DNA from: a virus
DNA length: 64,000 bases
Reading direction: 5' to 3' (one strand)
IMG/VR virus record: IMGVR_UViG_3300028024_000003
In this document: positions 1 through 64,000 of the stretch, one piece after another
Layout of the letters: every line of letters starts with the position of its first letter
Position numbering within the stretch: the first letter of the stretch is position 1
Program-made: the position numbers and the translations under genes
The notes under the pieces: generated by a model
What the model was told of the DNA's origin: nothing
Database searches by the model: none
The model's input: the letters and a program-made list of their open reading frames with translations, nothing else

Positions 1-127
1 GCACGATGCCGCAGTCGAGGCACACGTGCTTGTCGTAGAGCGAGCTTCGCGGCTGAAAGCCAACGGCCGCGCCCGTGACGAACTTGTGCCCATTTTCGAC
101 GATAGGCGTTTCTTTGACGTCAGCCAT
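1..127 (-). CDS. Hypothetical protein, N-terminal part only (runs off window)
   Basis: Hand translation from ATG at 127: MADVKETPIVENGHKFVTG...HVCLDCGIV; CxxC motif; AT-rich promoter-like region upstream. Confidence 0.55.
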   Translation of the reverse strand, partial: MADVKETPIVENGHKFVTGAAVGFQPRSSLYDKHVCLDCGIV

Positions 128-240
128 GACAGAAAGAGTGGTGATTTATTGATAGTATACTATCAAACACGCAATAAATCAATACAGTTTCGTGAGCAAA
201 AAGAAAAAGGCCGACAAGGAATCCTTGCCAGCCTTTTTGT

Positions 241-813
241 TCAGCTGTGGTATTGGGTACGGCGGTGACGCTTCCAGCCGCGGTCGTCGCGCGCCGCCAC
301 GCAGTAGTCGTCCCAGGCGTTGGGCAGGTGCTTGAGGCTGCGCTTGCCGCGCGGCGCCACTTCGCCCTCCTCCTTCGCCACGTAGGCCGCCTGACGGCGC
401 TCCATCATGCTGTGCGGACGGCGATACCAGTGACGGCCACCGCGTCGGCAGCGCACACCCGGAACCGGACCTTCTCCATTCCAGGTTTCGAGCATGCGGC
501 CCCAGCGATGCCAGCCGCGCCAGCGACGACGCTGGATGAGAGGCTGGAAATCAGCTGCGGTCACGACGCCACCTGCATCGTCGCGCATGATGAATGCGCG
601 TTCGACGTAGATGGGCTCGCGTACCCAAGCGTTACGAACCTGGTCGAAGTGACGCGCGGCGTGGTCGAAAACGCGGAAATGCGCGCCGACGTTGGCGGCA
701 ATCCAGCTCGAACCCAGCGCCTTGAGCGCTTCCTTCAGCGTCCGGTAGACCCAGACTTCGCCGTCACGGTGAAACAGGGTGACGGACGTTTGATACTCGG
801 GGATTTGATGCAA
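241..813 (-). CDS. Hypothetical protein with Arg/Trp-rich C-terminus
   Basis: TTG start with AGGAGG 6 nt upstream; C-terminus RGKRSLKHLPNAWDDY...WKRHRRTQY; TATACT -10 near 886. Confidence 0.7.
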   Translation of the reverse strand: MHQIPEYQTSVTLFHRDGEVWVYRTLKEALKALGSSWIAANVGAHFRVFDHAARHFDQVRNAWVREPIYVERAFIMRDDAGGVVTAADFQPLIQRRRWRGWHRWGRMLETWNGEGPVPGVRCRRGGRHWYRRPHSMMERRQAAYVAKEEGEVAPRGKRSLKHLPNAWDDYCVAARDDRGWKRHRRTQYHS

Positions 814-918
814 TTGAGCCTCCTAGTGAATGGTCACTAGGGAAAGCCCTCCTGCACTGATGAGGTTTTACGTTTCATGAGCAGAGTATAGCATTAAATG
901 CTTTTTATCGCCAGCGAA

Positions 919-1584
919 TCAAAGCTCACCAATCTTCGCGAGATGCGGCCGCGTGTCAAATTCGATGACTTCGCGGATTGACGCGATGGTCTTTGGGCCT
1001 ATGCCCTGCACCTTTTTGAGTTCTTCCGGAGTGGCGCTCAGCACAGCGCCAGCCGAGCCGAAGTGGGCGAGCAGCCGCTTGGCCGCACCCGGCCCGATGC
1101 CCGGCAGGGATTCCACGAGCAACTGAGCCTGCGGGAAACGGTCTTTCGGCTTGGCACCCTGCAGCGCAATCTCATACCCAAGACCGCTCACCGCATGTTT
1201 CTGCATGACCTCCAGCGCATTGGCGGTCTCCTCGACACTCTCGGTTCGAATCACCGAAACCGATTCGAGGACTATCAGCCACGAAAGCGCGCCAGTAATG
1301 GCGGCTGGGGCTATGGCCGACCGGGTCTTATACGGGTTCCCCTCAACGACTACGACGACTTTGGCATAGGTCCGCTTGCAGATTTCAATCTGGCTGAAAA
1401 TCCGCTTGTCGAGAATCGAATTGACGAAGTCCGTTGCGGTTTTGCGCTCGACGACCAGGCCGTCAGCGAGGACGTAATCACCGCATTCGAGCTCTTCGCT
1501 CTGTACCGTGATGCCGCGCGAGCGCAGCAGCTCGCTGAGGCCGCTGCGACTTTCCCGCGAATCGACAATAATTTTCTTTTCCAC
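919..1584 (-). CDS. ERCC4/XPF-family structure-specific nuclease with HhH2 domain
   Basis: IVDSRE, GDY and VERKxxxD catalytic motifs; two HhH motifs LPGIGP and VQGIGP. Confidence 0.9.
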   Translation of the reverse strand: MEKKIIVDSRESRSGLSELLRSRGITVQSEELECGDYVLADGLVVERKTATDFVNSILDKRIFSQIEICKRTYAKVVVVVEGNPYKTRSAIAPAAITGALSWLIVLESVSVIRTESVEETANALEVMQKHAVSGLGYEIALQGAKPKDRFPQAQLLVESLPGIGPGAAKRLLAHFGSAGAVLSATPEELKKVQGIGPKTIASIREVIEFDTRPHLAKIGEL

Positions 1585-1654
1585 GACGCCACTCCGGGAG
1601 GATTACACCTCCGGGATTGTAGCCAGGCGACCTCTTTGCGCCTAGGCGTCTACG

Positions 1655-2626
1655 TCAGGCGCGCATAAACCCTATGCTGCGCGCCTGCTTCGCGTGCGTC
1701 GCCCTGATGTCGTCCGGCCGCAAGCGGGTGCGTTTAGCGTGCACGGCACTCGCCATCGCGTCGGTCAGCTTTTTGCGCATGTCGCGCGGCGCGATTTCCG
1801 AGAACAGGTCGTGAAGCTCGGCCGGCAGGTCAGGCTCGAACGCCCAGTCGAGGTCTGCACGCAGACTGTCGTAGATGCGCTGCGCGATGAAGAACGCCTC
1901 ATCCTCCGTGGGCGCGGGCACTTCGTAGACGGTCATGCGCGAGAGGATGTACTGCGGAATGAGCGACGGGTCGTTGGCCGTCGCCACCCAGACGATGGCC
2001 GATGCGTCCATGGCGACGTCCAGATACTCGTCCTTGAAGTGCTGCGCGGTATCGCGCTCGAGCAACTGCAGCAGTGCACCAAACGGGTCATACCGGCTAT
2101 CGCCGCCCGTCTTGTCCAGTTCGTCGAGCACGTAGAGGGGATTGCCGAATTCACCTTCGATGAGCGATGCGGCAATCTTGCCGTGGCGCGCGCCCTGCCA
2201 GGTTGGCGCGGAACCGCCCAGAACCCAGCCCGCGCTCATGGTGCCCATCGAGAGAAACTGGAACGAGAGCCCCAGCGCGCCGGCGAGCTGCTTCGCGAAA
2301 TGCGTCTTTCCGACTCCCGGGTCTCCGGCGAGGACGATAGGAATCAGCTTGAGCCCGCGCTTGTTCACCGCGGCCAGCTCGATGTGATTGCTGAGGTCGT
2401 CCAGTACGCCGCGGAAGTTCGGACAGGCTTCCATAACCTGCGAGAGCGGCGCGGCGCTGGCCGGCTTGGTGATGAAGCGGTCGGGACCGCGCGTGAGCAT
2501 CTTCTTGTAGACGCGGCGCAGTGAATCGGCAGAGGCCTGCGGGCCGTCACCCAGCTCCGCCATAGCCTTCTCGACTTCTGCGACATTGAAGAGGGTCATC
2601 GACGACCCGATAGCCAGTGAACTCAT
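1655..2626 (-). CDS. Lon-like AAA+ ATPase module without protease domain
   Basis: Walker A GDPGVGKT, Walker B VLDELDK, ALLQLLE, FKDEYLDVAMD, VATAN, ILSRM as in the Lon ATPase module. Confidence 0.85.
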   Translation of the reverse strand: MSSLAIGSSMTLFNVAEVEKAMAELGDGPQASADSLRRVYKKMLTRGPDRFITKPASAAPLSQVMEACPNFRGVLDDLSNHIELAAVNKRGLKLIPIVLAGDPGVGKTHFAKQLAGALGLSFQFLSMGTMSAGWVLGGSAPTWQGARHGKIAASLIEGEFGNPLYVLDELDKTGGDSRYDPFGALLQLLERDTAQHFKDEYLDVAMDASAIVWVATANDPSLIPQYILSRMTVYEVPAPTEDEAFFIAQRIYDSLRADLDWAFEPDLPAELHDLFSEIAPRDMRKKLTDAMASAVHAKRTRLRPDDIRATHAKQARSIGFMRA

Positions 2627-2720
2627 CGCAATTTATCTCACGCTGAAATGCATAAGCGCAGCCGGTTGCTGCGCCTTTAGTATAGCGTTAAAACGAGATT
2701 GGTCTACTGGGTGACAGCAT

Positions 2721-2754
2721 AAGAAAGCCGGTCGCTCTATCGAGGGACCGGCTT
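2721..2754 (-). terminator. Rho-independent terminator
   Basis: gccggtc/gaccggc stem with A-tract on + strand, downstream of the 2775 gene. Confidence 0.7.
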
Positions 2755-2774
2755 GAGACGACGGAGTCGTGCGC

Positions 2775-3062
2775 TTACGTCACCGGCTGCCAGCAGCCGG
2801 TGGATTTGACGCCCAGATACATGCCATGGCTGTGCCAGTGCTCTTCGGCGCCAGCACCATCCTTAACGACACAGAACGGCGTGCCGCTGAGATGCCGAGC
2901 CTGTACCTGGCTGCCCTCCTTGAACACGCTCGTGCCGTCGTCGCGCAGGTCGGCGCTGCGGCCGAGCGGATAAGCGTCGATGGTTTTGACGGGCCGATAG
3001 AGCTTGCCGTCTGTGCGCACGTAGAGTCCATGCGAGTCGCTTTTCACTTTCGTGCTGGGCAT
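2775..3062 (-). CDS. Hypothetical protein
   Basis: ATG at 3062 with GAGGAAAG RBS; own terminator; CTATACC element upstream. Confidence 0.65.
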   Translation of the reverse strand: MPSTKVKSDSHGLYVRTDGKLYRPVKTIDAYPLGRSADLRDDGTSVFKEGSQVQARHLSGTPFCVVKDGAGAEEHWHSHGMYLGVKSTGCWQPVT

Positions 3063-3090
3063 AACTTTCCTCACCTGTGATTGCCTGAAA

Positions 3091-3112
3091 GGTATAGAGC
3101 TCGGGCTATACG
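3091..3112. promoter_or_regulatory. Back-to-back CTATACC (-) and CTATACG (+) elements
   Basis: ggtatag at 3091-3097 and ctatacg at 3106-3112. Confidence 0.5.
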
Positions 3113-3366
3113 AAGTATGCCGATTTCATCCCACGCACATGTCTTCTGCTGACGAAGAAAAACGAAATGCGGATGGCGCTGCCGACCAAAGTTCGCAACC
3201 AACGCCGCAAATCCAGCTCGGTGACGCTCGGCAGGTCAACGAAAATTCAGCTTGCATCCCGTGAAACGCCGGCCGCCGAGCCAGCCAAATCGGAGCGAAC
3301 GATGGAGCGAACCCTCGAGCGACAGCGCTGAGCACTCGGCGCACTTGAGCGTGTGTGACGCGCGCC

Positions 3367-3786
3367 CTACTCGGCGAGGTGGTCCGCGTTGTGCAAGCGC
3401 CGATAGACCAGCCGGTTGTAGATACGCCAGTTCTCCCAGGTCACCCGGACCTGTTCCTTGAAGCACGGCACGCCATACTTTTCGGACAGGTAGAGCGCCA
3501 CCGCGGCAGAACGGCTCTGGCCCAGCGAACAGTGCACAACAAGCTCGGTGCAGCCCTGGTGAAGCTCAACAAAATCGAGCACCTCGCGCGCCTGCGCGTC
3601 GCTGAACACTTCGAGCCCCAGCTGTTCCCCGTCCGTATCGTGAAAGCGTTGCACGAGAACGGCCGCCCACCCATCTTGAGCCGTCAGCGGCTCTTCACTG
3701 CGGTCATGGATGGAAATGAGCACCGCGCCTGGCACTGGCCGGTACGCGGCGGCAACTCTGCGCGGCAGAAAACGGATGTGCTGCAT
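3367..3786 (-). CDS. Protein-tyrosine/dual-specificity phosphatase-like protein
   Basis: HCSLGQSRS (CX5R) active-site motif; LISIHD and RFHD motifs. Confidence 0.8.
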   Translation of the reverse strand: MQHIRFLPRRVAAAYRPVPGAVLISIHDRSEEPLTAQDGWAAVLVQRFHDTDGEQLGLEVFSDAQAREVLDFVELHQGCTELVVHCSLGQSRSAAVALYLSEKYGVPCFKEQVRVTWENWRIYNRLVYRRLHNADHLAE

Positions 3787-3797
3787 GATGTTCGGTG

Positions 3798-4130
3798 CTA
3801 GATGAGCTTGATGGTCAACCAGAGGCGGTCACCGGTCACAACGGACGAGTCCCGCAACGTGTCCGCGGCATACCCCTCGTCGCGCAGGTCACCGACAACA
3901 AGATAGGCGCTGATAACCGCTTCGCGGGGGACCGTCCGTTCGGCAACCAGGAAACGGGTCTCGACGCGAAACGACTCACCCGCCTCGAGCCTCGCGAGCT
4001 CCGCCGTCAGGTGGGCGCGCGTCTTTTCGAGAAGGCCCCGGTAGCAGGCTTCATAGTCGACACCCTGCGCTTTTGCGTGAGCCTCGACAAAGCTGCGCCT
4101 GACGGGGAACCTGGACTCCGGCGGGGTCAT
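3798..4130 (-). CDS. Hypothetical protein
   Basis: ATG at 4130 overlaps the upstream stop (ATGA), suggesting translational coupling. Confidence 0.6.
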   Translation of the reverse strand: MTPPESRFPVRRSFVEAHAKAQGVDYEACYRGLLEKTRAHLTAELARLEAGESFRVETRFLVAERTVPREAVISAYLVVGDLRDEGYAADTLRDSSVVTGDRLWLTIKLI

Positions 4131-4564
4131 GCGGATTTGCCCAGAACGGTGGCGGCCTCGCCCGCTATGGCGTTCGACGCGCGTGTCCAGCCTTCTGCAC
4201 TGCCCGCCCACACGTCGCCTGTCTCCAGGTCGACAGCAACCCACTTCTGCGGGCATCGCGTCGTCAAGGTCAGGGCTTGCGCATCGGCATGCTCGCGAAC
4301 CTGACGGCCGCTCTTGAGCGTGCGCGCAGTCGGCACGACCAGGCGCCAGTGCACGTGGCCTGCCTTCACCAGGCGGCCAGCGCGCTGCAGCTGCTGCATG
4401 AATATGTCGGCGAGCGCCGTCGCGTTGCCCATCGCACGCGGGCGGATGTGCGGATACAGCGTCTCGGCGACGTCCTGCCGGCGAAATGGCTTGTCGCCGC
4501 GCTCTTCGAGGAACCGGTCGACAATGCGCTGATGGGCGACGCTTACCTGCCTGGTGTTTGCCAC
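4127..4564 (-). CDS. Hypothetical protein, possible winged-helix N-terminus
   Basis: Operonic ORF; FRRQDVA...LQRAGRLVKAGHVHW resembles wHTH. Confidence 0.6.
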   Translation of the reverse strand: MANTRQVSVAHQRIVDRFLEERGDKPFRRQDVAETLYPHIRPRAMGNATALADIFMQQLQRAGRLVKAGHVHWRLVVPTARTLKSGRQVREHADAQALTLTTRCPQKWVAVDLETGDVWAGSAEGWTRASNAIAGEAATVLGKSA

Positions 4565-4591
4565 GATAATCCCGTACGAATGCGATTCGGT

Positions 4592-5614
4592 TTAGACACT
4601 CTTGAGCAGGTCCGGATTGCTCTTGAGCAGCTTGAGCACTTTCGGGTCGAGTCGCTTGAGCGCGTCGACCGCGGACGCCTGTGCGGTGGCTTCGGCCTTC
4701 TCGCGCAGTGCGACCTTTTCCGCCTCGATGGCCTTGTTGCGTGCCACGAGACCCTTCACCAGGTCGTTGACGATGCGCTGGGCGACTGCGTCCGGCGTAT
4801 CGTCGGGGCCGACCACGACCGGCGTCGCTGCCTGCTTGAGCAAGTTGGCCAGGCTCGGCTGCGATTCCGTGCTCAGAAACGACGTGCCTGCGAGCGCCGC
4901 GATGTCGGGTTGGCGCAGCAGCGCATCTGCGTTCATTACCACCTGGGTCACGAACATGCCTTCAGCCCTCACCACTGGTGCGCGGGTACGCACAGCGGTC
5001 GACGCCTTGCGGCGGCGCGGTGCCGGCCCCGCGCCTGCCATGTAGGTAGGACACAGCTTGAGCAGCGTCGTCTCCAGCTTTTCGCGCCCTTGCTGGCTGC
5101 CGTTCACGCGGGCGAGGCTCGTGTTTTCAATCGTGGCCGCCCCGATGTCCAGCCCGAGATGCATGAGCGGCGACAGCCAGTTCGTGTTTCGCACAGCACT
5201 GGTGAACGCGTGGAGGACGAGCGCGCGCTGGGTCTGGTCGAGTTTCATTTTCTGCGTGCTTTCGCGCGTCACGGCTTCTGCCGCGTTGAGCACATCGCGC
5301 ACGTCAGACGTGCGGGCCTTCTTCGCTGTCGAGTAGATGCGATGCGGCGAATCCGGAGTCAGCAGCGCCTTGACGTTGAGCAACTGCACCATCGAGTCTC
5401 GCAGTGCAGCGTCGAGCTCGGCGATGACCGCCGGCGCGCGAACTCCCTGCTCCGTTTCGCCAGCAAGCACCGCGAGCACGACCTGCTCATCGAGGCCGGA
5501 GCGCAGCTTGGCCAGGCGCTTGCCAAACGGCTTTGAGGAGTTGCCCAAGGGCGTGAGCAGCTTGATAAGCTGGCCGACCCGGATGGCGGTGTCGAGTGTT
5601 TCTTTTTTCATCAT
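4592..5614 (-). CDS. Hypothetical helical protein (340 aa)
   Basis: Long ORF with typical codon usage and RBS, co-oriented with neighbours. Confidence 0.75.
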   Translation of the reverse strand: MMKKETLDTAIRVGQLIKLLTPLGNSSKPFGKRLAKLRSGLDEQVVLAVLAGETEQGVRAPAVIAELDAALRDSMVQLLNVKALLTPDSPHRIYSTAKKARTSDVRDVLNAAEAVTRESTQKMKLDQTQRALVLHAFTSAVRNTNWLSPLMHLGLDIGAATIENTSLARVNGSQQGREKLETTLLKLCPTYMAGAGPAPRRRKASTAVRTRAPVVRAEGMFVTQVVMNADALLRQPDIAALAGTSFLSTESQPSLANLLKQAATPVVVGPDDTPDAVAQRIVNDLVKGLVARNKAIEAEKVALREKAEATAQASAVDALKRLDPKVLKLLKSNPDLLKSV

Positions 5615-5650
5615 TGTTCCTTCGATACATCCGCAGCCGTCGTTGGCCGC

Positions 5651-5875
5651 TTATCGGGCTGCCAGCACCTTGTTGGCGCTGAAGCACCGTTGTCCGTATG
5701 CTGTGACCGCGTACCGGCGGTCTTCCTTGCGCTCCAGCATGCCCGCCGTCGTCATGCGCTCGGCAAGCCTGAACTCACTGGCGACAAACCGGTACCGCGG
5801 GGTCTGCCTGATGACGCTAATAATCGCCCAATAGCTGGGCGGCAAAGGCCGGTCCTGTTGCTTGCTCTGGCGCAT
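5651..5875 (-). CDS. Small hypothetical protein
   Basis: GGAG RBS; fills the gap between nrtR and the 340-aa ORF. Confidence 0.55.
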   Translation of the reverse strand: MRQSKQQDRPLPPSYWAIISVIRQTPRYRFVASEFRLAERMTTAGMLERKEDRRYAVTAYGQRCFSANKVLAAR

Positions 5876-5902
5876 TTCAAATCTCCTACGCAGGCGCGCG
5901 GC

Positions 5903-6577
5903 TCAGTAAAGCTCGCGGGCGAAGTAGGCAATGTCCTGCTTGAGCCGGAAGGCTGACGCGGGTCGACCGCCGCTGAACAGCGTACTGTCCAGCTCATCCA
6001 GCACATTTTCCTTCATGATTTTCGTGCGGAAGTTCGCCGCGTTACACGCCTTCTGGCGAACGGCTTCATAGACCAGCCGCAGGTCGTTCAACGGAAATTC
6101 TTCCGGCAGGAAGTGCGCGACAATCGTCGAATATGCTGCCTTGTTGCGCAGACGCTCGACCGCCATCATGGTGAGCTTCCGGTGGTCCAGCGCCATGTCC
6201 GCGGGCAGGTGCGCACCGTCATCCTCGACGTCAAAGAGTTTCATGCCCCGACTCTCCACCAGCTCCGCCAGAACCTCGGGCGAATTCAGCGCGAGATGCA
6301 CAACGGTGGCCGACCAGCGGCGCGGGTCTCGCGTCGCACCGCCTTCCGTCGCAACCTGCTCGATGTAGCGAGGCTCGAAGTCGAGCTTGGTACGAAGCGT
6401 GCGCAACGCGGCCGCGGTGATGTCGGCATCCTCGTTGGTGTGGATTTGACCGCCCACCAGACACCATTTGCCTGCATCGGGCTCTTTCTCGCGCGGATAC
6501 AGCGCCACCTGAAGGCGGCCGTCAATCATCGTCATCAAGACGATGTCAACAAACAAATCTGGGCGTTCGTATTGCAT
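5903..6577 (-). CDS. nrtR: NrtR-family NUDIX-wHTH regulator of NAD metabolism
   Basis: VDIVLMT...WCLVGG degenerate NUDIX fold; C-terminal ANFRTKI...GGRPASAF wHTH; next to NAD genes. Confidence 0.85.
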   Translation of the reverse strand: MQYERPDLFVDIVLMTMIDGRLQVALYPREKEPDAGKWCLVGGQIHTNEDADITAAALRTLRTKLDFEPRYIEQVATEGGATRDPRRWSATVVHLALNSPEVLAELVESRGMKLFDVEDDGAHLPADMALDHRKLTMMAVERLRNKAAYSTIVAHFLPEEFPLNDLRLVYEAVRQKACNAANFRTKIMKENVLDELDSTLFSGGRPASAFRLKQDIAYFARELY

Positions 6578-6589
6578 GGAAACCTCTCG

Positions 6590-6632
6590 TACACTGTTTC
6601 AACAGTATATCAAACTTCGTCGTAATTTGCAA
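6590..6632 (-). promoter_or_regulatory. Sigma70 promoter of nrtR with overlapping palindrome
   Basis: TTGCAA-17 nt-TATACT; inverted repeat ACTGTT-TC-AACAGT at 6593-6606 overlaps the -10. Confidence 0.7.
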
Positions 6633-6665
6633 TTAACAACTGAGATGGCAAGTGCAGCTCTGCGC

Positions 6666-6692
6666 AAAGAAAACCCCCGCTCAGCGGGGGTT
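6666..6692 (-). terminator. Rho-independent terminator after NAMPT-like gene
   Basis: cccccgc/gcggggg stem plus U-tract on - strand. Confidence 0.8.
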
Positions 6693-6712
6693 CCATTGGT
6701 GCAGCTTGACGG

Positions 6713-8434
6713 TTAGACCGCGAATTCGATGGTGCCCGGTTCCGGGCAAACCCACGACGACAGGAGACGTTCGCGGATGACGGCCCACTTTTCATCGACG
6801 AGCAGCTGGCTGTTGCGGAACACCGGCTTCAGTTCGCCCTGGTCGAACTGTTCGCGCGATTGACGGTCGTAGAGCACGAAGTCATCGCCTTCCTTCTCGA
6901 CGCGCAGCAGACCGACCGCCGACTTCTTGGTGCCATCGTCCGTTGCCGGGTCCTTGTAGATTTCGACAACTTCGTCGCCGACTTCTGCGTATTGCGCCTT
7001 CATCGCCCAGGCGAACGAGTCGCGGGTGATGCACTGGTACGTAAATGAACCGATACCGAACACGACGTTGCCCGATGCGAAACCCTTTGCAGCCAGGCGG
7101 GACAGGATGGCGATGGCGCGGTCCAGCGTAATCGAGTCGCCGTAGATGAGGCCAATGTGCGGGTCGAGCAGCTTGTGGCCCGTGCTCGTAACCGAGCCGC
7201 CGAACGAATCCCACAGGCATGCGACCGAGCCCTTGCGCTCAGCTTCCGTGATGCGCGTGCCGTCCAGCGCCGTGTAGCGGCCGTCGCTGAACATCGGCTG
7301 GCCTTCGGCGTCGCACACCAGTTCCTTGTCGAAGTAACCCGTCAGAATCTTGATGGGGTCACCGCTGTCCGGGCGGGCCACGACCTTCGCGTTGCCCAGC
7401 TCATCCGGCTTGCGGGACATGATGACGTCCTTCAGGCTCGGCAGGATGTCCGTGATGACATTCCAGTAGTCGAAGCTGTCCGCGACGATGCTGATGATGC
7501 CGGACGGCACCAGCTCGGCGATAAGTTCGCGAATGACTTCGAATTCAGCCATCTTGCGCAGTGCCTTCTCGTCCTTGCCAGCGTTGGCCGGGTCGCGGCG
7601 CAGACGTTGCGTGACGAGCAGGATGCGAAGTGTCATGACGCTGTGTTCGGTCGCCGGAACCGAGCCGCCGATGAGTTCTTCGTCCGAGTTCGCGCCGTAG
7701 TAGTCTTCGACGTAGTCGATGGCCGGAATGGTATCCGTACCCCAGAACGAGAGCAGGTGGCCGCTGCCGCTACGCGCCGCGTCGTGCACGCCACTCATGC
7801 CGCGCATCGAGAAGTCGTGACCTTGCCAGTTGACGAAGTCAATAGGCGAACCCGTCAGCTTCGCGAAGTACGTGAGCACCTTGCGGAATTCGAACGCGAT
7901 GGTCGCAACCGTCGACGGCTTCCACATTTCCGTGCTGAAGAGCGTCTCGAAGTAGGTCGACACCCACGCGAATGCATCATTCGTGTTGATAAAGACGACC
8001 GGCGGAACTTTGATATTCACGCGGCTGCCCTCAGGCACCGAGCGGATTTCGAGCGGCAGGTAGCCCAGGTCGTGCAGCTTTTCAACCTGCGTCATGGCGA
8101 CCTTGCCTGCGCCTAGCGCCGAGTCCACGCGACGCTTGAACTTGCGCACCGCCTGCTCCTTCGACATCGCGAAAAAGTCGGCGTTGAACTTGTCAATGAG
8201 AAATTCCTTGATGAAGCCCTTCAGGCCGTGCCACACGACCTTCTTGTCGTAGAACGGCGAGTGGCGCACCGGCGCATACTTGTCGCCGCGCGGCGTGAAC
8301 GTAGCAGCGATGGTCTTCGTTTCCGCCGGATACATGCCCGGATGGCCCGTCTTGTAGAAGTCAGCGAGGTTCATCGGAATCGTGCCGTTCTTGAGGACGG
8401 CGGGGATAGCGGCATTTGCGTACGGTGCGTTCAT
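6713..8434 (-). CDS. nadV: Nicotinamide phosphoribosyltransferase family (NadV, or phage Namat-like)
   Basis: DFYKTGH, HDFSMRG, SVPATEHS, RPDSGDP, LIYGDSIT, FGIGS, KDPATDDGTKKS motifs. Confidence 0.92.
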   Translation of the reverse strand: MNAPYANAAIPAVLKNGTIPMNLADFYKTGHPGMYPAETKTIAATFTPRGDKYAPVRHSPFYDKKVVWHGLKGFIKEFLIDKFNADFFAMSKEQAVRKFKRRVDSALGAGKVAMTQVEKLHDLGYLPLEIRSVPEGSRVNIKVPPVVFINTNDAFAWVSTYFETLFSTEMWKPSTVATIAFEFRKVLTYFAKLTGSPIDFVNWQGHDFSMRGMSGVHDAARSGSGHLLSFWGTDTIPAIDYVEDYYGANSDEELIGGSVPATEHSVMTLRILLVTQRLRRDPANAGKDEKALRKMAEFEVIRELIAELVPSGIISIVADSFDYWNVITDILPSLKDVIMSRKPDELGNAKVVARPDSGDPIKILTGYFDKELVCDAEGQPMFSDGRYTALDGTRITEAERKGSVACLWDSFGGSVTSTGHKLLDPHIGLIYGDSITLDRAIAILSRLAAKGFASGNVVFGIGSFTYQCITRDSFAWAMKAQYAEVGDEVVEIYKDPATDDGTKKSAVGLLRVEKEGDDFVLYDRQSREQFDQGELKPVFRNSQLLVDEKWAVIRERLLSSWVCPEPGTIEFAV

Positions 8435-8474
8435 GGTCTACTCTTCTTGAAGTGGTTATTGGCGGCGTTTGGTG

Positions 8475-8523
8475 TTAGTCGCGATTTACGACAAAGTATA
8501 GCACTAAATCGCGCGATGACCAA
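8475..8523 (-). promoter_or_regulatory. Promoter of NAMPT-like gene with shared 15-bp motif
   Basis: TTGGTC-17 nt-TATACT followed by GTAAATCGCGACTAA (8475-8489, - strand). Confidence 0.6.
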
Positions 8524-8531
8524 GCGTTTTC

Positions 8532-9410
8532 TTAAGCAGCGGTGTCGGTGGCCTCGCTAAGCTCGAAAACACCCAGTTCAGCGGCCAGTTCTGCGTTGCG
8601 CACGTTCGCCGAGAACACGCCAGCGTAGGCGGCCTTGAGCGGCTCCAGGCCTTTCGTGAACAGGCCGTGCGTGACATAGAGGTACAGCGGCTGGTCCGTC
8701 TTTTCGCGCAGCACGCGGGCCAGTTCGATGAAGGTGCCGCCGCCGTCGCAGATGTCGTCGACCACGAGCAGCGGCTTCGCTGGCACATCGCCCTGCACTT
8801 GGGCGCCCGAGAGCTTGCCCGTCACCGGGTCGCGCTTCTTGTCGGCAAACACCACTTCCGTGCCGAACATCTTGGCGAGCGCCGAGACGCGCTTGCGGGC
8901 GCCTGCGTCGGGCGCGACGAACGCGCATTCGCGCAGCAGGCTTGCCCCGCCCTTCATGCCGAACGCAGCAAACATCAGGTCGCGCGTCGGACGGATGCGC
9001 ACATTCTTGATGAGCGCGGGCGTAACGTCGCTGTGCGGGTCCCAGATTTCGACCTGGTCGAAGGCCAGGGCATTGATGAGGTTGCAGAAGACCGCAATCG
9101 AGAGCGGCTCGCCGTCCACGGCAACACGGTCCTGGCGGGCGTACGGCACGTAGGGCATCACGAGCTTCAGGATGCTGCCTGCGGGAATCACCCGGCGCAG
9201 TGCGTCCGTGACGAGCATCAGGTCCATGATGTCAGCAGGTGTGTAGACGCGCGCTTCAATGCTCCAGAAAGACACCGGGCCTGCGAGCAGTATGTCGTCG
9301 ACCGGCAGACGTGCGTGGCGCTCGCCACCCGGGAACGACATGAACTGGATGTCGGGGAAGCTGGTCATGTCGCCTTCGGCGGTGAACGAGTGCAGTGCAA
9401 TGTGGTTCAT
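8532..9410 (-). CDS. prs: Ribose-phosphate pyrophosphokinase family (Prs, or phage Adps-like)
   Basis: FPGGE, MPYVPYARQDR, DPHS, VAPDAGA, VVDDICDGGGTF, LYVTHG motifs; likely ATG at 9410. Confidence 0.9.
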   Translation of the reverse strand: MNHIALHSFTAEGDMTSFPDIQFMSFPGGERHARLPVDDILLAGPVSFWSIEARVYTPADIMDLMLVTDALRRVIPAGSILKLVMPYVPYARQDRVAVDGEPLSIAVFCNLINALAFDQVEIWDPHSDVTPALIKNVRIRPTRDLMFAAFGMKGGASLLRECAFVAPDAGARKRVSALAKMFGTEVVFADKKRDPVTGKLSGAQVQGDVPAKPLLVVDDICDGGGTFIELARVLREKTDQPLYLYVTHGLFTKGLEPLKAAYAGVFSANVRNAELAAELGVFELSEATDTAA

Positions 9411-9585
9411 GGTGATGGTTTTTGTTGGTTGATTGTTAATCGTTAATCGCATTTTACATCTAAGTATAGTCGCAGGTCAAGGGGATGATGCGAACACTTT
9501 CGCCGGGTGCCCTGGGCTCGCGCCTGGCGAAACCTATACTGCGTGAGTACCCTGTAAAATTCGTGGACAAAACTGGAGAATTTCA

Positions 9586-9852
9586 ATGGCTGTGGTCATC
9601 TATAGCAAAGAAGACGGCGTGTATCTGGGTTCCTTTCTTGGGCTGGGCTTCTGGACGAACCTCGACACGGCCGGTCAGTCCTCGGCGGTAACCTTCCCTT
9701 CCGAGCAGGCCGCCCGCGACTATATGGCGACCTGGGATACGCCTCCGCCGGCCGATGTGCAGGTGGTGGACGTTGTGCCTGATGACGGCCCGAACGGCGC
9801 GTCGGTAGCCGCCTGTGTTAAAGCGGGCCTTCCGGCCTGGGTAGCTAACTGA
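9586..9852 (+). CDS. Hypothetical protein
   Basis: GGAG RBS, CTATACT upstream, terminator downstream. Confidence 0.65.
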   Translation: MAVVIYSKEDGVYLGSFLGLGFWTNLDTAGQSSAVTFPSEQAARDYMATWDTPPPADVQVVDVVPDDGPNGASVAACVKAGLPAWVAN

Positions 9853-9872
9853 GCAGGCCTTGCATCATCCCT

Positions 9873-9937
9873 CAAGCCGCAGATTCGTCTGCGGCTTTTT
9901 TCATGGACGAAAAAAAGCCCGGCACTATGGCCGGGCT
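9873..9937. terminator. Pair of convergent terminators
   Basis: agccgcagattcgtctgcggct-T6 on + strand; A6-gcccggcactatggccgggct on - strand. Confidence 0.75.
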
Positions 9938-9995
9938 CAAAATAGCCAGAGGGACGCCCTGGCTGCCGATAGAGGGGTGTTGAGAGAGCCGCCGC

Positions 9996-11294
9996 TTAAC
10001 GGCAGACGTGCAGGTGAGCCGGTGCGTTGTCGGCGTTCAGCTGCGCCTTGAAGTCCATCACCAGCGCCAATTCCGGCTTGGCGAGGCTTTCCATGAGCGA
10101 CCAGCCGCCGTCAGCCACGAAGTCAGCATGCGGAACGGCGAGAATCACCGCGTCGGCCGGATTCGCCTGTGCATCTTCCAGCGAAACCATCGTGAGGCCC
10201 AGCTCGTGCTCGACTTCTGCCTGGTCAGCCAGCGGGTCGACGACTTGCACCTTCACGCCGTACTTGCCGAGCTCTTCGCAGATGTCAGCGACCTTCGAAT
10301 TGCGCACGTCCGGCACATTCTCCTTGAACGTCGCGCCGAGAACGGTCACGACCGTATCGCGGTTCACGCCAACCGTCTTGACCATCTTCTTCACCAGCTG
10401 GTCGACGATGAAGGCCGGCATCGAGTCGTTCGTGGCACGCGAGGCCATGATGAGCTTGGCGTTGAAGCCTTCTGCTGCGGCCTTGTGGCTCAGGTAGTAC
10501 GGGTCCACCGAAATGCAGTGACCGCCGACCAGACCCGGCTGGAACTTCAGGAAGTTCCATTTGGTGCCCGCCGCTTCCAGCACGTCGTGCGTGTCGACGC
10601 CGCAGTGCGTGAAAACCTGATAGACCTCGTTCATCAGCGCGATGTTGACGTCACGCTGCACGTTTTCGAGGACTTTCGCGCTTTCCGCGACCTTGATGGC
10701 GGGAGCACGGTGGATGTTCGTAATCGAACCGTACAGGGCCGCCAGGGTTTCGAGCACTTCAGGCCGGTCGCCTGAGACAATCTTGGTCGTGTTCGTCAGG
10801 CGGTGCACCTGGTCACCCGGGTTGATACGTTCCGGCGAGTAGCCGATGGCAAACTCTTCCGGATAGCTGTAGCCCGAAACCTTTTGCAGCACGGGCAGGC
10901 ATTCTTCTTCCGTCGCGCCGGGATAGACCGTGCTTTCGTAGACGACGATGGCGCCCTTCTTCATCACCTGGGCCACCGTACGGGTAGCGGCCAGCACGCA
11001 GCCCATGTCGGGCACGTTTGCTTCGCTTACCGGCGTCGGCACGGTCACGATGAAAATGTCAGCTTCGCGCAGGTTCTCGACGTCCGCCGTCAGCATCAGG
11101 CGCTTGTCGGCGAGCAGGCCGCTTAGCTCGTCGCTCTCCATTTCACGCGTGCGGTCGAAGCCCTGGCTCAGTTCGGTGACGCGCTCGACGTTGATGTCGA
11201 AACCGATAACGTTATTGTGCTTGGCCAGCTCCAGCGCGAGCGGTGCGCCGACATAACCGAGGCCGATGATTGCGATTTGCGAAGTCTTATTCAT
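9996..11294 (-). CDS. UDP-glucose/UDP-HexNAc 6-dehydrogenase (TviB/WbpO-like)
   Basis: GLGYVG Rossmann motif, VPTP, YESTVYPG, SPERINPG, AKVLEN, GGHCI catalytic Cys, LGATFKENV. Confidence 0.92.
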   Translation of the reverse strand: MNKTSQIAIIGLGYVGAPLALELAKHNNVIGFDINVERVTELSQGFDRTREMESDELSGLLADKRLMLTADVENLREADIFIVTVPTPVSEANVPDMGCVLAATRTVAQVMKKGAIVVYESTVYPGATEEECLPVLQKVSGYSYPEEFAIGYSPERINPGDQVHRLTNTTKIVSGDRPEVLETLAALYGSITNIHRAPAIKVAESAKVLENVQRDVNIALMNEVYQVFTHCGVDTHDVLEAAGTKWNFLKFQPGLVGGHCISVDPYYLSHKAAAEGFNAKLIMASRATNDSMPAFIVDQLVKKMVKTVGVNRDTVVTVLGATFKENVPDVRNSKVADICEELGKYGVKVQVVDPLADQAEVEHELGLTMVSLEDAQANPADAVILAVPHADFVADGGWSLMESLAKPELALVMDFKAQLNADNAPAHLHVCR

Positions 11295-11510
11295 TTTCAA
11301 ACGTCCCGTATTAATTTGACCAGTTCAGACTGGCATTAGCGTGGTTAACAGCACTGCTACCGGCAAGTAGAACTATCTCAGTGCATGGTTCCCATTATAG
11401 CACAGAATGCAGTCAACGGGAACGAAAAGATGCCCTAATTACTATGGTATATCATTAATTGCGATTTACATCTTTTGCTTGGCTGCCAGCCTTTGCCGAC
11501 CGGCATAGCC

Positions 11511-12584
11511 TCAGTTGCGAGGGTCTGCGTTACGTGCAATCCAGCTGCGCAGGTAGTCCAGTCGAGCTTCCGAACCCGTGATTTGAGCCTGGGTGCCCAT
11601 CTGTTCGAGCGTCGCCTGGCGCATCGCGCGCTGTGCGTCGTCGGACTGGATGCCCTTCAACCGCTCGACCGTGTTGTCGGCCAGTGCCTTGCGTTCGTAG
11701 AGGCCTTGCAGAATGCCTTCTTCGGCCGTAATCAGGCCATGCGCCGTTTCCTTGGCGCGCAGAAACTGCTGCACCGGGCCATCGCGTTGCTCGCTCTGGT
11801 ACTTCTCGGCCAGTCCGCCAACCGACTTGGCTGCGCGATTCGCCGCGCCAGCCCCGAAGCTGTAGCTGACCGTCAGGCCGATGAAGGGCTTGGTAGCGCC
11901 GCCTGAGCGCGGGTCCGTCTGTGCGCCGGCCGCAATAGATACGTCCCATGCCGATTGCGCCGCCAGCTCGCTCGTTTCGCTTGCTACGGCCGCGTGCGCC
12001 GCGATGGCTTCGTGCACCAGACCGCCCAGCGGAACGTCCGCCTCGGGGAGTTGGTTGGCGATACGGGCGCGAGCTTGTTGCAGCGCCGTAAGTAGACTGC
12101 GCACCACGTCGCGCGCGTCGTAGGCTGCCTTCACGTCGGAGAGCGACGAAGTATGGACGCCCAGCATCGCTTCTTCCTTTTTCACGTTCGCATTGGCAAT
12201 GTCGAGCGCCTGACGCAGCACCGGCTCCATTGCTTCGAAGGCGTGCAGGTTGCCGCGCTGTTCGACGTTCTGAGCCTGCTCTGCGAGCTTGCGGTCGGCG
12301 CGATAGGCGTCGCACGTAGCATCCGCCAGTTCGCCCGTCGTGCGGGCTTGCAGCTGCTTCGACAGGGACTTGCTGAAGCCTACCGTGATGGTGCTGCTGT
12401 TACCCGTTGCCGGGTTACCAGTCGTGGCGAACATCTGCGCCGAACCGAGCAGTTGCTTCTGCACTTCAGCCTGAGCCTGCGTCAGCTGGCAGAACGAGTC
12501 GGATTCATCGGCAAAACTGGAGGTCGAGATGGCCGCGAGTGCCACGGCGACGGCGAGCGTCTTGTACTTGGGATGCATGTTCAC
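11511..12584 (-). CDS. Secreted protein, probable TolC/outer-membrane-factor-like
   Basis: Sec signal peptide ending SSFA; long amphipathic helices with two beta-strand segments (ITVGFSKSL; WDVSIAAG...FIGLTVSYSF); fold assignment is inference. Confidence 0.55.
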   Translation of the reverse strand: MNMHPKYKTLAVAVALAAISTSSFADESDSFCQLTQAQAEVQKQLLGSAQMFATTGNPATGNSSTITVGFSKSLSKQLQARTTGELADATCDAYRADRKLAEQAQNVEQRGNLHAFEAMEPVLRQALDIANANVKKEEAMLGVHTSSLSDVKAAYDARDVVRSLLTALQQARARIANQLPEADVPLGGLVHEAIAAHAAVASETSELAAQSAWDVSIAAGAQTDPRSGGATKPFIGLTVSYSFGAGAANRAAKSVGGLAEKYQSEQRDGPVQQFLRAKETAHGLITAEEGILQGLYERKALADNTVERLKGIQSDDAQRAMRQATLEQMGTQAQITGSEARLDYLRSWIARNADPRN

Positions 12585-12759
12585 TACCTCTATCGGCTTT
12601 TAATGTTATATACGAATAACAACTAATGCAGTCATTATATCAAAAAACAGCTACCGGAGCAATGTGTGTTTGATGTTTTGTGATATACGCCTGAGGAACC
12701 GCCAGGCAAGACTGGAGAAACAAACGGCCGGAGCATTGCGCCCCGGCCGGGTTGGAACA

Positions 12760-13872
12760 TCAGAGGATGTAGAAGGGGCTGTGGCCGACGAACAGAACCT
12801 GGTCCTTGGCTGCCTTGTTGTCGTCGAGGTCCAGTTCGACCAGGACGCCGCGCAGTTGCGTGCTGAACAGCGGATGCTGAGCGTGTTCTTCGTCCTTGGT
12901 AATCGACTTCACCCGACCGACCTTGAAGCACAGCACGATTTCAGCCTTGCACGAGTACACCGGAGCGCCGACGTGCGCAGAATCTTCGTTGTCGTACGGC
13001 ACGAAAGCGAAACGACGCGTGTCCTTGTCGCCATACGCGGCCATGTAGTACGGGCTTGCCTTGAGGCCGTTGAGCATCGTTTCGAGTTCCGCGGCTTCCT
13101 TGGCCTTGACGCTTACATCGGCATTCAGTTGCACCAGCTTGAGGTTGGTTTCGCTCAGGCTCTGCTTGAGCATGCTGACCTGCGCCAGGCTTTGCATCGC
13201 TTCCGGCGAGCTATTGCCGCCACCGAGCGACGCCACGCCACGCGTCAGCTGCGAAATCTGGTTGTCAATCGTCGCTGCCGCCACCTTGCTGTCCGCGAGA
13301 GCCGATTCAGCCGTCACCAGCCCTGCCCGTGCCTGCGTCGCCGACACGTTCGTCATGAGGCCTGCCTTGAGCGCCTGGTCGATGTTGGCCGACACCTGAC
13401 GGTTCGCTGCCACGACCTGCGCTGCTCTTGCATTGATAGCCTTGCGCTCGGCAACCAGCTTTTGCAACTGACCGTTGAAGGCTGCGTTGGCGTCCTTCTC
13501 GTCGCCCAGCGAGTGCTCGTAGCGGCCGATGATGCCCGTGAGCCAGTCACGTTGCGTTTGCAGCAGGTTACGCGCCTGTTCTGCGCTGTCGAGCTCGCCC
13601 TTCATCTGGTCATAGTTCTGCTTGGCCGTAAACACCTGGGCGGCAAGCTGCGCAACGTGCGGGTCCGACTTGCTCAGGATGACCGGCGCGACCCAGCTCG
13701 AATTGAGCACGAACGTCAGCATGGTAATGCCGTAACCCGACGCGCACAGCAGGATTGCTGTCAGCAGGAAAACGGCCAGGTAGCGGTAGCTCTTCAGCAG
13801 GGCGCCCTGGTATTTCGACATCTGGAAGCGGGCGAAGAAGTTGCCGCTCGTTGCATTTGCGGGAGTGCTCAT
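12760..13872 (-). CDS. Membrane-fusion/periplasmic adaptor-like protein
   Basis: One N-terminal TM helix, long coiled coil, beta-rich C-terminus (FAFVPY...VGAPVY...GVLVELDL). Confidence 0.65.
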   Translation of the reverse strand: MSTPANATSGNFFARFQMSKYQGALLKSYRYLAVFLLTAILLCASGYGITMLTFVLNSSWVAPVILSKSDPHVAQLAAQVFTAKQNYDQMKGELDSAEQARNLLQTQRDWLTGIIGRYEHSLGDEKDANAAFNGQLQKLVAERKAINARAAQVVAANRQVSANIDQALKAGLMTNVSATQARAGLVTAESALADSKVAAATIDNQISQLTRGVASLGGGNSSPEAMQSLAQVSMLKQSLSETNLKLVQLNADVSVKAKEAAELETMLNGLKASPYYMAAYGDKDTRRFAFVPYDNEDSAHVGAPVYSCKAEIVLCFKVGRVKSITKDEEHAQHPLFSTQLRGVLVELDLDDNKAAKDQVLFVGHSPFYIL

Positions 13873-13987
13873 GGATTTTCTCGGCTAATAAGTGTTATGG
13901 CTAAACAGGTGAATCTCTAACTGATGATTAGCATTATAGCACAGAATGTATGTTAAGTGCAAATAACGACTAAGTTAAGTTGCAGTT

Positions 13988-15250
13988 TTAGTTCGCGGGA
14001 GTCGCATCCTGCGGTTGCTCGGCGGTGGCAACCTTTTCTCGCGTACCCCACGCGTCCTGGTCGAACGAGAACAGCGCCATGAAGTGCAGCATCAGCGAAA
14101 TGAGGCCCCATGCCTGGAACAGTCCCACGAGCAGCACCGAGTTGATTTTCTTCGAGCCCGGCATCAGACGCGGGGCATAGATGTTGTAGGCCATCGCCGC
14201 GATAATCGAGCTCAGTGCGCCGTACACCACGCCGTAGCAGGCACCCTTCCAGAACACACCCGGGCCGTAGACTTTCACGCAACTCAGCGCGAAGAAAGTC
14301 ACGAGAATGGCGAGCAGATACGGCATCAGCCAGGTCAGCGTGCGATTCACGCCGACGATGCGGAAGTTCTTGCGCAGCGTAACGAGTGTCCAGACCGCAT
14401 CACGCAGCGCCGAGCGCGACCAGCGAAGCTGCTGCTTGAACAGCACGTCGAACTTGTTGGGAACCGACGTCCAGCAGATAGCGTGTGGGTTGATGAGGGT
14501 ACGCCAGCCGCGCAGCATGACCGTGTGCGTCATGTAGCGGTCCTCGCCCGCGCGAACCTTCACGCCCAGGAAGTTCAGATTCTTGATGTCGTCCTCGATG
14601 TCGCGGTAGACCGACGCGCGGATGGAGAACAGGCAACCGCTGATGCAGCTGACGCCACCTTGGAGAATCTGCGTGAGCTTGCCCAGCTGGAAGCTGCGGA
14701 AGTACGTAATGGCCTGCGCCATCGTGTAGACGTTGTCGTTCACGTTGGTAATGCCGACCGAGCCGCCGACCGCGCCGACACGCGAGTCTCCGCCGAAGCA
14801 CGCCACGAGTTCCTTGATGACGTCCTTGTGAAAGATGCAGTCGCTGTCGATGACGATGAAAATCTCGCCCGTCGCGTGTTTTGAGGCGTTCAGCACGGTC
14901 AGGTGCTTGCCCGAGTTCACCGGGTTGCGGCCGACCCGCACGAGGCCCGGATTCGCGTCAGCAATCTGCTGCACGTACATCATCGAGTCGTCCTTGCTGA
15001 AGTCGTCGTAAGCGATGATTTCCAGCTTGTCGCGCGGCCAGTCCGCATTGATGATGCTGTTCAGCGTGTTCAGGATGTTTTCGCCCTCGTTGTAGACGGG
15101 CACGAGAACGCTGACCTTGGGCTGGTAGGTGTAATCGCGTCGCGGCTCCGCGGCCTTCGTGAGCAGACGCAACAGGAAGTTGACCGCCGTGCAGATGATG
15201 AGCAGCACCGGCAGCAGTTCGAAGATTTCCAGCATGACGTGGAAAAACAT
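13988..15250 (-). CDS. Processive GT2 synthase, NodC/hyaluronan-synthase-like
   Basis: VLVPVYNE, DDFSKD, GK, IDSD, CISG, GEDRYMT, QQLRWSR (QxxRW); N-terminal TM and about three C-terminal TMs. Confidence 0.9.
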   Translation of the reverse strand: MFFHVMLEIFELLPVLLIICTAVNFLLRLLTKAAEPRRDYTYQPKVSVLVPVYNEGENILNTLNSIINADWPRDKLEIIAYDDFSKDDSMMYVQQIADANPGLVRVGRNPVNSGKHLTVLNASKHATGEIFIVIDSDCIFHKDVIKELVACFGGDSRVGAVGGSVGITNVNDNVYTMAQAITYFRSFQLGKLTQILQGGVSCISGCLFSIRASVYRDIEDDIKNLNFLGVKVRAGEDRYMTHTVMLRGWRTLINPHAICWTSVPNKFDVLFKQQLRWSRSALRDAVWTLVTLRKNFRIVGVNRTLTWLMPYLLAILVTFFALSCVKVYGPGVFWKGACYGVVYGALSSIIAAMAYNIYAPRLMPGSKKINSVLLVGLFQAWGLISLMLHFMALFSFDQDAWGTREKVATAEQPQDATPAN

Positions 15251-15486
15251 GGCATTTCCTCAGAGGCAGAGATTGACTAACTAACTGCCATTATACCACG
15301 TTATGCGTAAATTACAACTAACACTAAAGCGGATTTGTTAACTATTTGCAGGGCTTTTCAACGCGGCCCGCTGACTCAAGACGCGACAAGCAAGCCTCCC
15401 GTCTCCTTCCCTGGCTGCCAGGTCTCGGGGCACACTTGCGCACGGCTCTTTTCTCGCTATACTGCTTATTGTCGAATCCGAGCAAA

Positions 15487-15687
15487 ATGAGCAATCTGGA
15501 ATACCCCGAATCCTCCGCATCGTCGGCCGACTGGCGCGCTTGGCTGGAGGAACTGCAAGACTTGCGGCAAACCGCAGAAGTTAAATCCGCCATCCGGCAG
15601 GCCGAGCAGGTGCTGAAGTCCCGGCGAAGCACGGACAAACGAGCCGCGCGAAAGCATCGCGACTGTTATGAGCTGGATGCAGCCTGA
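15487..15687 (+). CDS. Small helical hypothetical protein
   Basis: ATG 15487 downstream of TTGCGC...TATACT promoter. Confidence 0.55.
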   Translation: MSNLEYPESSASSADWRAWLEELQDLRQTAEVKSAIRQAEQVLKSRRSTDKRAARKHRDCYELDAA

Positions 15688-15728
15688 AACCCGCGTCGCC
15701 TTGCTGGACGCATGAACTCTCAACCCGC

Positions 15729-15959
15729 ATGAACAACCGGTCCGCCCACAAGTTCACCGACATCTCGAGTGAAGAGTTTCGCGAGTACACGTTTCCCACA
15801 GGTCTGAAGGTCCGCATCGACGCGCCGACCGACCTCGCTGTCAGCGCGAGTGGTGGCCATCGCATCCTCGATGCGGCCGGCATGAGCCACTATGTGCCAC
15901 CGCAATGGGTCCATCTGACGTGGAAGGCGAAGCCGGGTCAACCGAACTTCGTAGCCTGA
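15729..15959 (+). CDS. Small hypothetical protein
   Basis: Compact beta-rich ORF DISSEEFREY...GGHR...SHYVP..W. Confidence 0.7.
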   Translation: MNNRSAHKFTDISSEEFREYTFPTGLKVRIDAPTDLAVSASGGHRILDAAGMSHYVPPQWVHLTWKAKPGQPNFVA

Positions 15960-16060
15960 CGGGCGAATTGCCAAGCGGCAGATGCTGCCCAGGCCAAGCT
16001 TCCCGGCAGCTTGCGTCGTTCGATAGAATAGCGACACTTTCTCAAATCCCCTGATGCCTC

Positions 16061-16552
16061 GTGTCGAAGAAATCATCCCGTAGGAAGCCCGTCCGAAGAG
16101 GTATCTCACCGCTCCTTGGCGCTCTCGTGCGCGAGGCTACGCCCACCGCGCAGCATCCTGCTTTGCTGCAGGCTTTCGTGGCCCTCGATGCATTCAAGGC
16201 GGGGCGCGGGGGCGGGGGCCTGTTCGTCGAGCTGGCGCAGCTCTATGTAGTGTCAGAGAAGCTGTGCGAACGCGGCTACTACCCGGAGCGGCTGAGCGTA
16301 TGCAAAACGGCACAGGATGCCATTTGCGCGATGGAAAGCCGCTATCCCTCGGAGAACGACGACTGGGCCGCCAGTCCGGATGAGTATGCCCGGATGCGAG
16401 CCGGGGTCGAGCTGCTTGACGAGCAGCTGATGATTGCGTCGATAGACGATTACCGGATGGCAGAAAAACTGATGGCCATCTACGTGCTTACGTCCAACGA
16501 CGGGGCCGAAGGCGAAGCAACCGAACCGAGCACCGAGCTAAAAGACGCATGA
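16061..16552 (+). CDS. Hypothetical helical protein
   Basis: ORF with normal codon usage; stop overlaps next ATG. Confidence 0.65.
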   Translation: MSKKSSRRKPVRRGISPLLGALVREATPTAQHPALLQAFVALDAFKAGRGGGGLFVELAQLYVVSEKLCERGYYPERLSVCKTAQDAICAMESRYPSENDDWAASPDEYARMRAGVELLDEQLMIASIDDYRMAEKLMAIYVLTSNDGAEGEATEPSTELKDA

Positions 16553-16704
16553 CTGAGCGCAAAACGCCATATTTCATCCCGCGCACCGCGCCGCCGACCA
16601 AAGAAGGGGTCGACAGGCTGCGCAGAGAGTTCTATGCAGCCGTGTCGGCGGCGCGGTGCGCAAGGAACCAGGAACCTGGCGACAAGGGCGCCACGGGCCG
16701 ATAA
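16549..16704 (+). CDS. Small ORF (51 aa) missed by the ORF track
   Basis: ATGA overlap with upstream stop; MTERKTPYFIPRTAPPTKEGVDRLRREFY... Confidence 0.45.
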   Translation: MTERKTPYFIPRTAPPTKEGVDRLRREFYAAVSAARCARNQEPGDKGATGR

Positions 16705-16764
16705 AAGGCCGCAAAAAAGCCACGGACGAGCCGTGGCGAGTGAGTGGTCCAGTTTCCTGTCAGT

Positions 16765-16998
16765 TCAATGTCCGACCAGGCGTTCAGCGTCGAGGGCGAA
16801 GTCGCCCTCCCGTTCGGCTTCAGCCTCAGCTGCGATGGCTGCGGTCGTGAACGTCGTGACTTCGAGCTTTTCGCCCACGTTATCCCGTCCGAGCTTAGCG
16901 GCAATCCACGTTGCGGCGTCCGACAGCCCCTGGATGTCGTCACCGTTGTCTTCGAACGTGATGACCGCGATGACCTGCTTTAGCTTTTTTTGGCTCAT
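16765..16998 (-). CDS. Small acidic hypothetical protein
   Basis: ATG 16998 with GAGGAAAG RBS; terminator hairpin at 16714-16740. Confidence 0.65.
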   Translation of the reverse strand: MSQKKLKQVIAVITFEDNGDDIQGLSDAATWIAAKLGRDNVGEKLEVTTFTTAAIAAEAEAEREGDFALDAERLVGH

Positions 16999-17063
16999 TG
17001 GCTCTTTCCTCGATGGTTGTGACAGCACATGCTGCAACAAGGTATAGCCGCCGCAGACAGCGC

Positions 17064-18173
17064 TCAGGCCGTCTCTTCTTCCTCTACCAGGCGAACATTT
17101 TTTGCCACTGGACCGCGGTCGCCCGCTACCTGCACGAAACTTACTGGCGTGCCCGGCTGGATATGGTCGAAGCCTCGCTTCGCGACTTCGGAATAGTGAA
17201 AGAACGGCGTCAAATCCGAGACATCTGACTGGATGAAACCATAGCCATCGAGAACGCGAATGACGCGACCGGTTATCCGCTGTTCGGAGGGAGGCTCCTC
17301 CGCGCCGCCGGCGCCGTTGGCGAACCCTTTCTTGGCTAATCTTTCGAGCGCATCGCGCGAGGCCGGGGGGCCCGCATCGACCACGGTAGTCGTTTTCGAG
17401 CGTCGCGCGCGCGGAGGCCCCGTCTCGACGCTCACGGGCGCGGGGGATGGCGCTCGCTCTACGGCGGGCGCCAAGGCAGGAGCCGATGTCGGCGCCGGCG
17501 CAGCTTCTTCTGGTTCGTTGCGGCGAGGCTTCAGGAACAGTGCATCAATCAAGTCCCGCTCTGCCTCTGGCAAATCAGGATAGCGACTGATTTGCTCATC
17601 CAGCTGCACGGGGTAGGTCGCCTCGGCAAGCAGCGAGCGCGAAACCGTGGTCTCACGCTCGCGTCCGGAATTGTCGATGAACGCATAACTGGCCCCGATA
17701 ACCATTACGCGGACCCCGCGAGTATTGAGCTTTCTCACCAGCGGAACGAAGTCGCTGTCGCCCGTCACGAGCACGACAACATCGAGTCCCTTGAGTGTCA
17801 CAGCCTCATAGCACTCGAGTGCGAGCGCCACATCAATGCCCTTCTCGCCACGCGGGCCCATGGGCAGGTAGTGCGCCGTCACATCCTCTTTCTGGAGGAT
17901 TTCATCCCACTGTCGTTCCCGGAAAAGCACGTCGTCGTCACGTTCGCGCGCGTCAAATGCGCTGATGCGGCCTGCAAAGAGATGGGATTCGACGATACGG
18001 CAATGCCGCGGGGATACCCCCTCCTCGAGCGCGATATGGTGCGTGACGTAGTTGCGAATGCCGTTGATGCCGATGCGCGCGCGGCGGTCATGGTGATGCA
18101 GGTAGTAAGACGAAACGCCCGAGAAATAGCTACCGTCAAAGAAGATTCCGACCTTTGTAAGATTTACTGACAT
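17064..18173 (-). CDS. NYN (PIN-like) nuclease fused to a cold-shock domain
   Basis: IFFDGSY, EKGIDV, LVTGDSDF NYN motifs; C-terminal GYGFI and FFHYS RNP motifs after a Pro/Ala linker. Confidence 0.88.
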   Translation of the reverse strand: MSVNLTKVGIFFDGSYFSGVSSYYLHHHDRRARIGINGIRNYVTHHIALEEGVSPRHCRIVESHLFAGRISAFDARERDDDVLFRERQWDEILQKEDVTAHYLPMGPRGEKGIDVALALECYEAVTLKGLDVVVLVTGDSDFVPLVRKLNTRGVRVMVIGASYAFIDNSGRERETTVSRSLLAEATYPVQLDEQISRYPDLPEAERDLIDALFLKPRRNEPEEAAPAPTSAPALAPAVERAPSPAPVSVETGPPRARRSKTTTVVDAGPPASRDALERLAKKGFANGAGGAEEPPSEQRITGRVIRVLDGYGFIQSDVSDLTPFFHYSEVAKRGFDHIQPGTPVSFVQVAGDRGPVAKNVRLVEEEETA

Positions 18174-18374
18174 AGTCCTATTGCATTGATTTCGCGACGC
18201 AGTGTACCGGTCTCAGCGACACAGTAACACGTTTGCGCAGCCCTAAAGCGGTGAAAAACCCGTCATAACGACCGCTTTTTGGCAGAAAGAAACTTTGGCG
18301 ATGCGGACGAATCCAGTGCCGGAAATGAAAAACGCCATGCAAAGCATGGCGTTGAGGCGGTACCGTTTGAAGGC

Positions 18375-18614
18375 TCAGAACTCGATGACGCCTTCCTTGA
18401 CCAGCACCTGATGCAGCGCATTGAAAACTGCCTGGCCCTGCGCATCGGGCGTGCTTGCATTCGATGCGGCCTCGACGACAGGAGCCAGGTCGAGCTGGTC
18501 GACCAGCTCGGCGGCCATCGTTTCGAACGATTTGCCTTGCGTGTCGGTGACCCGCAGCGAGTATTGCTTCAGGACGTTCTCGATGTCGTCAGCGGTTACG
18601 ACGTAGGGTGCCAT
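18375..18614 (-). CDS. Small hypothetical protein
   Basis: ATG 18614 with GGAGG RBS; CTATACG upstream. Confidence 0.7.
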   Translation of the reverse strand: MAPYVVTADDIENVLKQYSLRVTDTQGKSFETMAAELVDQLDLAPVVEAASNASTPDAQGQAVFNALHQVLVKEGVIEF

Positions 18615-18665
18615 TGAATATTCCTCCAGTAATGATTTGATGGTAGCGAGGTTTGCCCTCGAAGT

Positions 18666-18715
18666 CGTATAGCGCGCAAAGAAAACGCCACGGAACCTGA
18701 GTTCCGCGGCGTGTG
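18666..18715 (-). promoter_or_regulatory. Terminator immediately followed by CTATACG element
   Basis: - strand: acgccgcggaac-tcag-gttccgtggcgt-tttcttt, then gcgcgCTATACG (18666-18672). Confidence 0.65.
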
Positions 18716-18717
18716 AG

Positions 18718-20928
18718 TTACGCTGCAAAGAGCATGAGTTGCATGCCCTTGCGACGGCTTGCACTGCGATGCTGCTTCACCTGCTCTGCGACGTCAGGAT
18801 TGTCCTTAAGGAACCGCGTCAGCTCGCCCAGTCGCACGAAGTGATGGCGAGCCCATCCCTTGAACGTCTGTGCACCATACTGCCTGTTCCCCTTCTGGAG
18901 ACAATGCGCGAGCAGCTTGCGCATCGGCAATCCCCTATGACCCATCGTGCGCCACGAGACGTCAGGCGCCCACTCCGCATACAGCACGCTGAGCGGGATG
19001 CGTCGGTCGCGTACATCACTGCGACGATACTTCCGCTCAGCCGCTGCTACGACTTCCAGAGCCGGCCGCGCGGGACGCTTGCGCTCCTCGAGCGGAACCG
19101 GGGCTTCCAGCGACATCGCAAAGGCGTGGTCGCGGTCGTAGTTGTAGCCAGACAGCCTGTTCTGCTCACGCCAGCTCGAGCGACGCAGAATGCTGTCCAC
19201 TTCTCCGACCTGCGACTTCGCCAACGTGATGGCGCCGTACTGCACATAGAACTTGTAGCCCTCGCCCACCAGACTTACGCCGACCGTGTTCAACCGGCGC
19301 GCCGCCTCGTAATGCCGCTTCACCAACCGCTCGAGCTCGAAGTCCAAGAGGTATCCGACCGACTCCTCGTGCACATCGAACATGCGCGCGGTGTCCATCT
19401 CCATCACCTGGCGAGACTCGCCCTTCACCTGGATTTCACGCAAGGCCGTACACGGACCTTCCGTTGCTTCCAGAATCGGGTTGCGTAGACCCGTAAAGGC
19501 GTCTGGCGCGTCCTCATCCCAGTTGTGAACCGGGATGTAGCGAGGCTTCGGCACCGGACCCGCTGGTGCTTTCTCAACGCTCGGGACATCGAACCGCATG
19601 CCCTTCACGTAGACGTCGTAGTAAATGGCCCAGGCTGAAAACGGCAGCGTGTATGCCTGGAGGCTCCATACTGCGTCGATGGCAACCAGGGCGCGAGGGC
19701 TCACGATTTGGAATCGCGGTTCCTTGAGTCCCAACGCCTCCGCAGCGAGCTTCTCGTCCCGGTCAATCGTCAACGCATAGCGCAGCAGGTCTTGTACGTA
19801 TTCCGGAGAATACGCATCAGGCCCGTACACAATGTGTTCGTCGATGATGGTCCGGCCAATCCACGTCCGTTTGCTCAGGTCGTATACCGTGTTATTGACG
19901 TACTCCCTGAAGCGCGTGAGCGGTTCCATGTAGGCATACTGCTCTTGCACGAGAAACGCGTCCATGCTCTTGTCGGAGCCGACCATCGTGCACACGTAAC
20001 AACCGTGACGCGCACCACAGCCCTTCGACGGCTTGTCGCCACGACCGACTGTGCATTCGCCTTCGGCATCCTTGTAGATGCGCCAGACGTCAACAAAGTC
20101 GCTGTAGATGGCAACAGGCAGCCGCTCCTCTTCCGGAAGAACATCCCGGTTGACGGCCAGGCCGATGTACTCCATCACTTCATCGGTCGTCCAGTTTGCG
20201 ATGGGCGCCAGGAACACGTCCTGATTCTCATGCGTCTGGACCAACTGAATCGGCGACTCGGCACGCTTGGTCATGTTGCCCGCGCGTTCCGCGCTTTCGT
20301 CGAAACGAACGCCCGTCACCCCGACCGTGAACTTGCCTTCCGCCACACGGTTGAGCCCGAAGAACTGAGTGCGCACCCGGCCGAGCGGTGTCGACTTGAG
20401 GTCCGTGGTGCAGTTGCGGTTCGTCAGCGGCGTGCTGATGAGGGTTTTGCCACCGATGATGGTGACGGCCCACTGGCTGAGAATGTACGGCTCCGTGACC
20501 GCAATGTGTCCCGGAAGGCCATGCTCCTCAATCCATTCCCGCACGCGCTCGAGCTCCCCACGAACTACGCCTAGAACTTCAGGGTTTTCTACCTGGGTGT
20601 CCGAATTAAGCACCAGAAACCGCTTAACCTGCTTGCCCTCGGCCTTCAGTTGCGCCGCCGCCGCCATTGCCAACGACAGGACTGTGCTGCTGTCCTTCCC
20701 GCCAGAATAGCTATAGCAGATTTCATACTGCTGCATCACCCATTTAAGAATTGCCACCGCTTTCAGCACCTTCTCGTGGAGGTTGCTTTCCTGCATGGCC
20801 ACAACTTCGTCGGGGGCGGTGCGCAAGACGACGGGCTGAAACTCCGCCGCCTTTTTCCTGGGCTTAAACAACACCGGGTGAACTTGCGCGAACGTCTCAC
20901 TGCTGAGCAGGTCTGCTTGCATATCCAT
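18718..20928 (-). CDS. DndC-like PAPS-reductase-family protein with C-terminal extension
   Basis: SGGKDS PP-loop, RNCTTDLK, GVRFDES, PIANW, RHGCYVCT motifs. Confidence 0.82.
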   Translation of the reverse strand: MDMQADLLSSETFAQVHPVLFKPRKKAAEFQPVVLRTAPDEVVAMQESNLHEKVLKAVAILKWVMQQYEICYSYSGGKDSSTVLSLAMAAAAQLKAEGKQVKRFLVLNSDTQVENPEVLGVVRGELERVREWIEEHGLPGHIAVTEPYILSQWAVTIIGGKTLISTPLTNRNCTTDLKSTPLGRVRTQFFGLNRVAEGKFTVGVTGVRFDESAERAGNMTKRAESPIQLVQTHENQDVFLAPIANWTTDEVMEYIGLAVNRDVLPEEERLPVAIYSDFVDVWRIYKDAEGECTVGRGDKPSKGCGARHGCYVCTMVGSDKSMDAFLVQEQYAYMEPLTRFREYVNNTVYDLSKRTWIGRTIIDEHIVYGPDAYSPEYVQDLLRYALTIDRDEKLAAEALGLKEPRFQIVSPRALVAIDAVWSLQAYTLPFSAWAIYYDVYVKGMRFDVPSVEKAPAGPVPKPRYIPVHNWDEDAPDAFTGLRNPILEATEGPCTALREIQVKGESRQVMEMDTARMFDVHEESVGYLLDFELERLVKRHYEAARRLNTVGVSLVGEGYKFYVQYGAITLAKSQVGEVDSILRRSSWREQNRLSGYNYDRDHAFAMSLEAPVPLEERKRPARPALEVVAAAERKYRRSDVRDRRIPLSVLYAEWAPDVSWRTMGHRGLPMRKLLAHCLQKGNRQYGAQTFKGWARHHFVRLGELTRFLKDNPDVAEQVKQHRSASRRKGMQLMLFAA

Positions 20929-20962
20929 GTCTGTCCTCTACTTGAAATGAATGAACTCATCT

Positions 20963-20969
20963 CGTATAG
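20963..20969 (-). promoter_or_regulatory. CTATACG element
   Basis: About 35 nt upstream of dndC-like ATG; terminator hairpin gcggagc/gctccgc at 21010-21028. Confidence 0.6.
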
Positions 20970-21073
20970 GAAGACCAGCGACTGCACGAAGAGACGCCCA
21001 AATGTAAAAGCGGAGCATGAAGCTCCGCAATTTTCATAGCCACCAGGGTGCGAGCTTGCTCGCGTGCTTTTGC

Positions 21074-21265
21074 TCAGCGACCCGTGTCGCGGGACTCAGA
21101 CTTGCCGAAAATCGGCGCGAGCGCATCCGCGATACCTTTCGCCAGGCCGGTCGTCAGGGCTTCGGTCATGACCTGCCGGCGCTCCTGCGCGCCCATCTTC
21201 GGTGGCTTGGGCTCCGCCGCAGCCACGCGCTCCTCGCGAGTGCCGCGGCGCTTGGCTTCACCCAT
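21074..21265 (-). CDS. Small hypothetical protein (MGEAKRR N-terminus)
   Basis: Start overlaps the upstream stop. Confidence 0.6.
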   Translation of the reverse strand: MGEAKRRGTREERVAAAEPKPPKMGAQERRQVMTEALTTGLAKGIADALAPIFGKSESRDTGR

Positions 21266-21800
21266 GCGCAATCTCCGTAGGCATGGCTGGATAGCTGGCG
21301 TTCAGCTCTTTGAGAATCGCTTCCCGCGCGGTCCGCCGGCGCGACAAGGCCGCCAGCTCCTCTGTCATCACGTGAATGGTGCGGGTAAGGCCGCGGATGT
21401 CTTCTTCCGCCGCGCGTTTGGCTAGGAGGATGGCCTCTTCACGGTTGGTCGAGAACCGGGCTTCCGTCATCAACTCGCCATCGTGAGTCACAGTCGACCA
21501 GCCAAACTCTTCGCATTGCTTCTCGACAATAGCTGCCCCGTCAAACGTAAACACCGGAACTGAGCGCCGGAACTGGTCTGGAGTTTCGATAAGACGGCGC
21601 AACGTCACCGGGTCAGCTTCCATCTCGGAACGGTAACGCCGCATCGCGGGCTCTCTCTCATCGACTTTAAGCAGCTCTCCCGTTCGCGAAATGACCATCT
21701 GGCTCAAGGAATAACCGGAACCAATGCAGATTCCTTCGTTCGTCACGTGAACCAGATGGAGCCCAATCCGGTAGTGTTCTTTTACGTTTTTCCAACCCAT
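21258..21800 (-). CDS. Hypothetical protein
   Basis: Operonic ORF MGWKNVKEHYRI... Confidence 0.7.
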   Translation of the reverse strand: MGWKNVKEHYRIGLHLVHVTNEGICIGSGYSLSQMVISRTGELLKVDEREPAMRRYRSEMEADPVTLRRLIETPDQFRRSVPVFTFDGAAIVEKQCEEFGWSTVTHDGELMTEARFSTNREEAILLAKRAAEEDIRGLTRTIHVMTEELAALSRRRTAREAILKELNASYPAMPTEIAHG

Positions 21801-21827
21801 TTTCGGTCTCGTGTTTCGCGTGCGAGG

Positions 21828-22589
21828 TCAGCCTGCTGCCGTGGCCGCAGGCTTCTTGAGCGAGCGTCCGTGCTGGAGGTTCAGCTCGGTGGTCAGCTTG
21901 AAATCGGGAAGCAGTTTGCCGCAGTTGTCCGCAACCTTCTGGCGATATTCAGCGAAGCCTTCCGCATCACTGTCTCGATAACCCGGCACCGCGCGCTTCA
22001 CAACGTGATACGAGACGGCCATGCCCGCCTTCGCTCGTTCGGCGATGAAGCGTTCGGCGTCGTCCTCCGTCAGGTGGACGCTGGCGGGTTCGTACTTGCG
22101 ATGCTCGCCCGCATCCCACTCTGGAGTTGCCGTGTAGCGCACATAATGCACCTCGAATGCGGCCCTTTTCCGCTTGTCTCGCGAGTGGACATCCGCCATC
22201 TCGACGTGCACGCGCTTGAGCTCTTCAGCGCACGAGGCCTGCACCGAAGAAATCGTGCTGATATTTCGGATGAATCGCTCCAGCCGAGCATCCGCTGTCT
22301 CGCTCGACTCGTCTCGCGGACCATTGTCGATGAATGCCCAGTCGCAGACCATGCGAACCTGACCACGGTGCCACATGCGCACGCGCACGGGGGAATCGTC
22401 GTCCACATCCCGGCCCCACTTGATGTCGACCACCTCGCGCACAAGCTCCGCCGCGTTATCCAATTCCTCACGCGGAATATCGGGCCAGCCGCCGTCGCCG
22501 TGGTCCGGCGCCATCAGAAAGGCCTTAAGCTTCGCGAGGACTGCATCAACAGCGGCCTCATGCTGTTTGCCAGGGTTTTTTTGGGTCAT
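21828..22589 (-). CDS. Hypothetical protein
   Basis: GGAG RBS, directly downstream of ligA. Confidence 0.7.
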   Translation of the reverse strand: MTQKNPGKQHEAAVDAVLAKLKAFLMAPDHGDGGWPDIPREELDNAAELVREVVDIKWGRDVDDDSPVRVRMWHRGQVRMVCDWAFIDNGPRDESSETADARLERFIRNISTISSVQASCAEELKRVHVEMADVHSRDKRKRAAFEVHYVRYTATPEWDAGEHRKYEPASVHLTEDDAERFIAERAKAGMAVSYHVVKRAVPGYRDSDAEGFAEYRQKVADNCGKLLPDFKLTTELNLQHGRSLKKPAATAAG

Positions 22590-22627
22590 GTTTGGGCTCC
22601 AGGCGTTTTGTTCAGGTACGGCGCGTA

Positions 22628-24664
22628 TCAGATGTCGTCCGCAGTCGCGGCCAGCGAGAGCAGCCAGCTTTCGTCATAGACGGGAACACCGGCTTCCTTG
22701 GCTTTGGTCATTTTGGAGCCTGCGCCTTCGCCCGCGACAAGTGCGTAAGTCTTCTTGCTAACCGAGTCGGACGGCTTGCCACCGAGCTTTTCGACCAACG
22801 CCTTCGCTTGGTCACGCGAGAGCGTCGGCAGCGTGCCCGTGACGACAACCGTCTTGCCCGTCAGCGCGCCGCCTTCGGCGCGCTTGGCTTCGTTGGTCGG
22901 CTTGGCCAGGGTGGCGAGAAGGTCCATTTCTGCGCCGAAGTGTTCGTCCTCGAACGCGGCGATGATGGAGCGGGCCGTGATAGGGCCGATGTCTTCGACC
23001 GAAAGCAGCTCCGACTCTTTCGCCGTGCAGAAGTCTTCCCAGCTACCAAAGTGCAGCGCCAAGCGCTTTGCGGTGCCTTCGCCTACGGATTCGATGCCGA
23101 GCGCGAAGATGAAGCGGCGCAGCGGCCGGCCGATGGATGCCGCAATGCCTGCGGCCAGCTTCGCGGCAGATGTCGCGCCCCATCCGTCGAGCTTGGCCAC
23201 CGCGGCCGTATCCAGCGAGTAGAGGTCCGATGCCTTGTTGATGAGGCCGGCGGCGAGCAGGTCCTTGACACTACCTTCGCCCAACCCTTCGATGTCGAGA
23301 CCGCCACGCGAGCCAAAGTGCGTGAGACGGAACAGGCGCTGGTCGGGGCAGCTCGTACCACCCGTGCAGTAGTGCTCGCCCATGCCCGCTTCCGAGCCTT
23401 CGATGAACTTCACGGCCGAGCCGCACGTCGGGCAGTGCTCCGGCATCTTGAATTCGACGGCGCTTGCCGGACGCAGTTCAAGCAGCGGACGCACAAGTTC
23501 GGGAATCACGTCACCCGCGCGGCGGATAACCACCGTGTCGCCGACGCGAACGCCCTTGATGTTATTGACCTGGTGCTCGTTGTGAAGCGTCACATTCGTG
23601 ACCGTCACGCCGCCGACATGCACCGGGTTCAGGCGTCCCACCGGGGTGAGCTTGCCCGTGCGGCCGACCTGCACGTCGATGGCATCGAGGGTCGTCGGAC
23701 GCTCTTCAGCCGGGAATTTGTAAGCGGTGGCCCAGCGTGGCGTGCGGTTGTTCCAGCCCAGCACTTCCTGCTGGCGATACGACTTGAGCTTGTAGACCAC
23801 GCCGTCGATGTCGAACGGCAGGTCCGCGCGAACAGTTGCGACTTCCTGGAACGAATCGAGCACCCCTTGCACGCCCGTCACAACGCTGAACAGCGTGCTG
23901 ACCTTGAAGCCGAGACCAACCAGGCCGATGAGCGTCGCGTCGTGCGTGTCGTAGCCCTGGCCACGCGCATCGACGATGCCGTATGCGTAGAAGCTTAGGC
24001 GGCGCGCCGCCGTGACTTTCGGGTCGAGCGTGCGCAGGCTGCCTGCGGCGGCATTGCGCGGGTTTGCGTATTCGTCCTCGCCGACTGCTCGCTGCTGCTC
24101 GTTCAGACGTTCGAAGTCCGCCTTGGCCATCAGCACTTCACCGCGCACTTCCGCCGTAATAGGTCGCGCGAGACGCAGCGGCACGCTCTTGATGGTGCGC
24201 ACCTGCGCCGTGACATCTTCGCCCTCTTCGCCATCGCCGCGCGTCACGGCCTGAACAAACAGACCGTCCACGTAGCGCAGGCCACACGACAGGCCGTCGT
24301 ACTTGGGTTCGCGGGTGAATTCCAGCGAGTCCGGCGAGACGCCGAGTTCGGCTGCGATGCCGCGCACGAACTCTTCAGCCGCCGCCGCATCCATCGAATT
24401 GTCGATGGAAAGCATCGGAACCTGATGGCGAACAGTCGGCAGCGACTTGAGCGTTTCGCCGCCCACACGCTGCGTCGGGGAATCGGGGGTGACCAGATGG
24501 GGATGGTCCGCTTCGAGCTCCTGGAGCGCGCGGAACAGCCCGTCATACACGGCGTCGCTTTCGAGCGGTGCGTCGTCCACGTGATAGGCGTGGGAAAGTT
24601 CAGCGACACGCTGCTTCAGGCTCGCATAGCGAGTATCCAGCGATTCGTCCACCGTGATGGTCAT
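22628..24664 (-). CDS. ligA: NAD-dependent DNA ligase
   Basis: KYDG adenylation motif, EVRGE, NPRNAAAGSLR, DGVVYK, VGRTGKLTP, Zn-finger CPTC, HhH repeats, BRCT domain. Confidence 0.97.
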   Translation of the reverse strand: MTITVDESLDTRYASLKQRVAELSHAYHVDDAPLESDAVYDGLFRALQELEADHPHLVTPDSPTQRVGGETLKSLPTVRHQVPMLSIDNSMDAAAAEEFVRGIAAELGVSPDSLEFTREPKYDGLSCGLRYVDGLFVQAVTRGDGEEGEDVTAQVRTIKSVPLRLARPITAEVRGEVLMAKADFERLNEQQRAVGEDEYANPRNAAAGSLRTLDPKVTAARRLSFYAYGIVDARGQGYDTHDATLIGLVGLGFKVSTLFSVVTGVQGVLDSFQEVATVRADLPFDIDGVVYKLKSYRQQEVLGWNNRTPRWATAYKFPAEERPTTLDAIDVQVGRTGKLTPVGRLNPVHVGGVTVTNVTLHNEHQVNNIKGVRVGDTVVIRRAGDVIPELVRPLLELRPASAVEFKMPEHCPTCGSAVKFIEGSEAGMGEHYCTGGTSCPDQRLFRLTHFGSRGGLDIEGLGEGSVKDLLAAGLINKASDLYSLDTAAVAKLDGWGATSAAKLAAGIAASIGRPLRRFIFALGIESVGEGTAKRLALHFGSWEDFCTAKESELLSVEDIGPITARSIIAAFEDEHFGAEMDLLATLAKPTNEAKRAEGGALTGKTVVVTGTLPTLSRDQAKALVEKLGGKPSDSVSKKTYALVAGEGAGSKMTKAKEAGVPVYDESWLLSLAATADDI

Positions 24665-24760
24665 TTTTAGTTAACTCGTTGATTGGATGGTGACATTATA
24701 CCACACAAAACGCAAAACGCCCAGCATAGCTGGGCGCTTCGATGAGGGAGCGATGCCGGG

Positions 24761-26524
24761 TCAGTTGTTGACCGGCGAACCGATTGTCACGGATAGCCGG
24801 ACACCTTCGCCGTGTTCCGCCTGACCGATGAGCAACTCGCCGCCGTGTTCGGTCACCATACGACGAACGGTGGCCAGTTCGAGGTCGCTCGTGAGCGTCC
24901 AGTCAAGCGGCTGGGTGTCAGCCGGAATCTCCAAAAACAGCGACGTAAGCGTCAGGCCCGTCGCCTCTACGCATATCCCGGTGGTGAGAAACCCGCCGAC
25001 ACCTTCGATGGTAATCCTGGCTGCGCCGCCATGCGGCTGTCCCGCCAACGTCACCAGGATGCGCTCGATGATGCTAGTGAGTACCTCAGGGCTGGCAACG
25101 ACCGCGGGCAGCTTACGCACAAAAAACTTCACATCAGGGTATCGGTTTTCGAGCTTCTCCAGGACCCGCGTGACAATTTCCGTCGGATGTACTAGCGCAG
25201 TTGCCCGGTACGGCAGTCCGAGCGCATTGTGGTACCGATGAAACTGACTGCTTACCCGGTAGAGCTCTGTGGTGGCCTGGGAAATCTCCTCCGCCCAAGG
25301 TGGCTCGATATTCGTCACAGCCTTCAGAATCCGGTCCAGTTGTGCCTCCGAGAGGTCGGCCACGGCCATATGAAAGTGGTCAATATCGTCGAGCAGGCTT
25401 GCCAGGTACGTGCTTTGGTGCGACAGGTTGCGCTGCATGCGGTCGTTCAACGCCAGAACCTGCTGTTCGTGGCTGCGAACATCCGTCTGGTCGTTAAAGA
25501 TGAGCAGGAACCGGCCCGCTGTCAGCGCCGCCAGTATCACGTCAAAATGCTTGCCCAGCTCAGGCAGAAATATCTGACACCGGTAAGTCTGCTCGCCAGA
25601 GGTGACGCGGCCGATGCCCTGACGCAACTTGTCGTGACTGGAAAAGCTCGGCCAGGCGACGGAACAGGGTTCCGTGTAGGGCAGCGGAAGCCCATCCATC
25701 ATGCGCTTGAAAGACTGGTTCGCCTCGACAATGTATGCGTCGGGGCCGCCGTCGCCGCTCACGGCAAGCCGGCAGACGGCGACGCCGCAATTCAGGTTGT
25801 CGAACATCACCTGATAATTGTGCTGGTGCAGGATTGCCGACTCTTCCGCGAGCCGGAGCTCACTGGAGCTTCGAAAACCAATGGTATGGCCGACGTACTG
25901 CCCATCGCGAAAAGAAGGCATCGCGATGAGAATGACCGGCCCGAGCGCCTGGTTGCAATACGCCGCCCAATCGGCAATTTCTACGGCAACGGGCTGCCGC
26001 GTCGTGCGCGACTTCTCAAGCAGCCCTTCCAGTAGCCGGATGAATTTGTCCAGAAAGATGTCGTCATACCGTTTGCCAATCATGTCTGCAGGGCTCGAAA
26101 CCTGCGCGACGCGCATCGGCAACTGCGTAGTCGTCAGAATTTTTCCGTTGGCGTCGATAAAAAACAGCCCAGTGTCTGGGCTAAATTCGGTAAAAGTGAT
26201 GACGTCATTGAGTGCATCGAACGCACCGAAGCCACTCTTGAACCCCTGCTTGACGGCTTTAATCTGGGATATTGCAAAAAGGGAGAGAATCAGGGCAACG
26301 AGACTTAGAATACTTTCGATGACATACGGTCTTTCGTCATGCACCCGTCGGATAGATGGAAATTCGCTATGTAGATACGGTATCGCCTCGGAGTACGAAA
26401 ACGTCAAACTTCCCGTAATAGCGGCCACAACGGCCAGGAAGACGGCCAGTTGCACGGTCACTGAGTTTTTAAACATGCCTGCACGAGGAAATACGTCGAA
26501 ATATTTGTAAACTAACATACCCAC
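24761..26524 (-). CDS. Membrane PAS sensor histidine-kinase-like protein with degenerate catalytic boxes
   Basis: Two N-terminal TMs, two PAS-like regions, DHp-like helix, HATPase-like end (LATVRRMVTEHGGEL); H, N, G1 and G2 boxes not recognisable. Confidence 0.7.
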   Translation of the reverse strand: MGMLVYKYFDVFPRAGMFKNSVTVQLAVFLAVVAAITGSLTFSYSEAIPYLHSEFPSIRRVHDERPYVIESILSLVALILSLFAISQIKAVKQGFKSGFGAFDALNDVITFTEFSPDTGLFFIDANGKILTTTQLPMRVAQVSSPADMIGKRYDDIFLDKFIRLLEGLLEKSRTTRQPVAVEIADWAAYCNQALGPVILIAMPSFRDGQYVGHTIGFRSSSELRLAEESAILHQHNYQVMFDNLNCGVAVCRLAVSGDGGPDAYIVEANQSFKRMMDGLPLPYTEPCSVAWPSFSSHDKLRQGIGRVTSGEQTYRCQIFLPELGKHFDVILAALTAGRFLLIFNDQTDVRSHEQQVLALNDRMQRNLSHQSTYLASLLDDIDHFHMAVADLSEAQLDRILKAVTNIEPPWAEEISQATTELYRVSSQFHRYHNALGLPYRATALVHPTEIVTRVLEKLENRYPDVKFFVRKLPAVVASPEVLTSIIERILVTLAGQPHGGAARITIEGVGGFLTTGICVEATGLTLTSLFLEIPADTQPLDWTLTSDLELATVRRMVTEHGGELLIGQAEHGEGVRLSVTIGSPVNN

Positions 26525-26533
26525 GATTGCCCG

Positions 26534-27487
26534 TCACGAAGACAAAAGCTCAATTGCCGCCATATGCTTTGCCGTCGGACGCAGCTCTTCGTGGCCCAGA
26601 AACTCCTGGACTTCGGCCAGAGTGTATCGCCCGCTCAAAAGCGCCTGCCGAGCGAACGTGTTGCGTAACAGATTGGGGCCGCTTTGAGGTAGGGTCTCAC
26701 CTAATGGCCGAAGCCATGCGCTCACCCGGCGAAAGAGCCCCGATGGAGAATAGGGGGTTCCTCCGCGCGTGGCCGGGCATACAAGGTCTCCAGGCATGGA
26801 CAGGGTCTGGCGCAAAGTGCGCCAGGACTCGACCCACTCTCGCCAGGGACCGTCCGGCAAAATCAGCGTGGTATGTTCGCGATGTACGGTATGTGGCTTT
26901 ACCCGTATCGCATGCGTTTCGGACACGTCTTCGTCCCGCAAGTTAATCAGCTCGTTAGACCTCAATCCTGCCCCCAGGAGAAGCGCCGCGGCACACCGGT
27001 CGCGGGCGCCCTTCCACCCCACTATATCGGTCAGGATTTCGATAACTTGAGCGAGGGAATCCTCGGAAAGGCCCGGTGGCAAAGCGATTTCGAGCTCCCG
27101 CTCCTTTTTGAGTTCGACAATGAGCGGATTGTCCCCGTCCCACCCCACTTCCTTCGAGCGAAGGTGCCCATAGACCTTGCTCAGCAGCAGGAGATAGCGC
27201 CGGCGCGTGAGCGGCTCGAATTCGCTCGCCGTGAAGAACTCCGTCGCGTCCTGAGGGGTCACCTCCAGCAGCCCCAACCCCTTGGCAGCCAGGGATGAGA
27301 GCCACCAGGCAAACATGGACGTGTAGGTGTCGCGCGATGACTCCCGGAACTGACGCGATTCGACTACGCGGTACTGCGCCAGCCACGCCTGGAAGGTTGC
27401 CTTCGGGTCTGTGGTCCAGGCCGACAGACTGTTGGCTGGAAACAGTTCGCCGTTCTGTGCGCGTTGTGCTGCTTCTGCTCGGGCCAA
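26534..27487 (-). CDS. Tyrosine recombinase-family protein lacking the catalytic Tyr
   Basis: AGLRSNE, NLLRNTF, FLGH; TAKH where TxxY is expected. Confidence 0.8.
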   Translation of the reverse strand: MARAEAAQRAQNGELFPANSLSAWTTDPKATFQAWLAQYRVVESRQFRESSRDTYTSMFAWWLSSLAAKGLGLLEVTPQDATEFFTASEFEPLTRRRYLLLLSKVYGHLRSKEVGWDGDNPLIVELKKERELEIALPPGLSEDSLAQVIEILTDIVGWKGARDRCAAALLLGAGLRSNELINLRDEDVSETHAIRVKPHTVHREHTTLILPDGPWREWVESWRTLRQTLSMPGDLVCPATRGGTPYSPSGLFRRVSAWLRPLGETLPQSGPNLLRNTFARQALLSGRYTLAEVQEFLGHEELRPTAKHMAAIELLSS

Positions 27488-27612
27488 CTCAAATCTCCCT
27501 TTCTATAGGCGACACTATTTTGCCCGAACGCTTTTTGCGGTCAAGTATGCTACTGCGCCAAAATGCAAATTCATGGTATACTAAACGCAATTCCTTCCGG
27601 AAATTTGCGTCT

Positions 27613-28362
27613 ATGCACCCTAGTATTTACCGAGAATTCCACGTCGGCCTGGCTCCGGACGTCGAAACTAAAGAGATTGCCCAAGGCGTCTCACACGAAG
27701 AAGCCGTGCTTTTCGTCATGCTACGCCACGTCAAAACGGGCGAAGAAGCCGTGTTCAAGCTGCTCGGTGCGGCGGGCACGCCCGAGCGCTGGATTGAAGA
27801 GCAGGTCATGCGACGCTTCCCGGCGTCGGAGGCCGCGGGCGAGTTGCGTCAGCTCTACGGCCGCAACCGCCACCGCCTCAAGGAAGGCTGGGAGCATGCT
27901 TTCGGTGAGCGGGTCTACCAGAACCTGAAGCAGGCCGGTTACTCCAAAGGCGCGCAATACTGGGCGGAGCTCATCCCGACCCTGCCGTCCGTTCTCTACC
28001 GGACGATGAACAACCGCGCGGTGACCAACCTGGGCGAGCTGGGTGATGACGCCGAGTTCAGGGACATCATCAAGGCGGTCCATGACGGCTGGCTGGCGGT
28101 CCTCAAGGAAGCACGCGCCATCGGCATGACGATAAACGGGATGCAGCGTCTGGCGCTGGACCTTGCCGGCTGGCCGACCGACCACCTGCGTGGCCTGTCA
28201 ATGCTGGAGTACGCGCAGTTCAAAGAAAAAGCGCTCTTTGGCCGTCTGTCGCTCGGCTATCTATCTGAGGAAGACTGGTCAGCCGCGCTCCTGCCTCTGG
28301 TGGAAGATGCGACGCCCTCGAGCGACACACGCCCCGCCACAACGATTGCCGAACTGAAATGA
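27613..28362 (+). CDS. Hypothetical protein
   Basis: ATG 27613, divergent from the recombinase; stop overlaps the NUDIX start. Confidence 0.7.
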   Translation: MHPSIYREFHVGLAPDVETKEIAQGVSHEEAVLFVMLRHVKTGEEAVFKLLGAAGTPERWIEEQVMRRFPASEAAGELRQLYGRNRHRLKEGWEHAFGERVYQNLKQAGYSKGAQYWAELIPTLPSVLYRTMNNRAVTNLGELGDDAEFRDIIKAVHDGWLAVLKEARAIGMTINGMQRLALDLAGWPTDHLRGLSMLEYAQFKEKALFGRLSLGYLSEEDWSAALLPLVEDATPSSDTRPATTIAELK

Positions 28363-28961
28363 GCCACAGCCTGAATGCAGTAACGCGCGCGGCGCGAGAA
28401 GTCCTCTCGGCCTACCTCGAGCTGTATCCCGGGGAGGCACAGCGGTTCGACCTGCTTCGCGCCCAGCTCGAGCAGGGCAACCCATCCGTGCTCGTACGCT
28501 CGAACATGACAGGTCACATCACGACCAGCATGGTGGTTTTCGACCCGGCCACACGCAAGGTTCTGGTCATCTTCCATGGCATCTATCGGGACTGGATGCC
28601 GTCGGGTGGCCACTTCGAGATGGACCTCTCACTCTGGCTGTCGGCCGCACGCGAGGTGCTTGAGGAAACTGGCGTCGTCGTCGCGGAGCTGGCGTGGTCC
28701 GGACGCGACAGCGCGTATCTGCCCATCGACATCGACACGCACCCGATTCCGGAGAATCCGAAAAAAGGCGAAGGCGCGCACTTCCACCACGATTTCACGT
28801 TCGTCGCGACTGCATCGTCGCACGTGCCGCTCGTACCTCAGATGGAAGAAGTCGATGCCGCAGTCTGGGTCGACCTGGCGGAGATGCACAAGAGCCAGCT
28901 TGAGCGCGTGCGCCGGCTGGCGGCCAAGCTGGAAAAGGCGTTCCCGGCGTCGCGCCTCTGA
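28359..28961 (+). CDS. NUDIX hydrolase
   Basis: GHITTS; Nudix box GGHFE...AAREVLEETG; HFHHDF. Confidence 0.88.
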   Translation: MSHSLNAVTRAAREVLSAYLELYPGEAQRFDLLRAQLEQGNPSVLVRSNMTGHITTSMVVFDPATRKVLVIFHGIYRDWMPSGGHFEMDLSLWLSAAREVLEETGVVVAELAWSGRDSAYLPIDIDTHPIPENPKKGEGAHFHHDFTFVATASSHVPLVPQMEEVDAAVWVDLAEMHKSQLERVRRLAAKLEKAFPASRL

Positions 28962-29006
28962 CTGTATCACCCCCAACCATCCCGATTTCTGCACCAGGAG
29001 ACCACC

Positions 29007-29105
29007 ATGGACAACACGAACACGCAAACCACCATTTCGACGGATGTCGCAGCACTGCGCTTTTCCCACATCGTCGAACAGCTGGTCAAAGCCAGCCATG
29101 CTTGA
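29007..29105 (+). CDS. 32-aa ORF with strong RBS
   Basis: AGGAG RBS; stop overlaps the ATG at 29098. Confidence 0.4.
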   Translation: MDNTNTQTTISTDVAALRFSHIVEQLVKASHA

Positions 29106-29580
29106 ACTCAAGGACCTGAAGTACGCCGAGAACCGCGTCACGGTGACGTACAACGTCGTGCATAGCGACGGGCGCATCGGCACGATTCTCGAACAGGACT
29201 TCAAGCTCACCGTCGACACGCAAACAGGCAAAGTCGAGGGTGAACTGCATCTGACCGAGATGAAGGTCGACAGCATCGAGGCTGCCCGGGAAAAGATGGC
29301 GGTGTGGTGCGAGCGCATGGCGATTGCCCTGCGCCGCGTCGAGCGCAAATCGGGCGACCTGCCGCTGTATCAGCGCACGAGCTTCGAACCCGAAGAGCTG
29401 CCTCTGTGGATGCAACGGGAGTACGAACGCCTCGTGCAGGCCTACGTCAACGCCAAAACCGACGAAGACCATGAAGCCATCCGGACGTGGCTCAAGGACC
29501 ATCCGATGAGCCTCGTTGGCGACCTGGTCGAAGTAGCGAAGTGCCAGGCCGAGCGGCGCCAGGAAGACAGCGAGCAATAG
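29098..29580 (+). CDS. Hypothetical protein
   Basis: MLELKDLKYAENRV...; high-GC3 codon usage. Confidence 0.7.
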   Translation: MLELKDLKYAENRVTVTYNVVHSDGRIGTILEQDFKLTVDTQTGKVEGELHLTEMKVDSIEAAREKMAVWCERMAIALRRVERKSGDLPLYQRTSFEPEELPLWMQREYERLVQAYVNAKTDEDHEAIRTWLKDHPMSLVGDLVEVAKCQAERRQEDSEQ

Positions 29581-29682
29581 TTAACAGCCTAAAAAACAGT
29601 GCGCAGATGTGCAGTCATATTGACGATGTAGTGTTTTGTGGTATACTGCATAAACACTGTCACTCCCTAACCACCGCACAAA

Positions 29683-30672
29683 ATGAAAAAGCACTTCCTG
29701 CTGGCGGCGCTCACGGCCGCCCTGCTGGTTTCGCCCTATGCCGACGCCGCATCCGGGTTCAGCCGAGGTTCCTCAAGCTCCAGCACGAGTTCGAGCAAAA
29801 CCAGCGCCAGCGCCAAGTCCGAATCGAAGTCGAACTACGGTAGCTATTCGGGCTTCGCTTCGTCGAGCAGCAAGAAAGCTGATACTCCGCGCGTCCAGAC
29901 GTACGTACCCACAACCCTGCCCCGCCAGGCCGCCACCCCGCCTGCAGCGGACCCTTCGCCGGCCCGTTCGGGTTTCGGTGCGACCGCCAAGTCGGGCACA
30001 GGCAAGACGGTGGCCGCTGTCGCAACGGCGAGCGTGCTGGGCGGCGCGATGTATTCGGCTTCGGCGAATCACGATGCGGTGACCGCGTACGAAGCGAAGA
30101 AAAAGGCTGACGCCGCACAGGCTGCGCCGCAGCCGGCACCCACAACGTCGATGGCGAGCACACAGGATTCGCGCGGTCAGGCGAGCGTGTCGCAGAGCGA
30201 TTCGCACTATCAGCCGCGCCAGCAGACTCAGGTCGTTGTTGTCCAGCAGAGCCCGCAATACCATGGCGGCTCGATGCTAAACGACGCCTACTGGTACGAA
30301 CGGGGTCGAGACGCCGCGCGCCGTGACGAACGGGAGCGTGAGTATCAGCGCGACCGCGACTATCAGTACGCACAGGCTCAGGCTGCACAAGCTCAGGCAC
30401 AAGCTCAAGCAGCACAGGCGCCGGCCGCGCCGGCTCAGGGTGGCTACGCCCCGAGTGTGCCGCCCGTTGCTCCCAGCGTCGCGCCGGCCACAGTTGCCCA
30501 GGCTGCCCCGAGGCTCAAGGCTGCTCCCGTCGAACAGCCGCACCACTCCTCGCACATCGGCCTGATTCTGTTCCTCGTGTTCCTGGCTGCGGCCATTGGC
30601 GGCATCGCGTACTTCGTCCTGCGTGGAAGCAAGCCGGGCAAGCCCGCGAAGAAAGCGAACTACACCCTCTAA
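29683..30672 (+). CDS. Exported low-complexity protein with C-terminal TM anchor
   Basis: Signal peptide, Ser-rich and QA-repeat regions, C-terminal TM helix plus basic tail; TTGACG-16 nt-TATACT promoter. Confidence 0.8.
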   Translation: MKKHFLLAALTAALLVSPYADAASGFSRGSSSSSTSSSKTSASAKSESKSNYGSYSGFASSSSKKADTPRVQTYVPTTLPRQAATPPAADPSPARSGFGATAKSGTGKTVAAVATASVLGGAMYSASANHDAVTAYEAKKKADAAQAAPQPAPTTSMASTQDSRGQASVSQSDSHYQPRQQTQVVVVQQSPQYHGGSMLNDAYWYERGRDAARRDEREREYQRDRDYQYAQAQAAQAQAQAQAAQAPAAPAQGGYAPSVPPVAPSVAPATVAQAAPRLKAAPVEQPHHSSHIGLILFLVFLAAAIGGIAYFVLRGSKPGKPAKKANYTL

Positions 30673-30683
30673 GGATTCAAGCG

Positions 30684-31472
30684 ATGTCCATTCTTCAACT
30701 CGGCAAGCGCATCATCGAAAAGCGCGTGACGCAGGCTCAGGACGACCATAACTCGCTTCCACGCGTCGACGTCGGGCTGCCGTATGGCGCCCAGATTGGC
30801 AGTCTGCTGGAAGTGCCGCGTGCGTCCTTCGCCATTCTCGATGGGTCGCTCGTGAAGGTTCCGGCCTCGGCGCAGATGCAGATTCAGGCTGTAGGCCGCG
30901 TGCGTCTCGACGCGGACCCGTCGCTCGAGATTTTCCGCCTGTATACGGACGCGGGCGACCGCCAGACCGACGCGGGCCAGTCATTCCTGCAGGTCCTCAC
31001 GAAGAACGGCCAGCCCGTCGAGGCGACGTATTACCAGCAACTGTTCCGCCTCGTGCCGACCACGGCTGAAGAGCAGGAGCCGTATCAGGGCGCGGGTTAC
31101 GGCTTGGGCGAACTCTGGTACAACCTCGGTGACGACCAGCTCGCGCTCGCGGGGCTCACTGCGGAGAAGATTGCCAAGCTCCTCGCGGGCGCCGAGACGC
31201 TCGATTATCAGCGCGACACGCCGGTGACCAGCGATTACATCCATCCGTACAAGGCCGTCGAGAACCGTCTGGACGACCCGACGGGCACGAAAGGCATGCG
31301 TCAGCAGATGCAGTTCATGCCCTACGTGCGCGTGCTGCCGGATGGCAACCGCGAAAACCTGCTCATTTCGTTCGAGGTCGTGGAATCGGTCGACGGCAGC
31401 CGCGAGCCGGCCGTACACGTCGATTTTCTTGTCGGGCTCACGCTGGGACCGCTCAAGCTGAAAGTCCTCTAA
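30684..31472 (+). CDS. DUF2491 (YjfK-like) protein
   Basis: Matches recalled YjfK segments: IFRLYT, FLQV, MPYVR, ENLLI, VGLTL. Confidence 0.65.
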   Translation: MSILQLGKRIIEKRVTQAQDDHNSLPRVDVGLPYGAQIGSLLEVPRASFAILDGSLVKVPASAQMQIQAVGRVRLDADPSLEIFRLYTDAGDRQTDAGQSFLQVLTKNGQPVEATYYQQLFRLVPTTAEEQEPYQGAGYGLGELWYNLGDDQLALAGLTAEKIAKLLAGAETLDYQRDTPVTSDYIHPYKAVENRLDDPTGTKGMRQQMQFMPYVRVLPDGNRENLLISFEVVESVDGSREPAVHVDFLVGLTLGPLKLKVL

Positions 31473-31569
31473 CCAACTTAAGTGTTTTGTGTTATACTAG
31501 ACACTTTGCTGCACCATTAAACCAAGCCGGCGCCGCGCCGGCAACCGAACCACCTCGAAAGGAATCCAC

Positions 31570-32322
31570 ATGTCCGGCTGGAAGCTCTCCGCTGCACTCA
31601 TCGTGAAACAAGTCAGCGCCTTCGGTGACACCGTCGCGCAAGCACTGGTCTCGTTCGACCCCGAGACGGCCACCGAAGTCGACCGCGAGAACCTGCAGAA
31701 GCATCTGCGCGAAGCGGCGACCAAACTGGCGTCGGCGCGGCACGAGTATGACGGCGTGAAGAAGACCGCGGATGCGCTCGAAGCTCAAATCGCGCAAGAC
31801 ACGAAGGCTGCCGCAGTCCTGATTTCGAAGCTGGAAGCGAAGGAAATCGACGAATCGACGCTCACCGAATTCGCCGACAACCTCGAAGACATGAAGGCTC
31901 GCCTGCCCGTCGCGCAGCAAGACGTGAAGGATGCGCAGGAACTGGTCGACACGGTGCAAGGCATCGTCAACACCATCGAGAAGAAGCTCGCCGACTTCGA
32001 CGCGGCCGCCAAAAAGGCGCTGCGCGGCATCGCCCAGGCTCAAGCGAACCAGGAGCGCGAAAACCTGCGCCTGCAGAACCAGCAGGAACTGCGCGACCTG
32101 CAAAGCGGTGTCGGTGGCCCCTCGACGGCGCTGGGCGCACTGACCCGCAAAGCTGAAAAGCTGCAAGTGCAAGCGGATGCGACAGCAATCCAGGCGGACA
32201 TCGGCCAGAAGCCGCTGGACCGCGCGAACGCCATCGACGAAGCCCGCCGCATCGCTGCGGGCACGGCAACGCCGGTGGCCGAATCGGCTGCGGACCGTCT
32301 GCGTCGCTTGACTGGCCAGTAA
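31570..32322 (+). CDS. PspA/IM30 (YjfJ-like) coiled-coil protein
   Basis: All-helical 250 aa, C-terminal SAADRLRRL, next to DUF2491. Confidence 0.7.
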   Translation: MSGWKLSAALIVKQVSAFGDTVAQALVSFDPETATEVDRENLQKHLREAATKLASARHEYDGVKKTADALEAQIAQDTKAAAVLISKLEAKEIDESTLTEFADNLEDMKARLPVAQQDVKDAQELVDTVQGIVNTIEKKLADFDAAAKKALRGIAQAQANQERENLRLQNQQELRDLQSGVGGPSTALGALTRKAEKLQVQADATAIQADIGQKPLDRANAIDEARRIAAGTATPVAESAADRLRRLTGQ

Positions 32323-32344
32323 TCTCCCCGCAATAGAAGTATCG

Positions 32345-32380
32345 AAGGCGCAAGGCTCACAAGGCCTTGCGCCTTTTTCA
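32345..32380 (+). terminator. Rho-independent terminator
   Basis: aaggcgcaagg/ccttgcgcctt stem plus T-tract. Confidence 0.8.
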
Positions 32381-32394
32381 TTGCGGACACCAAA

Positions 32395-32423
32395 TTGCGT
32401 TATGCGGCATTAAATGCTATAAT
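32395..32423 (+). promoter_or_regulatory. Sigma70 promoter with extended -10
   Basis: TTGCGT-17 nt-TATAAT, with TGc before the -10. Confidence 0.75.
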
Positions 32424-32448
32424 GTCGTTAATTCAAGGAGCTTTCCGT

Positions 32449-32820
32449 ATGTCAATCAAATTGTTCGTGCCGCCGCTCGGCACTCGCCTCGTGCTGACCG
32501 AACCGTGGGAATTCAAGCTCTATAACGAGAGCCGTAACGGAACATTGATGACCCTGCTGGGCGACGTGCGCGAAATCAGCTACGACCCCCAACCGACGCA
32601 TGCCACCCTGCCGCCGGGCACCGAACTCATCATCGACCGGTACTACATCAAGCATGCCCTGTCGGACTTCGATAGCGTGAGTTTCCGCATGAAGGGCGTG
32701 AGCGCCGTGGCAAAGAAGCGCTATGCCTCCGAGGTGCCGTCGAAGCGTCAGGTTCGCTTCTGGGCAAAGCTCGATGACGTGAACACGATGCAGGTCGAAA
32801 TCGTGCGCGAGGACGCCTGA
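32449..32820 (+). CDS. Hypothetical protein
   Basis: AAGGAG RBS, ATG 32449. Confidence 0.75.
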   Translation: MSIKLFVPPLGTRLVLTEPWEFKLYNESRNGTLMTLLGDVREISYDPQPTHATLPPGTELIIDRYYIKHALSDFDSVSFRMKGVSAVAKKRYASEVPSKRQVRFWAKLDDVNTMQVEIVREDA

Positions 32821-32821
32821 T

Positions 32822-33049
32822 ATGACTTTCCTGGCGGTGGTCGGCTGGCTCGTCATTACCGGCGGCATGGTGTTCGCATCCTTTACATGGACGGCGGTGG
32901 CCAGCCTGACGCTCGGCTATTACACCATCGGCGGCGCGCGCAACCCGCTGCACCGGAAGGTGGTCGTGATTCTGCTCGGCATCGTGCTCCTGTGCGGCTG
33001 GTGGTTCCTCGTCATCGAGCACGCGCCCTTCACTATCACATTCAAATAA
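32822..33049 (+). CDS. Small membrane protein
   Basis: Two hydrophobic helices; operonic. Confidence 0.65.
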   Translation: MTFLAVVGWLVITGGMVFASFTWTAVASLTLGYYTIGGARNPLHRKVVVILLGIVLLCGWWFLVIEHAPFTITFK

Positions 33050-33061
33050 GGCGATGCCCGC

Positions 33062-33499
33062 ATGAAAACCATTGACGACGCCCGCCATCACATCGGTGCG
33101 TTCCTGGGTGCCTGCAAAGACTCAGGGATGCAGTCTGAGCACGTTCGCGCTGTGTTGCTCGAGTATCTGGGCTTGCCTGAAGAAGACGGGATAGCCGAGA
33201 CGCCTGTTGGCACGCAGGGCCTGCGTTGGGCGGCTGACGGTCAGCCGGACCCGCATGGCGCCATGTACGACTGCGAACGCGCAGCACTCACGCTTGGCCA
33301 GCTGAGCGATGACGAACTGGCAAACGAAGCCTTTATGAACTACGACCGGCGCCCGCCGGTGGAGAGGCTCATCGCGGGCACCGCGTTCATGCCCATCGTC
33401 TATATGACGGCGGTGAAAGAGCGCATTCGATGGCTCTCGCGCTGTCTCGCTGCGGCGACGCAGCACGCATCGACAGCGCGCACAGACCAACCGTGCTGA
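33062..33499 (+). CDS. Hypothetical protein
   Basis: Operonic ORF. Confidence 0.65.
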   Translation: MKTIDDARHHIGAFLGACKDSGMQSEHVRAVLLEYLGLPEEDGIAETPVGTQGLRWAADGQPDPHGAMYDCERAALTLGQLSDDELANEAFMNYDRRPPVERLIAGTAFMPIVYMTAVKERIRWLSRCLAAATQHASTARTDQPC

Positions 33500-33526
33500 C
33501 GGCAACCAGGGAACGGCCGGCTCACG

Positions 33527-34411
33527 ATGACGCTCGTTGAGGCGACGTCCACTGCATTCATGAACAGAACGGGGAAACGCATGCTGCAAACCTGGAGCAA
33601 ACCATTAATCGCGGCGCCGGCGGTTGTCTACCTGGGGCAAGGAAAGGGTCGCGACTTCATCATCGGTGACCGCCACGGCGTGAAGCGCCCTATCGTGCGC
33701 GCACTTGAAGCGGTGAATTTCGACCCGGCTGTGGACCGACTGTTTTCCGTCGGCGACCTGGTCGACCGCGGCGACTTTTCTGCGGAAGCGCTCGAGCTGC
33801 TCAACCAGCCCTGGTTCTTCGCCACACTCGGAAATCACGAGCAGATGGTGCTCGACCTGTATGCCGACGGTTCGCTGGATTTGGACGCGCTTCGTCACCA
33901 TGTCGCTCGAAACGGCATGGCCTGGTGGCTCTCGACCCCGCCGGAGCAGCAAGCTGCCCTGCTGGATGCGTTTGCGCGCCTGCCACTCGTTATGGAACTG
34001 AACACCGTGCGTGGCTCGGTCGGCATTCTCCACGCTGAAGTGCCCGTTGGTATGGACTGGCCGACCTTCATCGCACAGGTGGAGGCAGGCGACCGCCACA
34101 CGATTAAGAGCGCCTTGTGGGGCCGTGTGCGCGCCACGAACAACGACACATCGGGTGTCGCGGGTATCGACCGGGTGTTCGCTGGCCACACGCCGCAGTT
34201 CGACGGCGCGATGCGTCTGGGCAACTGCTATTTCATCGACACGGGCGCCGTATTCGGTGAAAAGGGAATCGCGCCCGGCAAACTGACCATGGCCAACGTG
34301 CTGTGCCAGACGATGGTGATTGATGCCCGGGAGCCGACCGTCTTGCCGCTCGTTGACCTCTTCGACGACGAAGGCCAGGGTCGCTTCGGGCAATATGCGC
34401 GGCGCTGGTAA
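33527..34411 (+). CDS. Metallophosphoesterase (PphA/lambda NinI-like); start may be 33581
   Basis: GDRHG, GDLVDRG, GNHE, HAE, GHTP, IDTG motifs. Confidence 0.9.
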   Translation: MTLVEATSTAFMNRTGKRMLQTWSKPLIAAPAVVYLGQGKGRDFIIGDRHGVKRPIVRALEAVNFDPAVDRLFSVGDLVDRGDFSAEALELLNQPWFFATLGNHEQMVLDLYADGSLDLDALRHHVARNGMAWWLSTPPEQQAALLDAFARLPLVMELNTVRGSVGILHAEVPVGMDWPTFIAQVEAGDRHTIKSALWGRVRATNNDTSGVAGIDRVFAGHTPQFDGAMRLGNCYFIDTGAVFGEKGIAPGKLTMANVLCQTMVIDAREPTVLPLVDLFDDEGQGRFGQYARRW

Positions 34412-34413
34412 CC

Positions 34414-34749
34414 TTGGCCGTCTACGTTGATGACATGGAAGCGCCCTATGGGCGCATGAAGATGTGCCACATGGTCGCGGACTCCGACGAGGAGCTGCAC
34501 GCCATGGCAAAACACATCGGCGTGTCGCGCAAATGGCATCAGAAGCCAGGCACGCCGCGCAGCCACTACGACATCTGCCTGTCCAAGAAAGCACTGGCGC
34601 TGGCTGCTGGCGCAGTGGCTATCACATGGAAACAAGCTGGCGCCATGTCTGCCCGTCGCCGGGAAACGGGTGAGCTGGGCAAGCCGGACGAAGCCATTGC
34701 CTGGCTGCACGCGTTCAACGCGGAGAAGCGCGCAAAGGTCCCGGCCTGA
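34414..34749 (+). CDS. DUF4031-family protein
   Basis: VYVDD, CHMVADS.EELH.MA..IG, SHYDI pattern. Confidence 0.8.
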   Translation: MAVYVDDMEAPYGRMKMCHMVADSDEELHAMAKHIGVSRKWHQKPGTPRSHYDICLSKKALALAAGAVAITWKQAGAMSARRRETGELGKPDEAIAWLHAFNAEKRAKVPA

Positions 34750-34784
34750 CCCGTATTGCGTCGTCAGCGGGCCGCCTGCCGTGT

Positions 34785-34791
34785 CTATACC
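34785..34791 (+). promoter_or_regulatory. CTATACC element
   Basis: 34 nt upstream of ATG 34826. Confidence 0.5.
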
Positions 34792-34825
34792 GAAATGTTG
34801 GACATTCATTTCAAAGGACACAGCC

Positions 34826-35668
34826 ATGACCACTGCAGCACACACGCAAGCAACCTCGAAATCAGCAACGATGCCTATCGGCGTCATGTCGGATGCTTCA
34901 GATTTTTGCGGGGAATACGAGGTTTTCATTTCCCGCAATGCGCAGGTCGTTGCGTTCGACGTCTGCGACCTTGAAGGCACTGGCATGAGCGCGCAAGCGC
35001 TAGTGGATTGCTTTCGGGAAGACCAGAAGCACAAACCCCGCAGCAAGCTGAAACTGCGATTCAAGCACGACCCGCTTGCATCGTTCGTACCGGATTTCGA
35101 CCATACGCTAAACCTGAACCGTCTTGAGCAGCACGGTCAGTTTAACGATGGCGTCCCGGCTCCGTTTGAACAGTCGTATCTCGTGTTTGCGAAGGACGAT
35201 GCGGGGCGCGTAATCTCGTACAGCGCTGCGAGCCTGTGTGTGAGCTTCCAGAACGAAGCCTTCGACGAGGTCCCGGCCGACCCAGAGTCCGTTGCGGACT
35301 GGCTGGCGACAGCCAAGGAGCGAAAACTCCAGGCCTGGCTCACGCTCACGCTGGACGAAGCCTACACGTTGACGGAATTTCGCGGAACTGGCGCAAACGC
35401 CGCCACCAAGCAATATCTCGCGGATGTGGTCGAAGCCGAAGTCACGAAGCTCATTGAGACGCTCAAGGCACCGTTGAAGGCGCACAGGAAGTCTCTCGAC
35501 TTCGTCTTCTATGTCCAAGCCGACTTGACGAGCAAAAGCGGTTATCTTTCGGCGTCAAAGACGCTTGAATTGCTCGAAGAACATCGTCAAGCGTTCAGGC
35601 AGCGGTTCAAAGGCAAGCGCATCCCGGTCGCGTTCCCTGAGAACGTAATTTTCGACGTAGGTTTCTGA
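34826..35668 (+). CDS. Hypothetical protein, possible divergent GNAT fold
   Basis: AAAGGA RBS; LDEAYTLTEFRGTGA resembles GNAT motif A. Confidence 0.65.
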   Translation: MTTAAHTQATSKSATMPIGVMSDASDFCGEYEVFISRNAQVVAFDVCDLEGTGMSAQALVDCFREDQKHKPRSKLKLRFKHDPLASFVPDFDHTLNLNRLEQHGQFNDGVPAPFEQSYLVFAKDDAGRVISYSAASLCVSFQNEAFDEVPADPESVADWLATAKERKLQAWLTLTLDEAYTLTEFRGTGANAATKQYLADVVEAEVTKLIETLKAPLKAHRKSLDFVFYVQADLTSKSGYLSASKTLELLEEHRQAFRQRFKGKRIPVAFPENVIFDVGF

Positions 35669-35757
35669 CCAACCCCTCAGCCCGCTCCCGCGGGCTTTTT
35701 TCATTGGAATTGTTTCTTGATTCGTGCGCCCGCCCGGCGCTGTGACGCGCTCGCGAG

Positions 35758-35764
35758 CTATACG
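35758..35764 (+). promoter_or_regulatory. CTATACG element
   Basis: After terminator 35678-35702; 33 nt upstream of ATG 35798. Confidence 0.6.
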
Positions 35765-35797
35765 GAACAGGCTAATCAACCAGAGAGGAAACAAGCC

Positions 35798-36241
35798 ATG
35801 AAGAACGTAGTCAGCATCGCCCTGAACGACATCACGCCAATGTCGGACCGCATGGAAGTGAAGCTGGATGGTGTGACGCTAGGTGCTGTTGACCTGGCCG
35901 TTGTCGAAGACCAGGATAGCCCGGTTCTGCCGGCACTCATCCTGCTCGGGTTCAGCACGGTCCGGCTCGTGAGCGAAGCAGGTATCGAAACGCGCTACAC
36001 AATGACCGATTTGCTGAAGAGCAAGCCGGTGACGTATGCGGTGCCGGTGCCGACGCTCGGCGACATCTCGCTTTCGCGTCGTTGGAGCGAGCCGCTCGAA
36101 GCCTATCGCCTGGACGTGGCCTTCAACGGCAAGCAAGTCCAGAGTGTCGATGCGGGCATGGGCATGAAGACGCTGCGCGAAGTGCTTGTGCAGTTGGGCT
36201 TCACCGTCGGCCATTTCGAAGAGTTCGCGCAAGCCGCGTAA
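35798..36241 (+). CDS. Hypothetical protein with internal two-fold repeat
   Basis: GAGAGG RBS; RMEVKLDG...ILLGFS resembles RLDVAFNG...VQLGFT. Confidence 0.75.
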   Translation: MKNVVSIALNDITPMSDRMEVKLDGVTLGAVDLAVVEDQDSPVLPALILLGFSTVRLVSEAGIETRYTMTDLLKSKPVTYAVPVPTLGDISLSRRWSEPLEAYRLDVAFNGKQVQSVDAGMGMKTLREVLVQLGFTVGHFEEFAQAA

Positions 36242-36296
36242 CGCCAGTTCTGCCCTTTCGGACTCCCATTTGGGAGTCCTTTCTCATTCTGCAACG

Positions 36297-36842
36297 TTAT
36301 GCCGCTTGCTTGATGAGGAACCGCGTACGGTCTTCCGCGTCGCGAATCCAGACGGGAGCCATGCCGCGACCTGTCCACGTTACGCCACTTTCCGGGTCGC
36401 GATATTTCGGCGCGACCGTTACTTTTTTGCGCGCTTTACCGCTCGATGCGCCAGTCGGAACGACTTTCAGGTGGCGCTTCGTTGCCGGCGCGGCGGCCGC
36501 TTCGTCCTGGTTGATGAGAAACTTCGAGCGGTCCTTGACGTCCTTAATCCATGCCGGTGGTCGGGCGTGGCCGCTCCAAGTTTCGCCCGTCTTGGGGTTC
36601 ATATACTTCGCGGGCAATTTGCCTTTGGCTGTGGTGGCCACCGAAGCCTTCTTGGCCTTTACTGCCTTTGTGACTTTCGATGTGCGCGCGGTGGGGTTGC
36701 CAATGTCTTCCAGCGTCAGCTCATTCTTCAACATCAGGTCGTGAATCTTTGCGATGACCGATTGCATAGATTTCTTGCGCAAAGAATCAGCTTGGACCTG
36801 CAGCTTTTGAATGCGTGCCTGGATGGCTTCCAAAGTCGCCAT
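36297..36842 (-). CDS. H-NS-family protein with two DNA-binding domains
   Basis: N-terminal coiled coil; KYMNPKTGETWSGHARPPAW and KYRDPESGVTWTGRGMAPVW. Confidence 0.88.
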   Translation of the reverse strand: MATLEAIQARIQKLQVQADSLRKKSMQSVIAKIHDLMLKNELTLEDIGNPTARTSKVTKAVKAKKASVATTAKGKLPAKYMNPKTGETWSGHARPPAWIKDVKDRSKFLINQDEAAAAPATKRHLKVVPTGASSGKARKKVTVAPKYRDPESGVTWTGRGMAPVWIRDAEDRTRFLIKQAA

Positions 36843-37022
36843 TTAATCTCCTTGGGTAGTGCGAGTTGAGGACATATCGAGATGATACCCATTCATCTAA
36901 CTTTTTAAAGTTTCGAACATAGGTCGAAATTTGGCTTAATTCAAGCAATGATTTGGGCAAAATTTGGGCCAGAGCCTCGGTTAATGACTCATTGTGCATA
37001 ATCCCCAAAGAGTGGGTTTTGC

Positions 37023-38177
37023 TTAACGACCTTGAGACGCAAAACCTGAACTCCTTCCACGGCCGCGGAACCCAGCTGCGCGACCTGCTTTTGACCCGTG
37101 CCTTAGCGTCAGGACAGGACGCCGAACAAGCAATGAACTATTTGCAGGTTTTAATGCATCTCGATGATGAATCGCGTGTCGCACCGCGAGCGTTATCGCA
37201 GAAAGTGCCACCGTTAGCTGGCCAGCTTGTGTCGCGGTGGCCGAATCAACGGGAAGGCCGTCCGGGGGCGCGTCGAGCATATGACTTGCAACACGCGCAA
37301 TAACCTCTGCTCGAACTGCGGCAGAGAACCCTGTGCTCATCTGTTTCGGTGGACGTGATGCGGATTGAGAACCCAGCACCTTCTTGAGTGCGGCATCGAA
37401 TTCTTGCCAGGTTGCATCAACGCAATACGAATCCGGCAAGGTCCACCTGAACCTTGGCGCCCCGACCAAAGTTGATGTCACTGGCTCCTCTTCGAGCAAG
37501 CGAATGCTTATTCGGCAACTTTTCCGGCGCAAGTTAGAAAGCGACTCGTGATGGTGATTGCCATCTGATGTCCGCCATGCATATTTGCTTGCGCTCCCGT
37601 ACCATTTCTCCGAAATAAGGGTGTATCCCGGGTCAACGTCGGAGCCCATCTGTGCCATCTCGTGCAATTGCGCTTGCTCGGCCTTCTGGAGCTGTGCCAC
37701 AGTCATCCTGACGGAATTGCCCGCTGAGTCGACGAATTCATACGGCCACTGTGGGCCATGCCATTCGGCATTCAGCAATGTGTAACCCTGTCGCGCTGCC
37801 TGGCGAGCCAATCGCGCACGACCGCCCTGCATGACCGGTCCAGGTCGCGATGCGTGCGTCGGGACCTCGGCTACGTAACGAATCTTGCCGGTACCGACGA
37901 CGAGTCCCGCGCGGTCGATAAGCGGGTAATCGGATTGAATACCTGTCCAGGCGGCCGGACCAAATCTTAATCCTTGCGCGTGGACGCGAGTTGCCGCTTC
38001 AGAAACCGCCTTAATCATCCCGTTTTTCAGCTCAAGCCACATCCGTGCAGGCGCCGCTTCGTAGTAAAGCCCGTCGGGCAACTCGAGTCTGAATATTTCC
38101 TCGCTATCAAGCGTTTCGCATACGGCCACCGGCCAAGGACTGGCCATTTTGCGCACAATCTTCAGTAGATGTTCCAT
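37023..38177 (-). CDS. Hypothetical protein with atypical composition and a repeated module
   Basis: GYTLLNAEWHG...YEF and GYTLISEKWYG...YAW repeats; lower GC3. Confidence 0.6.
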   Translation of the reverse strand: MEHLLKIVRKMASPWPVAVCETLDSEEIFRLELPDGLYYEAAPARMWLELKNGMIKAVSEAATRVHAQGLRFGPAAWTGIQSDYPLIDRAGLVVGTGKIRYVAEVPTHASRPGPVMQGGRARLARQAARQGYTLLNAEWHGPQWPYEFVDSAGNSVRMTVAQLQKAEQAQLHEMAQMGSDVDPGYTLISEKWYGSASKYAWRTSDGNHHHESLSNLRRKSCRISIRLLEEEPVTSTLVGAPRFRWTLPDSYCVDATWQEFDAALKKVLGSQSASRPPKQMSTGFSAAVRAEVIARVASHMLDAPPDGLPVDSATATQAGQLTVALSAITLAVRHAIHHRDALKPANSSLLVRRPVLTLRHGSKAGRAAGFRGRGRSSGFASQGR

Positions 38178-38192
38178 CTGAATGCTCCCACG

Positions 38193-39143
38193 TCAGGTCA
38201 GAAGTCCCGCATGAACGAGCTCAAACTCGAGTCGAATCATCGTGTTTTCGGGCCAGGCGCCCATATAAAGATTTGCGGCGCTACGGAGCTTTGATGCTTT
38301 ACGCGGATGCCTTGCAATCCATGAGGCCAGTCCTAGAGCTGCGCGACTTCCGTAGAAGCCGGCATGCCCAAGGTAGCCACCCAACCCTCCGGGAGCGGCG
38401 AAGCCGAACGCCTGTGCGACTTCTAACGCAGATTGCTCGGTGAGGCCCGAAAGTCTTGCACGCACCTGTGTCGAGTATTTCGCCAACATGTACCCACCGC
38501 GCTCGTCCGGTTCAATACTCCCAGGGCCAAACGCGACGTAGCCCAGATAATCGCCGGTTCTTACCCGGTCTACCCGAAGGTAAAGCTCATTGTCGGCCAT
38601 ACCGTGAAAGGCCAGGCCATCCCGCACGATTGAGAAGAACGCGTCCGCCCGTTGTTTGACAGGTTCATCATCCTGCGCGGCCGCCAGGGCCGGACAGTCT
38701 GCGGCTAGCTTAAGAAGTTCCTTTGTGGAGGGTGTTCGGTTAAGCCATGATGCGGGGAAAGACGCGTCTGCCGCTAACGCCTTGATGTCCTCGACAAACG
38801 AGAACAGCACCTCGGAAGAACGCCGTTGCGCAGTCGGCTGCCAGAACGTAGCGAGTTTGGTTGCCGTACCGGATGGAATACTGAGACGTTGCGCCAGTAG
38901 TTCCGCCTGCTCGCGGATTCGCCTGGTCCGTCCAGGATTGCCGACGTCGCTCAGACTGTCGTCCGGGACGAAAACATCGAGGGTCAAAAGATTCTGCCAG
39001 CTAGTCGCCGACAGCATGGATGCGGTGAGCTCCTGGGCTCGAGAAGTCTTTAGCCCTGTCCACTTTGCGAGGAGGCTGGCATTTTTCTTGACGCGGGAAA
39101 GGTCTATCGGTACTGCAATCGGCTCAGTCATCGTCTTCTCCAT
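38193..39143 (-). CDS. Hypothetical protein with atypical composition
   Basis: Long ORF with lower GC3; start uncertain (39131-39170). Confidence 0.6.
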   Translation of the reverse strand: MEKTMTEPIAVPIDLSRVKKNASLLAKWTGLKTSRAQELTASMLSATSWQNLLTLDVFVPDDSLSDVGNPGRTRRIREQAELLAQRLSIPSGTATKLATFWQPTAQRRSSEVLFSFVEDIKALAADASFPASWLNRTPSTKELLKLAADCPALAAAQDDEPVKQRADAFFSIVRDGLAFHGMADNELYLRVDRVRTGDYLGYVAFGPGSIEPDERGGYMLAKYSTQVRARLSGLTEQSALEVAQAFGFAAPGGLGGYLGHAGFYGSRAALGLASWIARHPRKASKLRSAANLYMGAWPENTMIRLEFELVHAGLLT

Positions 39144-39308
39144 TGCGTACGTCCCACCGTCCGTACGCAAGAGAAAAGACCGCCTGAGGCGGATTGCGTA
39201 CGACGAATACTCGCTTGGTGCAGTGTCCGTCGCTTGGCGACGTTTGCCGGTGGGGGCACGGATGACGACCGTTCAGAAAAAGATAGCACAATCCCGCGGG
39301 CCAAGGCC

Positions 39309-39346
39309 AAAAAAGAAAAACCCTCCAAGCCGAAGCAAGGAGGGTT
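39309..39346 (-). terminator. Terminator after the RNR gene
   Basis: aaccctcc/ggagggtt stem with long A-tract on + strand. Confidence 0.7.
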
Positions 39347-39407
39347 GTTGAGGAGTTTTGCTTACCTGTCAGCACGGACCTGCGCCCGCACTATCAGAAC
39401 ACCCGCG

Positions 39408-41639
39408 CTAGAACGTGATTTCGCATGCACCGCCTGCACAACCCTGCGACGCCAGCGTATCGGCATCGACATAGTCACGCTTGGCCAGCGCTTCCGAGAA
39501 GTCGATTTCCTTCATGGTCTTCTGGATGCTCACCCACTTATGCAGGTTGTAGCAGTCCTTCAGGCAGAAGGTCGTCTTCAGCTCGTCACCGTTGAAGAAG
39601 CTTTCGGCGAACTTGGCAAAACGACGCACCCAGTCACGCTTGAGCAGGTCGCCCGCTTCGTCCGTCAGCTTCAGCCCCATCCCCGTCGCCGTATTGCACG
39701 CCATCCACAGGTCGTCATTGAAGGCATGCAGCCCGTCGACAATCAGACCCGAAGCGAACATGCTCGCGTCGCCGTACGTGTGCAGAATGTCTTCCGCGGT
39801 GAGCACTTCCGTGAACGGTGCCTGGGCATACGCCTTGTCACCCATGGCCGACAGCAGTGAAATGCCGGCGAACCACTCACGGTTATCGAAGATGTACTGC
39901 TCCACTTCGTCCCAATCGTCCACCGAGATGGTGTTGGAGATGTTGTGGCGCAACTTCGGATGCACACACAGCTCGACGTTCGTGCCGTTTTCAACCCAGA
40001 ACTGCTGGGCCTTCTTCACGTACTCCAACTGCTTCACGCCCATCAGGTCCGCCTTGCAAATCGAACCTTCCTTCGTGAAGACCGGGAAGCTCACGACGAT
40101 GTCGGTGCCGTTGCTGCTCCAGACGCTCTTCTCAACCATTTTCGGGTTGACTGCCTGAATCAGCTTGGCCACTTCATCTTCGACGTTCATCTGCACGTTT
40201 CGGAAGTACAGCGCCGAGTGCGCGCCGTGGATACCCGACTCGGTCTGCAGCAGAACCGACGCGTTGCCCGAAGGCTTGGCGCAGGTCGTACGTGCCGCCG
40301 CACGGATACCAATCAGCTTGGCAACTTCACGGTTAACCCGCTTGACGATTTCAGCCCCTTGTTTCAGGATTTCCTCGTCGAACAGGATATGCGGATTGTT
40401 CATCCAGCCCGTGATGGATACACCGATGAGTGCCTCGCGTTCCGTGATGCGGCGCGTAGCGTCGCTCAGGTACTTGAAGTTGGTGTAACCAGCCTGCAGC
40501 GTGCCGAGAATCGCGCTCGCCTCGCACATCGCGAAGAAGATTTCCTTCGTGGTGCACTTGGCGCCGTTACCTTCGGTCAGATTGCAGAACTGGAAACCCG
40601 ACTCGCCGGTTTCGACGCAAATCGGACGCATGCCGATTTCCACGCACGGGTTGTACGCGAAATCGAAGTCGTCCACGAAGATAAAGCCGGGTTCGCCGAA
40701 ATCACGCACACTGCGCATGATGGCGGCCCATTCCTCGCGGGTGAGCTCGTCCTTCTTGAGCACGACAGAGTTGTTGCTGCGGCCGCGTTGCGGGTTGTGG
40801 ACGAACCAGTCACCCGTCTTGGCCTTGAGCATCTCCTCGTCGAACTTGTCGAACAGACAGATGGTGGCCGAACGGCGCACACCACCCGACAGCACGGCAT
40901 CCGACATGTGCATCACGAAGTCGTAGACCACGATGGCACGCATGTCGTCGCGACCTTCCGCAAGCGTACGCTCGAGCAGCGCTTCACACTTCAGCAGCGC
41001 GTTACGCAGACCTTCTGCGCCCGGCGCCTTGAAGCCACCCGAAATAAGTGCGCCCTTCGGACGAATCTTCGAGAAATCGAAGAGCACCGGCGAGCCCTTG
41101 AATGCGGGGAACGTACCTCCATCCACGAAATATGAGGACAGCAGCACGCCGAACGCGTCAGCCCAGCCTTCGATACTGTCGGGCACCTGGAACACCTTCG
41201 CGCTGTCGGCCGAACGCGCCTGAATGCGCGGCAGCTTCGAGACGTGGCGTTCCTGAACGGAGAAGCCGACACCGCAGCCACACAGCAGGAGGTACATGGC
41301 TTCCTGGAAGAAAGCCGCGCGGTCCGCATGCGAAACCGAGCAGTTGTACATCTTTGCTTCGTGGCGCAGCAGCTGCTCACCGCCGAACTGCAGCGCGCGT
41401 TGCGCGCCCAGCACGAGTTGCGAGCTGTAAGCCGCCTGAGCCTTGTCCATAAAGGCCTTGAGCTCGGGCGACATGCGGTCGGCATACTTGCCGCGGTGCA
41501 TCGCCATCACACGTTCCACGGATTCATCCCAGGTTTCGTAGGCACCTTTGCCTTCGACCCAGCGGGAGTAGCCCATGAAGAACTTGGATTGGGACAGCAT
41601 TTGCTTGCCCAGCGACGTATTTTGGGTAGTGTTGGTCAT
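39408..41639 (-). CDS. nrdJ: Ribonucleotide reductase, probably class II (B12-dependent, monomeric NrdJ type)
   Basis: YNC, GCGVGFS, GGVRRSA, GEPG, NPCVEI, CNLTE, TTCAKPSG; no nrdB next to it. Confidence 0.82.
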   Translation of the reverse strand: MTNTTQNTSLGKQMLSQSKFFMGYSRWVEGKGAYETWDESVERVMAMHRGKYADRMSPELKAFMDKAQAAYSSQLVLGAQRALQFGGEQLLRHEAKMYNCSVSHADRAAFFQEAMYLLLCGCGVGFSVQERHVSKLPRIQARSADSAKVFQVPDSIEGWADAFGVLLSSYFVDGGTFPAFKGSPVLFDFSKIRPKGALISGGFKAPGAEGLRNALLKCEALLERTLAEGRDDMRAIVVYDFVMHMSDAVLSGGVRRSATICLFDKFDEEMLKAKTGDWFVHNPQRGRSNNSVVLKKDELTREEWAAIMRSVRDFGEPGFIFVDDFDFAYNPCVEIGMRPICVETGESGFQFCNLTEGNGAKCTTKEIFFAMCEASAILGTLQAGYTNFKYLSDATRRITEREALIGVSITGWMNNPHILFDEEILKQGAEIVKRVNREVAKLIGIRAAARTTCAKPSGNASVLLQTESGIHGAHSALYFRNVQMNVEDEVAKLIQAVNPKMVEKSVWSSNGTDIVVSFPVFTKEGSICKADLMGVKQLEYVKKAQQFWVENGTNVELCVHPKLRHNISNTISVDDWDEVEQYIFDNREWFAGISLLSAMGDKAYAQAPFTEVLTAEDILHTYGDASMFASGLIVDGLHAFNDDLWMACNTATGMGLKLTDEAGDLLKRDWVRRFAKFAESFFNGDELKTTFCLKDCYNLHKWVSIQKTMKEIDFSEALAKRDYVDADTLASQGCAGGACEITF

Positions 41640-41836
41640 GATGTATGTTTCCTCTATAAATTAACAGCGAAATTGCTGCAAATCAGTATAGAGGCGGATG
41701 TTGACAGACTGCGCTTTAAAAGGTATGTGTTACTCAAAACACCTACCGGATGCGGCGCGTTATTGAGGCAAACTTGCGTTTATGCGTGTTTTATAGTATA
41801 GTCCAAAACATCCATCGAACGCTACAAGGACTTCGC

Positions 41837-42934
41837 ATGACCCGCGTCTACCGCCGTGACGGCAACGACTTCTTCCCCACCAGCACCGAAGCACTCGCCA
41901 TCGAGGAAACCCTGCCGCCGGGGACGTACGCGGTCCGGCATGGCGCACTGGTTGGCTACTACCTGGAGCGCATCGACACTTTCGAGCTGCCGGCGAAGCT
42001 CTACGGCGACGTCAACAGCCGTGCGCGACGCATCCTGAACACGTTCCAGAGTCGACCGAACGGCACTGGCGTGCTGCTCTCGGGCCACAAGGGCGCGGGC
42101 AAGACGATGCTGACGAAGCAGATTGCGACGCTGGCGTTGTCCGAGGGCATCCCGACGCTGGTAATCAATGAGGCGTTCTGTGGCGACGAGTTCAACGCAT
42201 TCATCGGCGGCATGCCGCAGGCAGCGGTCATCCTGTTCGACGAATTCGAAAAGGTGTACGACCAGGACAAGCAGCCGCAGCTGCTGACGCTGCTCGACGG
42301 CCTGTATCCGACGAAGAAGCTGTACCTGCTGACGGTCAATGACCGCCATCGCATCGACAAGCATATGATTAACCGGCCGGGCCGTCTGTTCTACTCGTTG
42401 GACTTCGCGGGACTCACCCGCGCGTTCGTCGAGGAATACTGTGTCGACAAGCTGGAAAACCAGGCAAACCTGCGCGGCGTGTTGAACGTCGCAGCGTTTT
42501 TTACCGAATTCACGTTCGACATGCTGCAGGCGCTCGTCGAGGAAATGAACCGGTACAACGAGAACGCAAGCGATGCGATGCAGATGCTGAACATGCGGCC
42601 GCAGAACGACGAAGGCAGCACCTACACCGTCAAGGGCCTGCGCAACGGGACTCCTATCCTGTGCGAATACCAGAATCACGACTCGGTGCATCGCAGCCCG
42701 CTGACGCTGAACGGGCTGGAAGTTACGTTCGTCGCGTTCGACGAGGATGACCGTCCGGAAGGCGGTCTGGAGGAAACGGTCACGTACACGCTGGACATCA
42801 ACCTGCTGCGGGAAGTGAACATCGACGAAGGCCGATTTGTCTTCGGCACGAATGACCCGGAGGTTGTGGTGGTGTTCACTCGCCCGCGCCTGCGTAGCTC
42901 CACCGTCAATTACGACCTGCCTGCAGCAGCGTAA
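41837..42934 (+). CDS. AAA+ ATPase
   Basis: GHKGAGKT Walker A, ILFDEFEK Walker B, LLTLLDG, NRPGR arginine finger; TTGCGT-17 nt-TATAGT promoter. Confidence 0.88.
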   Translation: MTRVYRRDGNDFFPTSTEALAIEETLPPGTYAVRHGALVGYYLERIDTFELPAKLYGDVNSRARRILNTFQSRPNGTGVLLSGHKGAGKTMLTKQIATLALSEGIPTLVINEAFCGDEFNAFIGGMPQAAVILFDEFEKVYDQDKQPQLLTLLDGLYPTKKLYLLTVNDRHRIDKHMINRPGRLFYSLDFAGLTRAFVEEYCVDKLENQANLRGVLNVAAFFTEFTFDMLQALVEEMNRYNENASDAMQMLNMRPQNDEGSTYTVKGLRNGTPILCEYQNHDSVHRSPLTLNGLEVTFVAFDEDDRPEGGLEETVTYTLDINLLREVNIDEGRFVFGTNDPEVVVVFTRPRLRSSTVNYDLPAAA

Positions 42935-42942
42935 ACGCGACG

Positions 42943-43476
42943 ATGAAACGAAGCGCCGAATTCTCCCCTTGCCGCCTATACCGCTACACGCTGTGGCGCT
43001 GGTGGGGTCCGGCGCCTGGTGACGTCGACCGCGGCTACGTCGTGTTTGTCGGGCTCAACCCGAGCACGGCAGACGAAGTCAACGACGACCCGACCATTCG
43101 GCGGTGCATCGCTTTCGCGCGGGCTTGGGGCTTCAGCGGCCTTTGCATGGTCAATCTCTTCGCGTTTCGCTCGAAAGAACCAGCGGACATGCTCGCCGCC
43201 GCGGACCCGGTTGGCCCGGAAAACGATGTGTGGCTCAAGCGACTCGCGAGCAAAGCAGGCCTCGTCGTGGCTGCCTGGGGCGTACATGGCACGCACATGG
43301 CGCGCGATACGCAGGTAAAGCAGCTCATCCCGGAGATGCACTACCTGCGTCTCACGAAAGACGGGCATCCAGGGCATCCGCTGTACCTGCCGAAGACGCT
43401 GTTGCCGCAGCCGTTCGCGCCATTGAAGCACTCACAACATGAACAGACTGAAGCACTTTTTCTCGCCCGCGCGTGA
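42943..43476 (+). CDS. DUF1643-family protein
   Basis: YRYTLWR, GLNPSTAD...DDPTIRRC, VNLFA, AAWG, PGHPLY. Confidence 0.85.
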   Translation: MKRSAEFSPCRLYRYTLWRWWGPAPGDVDRGYVVFVGLNPSTADEVNDDPTIRRCIAFARAWGFSGLCMVNLFAFRSKEPADMLAAADPVGPENDVWLKRLASKAGLVVAAWGVHGTHMARDTQVKQLIPEMHYLRLTKDGHPGHPLYLPKTLLPQPFAPLKHSQHEQTEALFLARA

Positions 43477-43732
43477 TGCGCGGAATGCATATCTCGAAGG
43501 GCTACAACGAGGCGCGAAGCGTCCGCCCGCCTTCGACCTCGTCGTGATGACCAGCACGCTTGTCTGCGCCTGGCTATGTATCGCGGGCATTGTGTACTGG
43601 ATGCGCGCGACGCTGGTGGAAGACAAGGCGTTCATCGCTTTCGTCGCGATTGTGCTCATTTTTTGCATCCGGAAGGCAATCTACGTCACGGTGCTGATGG
43701 CGCATGTGGTGCGCACACCACCGTCTGCCTGA
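43439..43732 (+). CDS. Small membrane protein
   Basis: Two TM helices; operonic. Confidence 0.55.
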   Translation: MNRLKHFFSPARDARNAYLEGLQRGAKRPPAFDLVVMTSTLVCAWLCIAGIVYWMRATLVEDKAFIAFVAIVLIFCIRKAIYVTVLMAHVVRTPPSA

Positions 43733-43748
43733 GACACACGGGATACTC

Positions 43749-44264
43749 ATGAAGAAACTATTCAAGACACTGGCGCTCACTGGCGCGCTCGCCGTGGCGC
43801 TCGCGGGCTGTGGGCAGACGCAGGAACAGATGGCGCGCAGCGTCAGCGCGGCAATGGAAACAGCATTCCCGAAGGACTTCAGCAAGCTCGTATTCGACGA
43901 GCAGCCGCCCTTCGACAACGCGCCAGCTCCGACCCTCGTGTTCAAGGGCGCGGACTCGACCATTATCTCCGTGAGCAAACCCGCCCATCGAGAGCACTGG
44001 CGCGAGTGGATGAGCATGTCGGGCCTGGCGGTCACCAAAAACGGCCGTTGGTTCGAGTTCGTCTACGAATCCGATTTGACGCATGACGAAGGCTTACTGT
44101 CGTCAAAGGCCTGTGTCGAGGACGGCTGCAGGCGCTTTTCGAGCGTCCATTCTGTCGGACTGGAGACGGCCAAGCGTTGGTACTTCGACAGCGACCAGTT
44201 CACGCCTGAGCGCTACCACGCGCTCTTCAATGAAGTCGCGCCGGCCAAGCGCGAGTCTGCCTAA
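43749..44264 (+). CDS. Lipoprotein
   Basis: MKKL signal peptide with LAGC lipobox. Confidence 0.8.
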   Translation: MKKLFKTLALTGALAVALAGCGQTQEQMARSVSAAMETAFPKDFSKLVFDEQPPFDNAPAPTLVFKGADSTIISVSKPAHREHWREWMSMSGLAVTKNGRWFEFVYESDLTHDEGLLSSKACVEDGCRRFSSVHSVGLETAKRWYFDSDQFTPERYHALFNEVAPAKRESA

Positions 44265-44272
44265 GGATTCTA

Positions 44273-44749
44273 GTGCTGAACATTGACCTGGCAGGCGCAC
44301 CGCCTACTCGAACCGACCTGGCCGCGGCGCAAGCAGACCTTGCAGCTCGCAGACGCCTCTACGCGCTACTCCTGATTCCCTGTTTCATCGCTCTCGTGCC
44401 GGCGGCATGGCTCACGCGGGATTCGGCTTTCGGGGGCGGCCTCGTAGGGCTTGTCTTCTCGGTCGTGACAGGAGTGCTCTGCATCCTGCTGATGAACTCG
44501 GCGCTCGCGCGAGGTCTGCTGGCTCCGGTGACGCCCGCGCTATGTCCCGACCTCGAGACCGCAATGCGGGACCCCGTTGTCGCTCGTTATGTTGAGGCGA
44601 TTCAACGCCAAGGCCGCGCGGTCACGCATCGGGAAGCGAGCGAAATTAGGGCGCACGCGAGCGAGACCATCAAGCACGCCGAATCCCGGCGCGCCGCCGC
44701 AGCCTGGCAGCGTGTGCACGGCAAGCCATTCGAGAATGCCGGCCAATAA
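44273..44749 (+). CDS. Two-TM membrane protein (paralog of 60560-61063)
   Basis: TM pair followed by C..L....P.V..Y...R..T..E pattern. Confidence 0.65.
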   Translation: MLNIDLAGAPPTRTDLAAAQADLAARRRLYALLLIPCFIALVPAAWLTRDSAFGGGLVGLVFSVVTGVLCILLMNSALARGLLAPVTPALCPDLETAMRDPVVARYVEAIQRQGRAVTHREASEIRAHASETIKHAESRRAAAAWQRVHGKPFENAGQ

Positions 44750-44765
44750 CAAGGAGCTTCAACCT

Positions 44766-45062
44766 ATGACAACACATGCACCTGCGAACGTGGTCGCTGT
44801 GGCCAAGCCGGGGTATCACCTGGTCACCATTCCGCGCGGCGAACTCGGCGAAATCTCCAAGATTCAGGAGGAGCTGGACGAACTGCGCGATGCCATGGCG
44901 CAGGGTTCCCGCGTGATGGCTGCGGTCGAGCTCTCCGACATGATGGGCGCCATCCACGCTTTCATGGCGCGGCACCTCCCGGGCCTGACGATTCAGGACC
45001 TGCTCACGTTTTCTGACATCACCAAGCGAGCATTCGTCAATGGCCAGCGTACTTCGCGGTGA
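44766..45062 (+). CDS. MazG-like all-alpha NTP pyrophosphatase-like protein
   Basis: KIQEELDELRDA...VELSD acidic helix pattern (EExxE...ExxD). Confidence 0.55.
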   Translation: MTTHAPANVVAVAKPGYHLVTIPRGELGEISKIQEELDELRDAMAQGSRVMAAVELSDMMGAIHAFMARHLPGLTIQDLLTFSDITKRAFVNGQRTSR

Positions 45063-45696
45063 GCCGAGGGCGGCCGCGGTGACCGGCCCGTTTCCCCAAA
45101 ACAGCCTGCTGCTTCTGCACCTCGCGCTTCAGTGGTGGCAGACGCAAGGGCTCCAGTACGTCGACCTGCCGTGGATGGTGCCCTCGCGCTATGTCGATGC
45201 GCACCGGCCATCGTTCTGCCGCGACGTGCCTACGCTGCATGGTTCGTTTGTTGGCTCCGGCGAACAGAGCTTCCTGATGCTGCGCGAACAGGGGCTTCTC
45301 GCTTGCGGCGCGCCGGGTTATATCGGCTGGACGCCCTGCCTGCGTGATGAGGCCGTGCTCGATGAGACGCACCAGCACGGCTTCATGAAGGCTGAATGGT
45401 ACGTGCCTCTCTCGCGCGCGGATGTCTCCAGCTGGCGCGAACGCCTCGACGAAATGCTCGCTGCGCAGGAAATGATGTTCCGGACTGTTGCGCTTTATGC
45501 AGAAGGTCCTATTGGGCTTCGTATCGACCGCGAAGAGGCCGGTGCGGCACAGCACGACCTGGTGGTCGGCGGCCTGGAAATCGGCTCCTACGGCCTGCGT
45601 CACTTCGAAGGGCAATCGTATCTCTACGGTACTGCGTTGGCGCTGCCTAGATTCGCGCAGGCGCTCGAGCGCGTGCCACCTGCAAAACGAGATTGA
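45040..45696 (+). CDS. Stand-alone class II aminoacyl-tRNA-synthetase-like catalytic core; start may be GTG 45079
   Basis: Motif 2-like TPCLRDE, GFMKAE, LEIGSYG, motif 3-like GTALALPRF; no anticodon-binding domain. Confidence 0.65.
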   Translation: MASVLRGEPRAAAVTGPFPQNSLLLLHLALQWWQTQGLQYVDLPWMVPSRYVDAHRPSFCRDVPTLHGSFVGSGEQSFLMLREQGLLACGAPGYIGWTPCLRDEAVLDETHQHGFMKAEWYVPLSRADVSSWRERLDEMLAAQEMMFRTVALYAEGPIGLRIDREEAGAAQHDLVVGGLEIGSYGLRHFEGQSYLYGTALALPRFAQALERVPPAKRD

Positions 45697-46298
45697 AATT
45701 GAACGAGAAAGTGTACAAATACGACGTTATCGTCTACATCGGCCGCTTCGAGCCGTACCACACCGGGCATGACGCGCTGGTCCGGCTGGGCCTTTTGCTG
45801 GGCAAGATTGTCGTCATCGTGCTGGGGTCGGCGGACGAGCCGCGCACCCGAAAGAACCCCCTCGCCGCTCTCGAGCGTGAGATGCTGATGTCGGGCTGCT
45901 TCACCGGCGCGGACCGCGCGCGCCTGCGGTTCGCTGCCGTCGCGGACACGGGAGACAACGAAAGCTGGGTTGCCGACGTTCAAGCCGCTGTCGCTCAGAA
46001 AGCGCCCGGCGCCGCGCGCATCGCACTTCTGGGTCACTTCAAGGACGCATCGAGCTATTACCTCAACCACTTCCCAACCTGGCACCTCGAGAGCGTCTCG
46101 CGCGCAAATGAGCTCGATGCCACGACCGTTCGCAAGGTGATGTTCGACCAGACCCGCACGCTCGAGGCGCGCATCGAGCAGTTGCGCGGCATGGTGCCGG
46201 CTGGCGCCCTTGCCTTCCTCGAGCAGTGGATGTCGACGGATGACTTCCGCGCACTTGCCGAGAAGGAAGTCGCAGTGCCGACGAGTGCGCAAGTATGA
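45693..46298 (+). CDS. NMN adenylyltransferase (NadM-type, no NUDIX domain)
   Basis: IGRFEPYHTGH, LGSAD, KNPL..ERE, DSSSYYL-like and ATTVR segments. Confidence 0.85.
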   Translation: MKLNEKVYKYDVIVYIGRFEPYHTGHDALVRLGLLLGKIVVIVLGSADEPRTRKNPLAALEREMLMSGCFTGADRARLRFAAVADTGDNESWVADVQAAVAQKAPGAARIALLGHFKDASSYYLNHFPTWHLESVSRANELDATTVRKVMFDQTRTLEARIEQLRGMVPAGALAFLEQWMSTDDFRALAEKEVAVPTSAQV

Positions 46299-46429
46299 GC
46301 TGGCTCAAGCGTCTTTTCTGTGAACACCTCTGGCAGCGTTACGGTAGCGGCTATGACAGCCTGGTCCGGTGCCCCCGCTGCGACACCGTCAAGGATGAAG
46401 AGCCGGGCGATGTCTCATCGCTGGATTGA
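46295..46429 (+). CDS. 44-aa Zn-finger-like protein missed by the ORF track
   Basis: MSWLKRLFCEHLW...CPRC; ATGA overlap. Confidence 0.55.
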   Translation: MSWLKRLFCEHLWQRYGSGYDSLVRCPRCDTVKDEEPGDVSSLD

Positions 46430-46442
46430 AAGAGGCTCCGCT

Positions 46443-46449
46443 CTATACC
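46443..46449 (+). promoter_or_regulatory. CTATACC element
   Basis: 38 nt upstream of ATG 46488. Confidence 0.5.
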
Positions 46450-46487
46450 GATTGCAGTAGTTCAATCCACATAGAGAGGAAAAAATC

Positions 46488-46841
46488 ATGTCCAGCACGA
46501 CGAACGCAGTGAACGCAGCACGTAACGAATCTCTCGATAAAGAAGTCGCTTTTCGCGCAAAGCTCGGCCAGACGCAGGTGACGTTCGCGCGACTCAAGGA
46601 GATGATTCGTGAACTCGGCTATGCCTTCGACCTGAGCATGTCGTGCAAGAGCATTGCGCGCTACATGACGGGCGACCGCGCGGGCGAGTCCTACCCGGCC
46701 AATTCGCTCTATCCGCGCCAAATCGACGACGGCAGGTCGTACGCCCACATCGAAGCCCGCCGCGACGCCAACTTCGACCGGCTGAAGGAAATCCGCAACA
46801 CGTATTTCGCGGTGCACGGCGGATATATCTACGAGTGGTGA
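46488..46841 (+). CDS. Hypothetical protein
   Basis: GAGAGG RBS; terminator at 46863-46895. Confidence 0.75.
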   Translation: MSSTTNAVNAARNESLDKEVAFRAKLGQTQVTFARLKEMIRELGYAFDLSMSCKSIARYMTGDRAGESYPANSLYPRQIDDGRSYAHIEARRDANFDRLKEIRNTYFAVHGGYIYEW

Positions 46842-46922
46842 TTGCTGTAACTCGCATGTCTCAAAGCCTCCCGCCTTGCGCAGGAGGCTTTCCTTTTGCG
46901 GACTCAAGAGTGTGCCGTCGCT

Positions 46923-46929
46923 CTATACG
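46923..46929 (+). promoter_or_regulatory. CTATACG element
   Basis: After terminator; 35 nt upstream of ATG 46965. Confidence 0.6.
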
Positions 46930-46964
46930 CAAAGGCAGCGTCTGCTGTTTTCTGAGGACATACC

Positions 46965-47249
46965 ATGACTACACGATTGACCCACGAGCAGGTTACCGCA
47001 CTACTCAAAGACGCACCCGTCCATCGCTTTGGCTCGCCGGCCCTGACGGACATCCACCGCAAACGCGATGAACGCAACCGTTACACGCACTATCAGGCCT
47101 ACGTGGTGTTTCACCCCGGAGTCCGCGGCGGTCCGAGTCATCACACGCTGAACGTTACATACGTAGGCCAGCTCGTGCCGGACATGTACGACATCGAGAA
47201 GGACTGGTTGCTGGCCGCCCAGCCTCATCTGAACACGGGTGCGAGCTAA
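46965..47249 (+). CDS. Hypothetical protein
   Basis: GAGGA RBS; terminator at 47283-47308. Confidence 0.7.
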   Translation: MTTRLTHEQVTALLKDAPVHRFGSPALTDIHRKRDERNRYTHYQAYVVFHPGVRGGPSHHTLNVTYVGQLVPDMYDIEKDWLLAAQPHLNTGAS

Positions 47250-47328
47250 CCACGTTACTCAAAAGGAAAACACCCTCTCAATGCAGCCCCTATTCGGGCT
47301 GCTTTTTCATGTGCATTAGAGGGCCGAG

Positions 47329-47335
47329 CTATACG
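47329..47335 (+). promoter_or_regulatory. CTATACG element
   Basis: 20 nt after terminator; 40 nt upstream of ATG 47376. Confidence 0.6.
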
Positions 47336-47375
47336 AAAGAGCAGCAATTCGCTGTTCTATTCGAGGAAACACACG

Positions 47376-48044
47376 ATGTCATATCAGACCAACCTCTTCA
47401 CGCTCATCGACACGGCCGACGACCGGGGCAGGGTTCACTTCACCGCGCGCGAGCCAATGCGCACCAAGGAGCAGGCGCGGGACTTTCTTGGAAGCATGTT
47501 CATGGATTTCCCGCTACTTACCGTTCGGCTTGACTCTGTGAAGAAAGCCATCACTGAAGTCGACTTGGAATTGAGCCCCATCGAGGGCGCCACGGTGCTC
47601 AGCGTGAATCTCGCTAAGGTTCTTTTGCTGCCTTCGGTATCGCCGGCCGCTGAGCTGACGGAGTTCCGCGAAATGCTTCTCGCCATGAAGGCGTTTTTCG
47701 AAGCCCACGAGACCGAGCGCGTCGACGTCCAGATTGTGAACAACCGCGACCGCAACAAGCGCGTGTTCGGAGACATCTCCTGCCGCGTGCCGACCGACGA
47801 GCACAAGATGACGAGCGATGAAGCGGCGACCGCGGCCCTCAACGCCCGAATCGAAGCAAGCCCCGCACTCAGCCACTGGCTGCGGCAGGTCGCACTTTCG
47901 CTAGGAAGAATCGGCCCGTGGTCGTGGACTGTCATTCGCGGCGACGAGCTGTTTGGCTACGGGGAAAGCCCGTATTTCAAGTGGCGGGAGAAGCAGCCCC
48001 GCGTGCCGAGCGAACCGGAAAAGCTCCGCGTGCTCGACGTCTAG
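47376..48044 (+). CDS. Hypothetical protein
   Basis: GAGGA RBS; own terminator. Confidence 0.75.
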   Translation: MSYQTNLFTLIDTADDRGRVHFTAREPMRTKEQARDFLGSMFMDFPLLTVRLDSVKKAITEVDLELSPIEGATVLSVNLAKVLLLPSVSPAAELTEFREMLLAMKAFFEAHETERVDVQIVNNRDRNKRVFGDISCRVPTDEHKMTSDEAATAALNARIEASPALSHWLRQVALSLGRIGPWSWTVIRGDELFGYGESPYFKWREKQPRVPSEPEKLRVLDV

Positions 48045-48069
48045 GCAAACCGGACGAGCCTCTACCCTC

Positions 48070-48102
48070 ACCTCCACGGACAGCGATGTCGTGGAGGTTT
48101 TT
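48070..48102 (+). terminator. Terminator, repeated family T1
   Basis: acctccacg...cgtggaggt-tttt; similar to 50140 and 54957. Confidence 0.75.
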
Positions 48103-48358
48103 GCCTCGTCGTCAGGCGGCGGTATCCGGCGTCACCGCAATGGCCGCACTGAGTTGTGCCTTGTAGGCCGCGTCCATGACATAAAGGTTTCCGACAAGCT
48201 CTCGGAAGAAGGTTGTGATATAGCGCATGAATTTTGGTCCTGAGAAGCGGCAGAGTAAGTTCTTACACAGCAGCTGGTTAATATACCGTAAATCAATCGT
48301 AAGTCAATTATACTGAGCAATACAATTACGCGCTAAGCGCGCCGATTTGCAGCCAATC

Positions 48359-50116
48359 ATGACAAGAACAACGCTCAAACATTCCTTGCTGGCCCTGGCG
48401 CTGGCGCTCACCTCCGTTGGTGCATCTGCCGCCAACTATTTCGTTGTTGTCCCCGTGCCCGGTCACACGACGGCGACCGATTCCATCGGCGTAACGCTCA
48501 ATGCGGCCACGTTGCCTCAGGGTGTCGTGGGCGAGCCGTATCCGGGCGCGGACCTACGGAGCCTGCTGTCGGTCACCGGCGACCCGGCTTTCTCCGGCTA
48601 TGGCCTGAAGTGGAGTCTTGCGTCGGGCGACCTGCCGGCCGGGCTGACGCTCCAGAGCAATGGGACCATCAGCGGCACACCGACAGCTAGTGGCTCTGCG
48701 CCGTTTTCGGTGAGGGTCACCTACAAGACGAAAAGTGGCGCGCAAACCTATCGCATTGTCGTGGTCGAAATCACGGTGAGCCTCGACAGCGCCACCCTTC
48801 CCTCCGCGCGGCTGCGCAGAGCGTACGCGCCGTATGACTTCAAGACCAAGCTGCACGTCGACAACGACCCCGCGTATGACGCGAGCAAGGTGAGCTTCGA
48901 TGCCACGGGACTGCCGGATGGCTTGAGCCTGTCCCCGGATGGCCTGTTGAGCGGCACGCCGACCACCGAGACCGACGCTGGAGCCTCGTTCCAGGTCGTC
49001 GCCAGCTACAAGGACAAGACGGGTCAGCAGGTGTACACGCTGACCGTGAATGGCGTATCCGTCAATGCGGTGCAGATTGCGCCCGGCGGACACCACACCT
49101 GCATTGTGACGCCCAGCGGTGGCGTGCAGTGCTGGGGCTATAACGGCTTTGGCCAGCTCGGCAATGGCGGCACAGCCGACAGCCTGGTGCCCGTCGACGT
49201 AGTGGGTCTGCCAGCGGGTAGCATCACGAACCTCTCCGCCGGTTACTTCCATACGTGCGCGGCAATCAATGGCGCCGCAGTTTGCTGGGGCGCGAATAAT
49301 TACGGCCAGCTCGGCAACAACTCCGCGTCGAACAGCAGCTTTCCGGTTCAGGTAAGTGGATTGGCCTCCGGCGTCTCGAACATCGCGTCGGGCTACTATC
49401 ACACCTGCGCAACCGTCAATGGCGCGGCGAAATGCTGGGGGCTCAACGGAAACTATCAATTGGGCAACAACAGCACGACGAACAGCGCTGTGCCAGTCCA
49501 GGTGAGCGGACTGACCTCCGGAGTCAGCATCGTTGCGGGCACCTGGTACCACACCTGCGCGACCGTAGCCGGCGCGCTCAAGTGCTGGGGCGCGGGAAAT
49601 AGTGGTCAACTGGGTAACGGCTCGACGAACCAGAGCGGCGTGCCGGTTCAGGTAAGCGGACTGACATCCGGCGTCACCAGCTTCGCGCTCGGAGCAAACT
49701 TCACGTGCGCGGTGGTCAACGGTGCCGCCAGCTGCTGGGGCCTCAACAACGCTGGGCAGCTCGGCAATGGCACTACGACAAACAGCAACGTCCCCGTCCC
49801 CGTGAGCGGACTGGGCGCGGGCGTCACAAACATCACGGCCGGCAACATTCATGCTTGCGCGGCTGCGTCCGGCGCGGCTAAGTGCTGGGGGTACAGCAAC
49901 CATGGCCAGGTCGGCAACAACAGCACGGCCAATACGCTTCTGCCCACGACCGTCATCGGGCTTGCGACAGGCGTCTCACGTGTGTTGGCCGGCTACTACT
50001 TCAACTGCGCGCAGGTCGGCACCGGTGTGAAGTGCTGGGGTGACAACACAAACGGGCAGCTCGGCGACACGACACTCGACGACCGATGGGTGCCGGTGAG
50101 CGCGCTGGCCCCCTGA
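48359..50116 (+). CDS. Secreted protein: two putative Ig (He_PIG-like) repeats plus RCC1/BLIP-II beta-propeller
   Basis: Signal peptide; LPxGLxL...GxxSGTPT repeats; about seven HTC...GxxxCWGxNxxGQLG repeats. Confidence 0.88.
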   Translation: MTRTTLKHSLLALALALTSVGASAANYFVVVPVPGHTTATDSIGVTLNAATLPQGVVGEPYPGADLRSLLSVTGDPAFSGYGLKWSLASGDLPAGLTLQSNGTISGTPTASGSAPFSVRVTYKTKSGAQTYRIVVVEITVSLDSATLPSARLRRAYAPYDFKTKLHVDNDPAYDASKVSFDATGLPDGLSLSPDGLLSGTPTTETDAGASFQVVASYKDKTGQQVYTLTVNGVSVNAVQIAPGGHHTCIVTPSGGVQCWGYNGFGQLGNGGTADSLVPVDVVGLPAGSITNLSAGYFHTCAAINGAAVCWGANNYGQLGNNSASNSSFPVQVSGLASGVSNIASGYYHTCATVNGAAKCWGLNGNYQLGNNSTTNSAVPVQVSGLTSGVSIVAGTWYHTCATVAGALKCWGAGNSGQLGNGSTNQSGVPVQVSGLTSGVTSFALGANFTCAVVNGAASCWGLNNAGQLGNGTTTNSNVPVPVSGLGAGVTNITAGNIHACAAASGAAKCWGYSNHGQVGNNSTANTLLPTTVIGLATGVSRVLAGYYFNCAQVGTGVKCWGDNTNGQLGDTTLDDRWVPVSALAP

Positions 50117-50139
50117 GAATGCATCAATGCTTTGCCTGG

Positions 50140-50173
50140 ACCTCCGCGTGCTGACTGACGCGGAGGTTTTCTT
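50140..50173 (+). terminator. Terminator, repeated family T1
   Basis: acctccgcgt/acgcggaggt-tttctt; compensatory G-C pair relative to the other copies. Confidence 0.75.
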
Positions 50174-50258
50174 GCGACGAAGGCCGGCGAAGTCCCGTAA
50201 ACTTTCACCCATCAACGCGCAGGCGACCGACATCACAAGGAAAGACTTGACCCCTTAC

Positions 50259-50720
50259 ATGCCCGATAGCGCTCGAGCCGCGATGCCGGCGAGTGCAATT
50301 CAACCGCTCCCACCCTACCTTCGCTCCGACTTTGCTCAAAGCCTTGAGCGTAGCCGGCCGCACGAACTCGTTGACCGATTTGCTGGCGGCAAGCTTACCT
50401 CCCCGAACCGGTGCTCAACGCTGCAATACCGGTATCTCGACACGGGCGAAACGGTCACCGTACCGAACATCTGGTACAACCAGACCCTTGGTATGCGAGT
50501 CGATTACTGGGCCTGGCACTTAGACAACGTGCGCGAGCAGCTCGAGCGCGCGCGGCGGCAACTCGACTGGGTGCAGGACTGTGCCGATGACCGATTCCTC
50601 GGGCGGCCGAAAGACCAGGCGCACCGCGCAGCACAAGCCCAGGTGACCGCGATGGCAGAGCAGCTCGATAAGGCTACGGCCCTGCTCGATGATGTCCGGT
50701 CTGGCCGGCGCTTCGCTTGA
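50259..50720 (+). CDS. Hypothetical protein
   Basis: ORF after terminator; start uncertain. Confidence 0.6.
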   Translation: MPDSARAAMPASAIQPLPPYLRSDFAQSLERSRPHELVDRFAGGKLTSPNRCSTLQYRYLDTGETVTVPNIWYNQTLGMRVDYWAWHLDNVREQLERARRQLDWVQDCADDRFLGRPKDQAHRAAQAQVTAMAEQLDKATALLDDVRSGRRFA

Positions 50721-50758
50721 CCGCATCGCGGCACGCTCCACGAACTTGCCTCCTCGAG

Positions 50759-50765
50759 CTATACG
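50759..50765 (+). promoter_or_regulatory. CTATACG element
   Basis: 33 nt upstream of ATG 50799. Confidence 0.6.
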
Positions 50766-50798
50766 GCTGAAGGAACCGTTCAATCACTGGAGGAAAAT

Positions 50799-51866
50799 AT
50801 GTCGACCAACTGGGAAGAGATTCGCAAACGCCACAAGAACTATTCGATGCCCGCGCCGGATGAAACCGGACCAGCCCGAATTCTCGATAAGCTCGCGGGC
50901 CTAGGCCTCACAGGCATCGAAAAGGAAGGGCTGGTGCGTCTCGTGCAGCCGGATACAGCAAACACCGGGTTCATTTTCCTGGTCACTGCGACCGAGCTGT
51001 TCGGCGAAGACCCGATGCAGCGCGATGAGCTGGAATTCGCTGAGCGTCGTGGCACGTCCGAGTCGTGGCAGACCATCGCTCTTGACCACTTCAGCCGGAA
51101 GGTTGCGATGTGGCAGGAAGTCGACAACGACTTTTTTGGACTTCACGCCTATCTGCTTGTCGTGGACCTGGATGGCTGGCTTCACAAGCCGGGCAACCAG
51201 GAAGTCGCTGTCCGGCTGTTTCATGACGTGCGTGGTGTTCGAAAAATCGCGTGCTCGCCGAAGGACGTGGCTTCGATTCTGGTCAATCCGTTCGGCGCGC
51301 CGCGCGTGTCGGATAAGCTGGCCCGATTCGATATTCAGCGAATGGACCCGCACAGCTTCGAGCCGCCCGTTCGTGATTTCGTCACTACGGTCACTCATCC
51401 GTTTGTCCAGGTGCCCAATACGGAGGTCTGGCTTCAGAAGCTCGTGGACCATCCGGAAGCTGAGCGCGTCGCTGCGCTTGCCAACACGCTCGTGCGCCGC
51501 GTAATGGGTGCAGAGTACGAGCTGTATGCGAGTCGTCTGGAGGTGATACTCGACCGCAATGGCCGGCGCACGCCGATGCCTTGGTTCATGCTGGGCATGG
51601 GCGAGCAGTACGCGCTCTCGTTCTGCGTGTATCTAGCACTCGCGTTCGAGGATACGTCCATGCCCGCTTCGCAGATGTGGCTGGGTATGACCGATGCCAT
51701 GAACTATCTGGACTTGTCGCACTACATACTCGCGCTCGATGTGCTGCGCGACTTCGTGATAGCCACGGGAGCGAATGCATATGTGCGGACCAACAAGGAG
51801 AACTATCGCGAGTTTGCCAAAAAGAAGCTGGAAAAAGCCGTCGCATGCCGGCTGGCGATGACCTGA
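50799..51866 (+). CDS. Hypothetical protein with degenerate SbcC/Rad50-like C-terminus
   Basis: GGAGG RBS; LGMGEQYALSF...LALA and MTDAMNYLD echo the ABC signature and Walker B/D-loop. Confidence 0.7.
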   Translation: MSTNWEEIRKRHKNYSMPAPDETGPARILDKLAGLGLTGIEKEGLVRLVQPDTANTGFIFLVTATELFGEDPMQRDELEFAERRGTSESWQTIALDHFSRKVAMWQEVDNDFFGLHAYLLVVDLDGWLHKPGNQEVAVRLFHDVRGVRKIACSPKDVASILVNPFGAPRVSDKLARFDIQRMDPHSFEPPVRDFVTTVTHPFVQVPNTEVWLQKLVDHPEAERVAALANTLVRRVMGAEYELYASRLEVILDRNGRRTPMPWFMLGMGEQYALSFCVYLALAFEDTSMPASQMWLGMTDAMNYLDLSHYILALDVLRDFVIATGANAYVRTNKENYREFAKKKLEKAVACRLAMT

Positions 51867-51998
51867 TTCGACGTTCATTTGACTCTACCGCGGCCTTCAT
51901 GGTCGCGGTTTCTTCGTCTGCAGCCGGGACTGATTGGCCAGCGGCGCGCATGAAAATGCCCCACATCTTGAACAGATGCGGGGCGAAGAGATTCGAGT

Positions 51999-52292
51999 TC
52001 ACATCCCTGCGGATGCCAACGCGCTAGTCACTTTCAGAATTTCACCGTGAGAGACCGTCCGCAGCATTTCGGAGCGGCCACGCTTGATGTACTCGTTCAC
52101 CGACATTTCTCGCCAGTCGGGATGCGGTTTATCGTTGGTGAGCGACCATTGGTGATTGGGGCTTTCGCGCCGGAGCACGTAGACGCCTATCGAGCAATGC
52201 AGCCCAAGCCCATAAAACTTCTCGGCGACGATTTTGACTTCGGAGCCATCGTCTCGTTGAATAATTTGCGTGATTTTTCCCGGTGTGTCCAT
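51999..52292 (-). CDS. Hypothetical protein
   Basis: ATG 52292; TTATACG variant at 52339-52345 upstream. Confidence 0.65.
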   Translation of the reverse strand: MDTPGKITQIIQRDDGSEVKIVAEKFYGLGLHCSIGVYVLRRESPNHQWSLTNDKPHPDWREMSVNEYIKRGRSEMLRTVSHGEILKVTSALASAGM

Positions 52293-52480
52293 TGTCTGAT
52301 TCTCAGGTTGCCTTGCAGATGGATTTGACCTACCTACCCGTATAAGCACACCGCCCGAGGTAGCCCAACTAGGCCGCCCAATGTGATGTTTAAATGATAT
52401 ACTAATACCGTTTATTGTATATTTTGCCAATCTGGCCCGCGAGTGTACCGGTCGGCGGTGCCGGACTGCATCAAATTTCC

Positions 52481-52487
52481 CTATACG
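52481..52487 (+). promoter_or_regulatory. CTATACG element
   Basis: 30 nt upstream of ATG 52518. Confidence 0.6.
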
Positions 52488-52517
52488 CCTCCAGGACACA
52501 TCACATCTGGAGAAAGT

Positions 52518-53153
52518 ATGGAAACCATTGGCTATCACGGCACGAAAGTCGATTTCGACGCCTTCGAGTCGGGCACTTTTTCAATCGACCGCATGGTCGG
52601 GCCGCACTTCTCGAAGACGCCGGCGCTCGCCAACAAATTCGCCCTGAGAAATCCCGGGCGAAAGGGTCACGGTAAGCGCACGGGCGGCCGGGTTATTCCG
52701 GTGCGGCTCGCGGGCGAAATCTACAAACTTAACCAGCATTTCGTCGATTTTCCCGGTGCGACCTGCATGTTGTCGCATCCGGAAACGGGCGGACATGTCG
52801 CGTTTGTGGGTGCGGACTATCACGCGTTGGCACATGACATCGGCAAGATTGCATTGACCGAGCGTCCTGACCTGCTCGCGCGGTATGCCGCCATCCGGGG
52901 GCATGACAGCCCGCAAGCCTGCCTCGAGATGATGACGTCGGCGAAGGACTGGCCGCGCGTGAGCATGCTCAAGGCCGAAGGTGCTGAGCTGCAGCTTATG
53001 ACGGACATCGCGCAGGCATACCGCGACATCCTGGTGGCCCGCGGTTATGGGGTCATCGAGTACGTGAATACGGCGAAGAAGGAACAGGTAGGCGACCTCG
53101 CCGACCAGACCTGCTACATCGCGCTGATGCAGCCACGCTTTTTCTATGAATGA
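52518..53153 (+). CDS. ADP-ribosyltransferase-like protein (ART-PolyVal type)
   Basis: YHGT..F..F, GPHFS...A..FA, GRVIPVRL, late EY strand. Confidence 0.6.
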   Translation: METIGYHGTKVDFDAFESGTFSIDRMVGPHFSKTPALANKFALRNPGRKGHGKRTGGRVIPVRLAGEIYKLNQHFVDFPGATCMLSHPETGGHVAFVGADYHALAHDIGKIALTERPDLLARYAAIRGHDSPQACLEMMTSAKDWPRVSMLKAEGAELQLMTDIAQAYRDILVARGYGVIEYVNTAKKEQVGDLADQTCYIALMQPRFFYE

Positions 53154-53177
53154 CACTATTTTTTGGAGGATAACCCG

Positions 53178-53714
53178 ATGAACACGAAACAGACCGAGAA
53201 GGCAATTCTGCTGAGCACGCGTCTTGGCGCACTCAACGCGGCGCAGCTCGCGCATCACTACGTGTTGCGTGTGGCGGTGCATAGCTGCCTCGCGGCGCGC
53301 GATTCGCTCACTGAACCGGAACTGGGTCTCGTGAAGTCGTGCCGCGGCCGGCTCAAGGAAGTCGAAACCCTGACCTCCTCGCAGGAAAAGTGGCTGCTCG
53401 ACATCGCCGCGCGCTCGACGGACGAAATCTCCGAAGAAATCGACCGGCTCATCCAGCGCTGGGCAAGTGGCAACTGGGACGGCGAGCATCCGACCTATCC
53501 GCGTTCGGACTGGCCGCTGCGCGACGCCAAGGGCCTCAAGCCCACGGCGTACTGGCACTGGGCGCTCTCGCAAATCGAGGCGCACGGTGGCAGCGACGAA
53601 CACTGTGACGAATGCGGCGCGCAGCTGGACGGAGAAGGCTGGGATGGCCTGTGTGGCAGTTGCGCGGACCGCGTCGAAAGCGGCGAAGTCACGCGCGAAG
53701 AACTGCACATGTAA
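53178..53714 (+). CDS. Hypothetical protein, paralog A, with C-terminal Zn ribbon
   Basis: GGAGG RBS; QEKWLLDIA, GEHPTYPRSDWP; CxxC...CxxC. Confidence 0.75.
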   Translation: MNTKQTEKAILLSTRLGALNAAQLAHHYVLRVAVHSCLAARDSLTEPELGLVKSCRGRLKEVETLTSSQEKWLLDIAARSTDEISEEIDRLIQRWASGNWDGEHPTYPRSDWPLRDAKGLKPTAYWHWALSQIEAHGGSDEHCDECGAQLDGEGWDGLCGSCADRVESGEVTREELHM

Positions 53715-53746
53715 GCCCGGACAACGAGATAAAACGGAGGAAGAAA

Positions 53747-54190
53747 ATGGGAATTGACTTCACGAAGCTGAACGACCCGGTGTGGCGCGAGAAGATGCGT
53801 CAGGAGCGCGAAGCAGAGGAGGCGAAAGCTGCTGTGCACGAGAAGATGTTGCGCCGTGAGCTCAACATCTGTCTCGAAGCCTGTGAAACGCTCGAATCCA
53901 ATAAGCGTAGCCTGGTGCGCAACTGCCAGACCCGACTGAACACGTATCTGCCGCTCTCAGAGAAGCAGGAATCGTGGCTGCTCGACATCGCGAAGAAGGT
54001 CCGCAAGGACCTTGACTTGAAGGTCAAGGCGCTCGTCGAGAAACACGCCAACGGCGATGAATCCGGCGAGCACCGCAGCTACCCGCGCAGCGACTGGCCG
54101 CTGGCTCAGGAATGCGTTGACAGCCCGCGCGACTACTGGTTCTGGGTCCTGCGCCTGGTGACGGTCTACGGTGATGAGGTGTCGGCATGA
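53747..54190 (+). CDS. Hypothetical protein, paralog B
   Basis: GGAGG RBS; QESWLLDIA, GEHRSYPRSDWP. Confidence 0.75.
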   Translation: MGIDFTKLNDPVWREKMRQEREAEEAKAAVHEKMLRRELNICLEACETLESNKRSLVRNCQTRLNTYLPLSEKQESWLLDIAKKVRKDLDLKVKALVEKHANGDESGEHRSYPRSDWPLAQECVDSPRDYWFWVLRLVTVYGDEVSA

Positions 54191-54552
54191 ACTTTGTCGC
54201 TGAAGTCTGGCTGGAGTGGCCTATCTGCCGCGGCGCAACGATGTTTCGCGCCACGGCGCGCAGTCAGGCTCGTGCTCTCGTGAAAGCGAAGCTGCGTGCG
54301 AAGCTGCTCGACCTGCTTTTGCCCAAGTCGTATCCGGGTGAAGACTGGAGCGGCCGCCCCGTGCGCTACTCGTACGACTTCGGCATTCTGTACGGCGTGC
54401 GCAAGCCCACCGCGCAGGAAGCGGAGGTTGGCGTGGTGCCTATCTGGACCACGATTCTGCCTGGGTATCAGGGTCACGCTGGTGAGAACGCCAGGTCGCA
54501 TCCGGTGGTTGGCGATTTGGCGCTGCTCGCCGGCGAAGGGCTCAAGATTTAA
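54187..54552 (+). CDS. Hypothetical protein
   Basis: ATGA overlap with upstream gene. Confidence 0.65.
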   Translation: MNFVAEVWLEWPICRGATMFRATARSQARALVKAKLRAKLLDLLLPKSYPGEDWSGRPVRYSYDFGILYGVRKPTAQEAEVGVVPIWTTILPGYQGHAGENARSHPVVGDLALLAGEGLKI

Positions 54553-54566
54553 TCAGGGAGAATCGC

Positions 54567-54938
54567 ATGTCGAAGTTATCGGGTTATCCCGCGGAACAGC
54601 AGCCTCGTATCAAGTCTTTGTTCACCCGGCTTCTCGAGCTCAAGGTGAACAAAGGCAAGGTTGGAGAATCTGATGCCGCCATCAAGGCAGCGATGCCCTC
54701 GACGTTCATGGAGGCTTGCCAGGTGGTCGTCACCGTGGACGCGTGTATGTCGCGGCTGTCGCACTATCCGGAAGCCGACCAGCGCCGTATCCGCACACTC
54801 GCCGAGCAGCTCATCGAAGGTCAAATCATCAGCGGCCAGGTTGCCGCCACCGAGGACGCAGTCCAGACTGCAACGCGAGTGGCAGTCAACGACGCACGCC
54901 AGGTTGTGGTCGCCGTCGACGAATACCTCTGCGGCTGA
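54567..54938 (+). CDS. Hypothetical protein made of two ~60-aa repeats
   Basis: LSGYP..Q.RI...QVVVTVD and LSHYP..Q.RI...QVVVAVD. Confidence 0.75.
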   Translation: MSKLSGYPAEQQPRIKSLFTRLLELKVNKGKVGESDAAIKAAMPSTFMEACQVVVTVDACMSRLSHYPEADQRRIRTLAEQLIEGQIISGQVAATEDAVQTATRVAVNDARQVVVAVDEYLCG

Positions 54939-54956
54939 CCCAAGCAACATCTCAAC

Positions 54957-54992
54957 ACCTCCACGCGCAGCGATGCCGTGGAGGTTTTCTTT
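54957..54992 (+). terminator. Terminator, repeated family T1
   Basis: acctccacg...gcgatg...cgtggaggt-tttctt. Confidence 0.75.
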
Positions 54993-55018
54993 GTGTCGCG
55001 TCAAACGGCTCGCTCCGG

Positions 55019-55025
55019 CTATACG
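55019..55025 (+). promoter_or_regulatory. CTATACG element
   Basis: 34 nt upstream of ATG 55060. Confidence 0.6.
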
Positions 55026-55059
55026 AATCTGTAACAATCACAATCAAGAGGACATCATC

Positions 55060-55395
55060 ATGACGACAGCGAAGGACAGCACATCGGAACGACGATTGCA
55101 GCGCATCGAGCAGCTCAAAACTGAGCTGGCGGAACTGCGTCAGAAAGCGGCCGGCCTCGAAGAAGAGCTCGATGCACTTCGGAGCGCGGAAACCCCTGAA
55201 GACCGAGCGCACCTTGCGCGGAAATGGTGGGACGCTTTGCGTGTGGGCGGCATCATCACGCTCGAAGAATTCGAGCAGCTTCTCGACGAATGTCGTGAGG
55301 CGAAAACAAAGAGCCCCTCCTCGGCATGCATCACCTTCCGCAACAGGCTCGAAATCACGATGGCTGATGCGGTGAAATACGTCCGTATGCTCTAG
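55060..55395 (+). CDS. Coiled-coil hypothetical protein
   Basis: GAGGA RBS; terminator at 55411-55438. Confidence 0.7.
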   Translation: MTTAKDSTSERRLQRIEQLKTELAELRQKAAGLEEELDALRSAETPEDRAHLARKWWDALRVGGIITLEEFEQLLDECREAKTKSPSSACITFRNRLEITMADAVKYVRML

Positions 55396-55505
55396 GCATA
55401 CATCTCTCTCAAACGGCCTTCGTGGCCGTTTTTCTTTTGAGCGGCCAAAATGGAAAGCGCCTGCTCCGAAGAACAGGCGCTCACATCACGCAGTCAGCTG
55501 CAAGG

Positions 55506-57446
55506 TCAGTAGGCGACAACCACGACGCCGCTACCGCCAGCACCTCGACCTGCACCCGTGCCACCCGCGCCACCACCACCCGTGTTGGGCGTGCCGCCTA
55601 CGCCACCGGTTCCTGCGGAAAGCACACCCCCTGCGCCGCCCCCGCCGAGGCCGCCGGCACCCGCCGTGCCGCCTGATGAGGCCGCGGTACCGCCTGCGCC
55701 GCCACCGCCGTAACACTTCTGGGTTCCGGTAAAGGTGTAGCAGAGTCCTGGGCCGCCATCGCCCGCCTTCATCGTTGTGCCGGTCCCGCCGGCGCCACCT
55801 GCACCACCACCGCCGCCGCCCTGAAGCGTCGCCGTAGAATACCCGCCGCTCGCATAACCCGAACCGGATGCGCCGCCCTCATAGCCCGAATACCCGCCCA
55901 AGGCCTTGAGCGACCCGAACGACGAAGGCTGGCCATTTTCGAGCGAATCCTGGCCGACGCTGCCGCCATCACCCACGACCACGGCGACGCTCGCATTGGG
56001 CGTGACCGTGTAACTGGCGCTGTACAGCACCTGGCCGCCACCACCACCCAGACCACCGGTAGTGGCCGAGACCGTCTGGGCTGCCTGCGCGCCTCCGCCG
56101 CCCGCCACCACCAGCGCCTTCACGCTGGTGAGTTTGGCCGGGACCGTCCAGTTCGTGCTCGCCGTAAACGTCTGGACGTTCAGGACCGCTGAGCCCGTGA
56201 GCTGTACTGTGAGCGCACCGCTCGTCGCGCCCGTAATGCTCAGCTTGCCTGCGTAGCTGGTGACGCCCGTCGGATAAAAGGCAACCGTCGCGGTACACGA
56301 GCCTTTCGCGGGAATTGTCGAGCAGCCGCTGACCGTGAAGTTCGTCGAGTCGGAAGCGAGCGACAACGTGCCGGCCGCGTCGCCGGCGTTCGTCAACGTG
56401 ACCGTCTGGCTGGACGTCGTGTAATCGCTGACCGATGAAAAGTCGAGCGACGGCACGGATGCCGTGACGAGCGAGCTGGGCGTGCTCGTGAACGTGTAGG
56501 TCTGCTGCCCCGTCGCTCCCTTGTAGCTCGCCTTGAGCGTGAAGGTTTGCGGACCGGACGCTGTCGGCGTTCCGCTGAGCACACCATTGCCATCGAGCGC
56601 GAGGCCTGCGGGCAGCGCGTCGACCACCGACCACGTCGTGCCCGACACCTGGTATGCCGGGTCATTGCTGCTGATGAGCGAACGGAAGTCGTAGCTCGCG
56701 TAGGGGAGACCTTGAGAGCCTGCGGGCAGCGTCGTGGTGCCAAGCGATACGGAGATGGCCTGCGTGACAACCTGATAGCTCTGCTGCCCGTTGACGCCCT
56801 TGTACGTCGCCCGCGCGGTGACGCTGCCGGTGCCGCTCGCCGTTGGCGTGCCGCCGATGAAGCCGTCGTTCGTGAGGTACAGGCCCGCAGGCAGTGTGCT
56901 CGAGACAACCGTCCACGTAACACCAGCGCCGGTGTATGCCGCGTCGCCTGATACGCGCAGCAGCGCGCGCAGGTCGTAGCTATAGGGCTGACCGATAAGG
57001 CCCTGCGGAGGTGTGCCGCTTGCGAGACCGACCGCAATGTCCGCCGAATAAATCTGGTAAGTCTGCTGGCCGGCCTTGCTCTTGTAGCTGGCTATGACCT
57101 GGAAAGTCGACGAACCGCCTGCGGTAGGCGTGCCGGAAATCGTGCCGTTGCTGTTGAGCGTCAGGCCGGCAGGCAAGCTGCCCGAGGCAATGCTCCAGCG
57201 CACGCCGTAGCCGTTGTACGCCGCATCGCCCGTTACCGACAGCAACGGTTTGAAGTCAAAACCGGCATACGCCTGTCCGACCTGCGCTGCAGGCAGGCTG
57301 AACCCCGCAAGCGCAACGGTGATATTGCCAGCTGCGGAGTGATTCGGCACGGGCACCACGACGTAGTAGTCGGAGGCGAGCGCGGGGAAGCTGGCAGCAA
57401 GCGCTGCGGTCAGCAAGGAGGCTTTAAAGAAATTCGGAAGTGACAT
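55506..57446 (-). CDS. Secreted protein: three putative Ig repeats, an additional Ig-like domain and a glycine-rich C-terminal domain
   Basis: Signal peptide; YYVVVPVP; LPAGL...GTPT x3; TFTASTNWTVP...VVAGGGG glycine-rich domain. Confidence 0.85.
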   Translation of the reverse strand: MSLPNFFKASLLTAALAASFPALASDYYVVVPVPNHSAAGNITVALAGFSLPAAQVGQAYAGFDFKPLLSVTGDAAYNGYGVRWSIASGSLPAGLTLNSNGTISGTPTAGGSSTFQVIASYKSKAGQQTYQIYSADIAVGLASGTPPQGLIGQPYSYDLRALLRVSGDAAYTGAGVTWTVVSSTLPAGLYLTNDGFIGGTPTASGTGSVTARATYKGVNGQQSYQVVTQAISVSLGTTTLPAGSQGLPYASYDFRSLISSNDPAYQVSGTTWSVVDALPAGLALDGNGVLSGTPTASGPQTFTLKASYKGATGQQTYTFTSTPSSLVTASVPSLDFSSVSDYTTSSQTVTLTNAGDAAGTLSLASDSTNFTVSGCSTIPAKGSCTATVAFYPTGVTSYAGKLSITGATSGALTVQLTGSAVLNVQTFTASTNWTVPAKLTSVKALVVAGGGGAQAAQTVSATTGGLGGGGGQVLYSASYTVTPNASVAVVVGDGGSVGQDSLENGQPSSFGSLKALGGYSGYEGGASGSGYASGGYSTATLQGGGGGGAGGAGGTGTTMKAGDGGPGLCYTFTGTQKCYGGGGAGGTAASSGGTAGAGGLGGGGAGGVLSAGTGGVGGTPNTGGGGAGGTGAGRGAGGSGVVVVAY

Positions 57447-57472
57447 GGCTGGAGCTGAAAATAGGCATCCGT

Positions 57473-57479
57473 CGTATAG
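57473..57479 (-). promoter_or_regulatory. CTATACG element
   Basis: 26 nt upstream of ATG 57446; terminator at 57511-57536. Confidence 0.6.
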
Positions 57480-57560
57480 CTCAAAAATCCTTTCACTAAT
57501 CCGACAACGCAAAGAAAAACCCCGCCGGAGCGGGGTCTGAGAGGTGAGTGGAGCAAGGCC

Positions 57561-58052
57561 TCAACAGGGGTCGACGCGAACCCACCGGTCCCGCGAACCA
57601 TACATGTGCGACGCTTCCTTGGCTTCACGCGGGTCGAGCAGGTCATAGACCATCGGGACATGGTCCATGCCGCACACGAGGCGCATCCACGGGTCGACGA
57701 GATAGCGATTGTCGACGAGCGCGAAATCGTGCCCTTCAGCCAGGTCCATACGCGTGAACGTGCAGTCCTGGTTATCCTCGCACATGAAGCCCACGACTTC
57801 GACCTTCTGCTGCGTCAGCGTTCGCTTGATGTGCTTCGCGTAGTTCGTGCAGACGACCGAGCTCGAGCCATCGGGCATCGAGACGCGCCAATCGCCTGCG
57901 AAACCCGGATTCTGCTTCTTGAAGTCTTCAAACTCGGCCATCGTCAGCGTCGGGTGACGCTCTTCAATGATGACACGCATGCCGATTGCGTCATCCGAGC
58001 CGAAAAGTTGCTCCAGTTCCGCGTGAACTGCACTGCTCATTGCTGCATTCAT
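57561..58052 (-). CDS. Hypothetical protein
   Basis: GAGG RBS; CTNYA...GHDFAL...DPW conserved-looking motifs. Confidence 0.75.
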   Translation of the reverse strand: MNAAMSSAVHAELEQLFGSDDAIGMRVIIEERHPTLTMAEFEDFKKQNPGFAGDWRVSMPDGSSSVVCTNYAKHIKRTLTQQKVEVVGFMCEDNQDCTFTRMDLAEGHDFALVDNRYLVDPWMRLVCGMDHVPMVYDLLDPREAKEASHMYGSRDRWVRVDPC

Positions 58053-58084
58053 AGATACCTCACAGGTTGGTTATGGCCATGTCC

Positions 58085-58156
58085 CGTATAGGACGCAGCT
58101 CGCAACACCAACCATTCCTCCAGAGCGGCGATTTTAGCCGTATTTCGCGCTATACG
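58085..58156. promoter_or_regulatory. Divergent pair of CTATACG elements
   Basis: cgtatag at 58085-58091 (- strand gene) and ctatacg at 58150-58156 (+ strand gene). Confidence 0.65.
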
Positions 58157-58191
58157 GTTTGTGGAAATAGCTGCCTACTGGAGGCAACATC

Positions 58192-58572
58192 ATGAAATTC
58201 GTCGTTGTTACTGGCATGGTTTATCCGAATGACCCGACTGGCAAGACGCGTCCTGCTGTCGTTTTGGGACTTGTGAACGGTCGCGTCGCTATCGCTCCCT
58301 GCTCGACCAACTTCGAGCGTACTGGCGAAGTGAAGCCGGGTAGCGTACTCATCACCCGCAAGAGCCCCGCTTTTGCCGGTACGAGCTTTCACGCGAATCA
58401 GGTCATCATCCGCATCCGCGATGCTGGTCTGTACTCGATTGATTCGGACTTCGTGAAGGGATGCCGTCAGATTGGCATTCTCGACACGGACCTGGACAAG
58501 CGCGTGGGTGCCCAGATGCAGGATATGATGAGTCGTTATGACCTGCTTCACTGCAATCGCAAGTACGGGTAA
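58192..58572 (+). CDS. PemK/MazF-like protein with no adjacent antitoxin
   Basis: KTRPAVVL...AIAPCST pattern; GGAGG RBS; terminator at 58587-58620. Confidence 0.55.
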   Translation: MKFVVVTGMVYPNDPTGKTRPAVVLGLVNGRVAIAPCSTNFERTGEVKPGSVLITRKSPAFAGTSFHANQVIIRIRDAGLYSIDSDFVKGCRQIGILDTDLDKRVGAQMQDMMSRYDLLHCNRKYG

Positions 58573-58628
58573 TCCATCACTCTCAAAAAACGCTCCTGGC
58601 AAAGGAGCGTTTTTCTTTTGCGCGGCGT

Positions 58629-58877
58629 TTAGCGGTGCAGGCCGGCCCAGAGGAAGAAGCCCGCGAAGATGAGCACCCCAAGTGCGCGCAGGATGCGCCC
58701 GTTGCGGTGCATCTGCCCGAACTCAGACTTCTTGATTTGCTGGCGAAACGACAGGTAATCGAGTTTCTTTGTGAGGGTGGCCTGGAACTTGACCGCTGCG
58801 CGAACCTCGAAAAAGGCGCCCGCGAGCATGAACAGGACGCCGCCGGTCAGACTGGCGCACGCGATGATGAGAAGCAT
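58629..58877 (-). CDS. Small two-TM membrane protein
   Basis: Hydrophobic N- and C-termini; CTATACG at 58936-58942. Confidence 0.65.
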   Translation of the reverse strand: MLLIIACASLTGGVLFMLAGAFFEVRAAVKFQATLTKKLDYLSFRQQIKKSEFGQMHRNGRILRALGVLIFAGFFLWAGLHR

Positions 58878-58991
58878 GAAACATTAACTCCGGATTGGAT
58901 TACACAGAACGCGCTTTGCAGCGCTCACGTATTTCCGTATAGAGCGTGCTGCCGCGCCGCGCTCAGCAAGGCGCTACGCGGGCCGGAAAAG

Positions 58992-59024
58992 AAAAAAGCC
59001 CAGAGGAAATGCTGGGCTTGTGAG
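58992..59024 (-). terminator. Terminator, repeated family T2
   Basis: gaaaaaagcccagaggaaatgctgggcttgtgag, near-identical to 59648. Confidence 0.8.
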
Positions 59025-59040
59025 ATTGATTCAGGATTCG

Positions 59041-59541
59041 TCAGGCCGCCATGAGCAGGCGCGCCGCATACGTCTCGGAAATACGCTGCGATACGTCTTC
59101 AGCAAAGCGGTCGACGAGCCCGTAGACGACGTCATCGGCAGCATCCTGGTGGATGATGGCCATGGCACCGACCAGCGCGTTGTTGCCTTCGCTGATGTAC
59201 TCGCCGACGAGCCACAGTTGACCTCTGCCGTTGTCGGGCACAACCGGTCGAACGACTGCTTGGCGCGGACCGACTGCGGTCGGATAGTCTTTCGTGGTGA
59301 AAAACGGCCGCTCGCGGTACGACGTCCATGGGTGATTCTCGTACGACGTCCAGCCATGCGCGGAGACGAGGCGGTCGATTGCCAGCTTTTCGAGGTCACT
59401 GCGCACCGCGTCACGTACAGTGAGCTGATGCGCGCCTGCCGTAGCTTCAGCAACGGCGTCTGCCCAGCTGCTCGCTTCGATGAGGATTTCAACAAGCTTG
59501 ATGGAATCGGATTTTCTGCCACGTACTCGCCATTCTTTCAT
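59041..59541 (-). CDS. Hypothetical protein
   Basis: AAAGGA RBS; CTATACG at 59588-59594. Confidence 0.75.
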   Translation of the reverse strand: MKEWRVRGRKSDSIKLVEILIEASSWADAVAEATAGAHQLTVRDAVRSDLEKLAIDRLVSAHGWTSYENHPWTSYRERPFFTTKDYPTAVGPRQAVVRPVVPDNGRGQLWLVGEYISEGNNALVGAMAIIHQDAADDVVYGLVDRFAEDVSQRISETYAARLLMAA

Positions 59542-59647
59542 GATGTGTCCTTTGGGCTATGCACTCAAGTTAAATGTCCTACCTGGGCGTATAGCAAACT
59601 TCCAGGATTGCCTGGCACGGGCGTAGCGAGAGAACTGGCGTAGAAAT

Positions 59648-59681
59648 GAAAAAAGCCCAGCAGAAACGCTGGGCTTGTGAG
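59648..59681 (-). terminator. Terminator, repeated family T2
   Basis: gaaaaaagcccagcagaaacgctgggcttgtgag. Confidence 0.8.
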
Positions 59682-59695
59682 GTGAAATCCAAACT

Positions 59696-60166
59696 TCAAG
59701 CGGACGCTGTTGCTGCGCTCGCGAGTACAAACGTGTCTGCCTCGACGACGAATGCGTCCACGAACGATTCGATTTCTTCTTTCGACGCGGTTTCCGGAAT
59801 AGTCGTAAGCTTCGACTGGTCACCGTGGCCGTCTTCCTGCGTGTACGAACAGCTCATGACGAAATGCGCAGTCTTCGAGTCGTAGCGAATACTCGCCAGT
59901 GCCTCAGTGAATCCCGCCGCACCTTCATAGTCCTTCATCACGACGTTGTCGAGCACGCTCTCTGCCCGCCAACCATATTGGCGGCAAAGGCGACTCGTAG
60001 CAATATGCCACACGTCCTCTTCGGTTCGGAGCTCGGCGCTCCTCACAACCAGTAGCTGGTACGGCGCCTTACCGGCGATTTCTATGGCCGCCGTGCGGCT
60101 CTGCGCCTGAATGAAAACGGCTACGGCTCCTTCAGGTGTCGAGCCACATACTTTCCAGTTCTGCAT
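59696..60166 (-). CDS. Hypothetical acidic protein
   Basis: GGAG RBS, ATG 60166; CTATACG at 60209-60215. Confidence 0.7.
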   Translation of the reverse strand: MQNWKVCGSTPEGAVAVFIQAQSRTAAIEIAGKAPYQLLVVRSAELRTEEDVWHIATSRLCRQYGWRAESVLDNVVMKDYEGAAGFTEALASIRYDSKTAHFVMSCSYTQEDGHGDQSKLTTIPETASKEEIESFVDAFVVEADTFVLASAATASA

Positions 60167-60246
60167 GGTGTTCTCCGTCTTTCCTTGATTGATTGGGTCC
60201 TGCTCTACCGTATAGCCGACCCACCTCAAATCTGAACAGAACCCTG

Positions 60247-60552
60247 CTATGAGCTAGCTTGCGCCTTGGCGCGGCCAGCACCCGGGGCAGGCGCGGCCAG
60301 CGTCCGTGCAAGGAGCGCGGCGCCGATAATTGAGAGCGGCACGACCCCAGCCCAAACCGCAAATTCGTGTGCTTGCGGGTAGCACTGGTCCACCCAGGCA
60401 AACGCCGGCACAATCCAGTAGCGGCCAGTGGCCAGCACCGCGCCGTAGTACGCGAAAACAACTGCCAGGCGCTCCCAAAACACGAGGTCACATCCCTGCA
60501 CCATTTGCTTGGGCCTGGTCATCATGGGTCCGCACTGAAAGGGCGACTTCAT
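60247..60552 (-). CDS. Probable small membrane protein; start uncertain
   Basis: Two hydrophobic segments; fills the gap after the 60560 gene. Confidence 0.45.
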   Translation of the reverse strand: MKSPFQCGPMMTRPKQMVQGCDLVFWERLAVVFAYYGAVLATGRYWIVPAFAWVDQCYPQAHEFAVWAGVVPLSIIGAALLARTLAAPAPGAGRAKAQASS

Positions 60553-60559
60553 CGCGAGC

Positions 60560-61063
60560 TCAGGCTTCGCTGGCAATGCCATAGAGCCGCTGGCAGCCTG
60601 CGCGCTCCTTAGCCGTTTGCTCGGCTTCATACTCACCTGCACGCTGTTCGCTGACCCAGCTGCGCATCGACCAATATTCTTCCATCGTGAAGCGCCGGGC
60701 AGCGTCTCGGACCTTGTCTCGATAGGCCTGTACACCGGGATTCTCTTCGCAGAATTCCGCAAAGGCTTCGCACTTGTGCGCAGGCAACCAGTCAAACATC
60801 CTCGGGTCCAGCCGGGTTTCTTCGAGATAGCTGGCGAACAACATCGAAATCACCAGGGTGGTGAGCGCGCCCATGAACAATCCGAAAACAACTCTCCCGC
60901 CTAAATCGCCGTGACCGAAGGCTACGAAGAGCCACTGCATCGCTCCGAAGCCGACGATGGCGGAGACCGCGTGAAACGTATTGTGAATCCGCACGAGACG
61001 GGTACGTCGCTGTTCAATGTCCGCTTCCGCCCTCAGCAGCATGGAAAATTCTGCAATGCTCAT
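60560..61063 (-). CDS. Two-TM membrane protein (paralog of 44273-44749)
   Basis: AAAGGA RBS; TM pair followed by C.......P.V..Y...R.FT.EE. Confidence 0.7.
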   Translation of the reverse strand: MSIAEFSMLLRAEADIEQRRTRLVRIHNTFHAVSAIVGFGAMQWLFVAFGHGDLGGRVVFGLFMGALTTLVISMLFASYLEETRLDPRMFDWLPAHKCEAFAEFCEENPGVQAYRDKVRDAARRFTMEEYWSMRSWVSEQRAGEYEAEQTAKERAGCQRLYGIASEA

Positions 61064-61091
61064 GGATATTTCCTTTCGAGATTTGTTCGAC

Positions 61092-62255
61092 TCAGCGCAC
61101 GTCCGGCAGATACTCACCTGTCGTCGGGTGCTTCATAACGCGCATGCCCGCCGCGTCCCGCTGCAGCACAGGGCTGCGTGAGGCCTGCACAGGTGGCTGG
61201 CCAGGACAAACGCCGAGATGCTCGCGTCCCAGTTCGGTGATGACTCGCCCGCGTGGCGTGCGCTGGAGCAGCCCTTGCTGGATGAGGAACGGCTCGACCG
61301 CATCCTCAATCGTGTCTTCTGCCTCGCTGATAGCTGCGCACAGCGTATTGAGCCCCACCGGGCCGCCGCCATAGAAGTCGACCATCGCCAGAAGCAGACG
61401 ACGGTCAATCGAATCTAGCCCGCGCGAGTCCACTCCGAGCATGGCGAGCGCCGCCTGTGCATCCGCCCCGCTGACCTCGTTCGGGTTCGCGCCGTTGACC
61501 GTCGCATAGTCCCGCACGCGCCGAAGCAGCCGGTTGGCTATACGCGGCGTGCCACGCGAGCGCATGGCAACCTCGAGCGCGGCGCCTGGCGCCATGTCGA
61601 CGCCAAGCAACCCGGCCGAACGGCTCACGATGGCCTCGAGCTCGTCGTCGGTGTAAAACTCCATGCGTCCGGTAATGCCGAAGCGGTCGCGCAGCGGCGC
61701 TGAGAGACTGCCTGCGCGCGTGGTAGCGCCGACCAGCGTGAAGGGCGACAGCGGCACGGTTACCGTGCGGGCTTCCTGCCCTTCTCCGACCATGATGTCG
61801 AGCTTGTAGTCTTCCATCGCCGGATACAGTACCTCTTCAACGACGGGCGGCAGCCGGTGAATCTCGTCGATGAAAAGCACGTCGTTGGGGTTCAGTCCAG
61901 TGAGCAGCGCGGCAATGTCACCCGGCTTCTCAAGCACCGGCCCAGTCGTTACCTTGAGGCCGACGCCGAGCTCCGCGGCGATGATTTGCGCGAGCGTTGT
62001 CTTGCCCAGCCCCGGCGGCCCGAAAAGCAGCACGTGGTCGAGCGCCTCGGCGCGGTGCTTGGCCGCCGCGAGGAAGATGGAAAGCTGGCCTCGCAGCGCC
62101 TTTTGGCCGATGTAGTCGGCAAGGCGCTTCGGGCGCAGCGCGCGGTCCTCCACCGGCTCTCCGGCTTGCGCAACCGGCGACACGATGGGCGCGGGGGCGG
62201 CCGTCGGCTCAGCAGCGGCACCGCGCGCGTTGCGCTTACGAGGCGTGGCAGTCAT
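61092..62255 (-). CDS. ruvB: Holliday junction branch-migration ATPase RuvB
   Basis: LRP...[49 protein letters not shown]. Confidence 0.96.
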
Positions 62256-62641
62256 TAATGGCCCGCCAGGATGGCCGTTTCTGCCTGTTGGCCGGACCAG
62301 CCCGCGTAATACAGGGATGCCGTGATGGCCATCGAATCCTTCTGGATTTCGTGATACACCTTCAGCGCCTTCATCGGGTCCTTGAAGACCAAATACGGCA
62401 CTTCTTCGTGCAGCATCCGCGCCGATTCGGTGAAGCCGTGGCCCGACAGTTGCGACACCAGCGATTCCAGGCTCTTGTGGTTGCGGCTATCGACGCTCGG
62501 ATACGAAATGTGCACCAGCGCCATGCCTTCAGCGGACATCGCATCCGACAGCGCACAGCGCATCTGGTCTGCGGTCAGGGCGGTGACGACTTTGTCGTCC
62601 TCGAACGGAATGGCACAGCCTTGATAAAGGGTCTTGTTCAT
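62255..62641 (-). CDS. Hypothetical protein coupled to ruvB
   Basis: TAATG stop/start overlap with ruvB; TTGACA-17 nt-TATATT promoter at 62674-62702. Confidence 0.7.
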
Positions 62642-62710
62642 GCTTCGAAACATATTCGGTTGCCGGAATTAATAATATACTGTTTTAAAGGTATTTTGTC
62701 AACAAAGCGG

Positions 62711-62962
62711 TTACGCGCGCACGCGTCGAAGCAGTTCCCGCGCACTGCTCAGTGCGACCGATAGTCCTGTGCGCCGGAAAAACGACGTCCAGCTGCCGGC
62801 CTTCTCATGCGCATCGACCGCCTTGACGAGCGCTTCGAGCGCATCCTTCAGTTCCGCGTACGTGGGCTGGTCGCTCTGCGTCCGCTCTCGCATGCGGCCG
62901 TCCGACATCCGGTACGCCGCGACACGGCCATCAGCGCCGCACACCACATCTTCTATTGCCAT
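62711..62962 (-). CDS. Small hypothetical protein
   Basis: AGAGG RBS, ATG 62962. Confidence 0.6.
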   Translation of the reverse strand: MAIEDVVCGADGRVAAYRMSDGRMRERTQSDQPTYAELKDALEALVKAVDAHEKAGSWTSFFRRTGLSVALSSARELLRRVRA

Positions 62963-62993
62963 AGTTGCCTCTAAATGGTTGGTTGGCGTCGCG

Positions 62994-63617
62994 TCAGTGC
63001 ATGAGCGCCCGTTGCTCGAGCAGCGGAATCGCAAACACGCGGAATGCGACGAACGCCATGAAGAGAGTGAAGGCCATGTTGAACGCGGCCCCCATGACAT
63101 CCGGCTTGAGCTTGCGCGCAACGTCTACAGACAGTTTTTCGAGGTCAGGGCCCAGCCATTCCACCGCCTTGCGCTGAATGAACTCCCCTTCCGTTAGCTC
63201 CTTTTCAATTGCTCCGCGCACCTCGAGCGCCAGCGTCTGGGTGATGCTGCGTGTCTTGCACAGGCGCCCGATGACACCGCGATATTCGTAGGCCGAAAAC
63301 AGCGTGTATCCGAACACGCACGCGTACGCCAGATAAAACGGCCAAGGCGCGCGCAGAAAATAGACCGGCACCATCGAGAGCATGAGCAGAGCGTTTTGCC
63401 ACACGATGGAAAACATGACCTTGCGGTGAGCCTGAGCAATGAGCACCTGCGCCTGCGCGCTTGCCGCATCGCGGATTTTCTGCGCAACAGCTTCTGAGAT
63501 GAATTCCCTGGCTGCATCGACCGCGCCAAGAGTCGGAAATATCGAAGTCAGGGTCGATTTTGCGGCGCCAAACAGACGTGACGACCACGAAGTGGACCCG
63601 TTTGAGTCAGTGCTCAT
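62994..63617 (-). CDS. Membrane protein (about 3 TM)
   Basis: GGAG RBS; hydrophobic segments; TGgTATACT extended -10 near 63650. Confidence 0.7.
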   Translation of the reverse strand: MSTDSNGSTSWSSRLFGAAKSTLTSIFPTLGAVDAAREFISEAVAQKIRDAASAQAQVLIAQAHRKVMFSIVWQNALLMLSMVPVYFLRAPWPFYLAYACVFGYTLFSAYEYRGVIGRLCKTRSITQTLALEVRGAIEKELTEGEFIQRKAVEWLGPDLEKLSVDVARKLKPDVMGAAFNMAFTLFMAFVAFRVFAIPLLEQRALMH

Positions 63618-63731
63618 GTACAACAACTCCAGTCTGGTTTTGACGAATTAGTATACCATGCAATATATCATTATCACTCGCTGGCGCTCGGCTATACAAA
63701 ATCAGGTCAACTCACACATGAAAGGAACATC

Positions 63732-64000
63732 ATGACTCTTGAAATCACCATTCCTCCGGAAGACGACGACAGCATCATCGCGCTGAACGCCGACCAGACA
63801 GCCGTCGCTACAAAGCTCATTCTCGAATTGCAGCAAGCTATGGGTACCATTGCGAGCGTGCTCAAGGGACCGGATGCGAGCGTGTTCAAGGATGGTTTGC
63901 CGCGCGGGCTCGCGACGAATTGCCTGTCGGTTGCAGAACATCGCATGGCTGACCTGGGCAAGCTGCTCGGCGTCGCAACCGATTCGGCTGCCGAGATGGA
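63732..64000 (+). CDS. Hypothetical protein, N-terminal part only (runs off window)
   Basis: AAAGGA RBS; CTATACA at 63692-63698; open frame to the window end. Confidence 0.65.
   Translation, partial: MTLEITIPPEDDDSIIALNADQTAVATKLILELQQAMGTIASVLKGPDASVFKDGLPRGLATNCLSVAEHRMADLGKLLGVATDSAAEM

Follow-up and report, generated by a model that had tools for sequence, protein, structure and literature searches.

A short sequence, CTATAC(G/C), recurs in front of genes throughout the window analysed here, a stretch of 64,000 nucleotides taken from a 333.6-kb soil-metagenome contig that resembles a jumbo phage. The locus raises the question of whether these copies form a promoter class of the element's own and, if so, what reads it. 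A preliminary description had listed 19 sites as a regulon of about 19 genes. All 19 coordinates are correct (17 exact copies and the variants TTATACG at 52339(-) and CTATACA at 63692(+)), and two further copies, at 17041(-) and 3106(+), had been missed (Table 1). The window holds 21 exact copies against 3.10 ± 1.67 expected, a number that none of 100 shuffles reached. Its 8.8 kb of intergenic DNA contains 18 copies against 0.79 expected, with a maximum of 5 in 2000 first-order Markov simulations, so that the enrichment over intergenic background, named beforehand as a check, is clear; GCTATAC and CTATACG are the commonest intergenic 7-mers, and the 55 kb of coding DNA holds three copies. The putative regulon is larger than proposed and extends well beyond the window: within the 136 kb analysed (41% of the contig), CTATAC[ACG] occurs 45 times, with 30 copies gene-proximal in an automatic test for RBS and ORF and about six more judged by eye to stand shortly before called genes.

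Of the exact copies, 18 point towards a start codon 26 to 58 nt downstream (median ∼34 nt), the range given in the preliminary description, and a Shine-Dalgarno sequence is found at 17 of these 18 starts. The genes behind the motif are mostly orphans, and copies often lie directly 3' of a terminator. The distance to the RBS is fixed, and because the leader from motif to RBS is only ∼34 nt long there is no separate core promoter between the two. An operator or activator site for a dimeric transcription factor was rejected, since the motif is one non-palindromic, asymmetric 7-mer with neither a dyad nor a direct repeat and with no separate core promoter before the RBS. The copy at 3106(+) is possibly the start of a small or antisense RNA, or else inactive. 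Upstream of the motif at 52481(+), a TATACT element lies at a distance of 83 nt.

Table 1. Copies of CTATAC(G/C) and two variants in the window, with the distance from motif to start codon
Sequence	Position	Strand	Distance (nt)	Gene downstream	Remarks
CTATACC	3091..3097	(-)	28 (ATG)	95-aa orphan (2775-3062)	
CTATACG	3106..3112	(+)			back to back with 3091(-), 8 bp apart; no RBS/ORF behind
CTATACC	17041..17047	(-)	42 (ATG)	77-aa orphan (16765-16998)	
CTATACG	18666..18672	(-)	51	79-aa orphan (18375-18614)	after hairpin with T-run
CTATACG	20963..20969	(-)	34	736-aa gene, PAPS-reductase/DndC-like domain (18718-20928)	
CTATACC	34785..34791	(+)	34	280-aa orphan (34826-35668)	
CTATACG	35758..35764	(+)	33	147-aa orphan (35798-36241)	
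CTATACC	46443..46449	(+)	38	117-aa orphan (46488-46841)	
CTATACG	46923..46929	(+)	35	94-aa orphan (46965-47249)	after terminator-like hairpin 46873-46888
CTATACG	47329..47335	(+)	40	222-aa orphan (47376-48044)	after terminator 47283-47302; kept at L062 orthologue
CTATACG	50759..50765	(+)	33	355-aa orphan (50799-51866)	kept in L061, L063
TTATACG (variant), then GGTAGGTAGG	52339..52345	(-)	46	97-aa gene (51999-52292)	
CTATACG	52481..52487	(+)	30	five-gene operon (52518-54938)	kept in L061, L062, L063
CTATACG	55019..55025	(+)	34	111-aa orphan (55060-55395)	
CTATACG	57473..57479	(-)	26	He_PIG/glycine-rich 646-aa gene (55506-57446)	after terminator 57538-57517; no Shine-Dalgarno
CTATACG	58085..58091	(-)	32	163-aa orphan (57561-58052)	divergent from 58150(+); spacing unchanged in L061, L062, L063
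CTATACG	58150..58156	(+)	35	126-aa orphan (58192-58572)	kept in L061, L062, L063
CTATACG	58936..58942	(-)	58	82-aa orphan (58629-58877)	after terminator 59019-58996
CTATACG	59588..59594	(-)	46	166-aa orphan (59041-59541)	after terminator 59676-59653; CTATACA at L063 orthologue
CTATACG	60209..60215	(-)	42	156-aa orphan (59696-60166)	
CTATACA (variant), then aaatCAGGtCA	63692..63698	(+)	33	gene starting 63732 (265 aa in contig)	

The information in the motif is confined to seven or eight positions, with the consensus gCTATAC(G/C). Among gene-proximal CTATACN copies the last base is G in 35, C in 14, A in 6 and T in 3, which confirms the preference for G or C and the avoidance of T; 55 of the 58 copies thus end in a base other than T. 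With TATAC(G/C) placed at -12 to -7, a register that we infer, T-12 and A-11 are invariant, G stands at -14 in 30 of 55 copies and A in none, and T-15 is not conserved (8 of 55). Downstream, R-G-G is enriched 6 to 8 nt after the motif, extending the consensus to gCTATACG-N5-RGGmCA. The flanks are GC-rich, unlike those of the three CTATACT copies, which are T-rich or carry TG as in the element's other promoter class. This other class lies in front of metabolic genes and, described beforehand as TTGnnn-17-TATAAT/TATACT, is actually of the extended -10 form T-tract-TGn-TATA(A/C)T. No -35 element is shared upstream of the motif, in line with the preliminary description, and the positions -30 to -40 carry no information; neither the alignment of copies nor the orthologous upstream regions contain a conserved activator site. 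The orientation of the copies, the absence of a -35 and the counts at position 7 support a separate promoter-like class before mostly orphan genes, beside a class with the canonical final T.

In relatives with protein identities given as 55 to 83% and as 41 to 76%, CTATAC is unchanged in 17 of 18 orthologous upstream regions. Identity between the orthologous sites is 100% at positions 1 to 6 and 65% at position 7, and falls to ∼30% at -7 to -30. A relative that is 90 to 94% identical, located on a 699-kb contig, keeps every intergenic copy. Two copies lie within genes, at 42976(+) and 61538(+), and both look fortuitous, the latter because it is lost in this relative, 94% identical there, which keeps all intergenic copies of the same stretch. 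The motif is specific to one element lineage and is not a property of other large elements of similar GC: at 33 loci with more distant homologues its copies are at or below expectation and only two are gene-associated, and in the cultured Xanthomonas jumbo phages XacN1 and Xoo-sp13 it occurs 12 and 18 times, against 26 and 20 for a control pattern.

The membership of the regulon needed some revision. The PAPS-reductase/DndC-like gene belongs to it as proposed, preceded by the motif at 20963(-). Both Ig-repeat proteins had been included; this holds for the gene at 55506-57446 only; at the RCC1 gene (48359) TTATACT/ATATACC takes the place of the motif. The motif at 52481(+) does precede the gene taken for an ART, the first of the five-gene operon at 52518-54938, which is only weakly ART-like (E value of 0.0016, below the Pfam cut-off). 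The supposed PemK-like member lacks support, as no PemK-like domain turned up in a motif-driven gene.

The likeliest reading of CTATAC(G/C) is a second, element-specific promoter class in a giant phage-like element from soil. Placed in the sigma-70 register, CTATAC(G>C>A) would form its core at -13 to -7 (C-13, T-12, A-11, T-10, A-9, C-8, G/C-7), with a partly conserved G-14 and a preferred purine-GG region ∼6 nt downstream at which transcription would start. Every copy would open a short, G-poor leader of ∼27 nt running into RBS and ORF, and many units would be single-gene cassettes, bounded by terminators and placed in either orientation. T-7 is among the two -10 bases that matter most to group 1 and 2 sigma-70-family factors. 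A -10 element for such factors was rejected for the motif, with T-7 missing and neither a -35 at 16 to 18 bp nor a TG at -15/-14. Since T-7 is almost absent and both a -35 and a full TG extension are missing, the host sigma-70 holoenzyme alone should read the motif poorly, and a dedicated factor would be needed. Our tentative preference, which we hold at somewhat less than an even chance, is a -10-type, -35-less class read by the host core RNA polymerase after redirection by an element-encoded sigma-like factor that needs the -10-type element only, comparable to T4 gp55. The outcome would be a separately timed programme, distinct from the sigma-70-type class.

The other regulatory equipment of the element fits this reading. 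It carries RtcR, FlhDC, NrtR and a histidine kinase with a GerE-type response regulator, and a sigma-54-type promoter, TGGCAC-N5-TCGCA, precedes rtcB; these regulators work through the host RNA polymerase, which favours a redirected host core enzyme. Jumbo phages without a polymerase of their own commonly encode minimal sigma factors (PMC7824862). The search for sigma or RNA polymerase genes that had been suggested covered 136 kb, or 41% of the contig, and found neither. Among genes called in these 136 kb and in ∼60 kb of relatives there was no sigma-70-family domain and no PHROG or Pfam match of the gp55/gp33 type, and in the 136 kb no homologue of gp55, gp33 or gp45 and no RNA polymerase gene, including split beta/beta'-like ones, was seen. 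The RGGmCA start region, for its part, is closer to the initiation sequences of phage-encoded polymerases than to typical sigma-dependent promoters, an observation that speaks against a sigma-like factor.

The T4 late consensus, TATAAATA, is read by gp55 together with gp33 and the gp45 clamp on the host core polymerase. These promoters have no -35, consist of just one 8-bp box roughly a turn ahead of the start and occur in either polarity (PMC2988020). The motif described here is likewise a single short box in the -10 position, without a -35, present in dozens of copies on both strands beside sigma-70-type promoters (in T4, the early ones). It differs in its consensus, gCTATAC(G/C) as opposed to TATAAATA, and in being GC-flanked where the box of T4 consists of A and T only. 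In place of the AT-rich downstream segment of T4 stands a conserved purine-GG at the presumed start, and the motif mostly serves small orphan genes instead of structural ones. The T4 late start lies about one helical turn from the box; here the presumed start is placed from the RGG, 6 to 8 nt downstream.

Could the element instead bring its own RNA polymerase, either a multisubunit enzyme of the phiKZ/AR9 type (virion-packaged or produced after infection) or a single-subunit one of unusual kind, recognising a short element and starting ∼6 nt downstream at the conserved purine-G? We consider this rather unlikely, despite several points of resemblance. The AR9 virion polymerase reads AAATATATATTAT-(6N)-G+1 at early promoters, and the spacing of element, 6 nt and conserved G start is similar in AR9 and phiKZ (PMC5312081); many copies before small hypothetical genes in a jumbo genome are known from 201phi2-1 (PMC11512511). 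Our element is jumbo-sized and shares families of unknown function with jumbo phages, and its presumed start region, RGGmCA, is conserved. Known promoters of virion polymerases are, however, extended, AT-rich and at least 13 nt long (PMC5312081), against 7 to 8 informative nucleotides within GC-rich flanks here, and the split beta/beta' polymerases of those phages have no counterpart in the gene tables of the 136 kb. Unlike phiKZ-like phages, the element also combines the motif with sigma-70- and sigma-54-type promoters and with regulators dependent on the host polymerase. A promoter for a T7-type single-subunit polymerase (∼17 to 23 bp, -17 to +6) was rejected: such promoters conserve ∼17 to 23 nt and the motif only 7 to 8, with nothing conserved upstream of -17 and an identity of ∼0.3 at -7 to -30. 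A broader proposal, that the reader is a factor or polymerase without any recognisable sigma-70-family domain, strikes us as doubtful. It would amount to a new promoter-recognition module, with a minimal gCTATAC(G/C)-N5-RGG and an obligately non-T -7, in a soil and rhizosphere clade of 0.33 to ∼0.7 Mb, operating beside host sigma-70 and sigma-54 and the element's FlhDC, RtcR and two-component regulators.

It is unlikely that the host RNA polymerase suffices without an element-encoded specificity factor, whether through an alternative host sigma or through sigma-70 with a partial extended -10 (G-14) and an activator of host or element, in which case the class would reflect host physiology. The sigma-S -10 consensus is CTATACT, and the motif shares with sigma-S and sigma-70 elements the CTATAC core, T-12, A-11, C-13 and G-14, the last two being sigma-S-like; CTATACT is used by the element's other class, and the element relies on host holoenzymes elsewhere. 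Yet the final T is replaced and selected against in 55 of the 58 sites, T-15 shows no conservation and the flanks are rich in GC. The -35 on which ECF factors and most alternative sigmas depend is absent, no activator site is conserved upstream, and the restriction of the motif to one lineage sets it apart from large elements of similar GC. That the motif is no promoter at all and marks an RNA signal for processing or stabilising the 5' ends of mature mRNAs, or a DNA site for a repressor, modification or nicking enzyme, is very improbable. Oriented with the genes, it would be contained in read-through RNA, and RGGmCA and the G-poor leader might act at the RNA level, but many copies directly follow strong terminators, and copies such as 58085(-)/58150(+) and 3091(-)/3106(+) occupy short divergent intergenic regions without other promoter-like sequence; a canonical -35/-10 scan of the region gave no excess (6 matches against 5.2 expected). 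The constant spacing of a single asymmetric 7-mer from the RBS also argues against it.

Phage-specific promoter classes are well known, and the motif is a solid finding of a familiar kind, like the T4 late or phiKZ/AR9 promoters. It can serve directly to map the transcription units in a clade of uncultivated giant phage-like elements, whose genes can be split by sequence into two regulatory classes, and it raises the biochemical question of what reads a -10-like element with a -7 base that must not be T. Should the reader be a new sigma-like factor or polymerase, promoter and factor would form a compact orthogonal pair and add a new case of promoter recognition; should it be a host factor, the motif would help to identify the host. 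Parts of the stretch occur in 20 studies and its DNA in no RNA run, and the clade recurs in rhizosphere and root metagenomes.

The motif CTATAC(G/C), which the preliminary description had placed before about 19 genes, was confirmed and extended. The window contains 21 copies against 3.10 ± 1.67 expected from dinucleotide-preserving shuffles (n = 100), none of which reached 21; because G+C is 60%, a TATA-containing heptamer is rare here by composition. In intergenic DNA alone (8.8 kb and 53% G+C under our own gene map) we counted 18 copies against 0.79 expected, the highest count in 2000 first-order Markov simulations being 5, so that the objection of no enrichment over the intergenic background falls away. 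GCTATAC and CTATACG are the commonest intergenic 7-mers of the window, and its 55 kb of coding DNA hold only 3 copies of the motif.

All 19 positions reported earlier proved right, with 17 exact copies and the variants TTATACG at 52339(-) and CTATACA at 63692(+), and one copy had been overlooked (see the table). A start codon follows 18 exact copies in the same orientation at 26-58 nt (median about 34), and a ribosome binding site (RBS) is present for all co-oriented copies except 57473(-), which lacks a Shine-Dalgarno sequence. The copy at 3106(+) faces the 3' end of a convergent gene, where it may produce an antisense or small RNA, while the two intragenic copies look like chance occurrences. 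Strong terminator-like hairpins lie directly before several copies, and two pairs of motifs diverge inside short intergenic regions. A canonical -35/-10 scan of the cassette region found 6 sites against 5.2 expected, which leaves the cassette genes without another recognisable promoter.

Features of the window and of related loci (window positions unless a locus is named)
Feature	Position	Strand	Remark
Motif copy overlooked earlier	17041	-	precedes a 77-aa gene, also predicted by the collection's gene caller
Motif copy	3106	+	back to back with 3091(-); no ORF behind
Two back-to-back copies	3091-3112		GGTATAG-AGCTCGGG-CTATACG
Motif copy	42976	+	intragenic
Motif copy	61538	+	intragenic
Terminator-like hairpins before motif copies	47283-47302; 57538-57517; 59019-58996; 59676-59653		strong
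Second-class promoter copies	6604, 8495, 9463, 11394, 12634, 13933, 15290, 24695, 29642, 31493, 32418, 41685, others
Perfect intergenic palindrome	148-167		TGATAGTATACTATCA; TATACT on both strands
He_PIG (Ig-like) paralogues	55506-57446; L058 4598-6541; L076 1-4425
Kinase/response-regulator pair	L058 2223-4402		also in L061, L062, L063, L070
FlhC (198 aa) and FlhD (107 aa) homologues	L074 14601-15517	-	same contig, record about 203-204 kb
RtcR gene divergent from rtcB	L076 7484-11224
IS66-family transposon and adjoining tyrosine-recombinase genes	L072 16242-21695		transposon with TnpA-like, TnpB, DDE transposase
Region of lower G+C	36000-39400		56.7% G+C
ORF	37023-38177	-	384 aa; no Pfam or PHROG match
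ORF	38193-39170	-	325 aa; no Pfam or PHROG match

Alignment of the 19 window copies, and then of 55 gene-proximal copies from the element and its relatives, limited the information to a short stretch with the consensus gCTATACG-N5-RGGmCA, in which CTATAC is invariant among the aligned copies. A weak c-g-n-G stands just before the motif, the base immediately 5' being G in 30 of the 55 and A in none, and a purine-G-G follows at 6-8 nt past the motif, then c-A, with a G-poor, A/C/T-rich leader from there to the RBS. Positions -20 to -45 show no conservation and there is therefore no -35, in agreement with the preliminary description. Among all NTATANN heptamers followed by an RBS and then by a start codon opening an ORF of 50 codons or longer, CTATACG occurred 35 times, CTATACC 14, CTATACA 6, and CTATACT 3. 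CTATACA shares its flanks with the G/C copies, whereas those of CTATACT are T-rich/TG with a differing downstream sequence; T is thus genuinely avoided at position 7, and this avoidance divides two classes. A literature search with the motif string matched primers only.

Beyond the window, we joined 136,045 bp of the element's contig (record 188,603-324,647) with zero mismatches and read it gene by gene. These 136 kb contain 45 CTATAC[ACG] copies, 30 of which pass an automatic RBS and ORF test, and about six further copies lie on inspection just upstream of called genes, five of them before He_PIG paralogues. Motif density peaks in the cassette region (window 46-64 kb) and is low in a long operon of small genes. 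Homologues of a 163-aa orphan (window 57561-58052) form a graded series on contigs syntenic with the window. Where composition predicts about 3 copies in each 19-20-kb locus, CTATAC[GC] occurs 14 times in 19 kb at 76% protein identity (L061), 6 times together with 2 CTATACA in 20 kb at 67% (L062), and 15 times in 20 kb at 55% (L063); in the 4.2-kb locus L077 (83%), five of five CTATAC[ACG] copies are gene-associated. Most motif copies in the relatives are followed by an RBS and a start codon.

For nine window genes, the motif is kept in 17 of 18 orthologous upstream regions and is carried by an inserted gene in the 18th. With these regions aligned on the motif as anchor and scored against the window, identity is 100% at positions 1-6 and 65% at position 7, compared with 0.53-0.59 at -1 to -6, ∼0.3 (near random) at -7 to -30, and ∼0.48 downstream. 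In the 90-94% identical contig L070, described below, each of the five intergenic copies within the overlap is intact and the intragenic antisense copy at 61538 is mutated. This phylogenetic footprint is our strongest evidence that the heptamer itself is functional.

The motif is restricted to this lineage. In 33 loci with more distant homologues of the 163-aa orphan (32-45% identity), many of them on 90-290-kb contigs, copies do not exceed expectation and only 2 are gene-associated. GCTATACS is not enriched over a reversed control pattern in XacN1 (12 versus 26) or Xoo-sp13 (18 versus 20), which share one protein family with the element. IMG/VR loci found via ribonucleotide reductase were unrelated low-GC phages with nothing comparable to the motif.

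A ligase gene sets the window, reversed, at 235,072-299,071 of the 333,603-bp contig, which comes from a soil metagenome (ENA ERZ27250357 k141_10830). Most genes of the 136 kb are orphans. The others include metabolic and nucleic-acid genes (NadV/Prs, ribonucleotide reductase, NAD ligase, adenylosuccinate synthase, a dNMP-kinase-like gene with a faint Pfam match, Rnl2-type RNA ligase, RtcB, AlkB-like, ClpP, RNase II/R, and two HU), along with SLT and T5orf172 genes, members of the Pfam families Phage_phiTE_072 and Phage_P22_Y8K6, and several unknown-function PHROG families. A 757-aa protein of the element is related to proteins of a 485-kb uncultured phage and of three jumbo phages, XacN1, Xoo-sp13, and SCTP-2. 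No gene for a capsid, portal, or terminase, for conjugation, or for plasmid replication turned up in the 136 kb, so that jumbo phage-like is the best label for the element, though not a proven one.

A syntenic relative, 90-94% identical, lies on a contig of 699,364 bp (L070; JGI 3300046694 Ga0495649_0000004), and the element may be far larger than its 333-kb contig and fall among the largest phage genomes on record. Rhizosphere, root, and soil metagenomes of 20 studies contain parts of its sequence, and contigs of four rhizosphere runs showed relatives at 80-99% identity. Near-identity searches against isolated phages and plasmids gave no match, no close cultured relative emerged with NadV, the DndC-like protein, the AAA protein, and a 390-aa orphan as protein queries, and further IMG/VR queries found no relatives; a genome collection yielded distant homologues only, in Acidithiobacillus and an Oleiharenicola plasmid.

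The division into two promoter classes stands, since a class of the form T-tract-TGn-TATA(A/C)T coexists with the motif class. TATA(A/C)T is nearly confined to intergenic DNA (26 of 28 copies) and precedes the NadV, Prs, NrtR, polysaccharide, NAD-dependent ligase, ribonucleotide reductase, NUDIX, and AAA genes. The earlier description of this class as TTGnnn-N17 was only partly right, as its flanks show a T-tract at about -20/-19 and TG at -15/-14 (an extended -10) with little -35 signal. An operator-like 15-mer, GTAAATYGCRAYTAA, lies ∼5 nt past several copies, for example at 8495, at 9463, and at 4086 of locus L064, and the palindrome near the start of the window looks like an operator.

The leader is only ∼34 nt long and its RBS is conserved, which puts the motif within about 10 nt of the predicted transcription start. 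In a sigma-70 register it would read C-13, T-12, A-11, T-10, A-9, C-8, and G/C-7, preceded by G-14 and with the purine-GG at about +1. A-11 and T-7 are the two bases flipped out and bound by sigma-70 region 2. More than 50 sites that avoid T-7 and have neither a -35 nor T-15 should be poor sigma-70 substrates, which would suit a design that keeps the class silent as long as its own factor is missing. Functionally, the motif comes closest to the T4 late promoter, a single 8-bp box that lacks a -35 and sits about one turn before the start; it is found in about 50 copies of either polarity and read by gp55 on the host core enzyme (PMC2988020).

The search of the element for such a factor, for which a sigma factor or RNA polymerase had been proposed, found neither in the gene tables of the 136 kb of the 333,603-bp contig, and no sigma-70-family domain, even a faint one, in the 136 kb and about 60 kb of relatives. 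Pfam, PHROG, and Atlas scans of candidate orphans gave no reading factor: PHROG scans of 30 orphans returned families of unknown function and one weak kinase match only, and Atlas searches with two candidate small proteins had no match. Among jumbo phages, phiKZ-like members have polymerases and no sigma factor, T4-like members have minimal or RpoD-like sigma factors and no polymerase, and a third group has neither (PMC7824862). The element carries several features of the host-polymerase type, namely the extended -10 class, a sigma-54-type promoter with RtcR, FlhD/FlhC, NrtR, and a histidine kinase with a GerE-type regulator. In locus L076, TGGCAC-N5-TCGCA lies about 45 nt before the start of rtcB, which diverges from the gene for the sigma-54 activator RtcR, and the element appears, from this arrangement, to use the host sigma-54 holoenzyme. 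Since the element works through the host polymerase elsewhere, we tentatively favour the host core enzyme with a sigma-like factor, which we infer to be element-encoded, as the reader of the motif.

The main rival, an element-encoded RNA polymerase, strikes us as rather doubtful. Virion-polymerase promoters of the AR9/phiKZ type combine, as here, a conserved element, 6 nt and a conserved G (PMC5312081), they also serve small hypothetical genes (PMC11512511), and a conserved start region such as RGGmCA is more characteristic of phage polymerases, but the AR9/phiKZ promoters are long AT-rich sequences and the 136 kb showed no polymerase gene. Lineage restriction and the missing -35 make it unlikely that a host factor alone reads the motif, and a non-promoter role is very improbable in view of the terminator-motif-RBS cassettes and the divergent pairs with no other promoter. 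An FlhDC box or GerE/NarL site was rejected because the motif, a single asymmetric 7-mer, lies at -10 and has no conserved sequence upstream of it. A MotA-box-like -30 element was rejected because the short leader leaves no room ahead of the RBS for another -10 and a start site, and a T7-like promoter because the conserved stretch is too short. Phage-specific promoter classes are a kind already known; what is new is the sequence of the motif, the non-T rule at -7, and the element that hosts it, a member of an uncultivated clade of 0.33 to about 0.7 Mb.

With few exceptions, the genes behind the motif are orphans that match no Pfam family. The DndC-like gene assigned to the motif class was borne out as a motif-driven 736-aa protein with a PAPS-reductase/DndC-like domain, and the proposed ART survives weakly as the first gene of a five-gene operon (E 0.0016, below the cut-off), but no PemK-like domain was found in the motif-driven genes. 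As for the two Ig-repeat proteins, the He_PIG surface-type protein has the motif, whereas the RCC1-type protein (start 48359) has TTATACT and ATATACC upstream instead. Five He_PIG paralogues carry the motif 26-43 nt upstream and have no Shine-Dalgarno sequence, unlike other motif-driven genes. The C-terminal tips of the paralogues vary, being glycine-rich, fibrinogen-like, or of other kinds.

A HisKA_3 histidine kinase paired with a GerE/LuxR-type response regulator lies beside the cassette region in every relative examined, and L063 additionally has a methyl-accepting chemotaxis-type gene. The adjoining FlhC and FlhD homologues place a flagellar master regulator on the element, which hints at a beta- or gamma-proteobacterial host. 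In locus L072, three tandem tyrosine-recombinase genes of the recombinase-in-trio type adjoin an IS66-family transposon; the element has taken insertions of mobile elements. In the window, the region of lower G+C with its two minus-strand ORFs of low GC3 may be a recent insertion.

Follow-up and report, generated by a model that had tools for sequence, protein, structure and literature searches.

The three NAD genes at positions 5903 to 9410 of the window (the whole stretch of 64 kb that was analysed) probably form a bacterial-type NARP1 module under the control of NrtR, and sit on a large element of mobile type (at least 333 kb) from a Burkholderiales-like soil host. Judged by its sequence, the enzyme pair is Adps/Namat-like (NARP1-like), and not a pair of housekeeping Prs and NAMPT-type NadV; the first-pass annotation had left this choice unsettled, and it is the clades and the signature residues that favour Adps/Namat. 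Trios of this kind are common and already known in bacterial chromosomes, as the prs-nadV-nrtR genes of Betaproteobacteria and Bacteroidota, since 2008. What is unusual here is that the candidate sites of the repressor extend to a polysaccharide cluster.

Gene organization and relatives

The Prs-like, NAMPT-like and nrtR genes are co-oriented on the minus strand (Table 1). Each has its own promoter-like sequence, as had been noticed earlier, and a promoter scan of 5500-15800 returned four sigma-70-like sites, all of them minus-strand and each immediately in front of a gene. The Adps-like ORF spans 8532-9452, with its likely start at the ATG at 9410, which is also the start called on a public contig of identical sequence and agrees with homologue alignment; it matches the Pfam families Pribosyltran_N, Pribosyltran and Pribosyl_synth, and the Namat-like gene starts 98 nt downstream of it. 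No terminator-like site was found among the orphan genes 3367-5875 downstream of nrtR, and these genes may lie on the nrtR transcript. The element also encodes NAD users, namely LigA and a 236-aa ORF (52443-53153) whose ADP-ribosyltransferase-like Pfam match is weak and below threshold.

Table 1. Genes, promoters and candidate operators of the NAD and polysaccharide loci.
Feature	Position	Strand	Remarks
Five tightly packed orphan genes after nrtR	3367..5875	-	without Pfam or PHROG match
nrtR	5903..6577	-	224 aa; PF21906 NrtR_WHD + NUDIX PF00293
Sigma-70-like promoter of nrtR	6632-6604	-	promoter scan
Candidate NrtR operator over nrtR -35 (autoregulation)	6622..6637	.	PWM score 24.6 bits
Terminator-like GC-rich hairpin, then T-run	6660..6704	-	inverted repeat; between Namat-like gene and nrtR promoter
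NAMPT-like (Namat-like) gene	6713..8434	-	573 aa; PF04095; NF006629 at 511 bits
Candidate NrtR operator, Namat-like gene	8474..8489	.	PWM score 21.6 bits; 5 nt downstream of -10
Sigma-70-like promoter of Namat-like gene	8522-8495	-	promoter scan
prs-like (Adps-like) gene	8532..9410	-	292 aa; ORF open up to 9452
Candidate NrtR operator, Adps-like gene	9442..9457	.	PWM score 22.3 bits; 5 nt downstream of CTATACT -10
Sigma-70-like promoter of Adps-like gene	9480-9451	-	promoter scan
UDP-sugar dehydrogenase	9996-11300	-	behind operator copy
Operator motif upstream of UDP-sugar dehydrogenase	11454..11469	.	21.2 bits, NAD-only PWM
TolC-like gene	11511-12584	-	behind operator copy
Operator motif, TolC-like gene	12605..12620	.	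16.2 bits, NAD-only PWM; 13 nt downstream of TATAAT
370-aa gene	12760-13872	-	hypothetical protein; behind operator copy
Operator motif over -35 region, 370-aa gene	13952..13967	.	19.3 bits, NAD-only PWM
NodC/PgaC-like GT2	13988-15250	-	behind operator copy
Two overlapping motifs within GT2 synthase promoter	15300..15322	.	14.0 + 19.6 bits, NAD-only PWM
Sigma-70-like promoter of GT2 gene	15317-15290	-	promoter scan
NMNAT-like cytidylyltransferase	45693..46298	+	PF01467; outside operator set

Adps and Namat are neighbours in 76 of the 80 viral and in 74 of the 80 bacterial loci. The same complete trio is present in 68 of the 80 bacterial loci with a close Namat relative, NrtR is found on none of the 80 viral contigs, and of 50,697 phage records 15 contain an NrtR-like gene. 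The nearest relatives of the trio sit among housekeeping genes (MnmA, GlnRS, DnaK, cytochrome oxidase). The trio is to be regarded as a common chromosomal module and not as an invention of a mobile element.

The Adps-like enzyme

In the tree, a check that had been suggested earlier, the Prs-like protein falls inside the Adps clade, from which canonical Prs is split off at 99% SH-aLRT. The clade around it comprises 91 rows and includes ICP1 Adps and a Felixounavirus pair, which we assign to the same genus as the verified Bas63. The window protein is 40-44% identical to phage ‘prs’ genes, against a match of 68 bits to solved PRPS structures. The DDICDG...F residues of the donor loop are kept in the alignment (D212, D213, I214, C215, D216, G217 and F221 in ICP1 numbering, where the remodelled PP loop and ATP donor site are C215-S220, F221 and F223), and so are the catalytic residues as well as F18, R87, H121, D161 and K185, while the C-terminal PRPS module (alpha11-alpha12) is absent, only 46 residues following the THG motif vs 63-77 in canonical Prs. 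There are, though, points that count against the preferred reading: GGT replaces A218-A219-S220 of the donor loop (the Felixounavirus enzyme has GRT there), A and E stand in the places of F92 and F223 of Adps, and the TIGR01251 score of 119 bits is above the cut-off of 113. A housekeeping PRPP synthetase was rejected, since against the 119 bits here the separate main Prs of five trio-bearing genomes scores 347-408 bits (their Namat-adjacent paralogues 110-153 bits), since all equivalog cut-offs are missed and since the regulatory/filament C-terminal module is lacking. The activity of ICP1 Adps has been demonstrated (PMC13586617), and a Namat homologue lies directly beside the gene in 97% of the Adps clade (Osterman 2024). 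We infer that the enzyme uses ADPR and would form ADPR-PP from ADPR and ATP.

The Namat-like enzyme

The second protein matches the phage Namat structures 9w5w/9w5x with 440 bits vs about 150 bits to NAMPT in a PDB search; its phage matches are bimodal (37-49% identity to Namat-type, 25-31% to NAMPT-type enzymes), and its clade is split from the NAMPT-type phage enzymes at 100%. Its clamp motif, GSFTYQCITRD, conforms to the pattern GS[FY]T[YF][QN]..TRD, in contrast to the GGGLLQ.VNRD of NAMPT-type enzymes (PMC12774641). Positions 3 and 5 are F and Y, whereas position 7, one of the two adenine-stacking aromatics of Namat, is Cys, which counts against the preferred reading; relatives have Y, F, H, M, V or G there. 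After the TPR motif, GDKY of the window protein stands opposite TSRV of SpbetaL1 in a pairwise alignment that alone sets the loop boundaries; by the clamp-loop criterion for Namat, the third residue stacks if it is R, K or Y, and otherwise the fourth does. Also unfavourable is the NadV of H. ducreyi pNAD1, which has no Adps partner, presumably works as a NAMPT and sits at the base of the same Namat clade. A further point against is that Namat retains PRPP activity in vitro (PMC12774641). The enzyme would most likely form NAD+ from ADPR-PP and nicotinamide.

NrtR and its candidate operator

The regulator has a degenerate Nudix domain (PF00293) at its N-terminus and a winged-helix DNA-binding domain (PF21906) at its C-terminus, and among solved structures it is best matched by NrtR of Shewanella oneidensis (3gz5, E 6e-27, nearly full length); on the NCBIfam equivalog NF050029 it reaches 132 bits, under the 400-bit cut-off. 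The REUXEE glutamates are missing from its Nudix box, which reads GGQIHTNE...LRTLRTK in place of GX5EX7REUXEEXGU. Release by ADPR, which the first-pass annotation had called established for NrtR repressors, is so for this nearest relative of known structure: in EMSA the Shewanella protein was released from prs-nadV DNA by ADPR, and relief of DNA binding by ADP-ribose was demonstrated for Shewanella and Synechocystis (PMC2330246). By analogy, the repressor of the trio is most likely an ADP-ribose-sensing NrtR.

A 16-bp palindrome, GTWAWTYGCRAWTWAC, overlaps all three NAD-gene promoters and stands also upstream of the four adjacent polysaccharide genes, and in a PWM scan of the 64-kb window it was found nowhere else, the eight sites of at least 17.9 bits all lying within 6622-15322. 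When the PWM was derived from the three NAD-gene sites alone, it gave five more sites that score 14 bits or higher, all before polysaccharide genes, against a shuffled-sequence expectation of 0.48 sites per window. The earlier proposal that the genes are under their own NrtR is supported by a plausible candidate operator at each of the three promoters. The motif recurs in the nrtR/prs upstream regions of other trios (27 of 45 matches fall in 7% of the DNA), and in chromosomes of other Betaproteobacteria with unrelated surroundings it again accompanies nrtR/prs (Massilia, Thiobacillus, Duganella, Trinickia, Zoogloea, Chromobacterium); it is absent from the NrtR-less phage NARP1 loci nearest to the window. 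Two observations count against the preferred reading: a match of at least 13 bits is present in only 20 of 59 proteobacterial trios, and the form is 16 bp with GT-N12-AC vs the 21-bp GT-N7-AC core of most NrtR groups. The palindrome is considered to be the probable site of NrtR.

The polysaccharide cluster spans 9996..15250 on the minus strand, and its promoters share further flanking sequence among themselves, as a repeat family. The same operator before these genes suggests that they are induced together with the NAD genes.

The carrying element

The element comes from soil and looks mobile. The label given earlier, non-phage-looking and plasmid-like, is not established: the element has many genes of jumbo-phage type besides those of plasmid type; the mixed gene content appears somewhat more jumbo-phage-like than plasmid-like. 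In the approximately 95 kb examined (window and flanks), neither capsid, portal and terminase genes nor rep, par and conjugation genes were seen, and the latter absence speaks against a megaplasmid. So do strong matches to phage families, among them phrog_2376 (4e-87), of which jumbo phages have homologues, a NinI-like phosphatase, NrdJ, a PurZ-like enzyme and the families Phage_phiTE_072 and Phage_P22_Y8K6, and so does a TerD-like marker without close match in 72,556 plasmids. On the other hand, of the 65 proteins of the window, 12 have a match on pM7012, a conjugative Burkholderia megaplasmid of 582 kb that itself has the trio, at least 14 kb are syntenic with a 643-kb contig of cultured Burkholderia ubonensis, and H-NS-like and HU-like proteins, a two-component system, and TolC-like and polysaccharide genes are present. 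A megaplasmid is given somewhat less than an even chance.

Proposed mechanism and alternatives

At low free ADP-ribose, dimers of NrtR would sit on the 16-bp palindrome, which in each promoter overlaps the -35 element, the spacer or the transcription start, and would hold down the expression of both enzyme genes and of nrtR itself. Cleavage of NAD+ would yield ADP-ribose and nicotinamide; ADP-ribose would bind the dead Nudix domain, and NrtR would leave the DNA. The Adps-like enzyme would then transfer pyrophosphate from ATP onto ADP-ribose, giving ADPR-PP, and the Namat-like enzyme would join ADPR-PP and nicotinamide into NAD+, until falling ADP-ribose restored repression. The enzyme chemistry in this scheme is taken from relatives in the literature (SpbetaL1, Bas63, ICP1 and Paenibacillus foliorum).

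The enzymes might instead serve ordinary nicotinamide salvage, in which PRPP would come from the Prs paralogue, NMN from the NadV-like enzyme and NAD+ from the NMNAT-like enzyme, which could complete such a route; this is a NARP2-like route and also the 2008 reading of prs-nadV. The TIGR01251 score, the PRPP activity of Namat, the place of H. ducreyi NadV within the same broad clade and the Cys of the clamp would fit it, as would the NMNAT-like gene, whose product is 32% identical to the cytidyltransferase adjoining the NAMPT-type gene of Stenotrophomonas phage Yut3. That gene, though, lies 36 kb from the pair and has no operator, NAMPT-type enzymes form a separate clade, and the largely Adps-specific donor loop, the missing C-terminal module and the position of both proteins deep in clades bracketed by enzymes with demonstrated ADPR chemistry make ordinary salvage unlikely. 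It is also unlikely that the palindrome belongs to another regulator, or to the promoter module of a temporal gene class on the element. It has neither the length nor the spacing of the NrtR motifs in the literature (21 bp), and the polysaccharide promoters have their extra shared flanks, but it is palindromic, overlaps core promoter elements, accompanies nrtR/prs in unrelated chromosomal settings from Massilia to Chromobacterium and is missing from the closest NrtR-less phage loci.

If NrtR-controlled NARP1 chemistry is accepted, two roles come into question. An inducible counter-defence against host NADases is put forward tentatively, by analogy; that the module only recycles NAD, as inherited from a betaproteobacterial chromosome and with no part in element-host conflict, is considered about equally likely, each role having somewhat less than an even chance. 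Recycling agrees with the housekeeping surroundings of the nearest relatives, the trio in 68 of the 80 bacterial loci and the NAD users on the element, and published surveys, which find NARP1 enriched in the non-mobile chromosome, suggest a housekeeping function for its homologues there (PMC11370490; Osterman 2024, discussion), a point against the preferred reading. However, the Adps-like and Namat-like genes stand under the element's own dispersed CTATAC-type promoter and would therefore be integrated into its programme, and expression of NARP1, both from phages and from a bacterium, neutralises NADase defences (PMC12774641).

Comparison with known systems

With NARP2 and the NadV-NMNAT salvage of KVP40 type the window shares a NAMPT-family enzyme and an NMNAT-like gene elsewhere on the element. 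The NARP2 enzymes, unlike that of the window, form a separate NAMPT-type clade (100%) and have neither the GS-aromatic clamp nor a Prs-like partner; membership was rejected, as the window enzyme is outside that clade and the NMNAT-like gene is not adjacent. With phage NARP1 (Osterman et al. 2024; SpbetaL1, Bas63, Fado, ICP1) it shares the Adps and Namat clades of both enzymes, the order Adps then Namat, much of the donor-loop signature, the C-terminal truncation and, largely, the Namat clamp. It differs in clamp position 7, in having NrtR, and in a Namat closer to chromosomal betaproteobacterial proteins (57-70% identity) than to those of GenBank phages (at most 49%). The Adps-Namat pair of P. 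foliorum rebuilds NAD+ and neutralises SPARSA, so that non-phage copies of NARP1 can carry the chemistry (PMC12774641); that pair is close to SpbetaL1 (54% and 72% identity), with NrtR unreported, whereas the window pair is of a different, proteobacterial branch. Megaplasmid pM7012 of Burkholderia sp. M701 likewise has Adps-like, Namat-like (68% identical) and NrtR-like genes amid orphan genes on a large mobile replicon, but its nrtR is divergent, no PWM match reaches 13 bits and no polysaccharide locus is adjacent.

The NrtR-regulated prs-nadV clusters described by Rodionov et al. 2008 (PMC2330246) are ordered ‘#prs-nadV-nrtR’ in Acinetobacter and ‘nrtR-#prs-nadV’ in Shewanella, Chromobacterium and Cytophaga. 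The window has the same three families in the Acinetobacter order; the prs copy next to nadV is likewise a second and divergent paralogue, a palindromic candidate operator precedes prs, and NrtR is closest to the Shewanella protein released by ADPR. Unlike those clusters, it has a promoter and an operator for each gene (a layout common to a Massilia relative), its operator also precedes four polysaccharide genes, and the trio is carried by a giant mobile-type element, not by a chromosome.

Organization of the locus

The Prs-family, NAMPT-family and nrtR genes are arranged head to tail, all on the minus strand (see table), and the likely start of the Prs-like protein matches both the start called on an identical contig in public data and the N-termini of its homologues. 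A consensus scan of 5500-15800 returned four sigma-70-like promoters, all on the minus strand; three of them stand directly 5' of the trio genes, and a hairpin lies between the NAMPT-like gene and the promoter of nrtR. The first-pass annotation had described co-oriented prs-, nadV- and nrtR-like genes, each with its own promoter-like sequence, and the gene coordinates, the three promoters and the hairpin make this description correct as written. An NAD riboswitch appears to be absent, because an Rfam scan of the window gave zero families; no tRNA genes were found in the window, and megablast returned short or single-gene matches only, both for 20 kb searched against phages and for 5 kb searched against plasmids.

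Features of the NAD locus and of the surrounding element; L182 and L217 are contigs flanking the window.
Feature	Coordinates	Strand	Remarks
Five tightly packed orphan genes (74, 340, 145, 110 and 139 aa)	3367-5875		Follow nrtR without a terminator-like site
nrtR	5903-6577	minus	224 aa
Hairpin with T-run	6660-6704		Between NAMPT-like gene and nrtR promoter
NAMPT-family gene	6713-8434	minus	573 aa
Prs-family gene	ORF 8532-9452, likely start 9410	minus	292 aa
Four polysaccharide genes: UDP-sugar dehydrogenase, TolC-like, 370 aa, NodC/PgaC-like GT2	9996-15322		Each with own TATAAT promoter and palindrome copy
Stand-alone NUDIX protein	28359-28961
H-NS-like protein	36297-36842
AAA ATPase	41750-42934		phrog_2376, 4e-87
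NMNAT-like cytidylyltransferase	45693-46298		32% identical to cytidyltransferase beside NAMPT-type gene of phage Yut3
PurZ-like adenylosuccinate synthetase block (phrog_1211, 3.6e-58) and 757-aa TerD-like protein	L182 15428-16660; L217 1294-14363		Left of window

Assignment of the two enzymes

It had been proposed that the pair may be Adps and Namat, the two enzymes of the NARP1 pathway, and phylogeny supports this, placing both proteins in NARP1 clades, apart from Prs and from NAMPT-type enzymes. With the solved phage Namat structures 9w5w/9w5x the NAMPT-like protein scores 440 bits; the score is 373 bits with 9ke8, which has motifs identical to those of Haemophilus ducreyi pNAD1 NadV, and about 150 bits with NAMPT of the animal and Xanthomonas types. 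Its matches among 50,697 phage records are bimodal: genes adjoining a prs-like gene are 37-49% identical, and NAMPT-type genes of NARP2-like phages 25-31%. With four phage enzymes of the NAMPT type as the root of the tree, these separate with 100% support and the window sequence lies deep in the other clade, above the ICP1 and Felixounavirus enzymes. The Namat clamp motif reads GSFTYQCITRD in the window; the pattern GS[FY]x[YF]....[TS]RD is found in nearly all of 80 bacterial loci and in all but one of 82 phage Namat-like sequences, and the four NAMPT-type enzymes carry GGGLLQ.VNRD or more divergent residues. Cys at clamp position 7 is a real departure, this position being Y, F, H, M, V or G in relatives. 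The pNAD1 NadV, which has no Adps partner, shows the clamp GAQTYQRNTRD and branches off basally in the Namat clade, which makes it useful as a negative control for the clamp rule.

The Prs-like protein is 40-44% identical to 'prs' genes of large phages, but its score against solved PRPS structures is only 68 bits. Housekeeping Prs separate at 99% SH-aLRT in a 96-row tree, and the window protein falls in a clade with the Adps of phage ICP1, for which pyrophosphorylation of ADPR was demonstrated biochemically (PMC13586617). Alignment to the ICP1 gene, with residues numbered as in that study, shows that the residues shared with PRPS are kept (F18, R87, H121, D161, K185, D212, D213 and D216), as are those that in this alignment distinguish the Adps clade from Prs (I214, C215, G217 and F221); the corresponding signature is DDICDG..F in Adps-clade proteins versus DDM(I/V)DTA.T(L/I) in Prs. 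The C-terminal alpha11-alpha12 module is missing, with 46 residues after THG versus 63-77 in Prs, while F92, F223 and an AAS stretch depart from ICP1 Adps. Membership of both proteins in the NARP1 families is thus well supported at the level of sequence, and the pair quite probably runs ADPR chemistry; Adps and Namat reportedly form no stable complex.

Five trio-bearing genomes each hold a separate main Prs (347-408 bits against TIGR01251), and their Namat-adjacent Prs paralogues score 110-153 bits, similar to the 119 bits of the window protein. These comparisons support the reading that the paralogue would be an Adps in a whole class of bacterial loci. The inducer ADP-ribose would then also be the substrate, because the Prs paralogue would be an Adps.

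Distribution and origin of the trio

Among 80 IMG/VR loci with a Namat relative, an Adps-like gene lies upstream in 76 and NrtR within 6 kb in none; for 80 loci taken from species-representative genomes of bacteria, the counts are 74 with the Adps-like gene and 68 with NrtR in addition. In this data set NrtR accompanies bacterial NARP1 copies, not phage copies, and no NrtR relatives were found in IMG/VR. The bacterial genera include Chromobacterium, Achromobacter, Paraburkholderia, Trinickia, Duganella, Undibacterium and several Bacteroidota. That NARP1 homologues occur in non-mobile DNA of bacteria is already on record, with housekeeping or regulatory roles suggested (PMC11370490), and the activity of a Paenibacillus pair has been demonstrated (PMC12774641). 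A literature search of incomplete coverage found no paper that explicitly links NrtR to NARP1.

An NrtR-like gene is also found on another giant element, there together with an enzyme of the other type: in the 636-kb uncultured huge phage LR756504.1, NAMPT-type and NrtR-like genes stand about 3 kb apart (~285.5-290.2 kb). Two records of 'Acinetobacter phage MD-2021a' (CAKLQF020000015.1 and CAKLQH020000024.1) have an Acinetobacter-type Namat-like gene directly followed by NrtR; these may be bacterial DNA filed as phage.

The closest trios are those of a Massilia MAG (67%, 70% and 59% identity, identical gene order) and of a Thiobacillus MAG. Since their neighbours are chromosomal housekeeping genes (MnmA, GlnRS, DnaK, a pilus ATPase and cytochrome oxidase), and nothing apart from the trio is common to these loci and the window, a betaproteobacterial chromosome is the most likely source from which the cassette was captured. 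In addition to the soil run of origin, nine metagenome runs on rhizosphere or root samples, drawn from different studies, contain 21-33% of the sampled 31-mers of the trio (5903-9452), and close relatives are therefore widespread around plant roots.

A candidate NrtR operator and its extent

Among solved structures the window NrtR best matches the Shewanella NrtR, and the catalytic glutamates are missing from the Nudix box of the window protein. All three NAD-gene promoters have a 16-bp near-palindrome with the consensus GTWAWTYGCRAWTWAC; it lies 5 nt past the -10 element in both the Adps-like and Namat-like promoters and covers the -35 element in that of nrtR. When the 64 kb are scanned with a weight matrix derived from five sites, eight positions score 17.9 bits or more, every one of them within 6622-15322, and a matrix from the three NAD sites finds five additional sites of at least 14 bits and none elsewhere in the window, against a shuffled-sequence background of 0.48 per window at this threshold. 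The five additional sites precede the UDP-sugar dehydrogenase, TolC-like, 370-aa and GT2 synthase genes, the last with two overlapping copies.

The motif also precedes each of the three Massilia trio genes and prs in Thiobacillus, and is present in nrtR/prs intergenic regions of Duganella, Trinickia, Zoogloea, Chromobacterium, Paraburkholderia and Achromobacter. Across 59 proteobacterial trios, 27 of 45 matches fall within the 7% of the DNA that lies upstream of the three genes; for phage loci that lack NrtR, 10 of 91 fall within the corresponding 5.4%. It is mainly because of this footprinting across related trios that the palindrome is regarded as a candidate NrtR site.

No comparable polysaccharide neighbours were seen in the bacterial trios checked. 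The five orphans downstream of nrtR may belong to its unit; searches against Pfam, PHROG and a language-model atlas gave no match except a weak DSPc phosphatase on the last orphan. A Macro-domain phosphatase of the NARP1-AP type was absent among the window ORFs scanned against Pfam, the sole phosphatase-like match in this search being the weak DSPc (E 0.0017).

Nature of the element

The window belongs to the soil-metagenome contig k141_10830 (ENA ERZ27250357) of 333,603 bp, and the first-pass annotation had called the element plasmid-like and non-phage-looking. The plasmid-like part of this description has some support: 12 of 65 proteins are common to the window and the conjugative Burkholderia megaplasmid pM7012, also a trio carrier; at least 14 kb is syntenic with the 643-kb contig LPAX01000060.1 of a cultured Burkholderia ubonensis; and plasmid- or chromid-like genes encode H-NS-like and HU-like proteins, a two-component system, and envelope and polysaccharide functions. 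No virion genes, and likewise no replication or transfer genes, were found in the approximately 95 kb read. The non-phage-looking part is doubtful, given the AAA ATPase, whose jumbo-phage homologues are 37-48% identical, and further phage-like genes (NinI-like phosphatase, class II ribonucleotide reductase, ERCC4, RuvB and LigA). The stretch immediately to the left holds PurZ-like adenylosuccinate synthetase, MazG-like and dNMP-kinase-like genes and members of the Phage_phiTE_072 and Phage_P22_Y8K6 families; the PurZ-like block, which may be a modified-base (2-aminoadenine-type) pathway, is syntenic with the 643-kb contig at ~78% amino-acid identity. A jumbo phage or phage-derived element has about an even chance of being the carrier, and a megaplasmid is quite conceivable, at somewhat below even.

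Within a few kb of NARP1, the IMG/VR contigs L033, L060 and L070 also have a phrog_2376 AAA ATPase, at 27-29% identity. An IMG/VR pattern search gave no relative of a 736-aa PAPS-reductase-like protein, and a 587-aa orphan had none among plasmids.

The hexamer CTATAC occurs 30 times in the window versus 5.2 expected from shuffles, and 16 copies lie 15-120 nt upstream of same-strand genes, pointing to a promoter type used throughout the element. Among these genes are the Adps-like and the Namat-like one, and the cassette therefore appears to use the element's own promoter type.

Significance and relation to known NrtR systems

The ADP-ribose-sensing NrtR could run a regulon acting as an 'NAD-cleavage alarm', in which ADP-ribose released by a NADase, e.g. 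of an abortive-infection defence, derepresses NAD+ reconstitution together with surface polysaccharide synthesis and export (GT2 synthase, TolC-like protein and UDP-sugar dehydrogenase), and possibly the five orphans. We consider this rather unlikely as a whole. If true, it would link metabolic rescue with an altered cell surface, and NrtR-regulated prs-nadV operons would explicitly be substrate-induced NARP1 pathways. If the regulation is real, the locus offers a ready-made ADP-ribose-responsive switch, and would be a test case of whether host-type inducible NAD rebuilding is used by mobile elements against NAD-depleting immunity. From sequence, counter-defence and NAD housekeeping are about equally likely as the role of the module.

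The trio is what Rodionov et al. 2008 (PMC2330246) described as the prs-nadV-nrtR cluster, and NrtR together with NARP1 is the ordinary bacterial form of the pathway rather than a novelty of the element. In that study, EMSA showed that ADP-ribose frees the Shewanella NrtR from the prs-nadV operator, and a second prs paralogue co-regulated with nadV by an ADP-ribose sensor was left unexplained (PMC2330246); this puzzle receives a simple answer if the paralogue is an Adps. What is unusual here is the carrier, a giant mobile-type element that took up the cassette and wired it to its own promoter type, the layout of one promoter and one operator per gene, and most strikingly an operator that has spread to a polysaccharide locus of four genes. 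The gene order equals that of the Acinetobacter cluster, whereas nrtR comes first in the Chromobacterium and Cytophaga clusters (PMC2330246), and the operator is 16 bp long, unlike the 21-bp GT-N7-AC form on record for most groups of NrtR.

What the first reader, a model, noticed from the sequence alone, without database searches (positions are those of the whole stretch)
6617..15321. One 15-bp motif shared by the promoters of the NAD genes and the polysaccharide genes
Seen in sequence, 15-mer cores: GTAATTTGCAATTAA (6622, nrtR), GTAAATCGCGACTAA (8475-8489, - strand, nadV), GTAAAATGCGATTAA (9443-9457, - strand, prs), GTAAATCGCAATTAA (11455-11469, - strand, dehydrogenase), ACGAATAACAACTAA (12612, weak, TolC-like gene), GCAAATAACGACTAA (13959, adaptor gene), GTAAATTACAACTAA (15307, GT2 gene). 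Consensus GTAAATNRCRAYTAA, one copy per intergenic region across seven consecutive co-oriented genes. It occurs in both orientations and mostly overlaps the -35 or +1 region, as repressor operators do. Inference: NAD reconstitution and surface-polymer synthesis are co-regulated, possibly by NrtR, which would make ADP-ribose a danger signal for both. Caveat: in some copies the motif contains the -35 hexamer, and these regions are AT-rich.
Basis: partly seen in the sequence, partly recalled or inferred. Interest (0 to 1): 0.75.

Follow-up and report, generated by a model that had tools for sequence, protein, structure and literature searches.

The report
NrtR operators gate NAD and polysaccharide genes
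The repeated 15-letter motif is real and belongs to a 21-bp palindromic binding site of the ADP-ribose-sensing repressor NrtR, which on this giant Burkholderia-type mobile element sits before its usual NAD-rebuilding genes and, unusually, before a surface-polysaccharide gene set.

Summary
They are the right-hand two thirds of a 21-bp palindrome, TTAGTYG-N7-CRACTAA. The "two orientations" come from that symmetry.

A symmetric PWM scores the sites at 24-30 bits. The best score elsewhere in the 64 kb is 11.8 bits, despite some 35 other AT-rich promoter-like regions. A PWM trained only on the three NAD promoters finds the four polysaccharide sites at 21-27 bits.

Orthologous 114-720 kb elements (NrtR 54-83% identical) keep the box before prs, nadV and nrtR. 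The four elements that carry the polysaccharide module also keep it before the adaptor-like gene and the GT2 gene.

The same box occurs twice in the nrtR<>prs-nadV spacer of plasmid pM7012 and nowhere else in its 582 kb. It is about 318-fold enriched just upstream of nrtR homologues in 80 chromosomal loci. It fits the published NrtR operator (21-bp palindrome, TG-N7-CA core). NrtR is therefore very probably the binding protein.

The boxes overlap predicted -35, -10 or +1 positions, as repressor operators do. Binding, ADP-ribose release and the "danger signal" idea are untested.

This is a known regulator type with a new output. The scan has already noted NrtR operators on a huge phage elsewhere.

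The parts
5903..6577 (-). nrtR: Nudix-like domain plus NrtR winged-helix regulator (224 aa)
   Evidence: Pfam NrtR_WHD, AraR_C and NUDIX. NCBIfam 'ADPR responsive transcriptional repressor', 132 bits, below the equivalog cutoff. Homologue of S. oneidensis NrtR 3GZ5/3GZ6, E 6e-27.
6616..6643 (.). Composite operator before nrtR: two 21-bp boxes 7 bp apart (6616-6636 and 6623-6643), covering the predicted -35 TTGCAA (6632-6627)
   Evidence: PWM 25.7 and 26.0 bits. Predicted promoter TTGCAA-N17-TATACT. Conserved in 5 orthologues.
6713..8434 (-). nadV/Namat-like nicotinamide phosphoribosyltransferase-family gene (573 aa)
   Evidence: Pfam NAPRTase. NCBIfam PRK09198, 511 bits. 44-49% identical to phage NadV/Namat-type proteins, including SPbetaL1.
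8475..8495 (.). NrtR box before nadV, starting at the last base of the -10 TATACT (8500-8495) and covering the +1 region
   Evidence: 26.0 bits. 1 mismatch to the pM7012-derived pattern. Invariant block in 6 loci. Promoter.
8532..9410 (-). prs/Adps-like ribose-phosphate diphosphokinase-family gene (292 aa; start set by the conserved ATGAACCAC)
   Evidence: Pfam and NCBIfam Prs family. Start conserved in 6 loci. About 44% identical to phage Prs-like genes that lie next to nadV.
9436..9463 (.). Composite NrtR operator before prs (boxes 9443-9463 and 9436-9456), overlapping the -10-like TATACT (9468-9463) and TAAAAT (9456-9451)
   Evidence: 27.1 and 24.2 bits. Nearly invariant across 6 loci. Promoter.
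9996..11294 (-). UDP-sugar 6-dehydrogenase, TviB-like (432 aa)
   Evidence: Pfam UDPG_MGDP_dh N, central and C domains. NCBIfam TviB 421 bits, below the 592 cutoff; NDP-sugar dehydrogenase subfamily 380 bits, above its cutoff.
11455..11475 (.). NrtR box upstream of the dehydrogenase gene, about 56-76 nt upstream of its TGcTATAAT -10 (11399-11394). This site is specific to this lineage.
   Evidence: 24.3 bits. No counterpart of 12 bits or more in orthologues.
11511..12578 (-).
   Evidence: No Pfam or NCBIfam hit. 26% identical to the neighbour gene in the PGU19 module.
12606..12626 (.). NrtR box before that gene, 8-28 nt downstream of TGaTATAAT (-10 at 12639-12634), in the +1 region
   Evidence: 25.8 bits. 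L001 has an 18.2-bit box at the same place. The other orthologues fuse this gene into an operon with the adaptor-like gene.
12760..13872 (-).
   Evidence: Only weak SMC-type coiled-coil hits. 26% identical homologue in Paraburkholderia sp. PGU19 p2.
13953..13973 (.). NrtR box before the adaptor-like gene, covering the -35 region of TGcTATAAT (-10 at 13938-13933)
   Evidence: 28.1 bits. 18-29 bits in all four orthologues that carry the module. The box and the -10 are the conserved blocks of the intergenic alignment.
13988..15250 (-). GT2 processive-synthase-like glycosyltransferase (NodC/PgaC/chitin-synthase-like; 420 aa)
   Evidence: Pfam Glyco_tranf_2_3, Glycos_transf_2 and Chitin_synth_2. 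NCBIfam NodC 125 bits and PgaC 121 bits, both below cutoff.
15301..15321 (.). NrtR box before the GT2 gene, containing the predicted -35 TTGTAA (15317-15312) of TTGTAA-N16-TATAAT
   Evidence: 30.4 bits, the best in the window. Promoter. 16-19-bit boxes at the same position, about 50 nt before the start, in four orthologues.
6660..6704 (-). Terminator-like GC hairpin with a T run between nadV and the nrtR promoter. Together with hairpins at 9938-9915 and 12749-12725 it suggests largely monocistronic units.
   Evidence: Inverted repeat I8; terminator scan.

Best explanation
The motif is the operator of the NrtR repressor encoded at the end of the gene string. It is a 21-bp palindrome, TTAGTYG-N7-CRACTAA, with an A/T-rich spacer that itself resembles a half-site. 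At nrtR, prs and the secreted-protein gene a second strong box lies 7 bp away, which gives 28-bp composites; the off-register scores at the other promoters are weaker. Each of seven separately promoted genes carries one operator. It overlaps the -35 region at nrtR, the adaptor-like gene and GT2. It overlaps the -10/+1 region at nadV, prs and the secreted helical protein gene. It lies further upstream at the dehydrogenase gene. By analogy with characterised NrtR proteins, the NrtR dimer occludes these promoters. ADP-ribose, the product of NAD+ cleavage, binds the catalytically degenerate Nudix domain and releases the repressor. Rising ADP-ribose would then switch on three things together: the Prs/NadV pair (probably a NARP1-type Adps/Namat pair that uses ADP-ribose as substrate), nrtR itself, and a synthase-type GlcNAc/uronic-acid polysaccharide module. 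Shown here: the sites, their specificity, their conservation, and their association with nrtR genes across replicons. Inferred: binding, the repressive sign, the ADP-ribose response, and the chemistry and role of the polymer.
For: Specificity. The sites score 24-30 bits and the best score elsewhere in the 64 kb is 11.8. Leave-one-out and NAD-only training recover every site. Family architecture. NrtR boxes are 21-bp palindromes with a TG-N7-CA core that overlap promoters, and ADP-ribose abolishes binding in vitro (PMC2330246). Canonical targets. Boxes lie before nrtR, nadV and prs here and in six orthologous loci. Independent replicons. pM7012 has two boxes in its nrtR<>prs-nadV spacer, and they are the only matches with 1 mismatch or fewer in 582 kb; its NrtR is 38% identical. 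In 80 chromosomal nrtR loci, hits of 16 bits or more number 38 in the 20.7 kb just upstream of nrtR and 5 in the other 868 kb, about 318-fold denser. Polysaccharide sites. They are conserved before the adaptor-like gene (18-29 bits) and GT2 (16-19 bits) in all four orthologues that carry the module, as footprints in otherwise diverged spacers. A homologous module on a Paraburkholderia chromid without nrtR has no box (best 10.1 bits). The regulator is a homologue of soNrtR.
Against: There is no binding or expression data, and no RNA run holds this DNA. The dehydrogenase box is not conserved and lies outside the core promoter. The GT2 boxes in orthologues are weaker (16-19 bits). Promoter positions are consensus predictions, and the element may use an unusual promoter class: invariant TTGAC lies only 6-7 nt before CTATACT at prs. 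NCBIfam scores this NrtR below the equivalog cutoff, so its effector could differ from ADP-ribose. The rest of the replicon could not be scanned.
Confidence: 0.8

Rival explanations
1. The boxes before nrtR, nadV and prs are working NrtR operators, but those before the polysaccharide genes are inert by-products of reusing one promoter cassette when the gene string was assembled.
For: The element is built from repeated terminator-promoter-gene cassettes. The dehydrogenase and adaptor-gene promoters share a 25-nt block around the -10 (D20). The dehydrogenase box is absent in orthologues, and the box before the secreted-protein gene survives only in the closest one.
Against: The boxes before the adaptor-like gene and GT2 persist at fixed positions in elements whose NrtR is only 58-66% identical, while the flanking spacer has diverged. 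They score as high as the NAD-gene boxes (28.1 and 30.4 bits).
Confidence: 0.1
2. A regulator other than NrtR binds the motif, for example the conserved 74-aa ORF just downstream of nrtR, an H-NS-like protein, or a host factor.
For: A 74-aa ORF (5651-5875, minus strand) follows nrtR in five orthologous elements. The boxes are AT-rich.
Against: The 74-aa ORF is absent from L019, which keeps all boxes, and from pM7012 and the 80 chromosomal loci that carry the same box next to nrtR. The only gene common to all box-bearing loci is nrtR. The box is a specific 21-bp palindrome, not generic AT-rich DNA, and about 35 other AT-rich regions in the window lack it. The box does not match the IHF or LexA consensus as I recall them; this was a comparison by eye, not a tool result.
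Confidence: 0.06
3. The motif is a promoter element (-35/UP-like) of an element-specific transcription machinery, or a chance similarity among AT-rich spacers.
For: In three promoters the box contains the best -35 candidate.
Against: The position relative to the -10 varies from about -70 to +20. The box is absent from all other promoter-like regions in the window. 0 of 100 shuffles reach the observed count. The same box occurs in ordinary bacterial chromosomes next to nrtR.
Confidence: 0.03

Closest known systems
Shewanella oneidensis NrtR (SO1979) with tandem operators before prs-nadV (Rodionov et al. 2008, PMC2330246; structures 3GZ5/3GZ6)
   Same: The regulator has a Nudix domain plus a winged helix. 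The operator is a 21-bp palindrome with a TG-N7-CA-type core that overlaps the promoter. The targets are prs and nadV. More than one box occurs per promoter. In that system ADP-ribose abolishes DNA binding in vitro.
   Different: Here there are seven separately promoted targets, four of them polysaccharide genes. The setting is a giant extrachromosomal or phage-like element. The published operator sequence itself could not be retrieved for a letter-by-letter comparison.
nrtR<>prs-nadV locus of Burkholderia sp. M701 plasmid pM7012 (NC_022995.1)
   Same: It carries the same box, ATAGTCG-N7-CGACTAA and TTAGTCG-N7-CAACTAT, and a Prs/NadV pair next to a NUDIX regulator 38% identical to this NrtR.
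   Different: It is a minimal, NAD-only regulon with a divergent gene arrangement and no polysaccharide genes. Those two boxes are the only near-exact copies (1 mismatch or fewer) in 582 kb.
NrtR-family regulators that control non-NAD pathways (Bacteroides AraR, PMC4666351; the Streptomyces nrtR-draG group, PMC2330246)
   Same: They show that the family has been recruited to other outputs.
   Different: Those are paralogues with changed effectors or motifs that left the NAD regulon. Here one regulator and one box type cover both NAD genes and a biosynthetic polysaccharide module.
Phage NARP1 (Adps + Namat; Osterman et al., bioRxiv 10.1101/2024.02.11.579819)
   Same: A Prs-like gene and a NadV-like gene lie together. 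The nearest phage relatives are such pairs, and the SPbetaL1 Namat record is among the NadV hits. ADP-ribose is the pathway substrate.
   Different: The described NARP1 operons have no dedicated regulator. ADP-ribose substrate specificity was not tested here. The authors only speculate on a link to ADP-ribose-dependent transcription.

Membership tests
NrtR regulator/operator system | Regulator with an N-terminal Nudix-like domain fused to the NrtR-type C-terminal winged helix | tested here: met
   Pfam PF21906, PF19368 and PF00293. Best NCBIfam hit is the ADPR-responsive repressor model, below its cutoff. 3GZ5 E 6e-27 over residues 8-219.
NrtR regulator/operator system | Operator is a palindrome of about 21 bp with a conserved TG-N7-CA (GT-N7-AC) core | tested here: met
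   Sites read TTAGTYG-N7-CRACTAA, and the 14 half-sites are listed. The family definition is from PMC2330246.
NrtR regulator/operator system | Operators lie before NAD salvage genes and/or nrtR itself | tested here: met
   Boxes lie before nrtR, nadV and prs in the window and in six orthologous loci.
NrtR regulator/operator system | The box co-occurs with nrtR genes in independent genomes | tested here: met
   pM7012: 2 boxes, both in the nrtR spacer, in 582 kb. 80 chromosomal loci: about 318-fold enrichment upstream of nrtR, 25 loci with a hit of 16 bits or more there.
NrtR regulator/operator system | Operator overlaps the core promoter or lies between promoter and start (repressor geometry) | tested here: inconclusive
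   Met for six of seven boxes against predicted -35/-10 elements and conserved -10 blocks. No transcription start data exist.
NrtR regulator/operator system | Specific NrtR-DNA binding that ADP-ribose relieves | not testable with these tools
   Needs EMSA or footprinting with and without ADP-ribose.
NARP1 (Adps + Namat) | A Prs-like enzyme of the phage Adps clade next to a NadV-like Namat | tested here: inconclusive
   The genes are neighbours, though separately promoted. The best phage relatives are adjacent Prs/NadV pairs at about 44-49% identity. No clade tree or specificity residues were examined.
Synthase-dependent polysaccharide system | A processive GT2 synthase, a precursor enzyme and envelope export partners | tested here: inconclusive
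   GT2 hits NodC, PgaC and Chitin_synth_2, and the dehydrogenase hits TviB, all below the equivalog cutoffs. The two putative export proteins match no family. The four-gene module recurs on a Paraburkholderia chromid.

The most novel reading that the evidence does not exclude
ADP-ribose released when host NAD+-cleaving immune effectors fire is the inducer of a counter-defence regulon carried by a family of giant (114-720 kb contigs) Burkholderiaceae phage-like or plasmid-like elements. One NrtR repressor would simultaneously unleash NARP1-type rebuilding of NAD+ from ADP-ribose and the synthesis and export of a GlcNAc/uronic-acid surface polymer. The polymer might remodel the cell surface against superinfection or shield the cell. 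This would be the first case of an immune by-product sensed by a mobile element to switch on surface remodelling.
Probability: 0.2. Interest if true: 0.8.

Novelty: new variant of a known kind. Interest (0 to 1): 0.5.

Why it matters
NrtR regulons in Proteobacteria are small and confined to NAD metabolism; a survey of 28 genomes lists 96 target genes, about 3.4 per genome (PMC5343134). Here one NrtR box type also controls a conserved polysaccharide synthase and export module, gene by gene, on a family of very large mobile elements. If it works as inferred, the level of ADP-ribose, the product of NAD+ cleavage and the substrate of NARP1, sets both NAD+ rebuilding and surface-polymer production. 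That links the NAD+-depletion arms race to cell-surface change. It also gives a simple, testable switch: seven promoters, one repressor, one small-molecule inducer. A related element sits as a 619-kb replicon in the complete NCBI genome assembly of Paraburkholderia sp. A3RO-2L, which may offer a host to work in.

Tried and rejected
Records behind L001 and L005 are also not held.

Megablast of the 10-kb stretch against phages and plasmids gave only short or distant matches. Scans of viral contigs with NrtR and with GT2 found no relatives.

No RNA holder is listed for this DNA.

The Huang et al. 2009 structure paper and Table S2 of Rodionov 2008 are not held. I therefore could not compare letter by letter with experimentally bound NrtR boxes.

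The strand of each site cannot be assigned.

I considered and dropped four other readings.
- IHF, LexA or H-NS sites: by eye the box does not fit those consensus sequences as I recall them.
- A -35 or UP element: the position varies between promoters.
- The 74-aa ORF after nrtR as the binder: it is absent where boxes persist, and it has no Pfam hit.
- An extra window hit at 59799-59819 (2 mismatches to the half-site pattern): it lies inside an ORF and scores 2.1 bits with the full PWM, so it is treated as chance.

The Atlas look-up of the adaptor-like protein gave only unnamed clusters.
Full report
**What is there**

The stretch 5903-15250 carries seven co-oriented minus-strand genes.
- nrtR: Nudix domain plus NrtR winged helix.
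- A NadV/Namat-like phosphoribosyltransferase.
- A Prs/Adps-like kinase.
- A TviB-like UDP-sugar 6-dehydrogenase.
- Two proteins with no family match: a secreted helical protein and a membrane-anchored coiled-coil protein.
- A NodC/PgaC/chitin-synthase-like GT2.

One small plus-strand ORF (9586-9852) interrupts the string. The rest of the window encodes an NAD-dependent ligase, a class II ribonucleotide reductase, RuvB, RCC1-repeat proteins and many ORFs without a match. It has no near relative among deposited phages or plasmids. The NrtR protein itself is recorded on a contig of 333,603 bp.

**Checking the observation**

All seven 15-mers are at the stated positions.

The repeat finder offered a second register in which all copies lie on one strand (D1). 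Putting the two registers together shows a 21-bp palindrome, TTAGTYG-N7-CRACTAA. The 14 half-sites include TTAGTCG (2), TTAGTTG (2), TTAATCG, TTAATTG and TTTGTCG. The same-strand and mixed-strand alignments carry nearly equal information (21.0 and 19.8 bits). So "both orientations" reflects the dyad symmetry and is not a property of the sites.

The spacer is A/T-rich and resembles a half-site. This produces high scores 7 bp off-register at nrtR, prs and the secreted-protein gene. The operators there are in effect 28-bp composites.

**More than chance, and not generic AT-rich DNA**

A symmetric PWM scores the sites at 24.3-30.4 bits. The best position anywhere else in the 64 kb scores 11.8, although the window holds about 35 other AT-rich promoter-like islands. 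Three tests address circularity.
- Leave-one-out: each omitted site scores 20.3-28.2 bits, against 9.4-12.6 outside the cluster.
- A PWM trained only on the nrtR, nadV and prs boxes finds the four polysaccharide boxes at 20.8-26.7 bits, against 12.3 elsewhere.
- A half-site pattern taken only from plasmid pM7012 hits six places in the window at 2 mismatches or fewer, and five are these promoters.

**Conservation**

NrtR homologues at 54-83% identity lie on contigs of 114-720 kb. These come from soil and rhizosphere metagenomes, from a Burkholderia ubonensis isolate, and from a 619-kb replicon of Paraburkholderia sp. A3RO-2L. Gene order is conserved: GT2, adaptor-like gene, secreted-protein gene, dehydrogenase, prs, nadV, nrtR. 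Lineage-specific insertions occur, for example glmS in the Paraburkholderia replicon. One relative (L018) lacks the polysaccharide module altogether.

Boxes are present as follows.
- Before prs, nadV and nrtR: in every locus.
- Before the adaptor-like gene: in all four module-bearing relatives (18-29 bits).
- About 50 nt before GT2: in all four (16-19 bits).

In alignments of these spacers, the box and the -10 element are the conserved blocks in otherwise diverged sequence. The dehydrogenase box is specific to this lineage. The box before the secreted-protein gene survives only in the closest relative; in the others that gene is fused into an operon with the adaptor-like gene.

**Who binds it**

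Rodionov et al. 2008 describe NrtR operators as 21-bp palindromes with a conserved TG-N7-CA (GT-N7-AC) core. The operators overlap promoters or lie just downstream of them. ADP-ribose abolishes binding in vitro, and Shewanella has tandem sites before prs-nadV (PMC2330246). The box here fits that description. Two independent data sets tie it to nrtR.

First, plasmid pM7012 carries a divergent nrtR<>prs-nadV locus whose NrtR is 38% identical. Its 123-bp spacer holds ATAGTCG-N7-CGACTAA and TTAGTCG-N7-CAACTAT. These are the only matches with 1 mismatch or fewer in the whole 582-kb plasmid. All other matches have 3 mismatches and are fewer than in the reversed-pattern control.

Second, I scanned 80 chromosomal loci with NrtR homologues (35-49% identical; Beta-, Gamma- and Alphaproteobacteria). 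PWM hits of 16 bits or more number 38 in the 20.7 kb just upstream of nrtR and 5 in the remaining 868 kb, a roughly 318-fold difference in density. 25 loci have such a hit upstream of nrtR. On reversed sequence 5 loci score anywhere, against 29 on the real sequence.

The conserved 74-aa ORF downstream of nrtR is not the common factor. It is missing from L019, pM7012 and all 80 chromosomal loci.

A homologous polysaccharide module lies on a Paraburkholderia chromid: adaptor-like gene, secreted-protein gene, dehydrogenase, GH16 and GT2, next to an EAL-domain gene and with no nrtR. It has no box; its best score is 10.1 bits. So the boxes came with placement next to nrtR, not with the module.

**How it probably works**

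Predicted promoters place the boxes in three classes.
- Over the -35 region: nrtR (TTGCAA-N17-TATACT), GT2 (TTGTAA-N16-TATAAT) and the adaptor-like gene (TGcTATAAT).
- Over the -10/+1 region: nadV (the box begins at the last base of TATACT), prs, and the secreted-protein gene.
- About 56-76 nt upstream of the -10: the dehydrogenase gene.

Terminator-like hairpins separate several genes, so most genes appear to be individually gated. This is repressor geometry.

By family analogy, NrtR leaves the DNA when ADP-ribose binds its Nudix domain. By my reading of the sequence, that domain lacks the catalytic REUXEE glutamates. The Prs-like and NadV-like proteins have their nearest phage relatives in adjacent Prs/NadV pairs, and the SPbetaL1 Namat record is among the NadV hits. 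This is the arrangement of NARP1, which rebuilds NAD+ from ADP-ribose and nicotinamide. If so, ADP-ribose is both inducer and substrate.

That the same signal derepresses a GlcNAc/uronic-acid-type polymer pathway follows from the shared operator. The purpose is open: surface remodelling during infection or defence, or matching an NAD+-consuming dehydrogenase step to NAD+ supply.

**What is and is not new**

The regulator, its operator type and its control of prs-nadV are known. I searched the library for NrtR together with polysaccharide, capsule, biofilm or glycosyltransferase terms and found nothing relevant. NARP1 papers mention NrtR only in passing. A survey of proteobacterial NrtR regulons lists 96 target genes in 28 genomes, about 3.4 per genome, all in NAD biosynthesis.

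The new elements are:
- the extension of one NrtR box type to a conserved polysaccharide module;
- the one-operator-per-gene layout;
- the setting on a family of very large elements.

Earlier notes of this scan report NrtR operators on a 536-kb phage and several other NrtR regulon extensions on other DNA. Those are leads that I did not test.

**Verdict**

The NrtR reading is supported by comparative evidence. The functional consequences are untested. I rate it a new variant of a known kind, of moderate interest.

Noticed in passing
window 6590-6609: A second palindrome, TACACTGTTTCAACAGTATA, overlaps the nrtR -10 and +1. The ACTGT...ACAGT arms are kept in 4 of 6 orthologous loci. It could be a 5'-UTR hairpin or a second operator. 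It is not an NrtR box.
   Followed up: partly
window 9463-9480 and alignment A5: At the prs promoter an invariant TTGAC lies only 6-7 nt before an invariant CTATACT in all six loci. This spacing does not fit sigma-70.
   Followed up: no
L100 (NZ_AP023182.1, Paraburkholderia sp. PGU19 p2) 5449-12388: A distant homologue of the polysaccharide module (adaptor-like gene, secreted-protein gene, UDP-sugar dehydrogenase, GH16-like gene, GT2) lies next to an EAL-domain gene on a 1.44-Mb chromid, without nrtR or any NrtR box. This suggests the module is normally under c-di-GMP-type control.
   Followed up: partly
L001, L004/L016, L005/L017, L018, L019: A family of very large contigs (114-720 kb; one is a 619-kb replicon of a complete Paraburkholderia genome) shares this gene string. 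It also shares an M23 peptidase, Phage_phiTE_072 and Phage_P22_Y8K6 domains, adenylosuccinate synthetase, a NYN-CSD protein and a PAPS-reductase-like protein. Whether these are megaphages, phage-plasmids or megaplasmids was not resolved.
   Followed up: no
L017 3592-3612: The Paraburkholderia replicon has an extra 24.9-bit NrtR box about 56 nt before two small ORFs (92 and 102 aa) between ligA and GT2. The window has no counterpart.
   Followed up: no
window 5651-5875 (minus strand): A 74-aa ORF 27 nt downstream of nrtR is conserved in five related elements (48-87% identity) but absent in L019. It has no Pfam hit, and its function is unknown.
   Followed up: partly
L050, L064, L072, L074, L075 (Competibacteraceae chromosomal nrtR loci): The same interleaved arrangement, four 7-mers forming two 21-bp boxes offset by 7 bp, occurs about 130 nt upstream of chromosomal nrtR genes. 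The 28-bp composite operator may therefore be a general feature of this NrtR clade.
   Followed up: no
L005 8018-9853: A glmS (glucosamine-6-phosphate synthase) gene is inserted between nadV and nrtR in the Paraburkholderia replicon. This fits a GlcNAc-based polymer. It has no NrtR box of its own.
   Followed up: no
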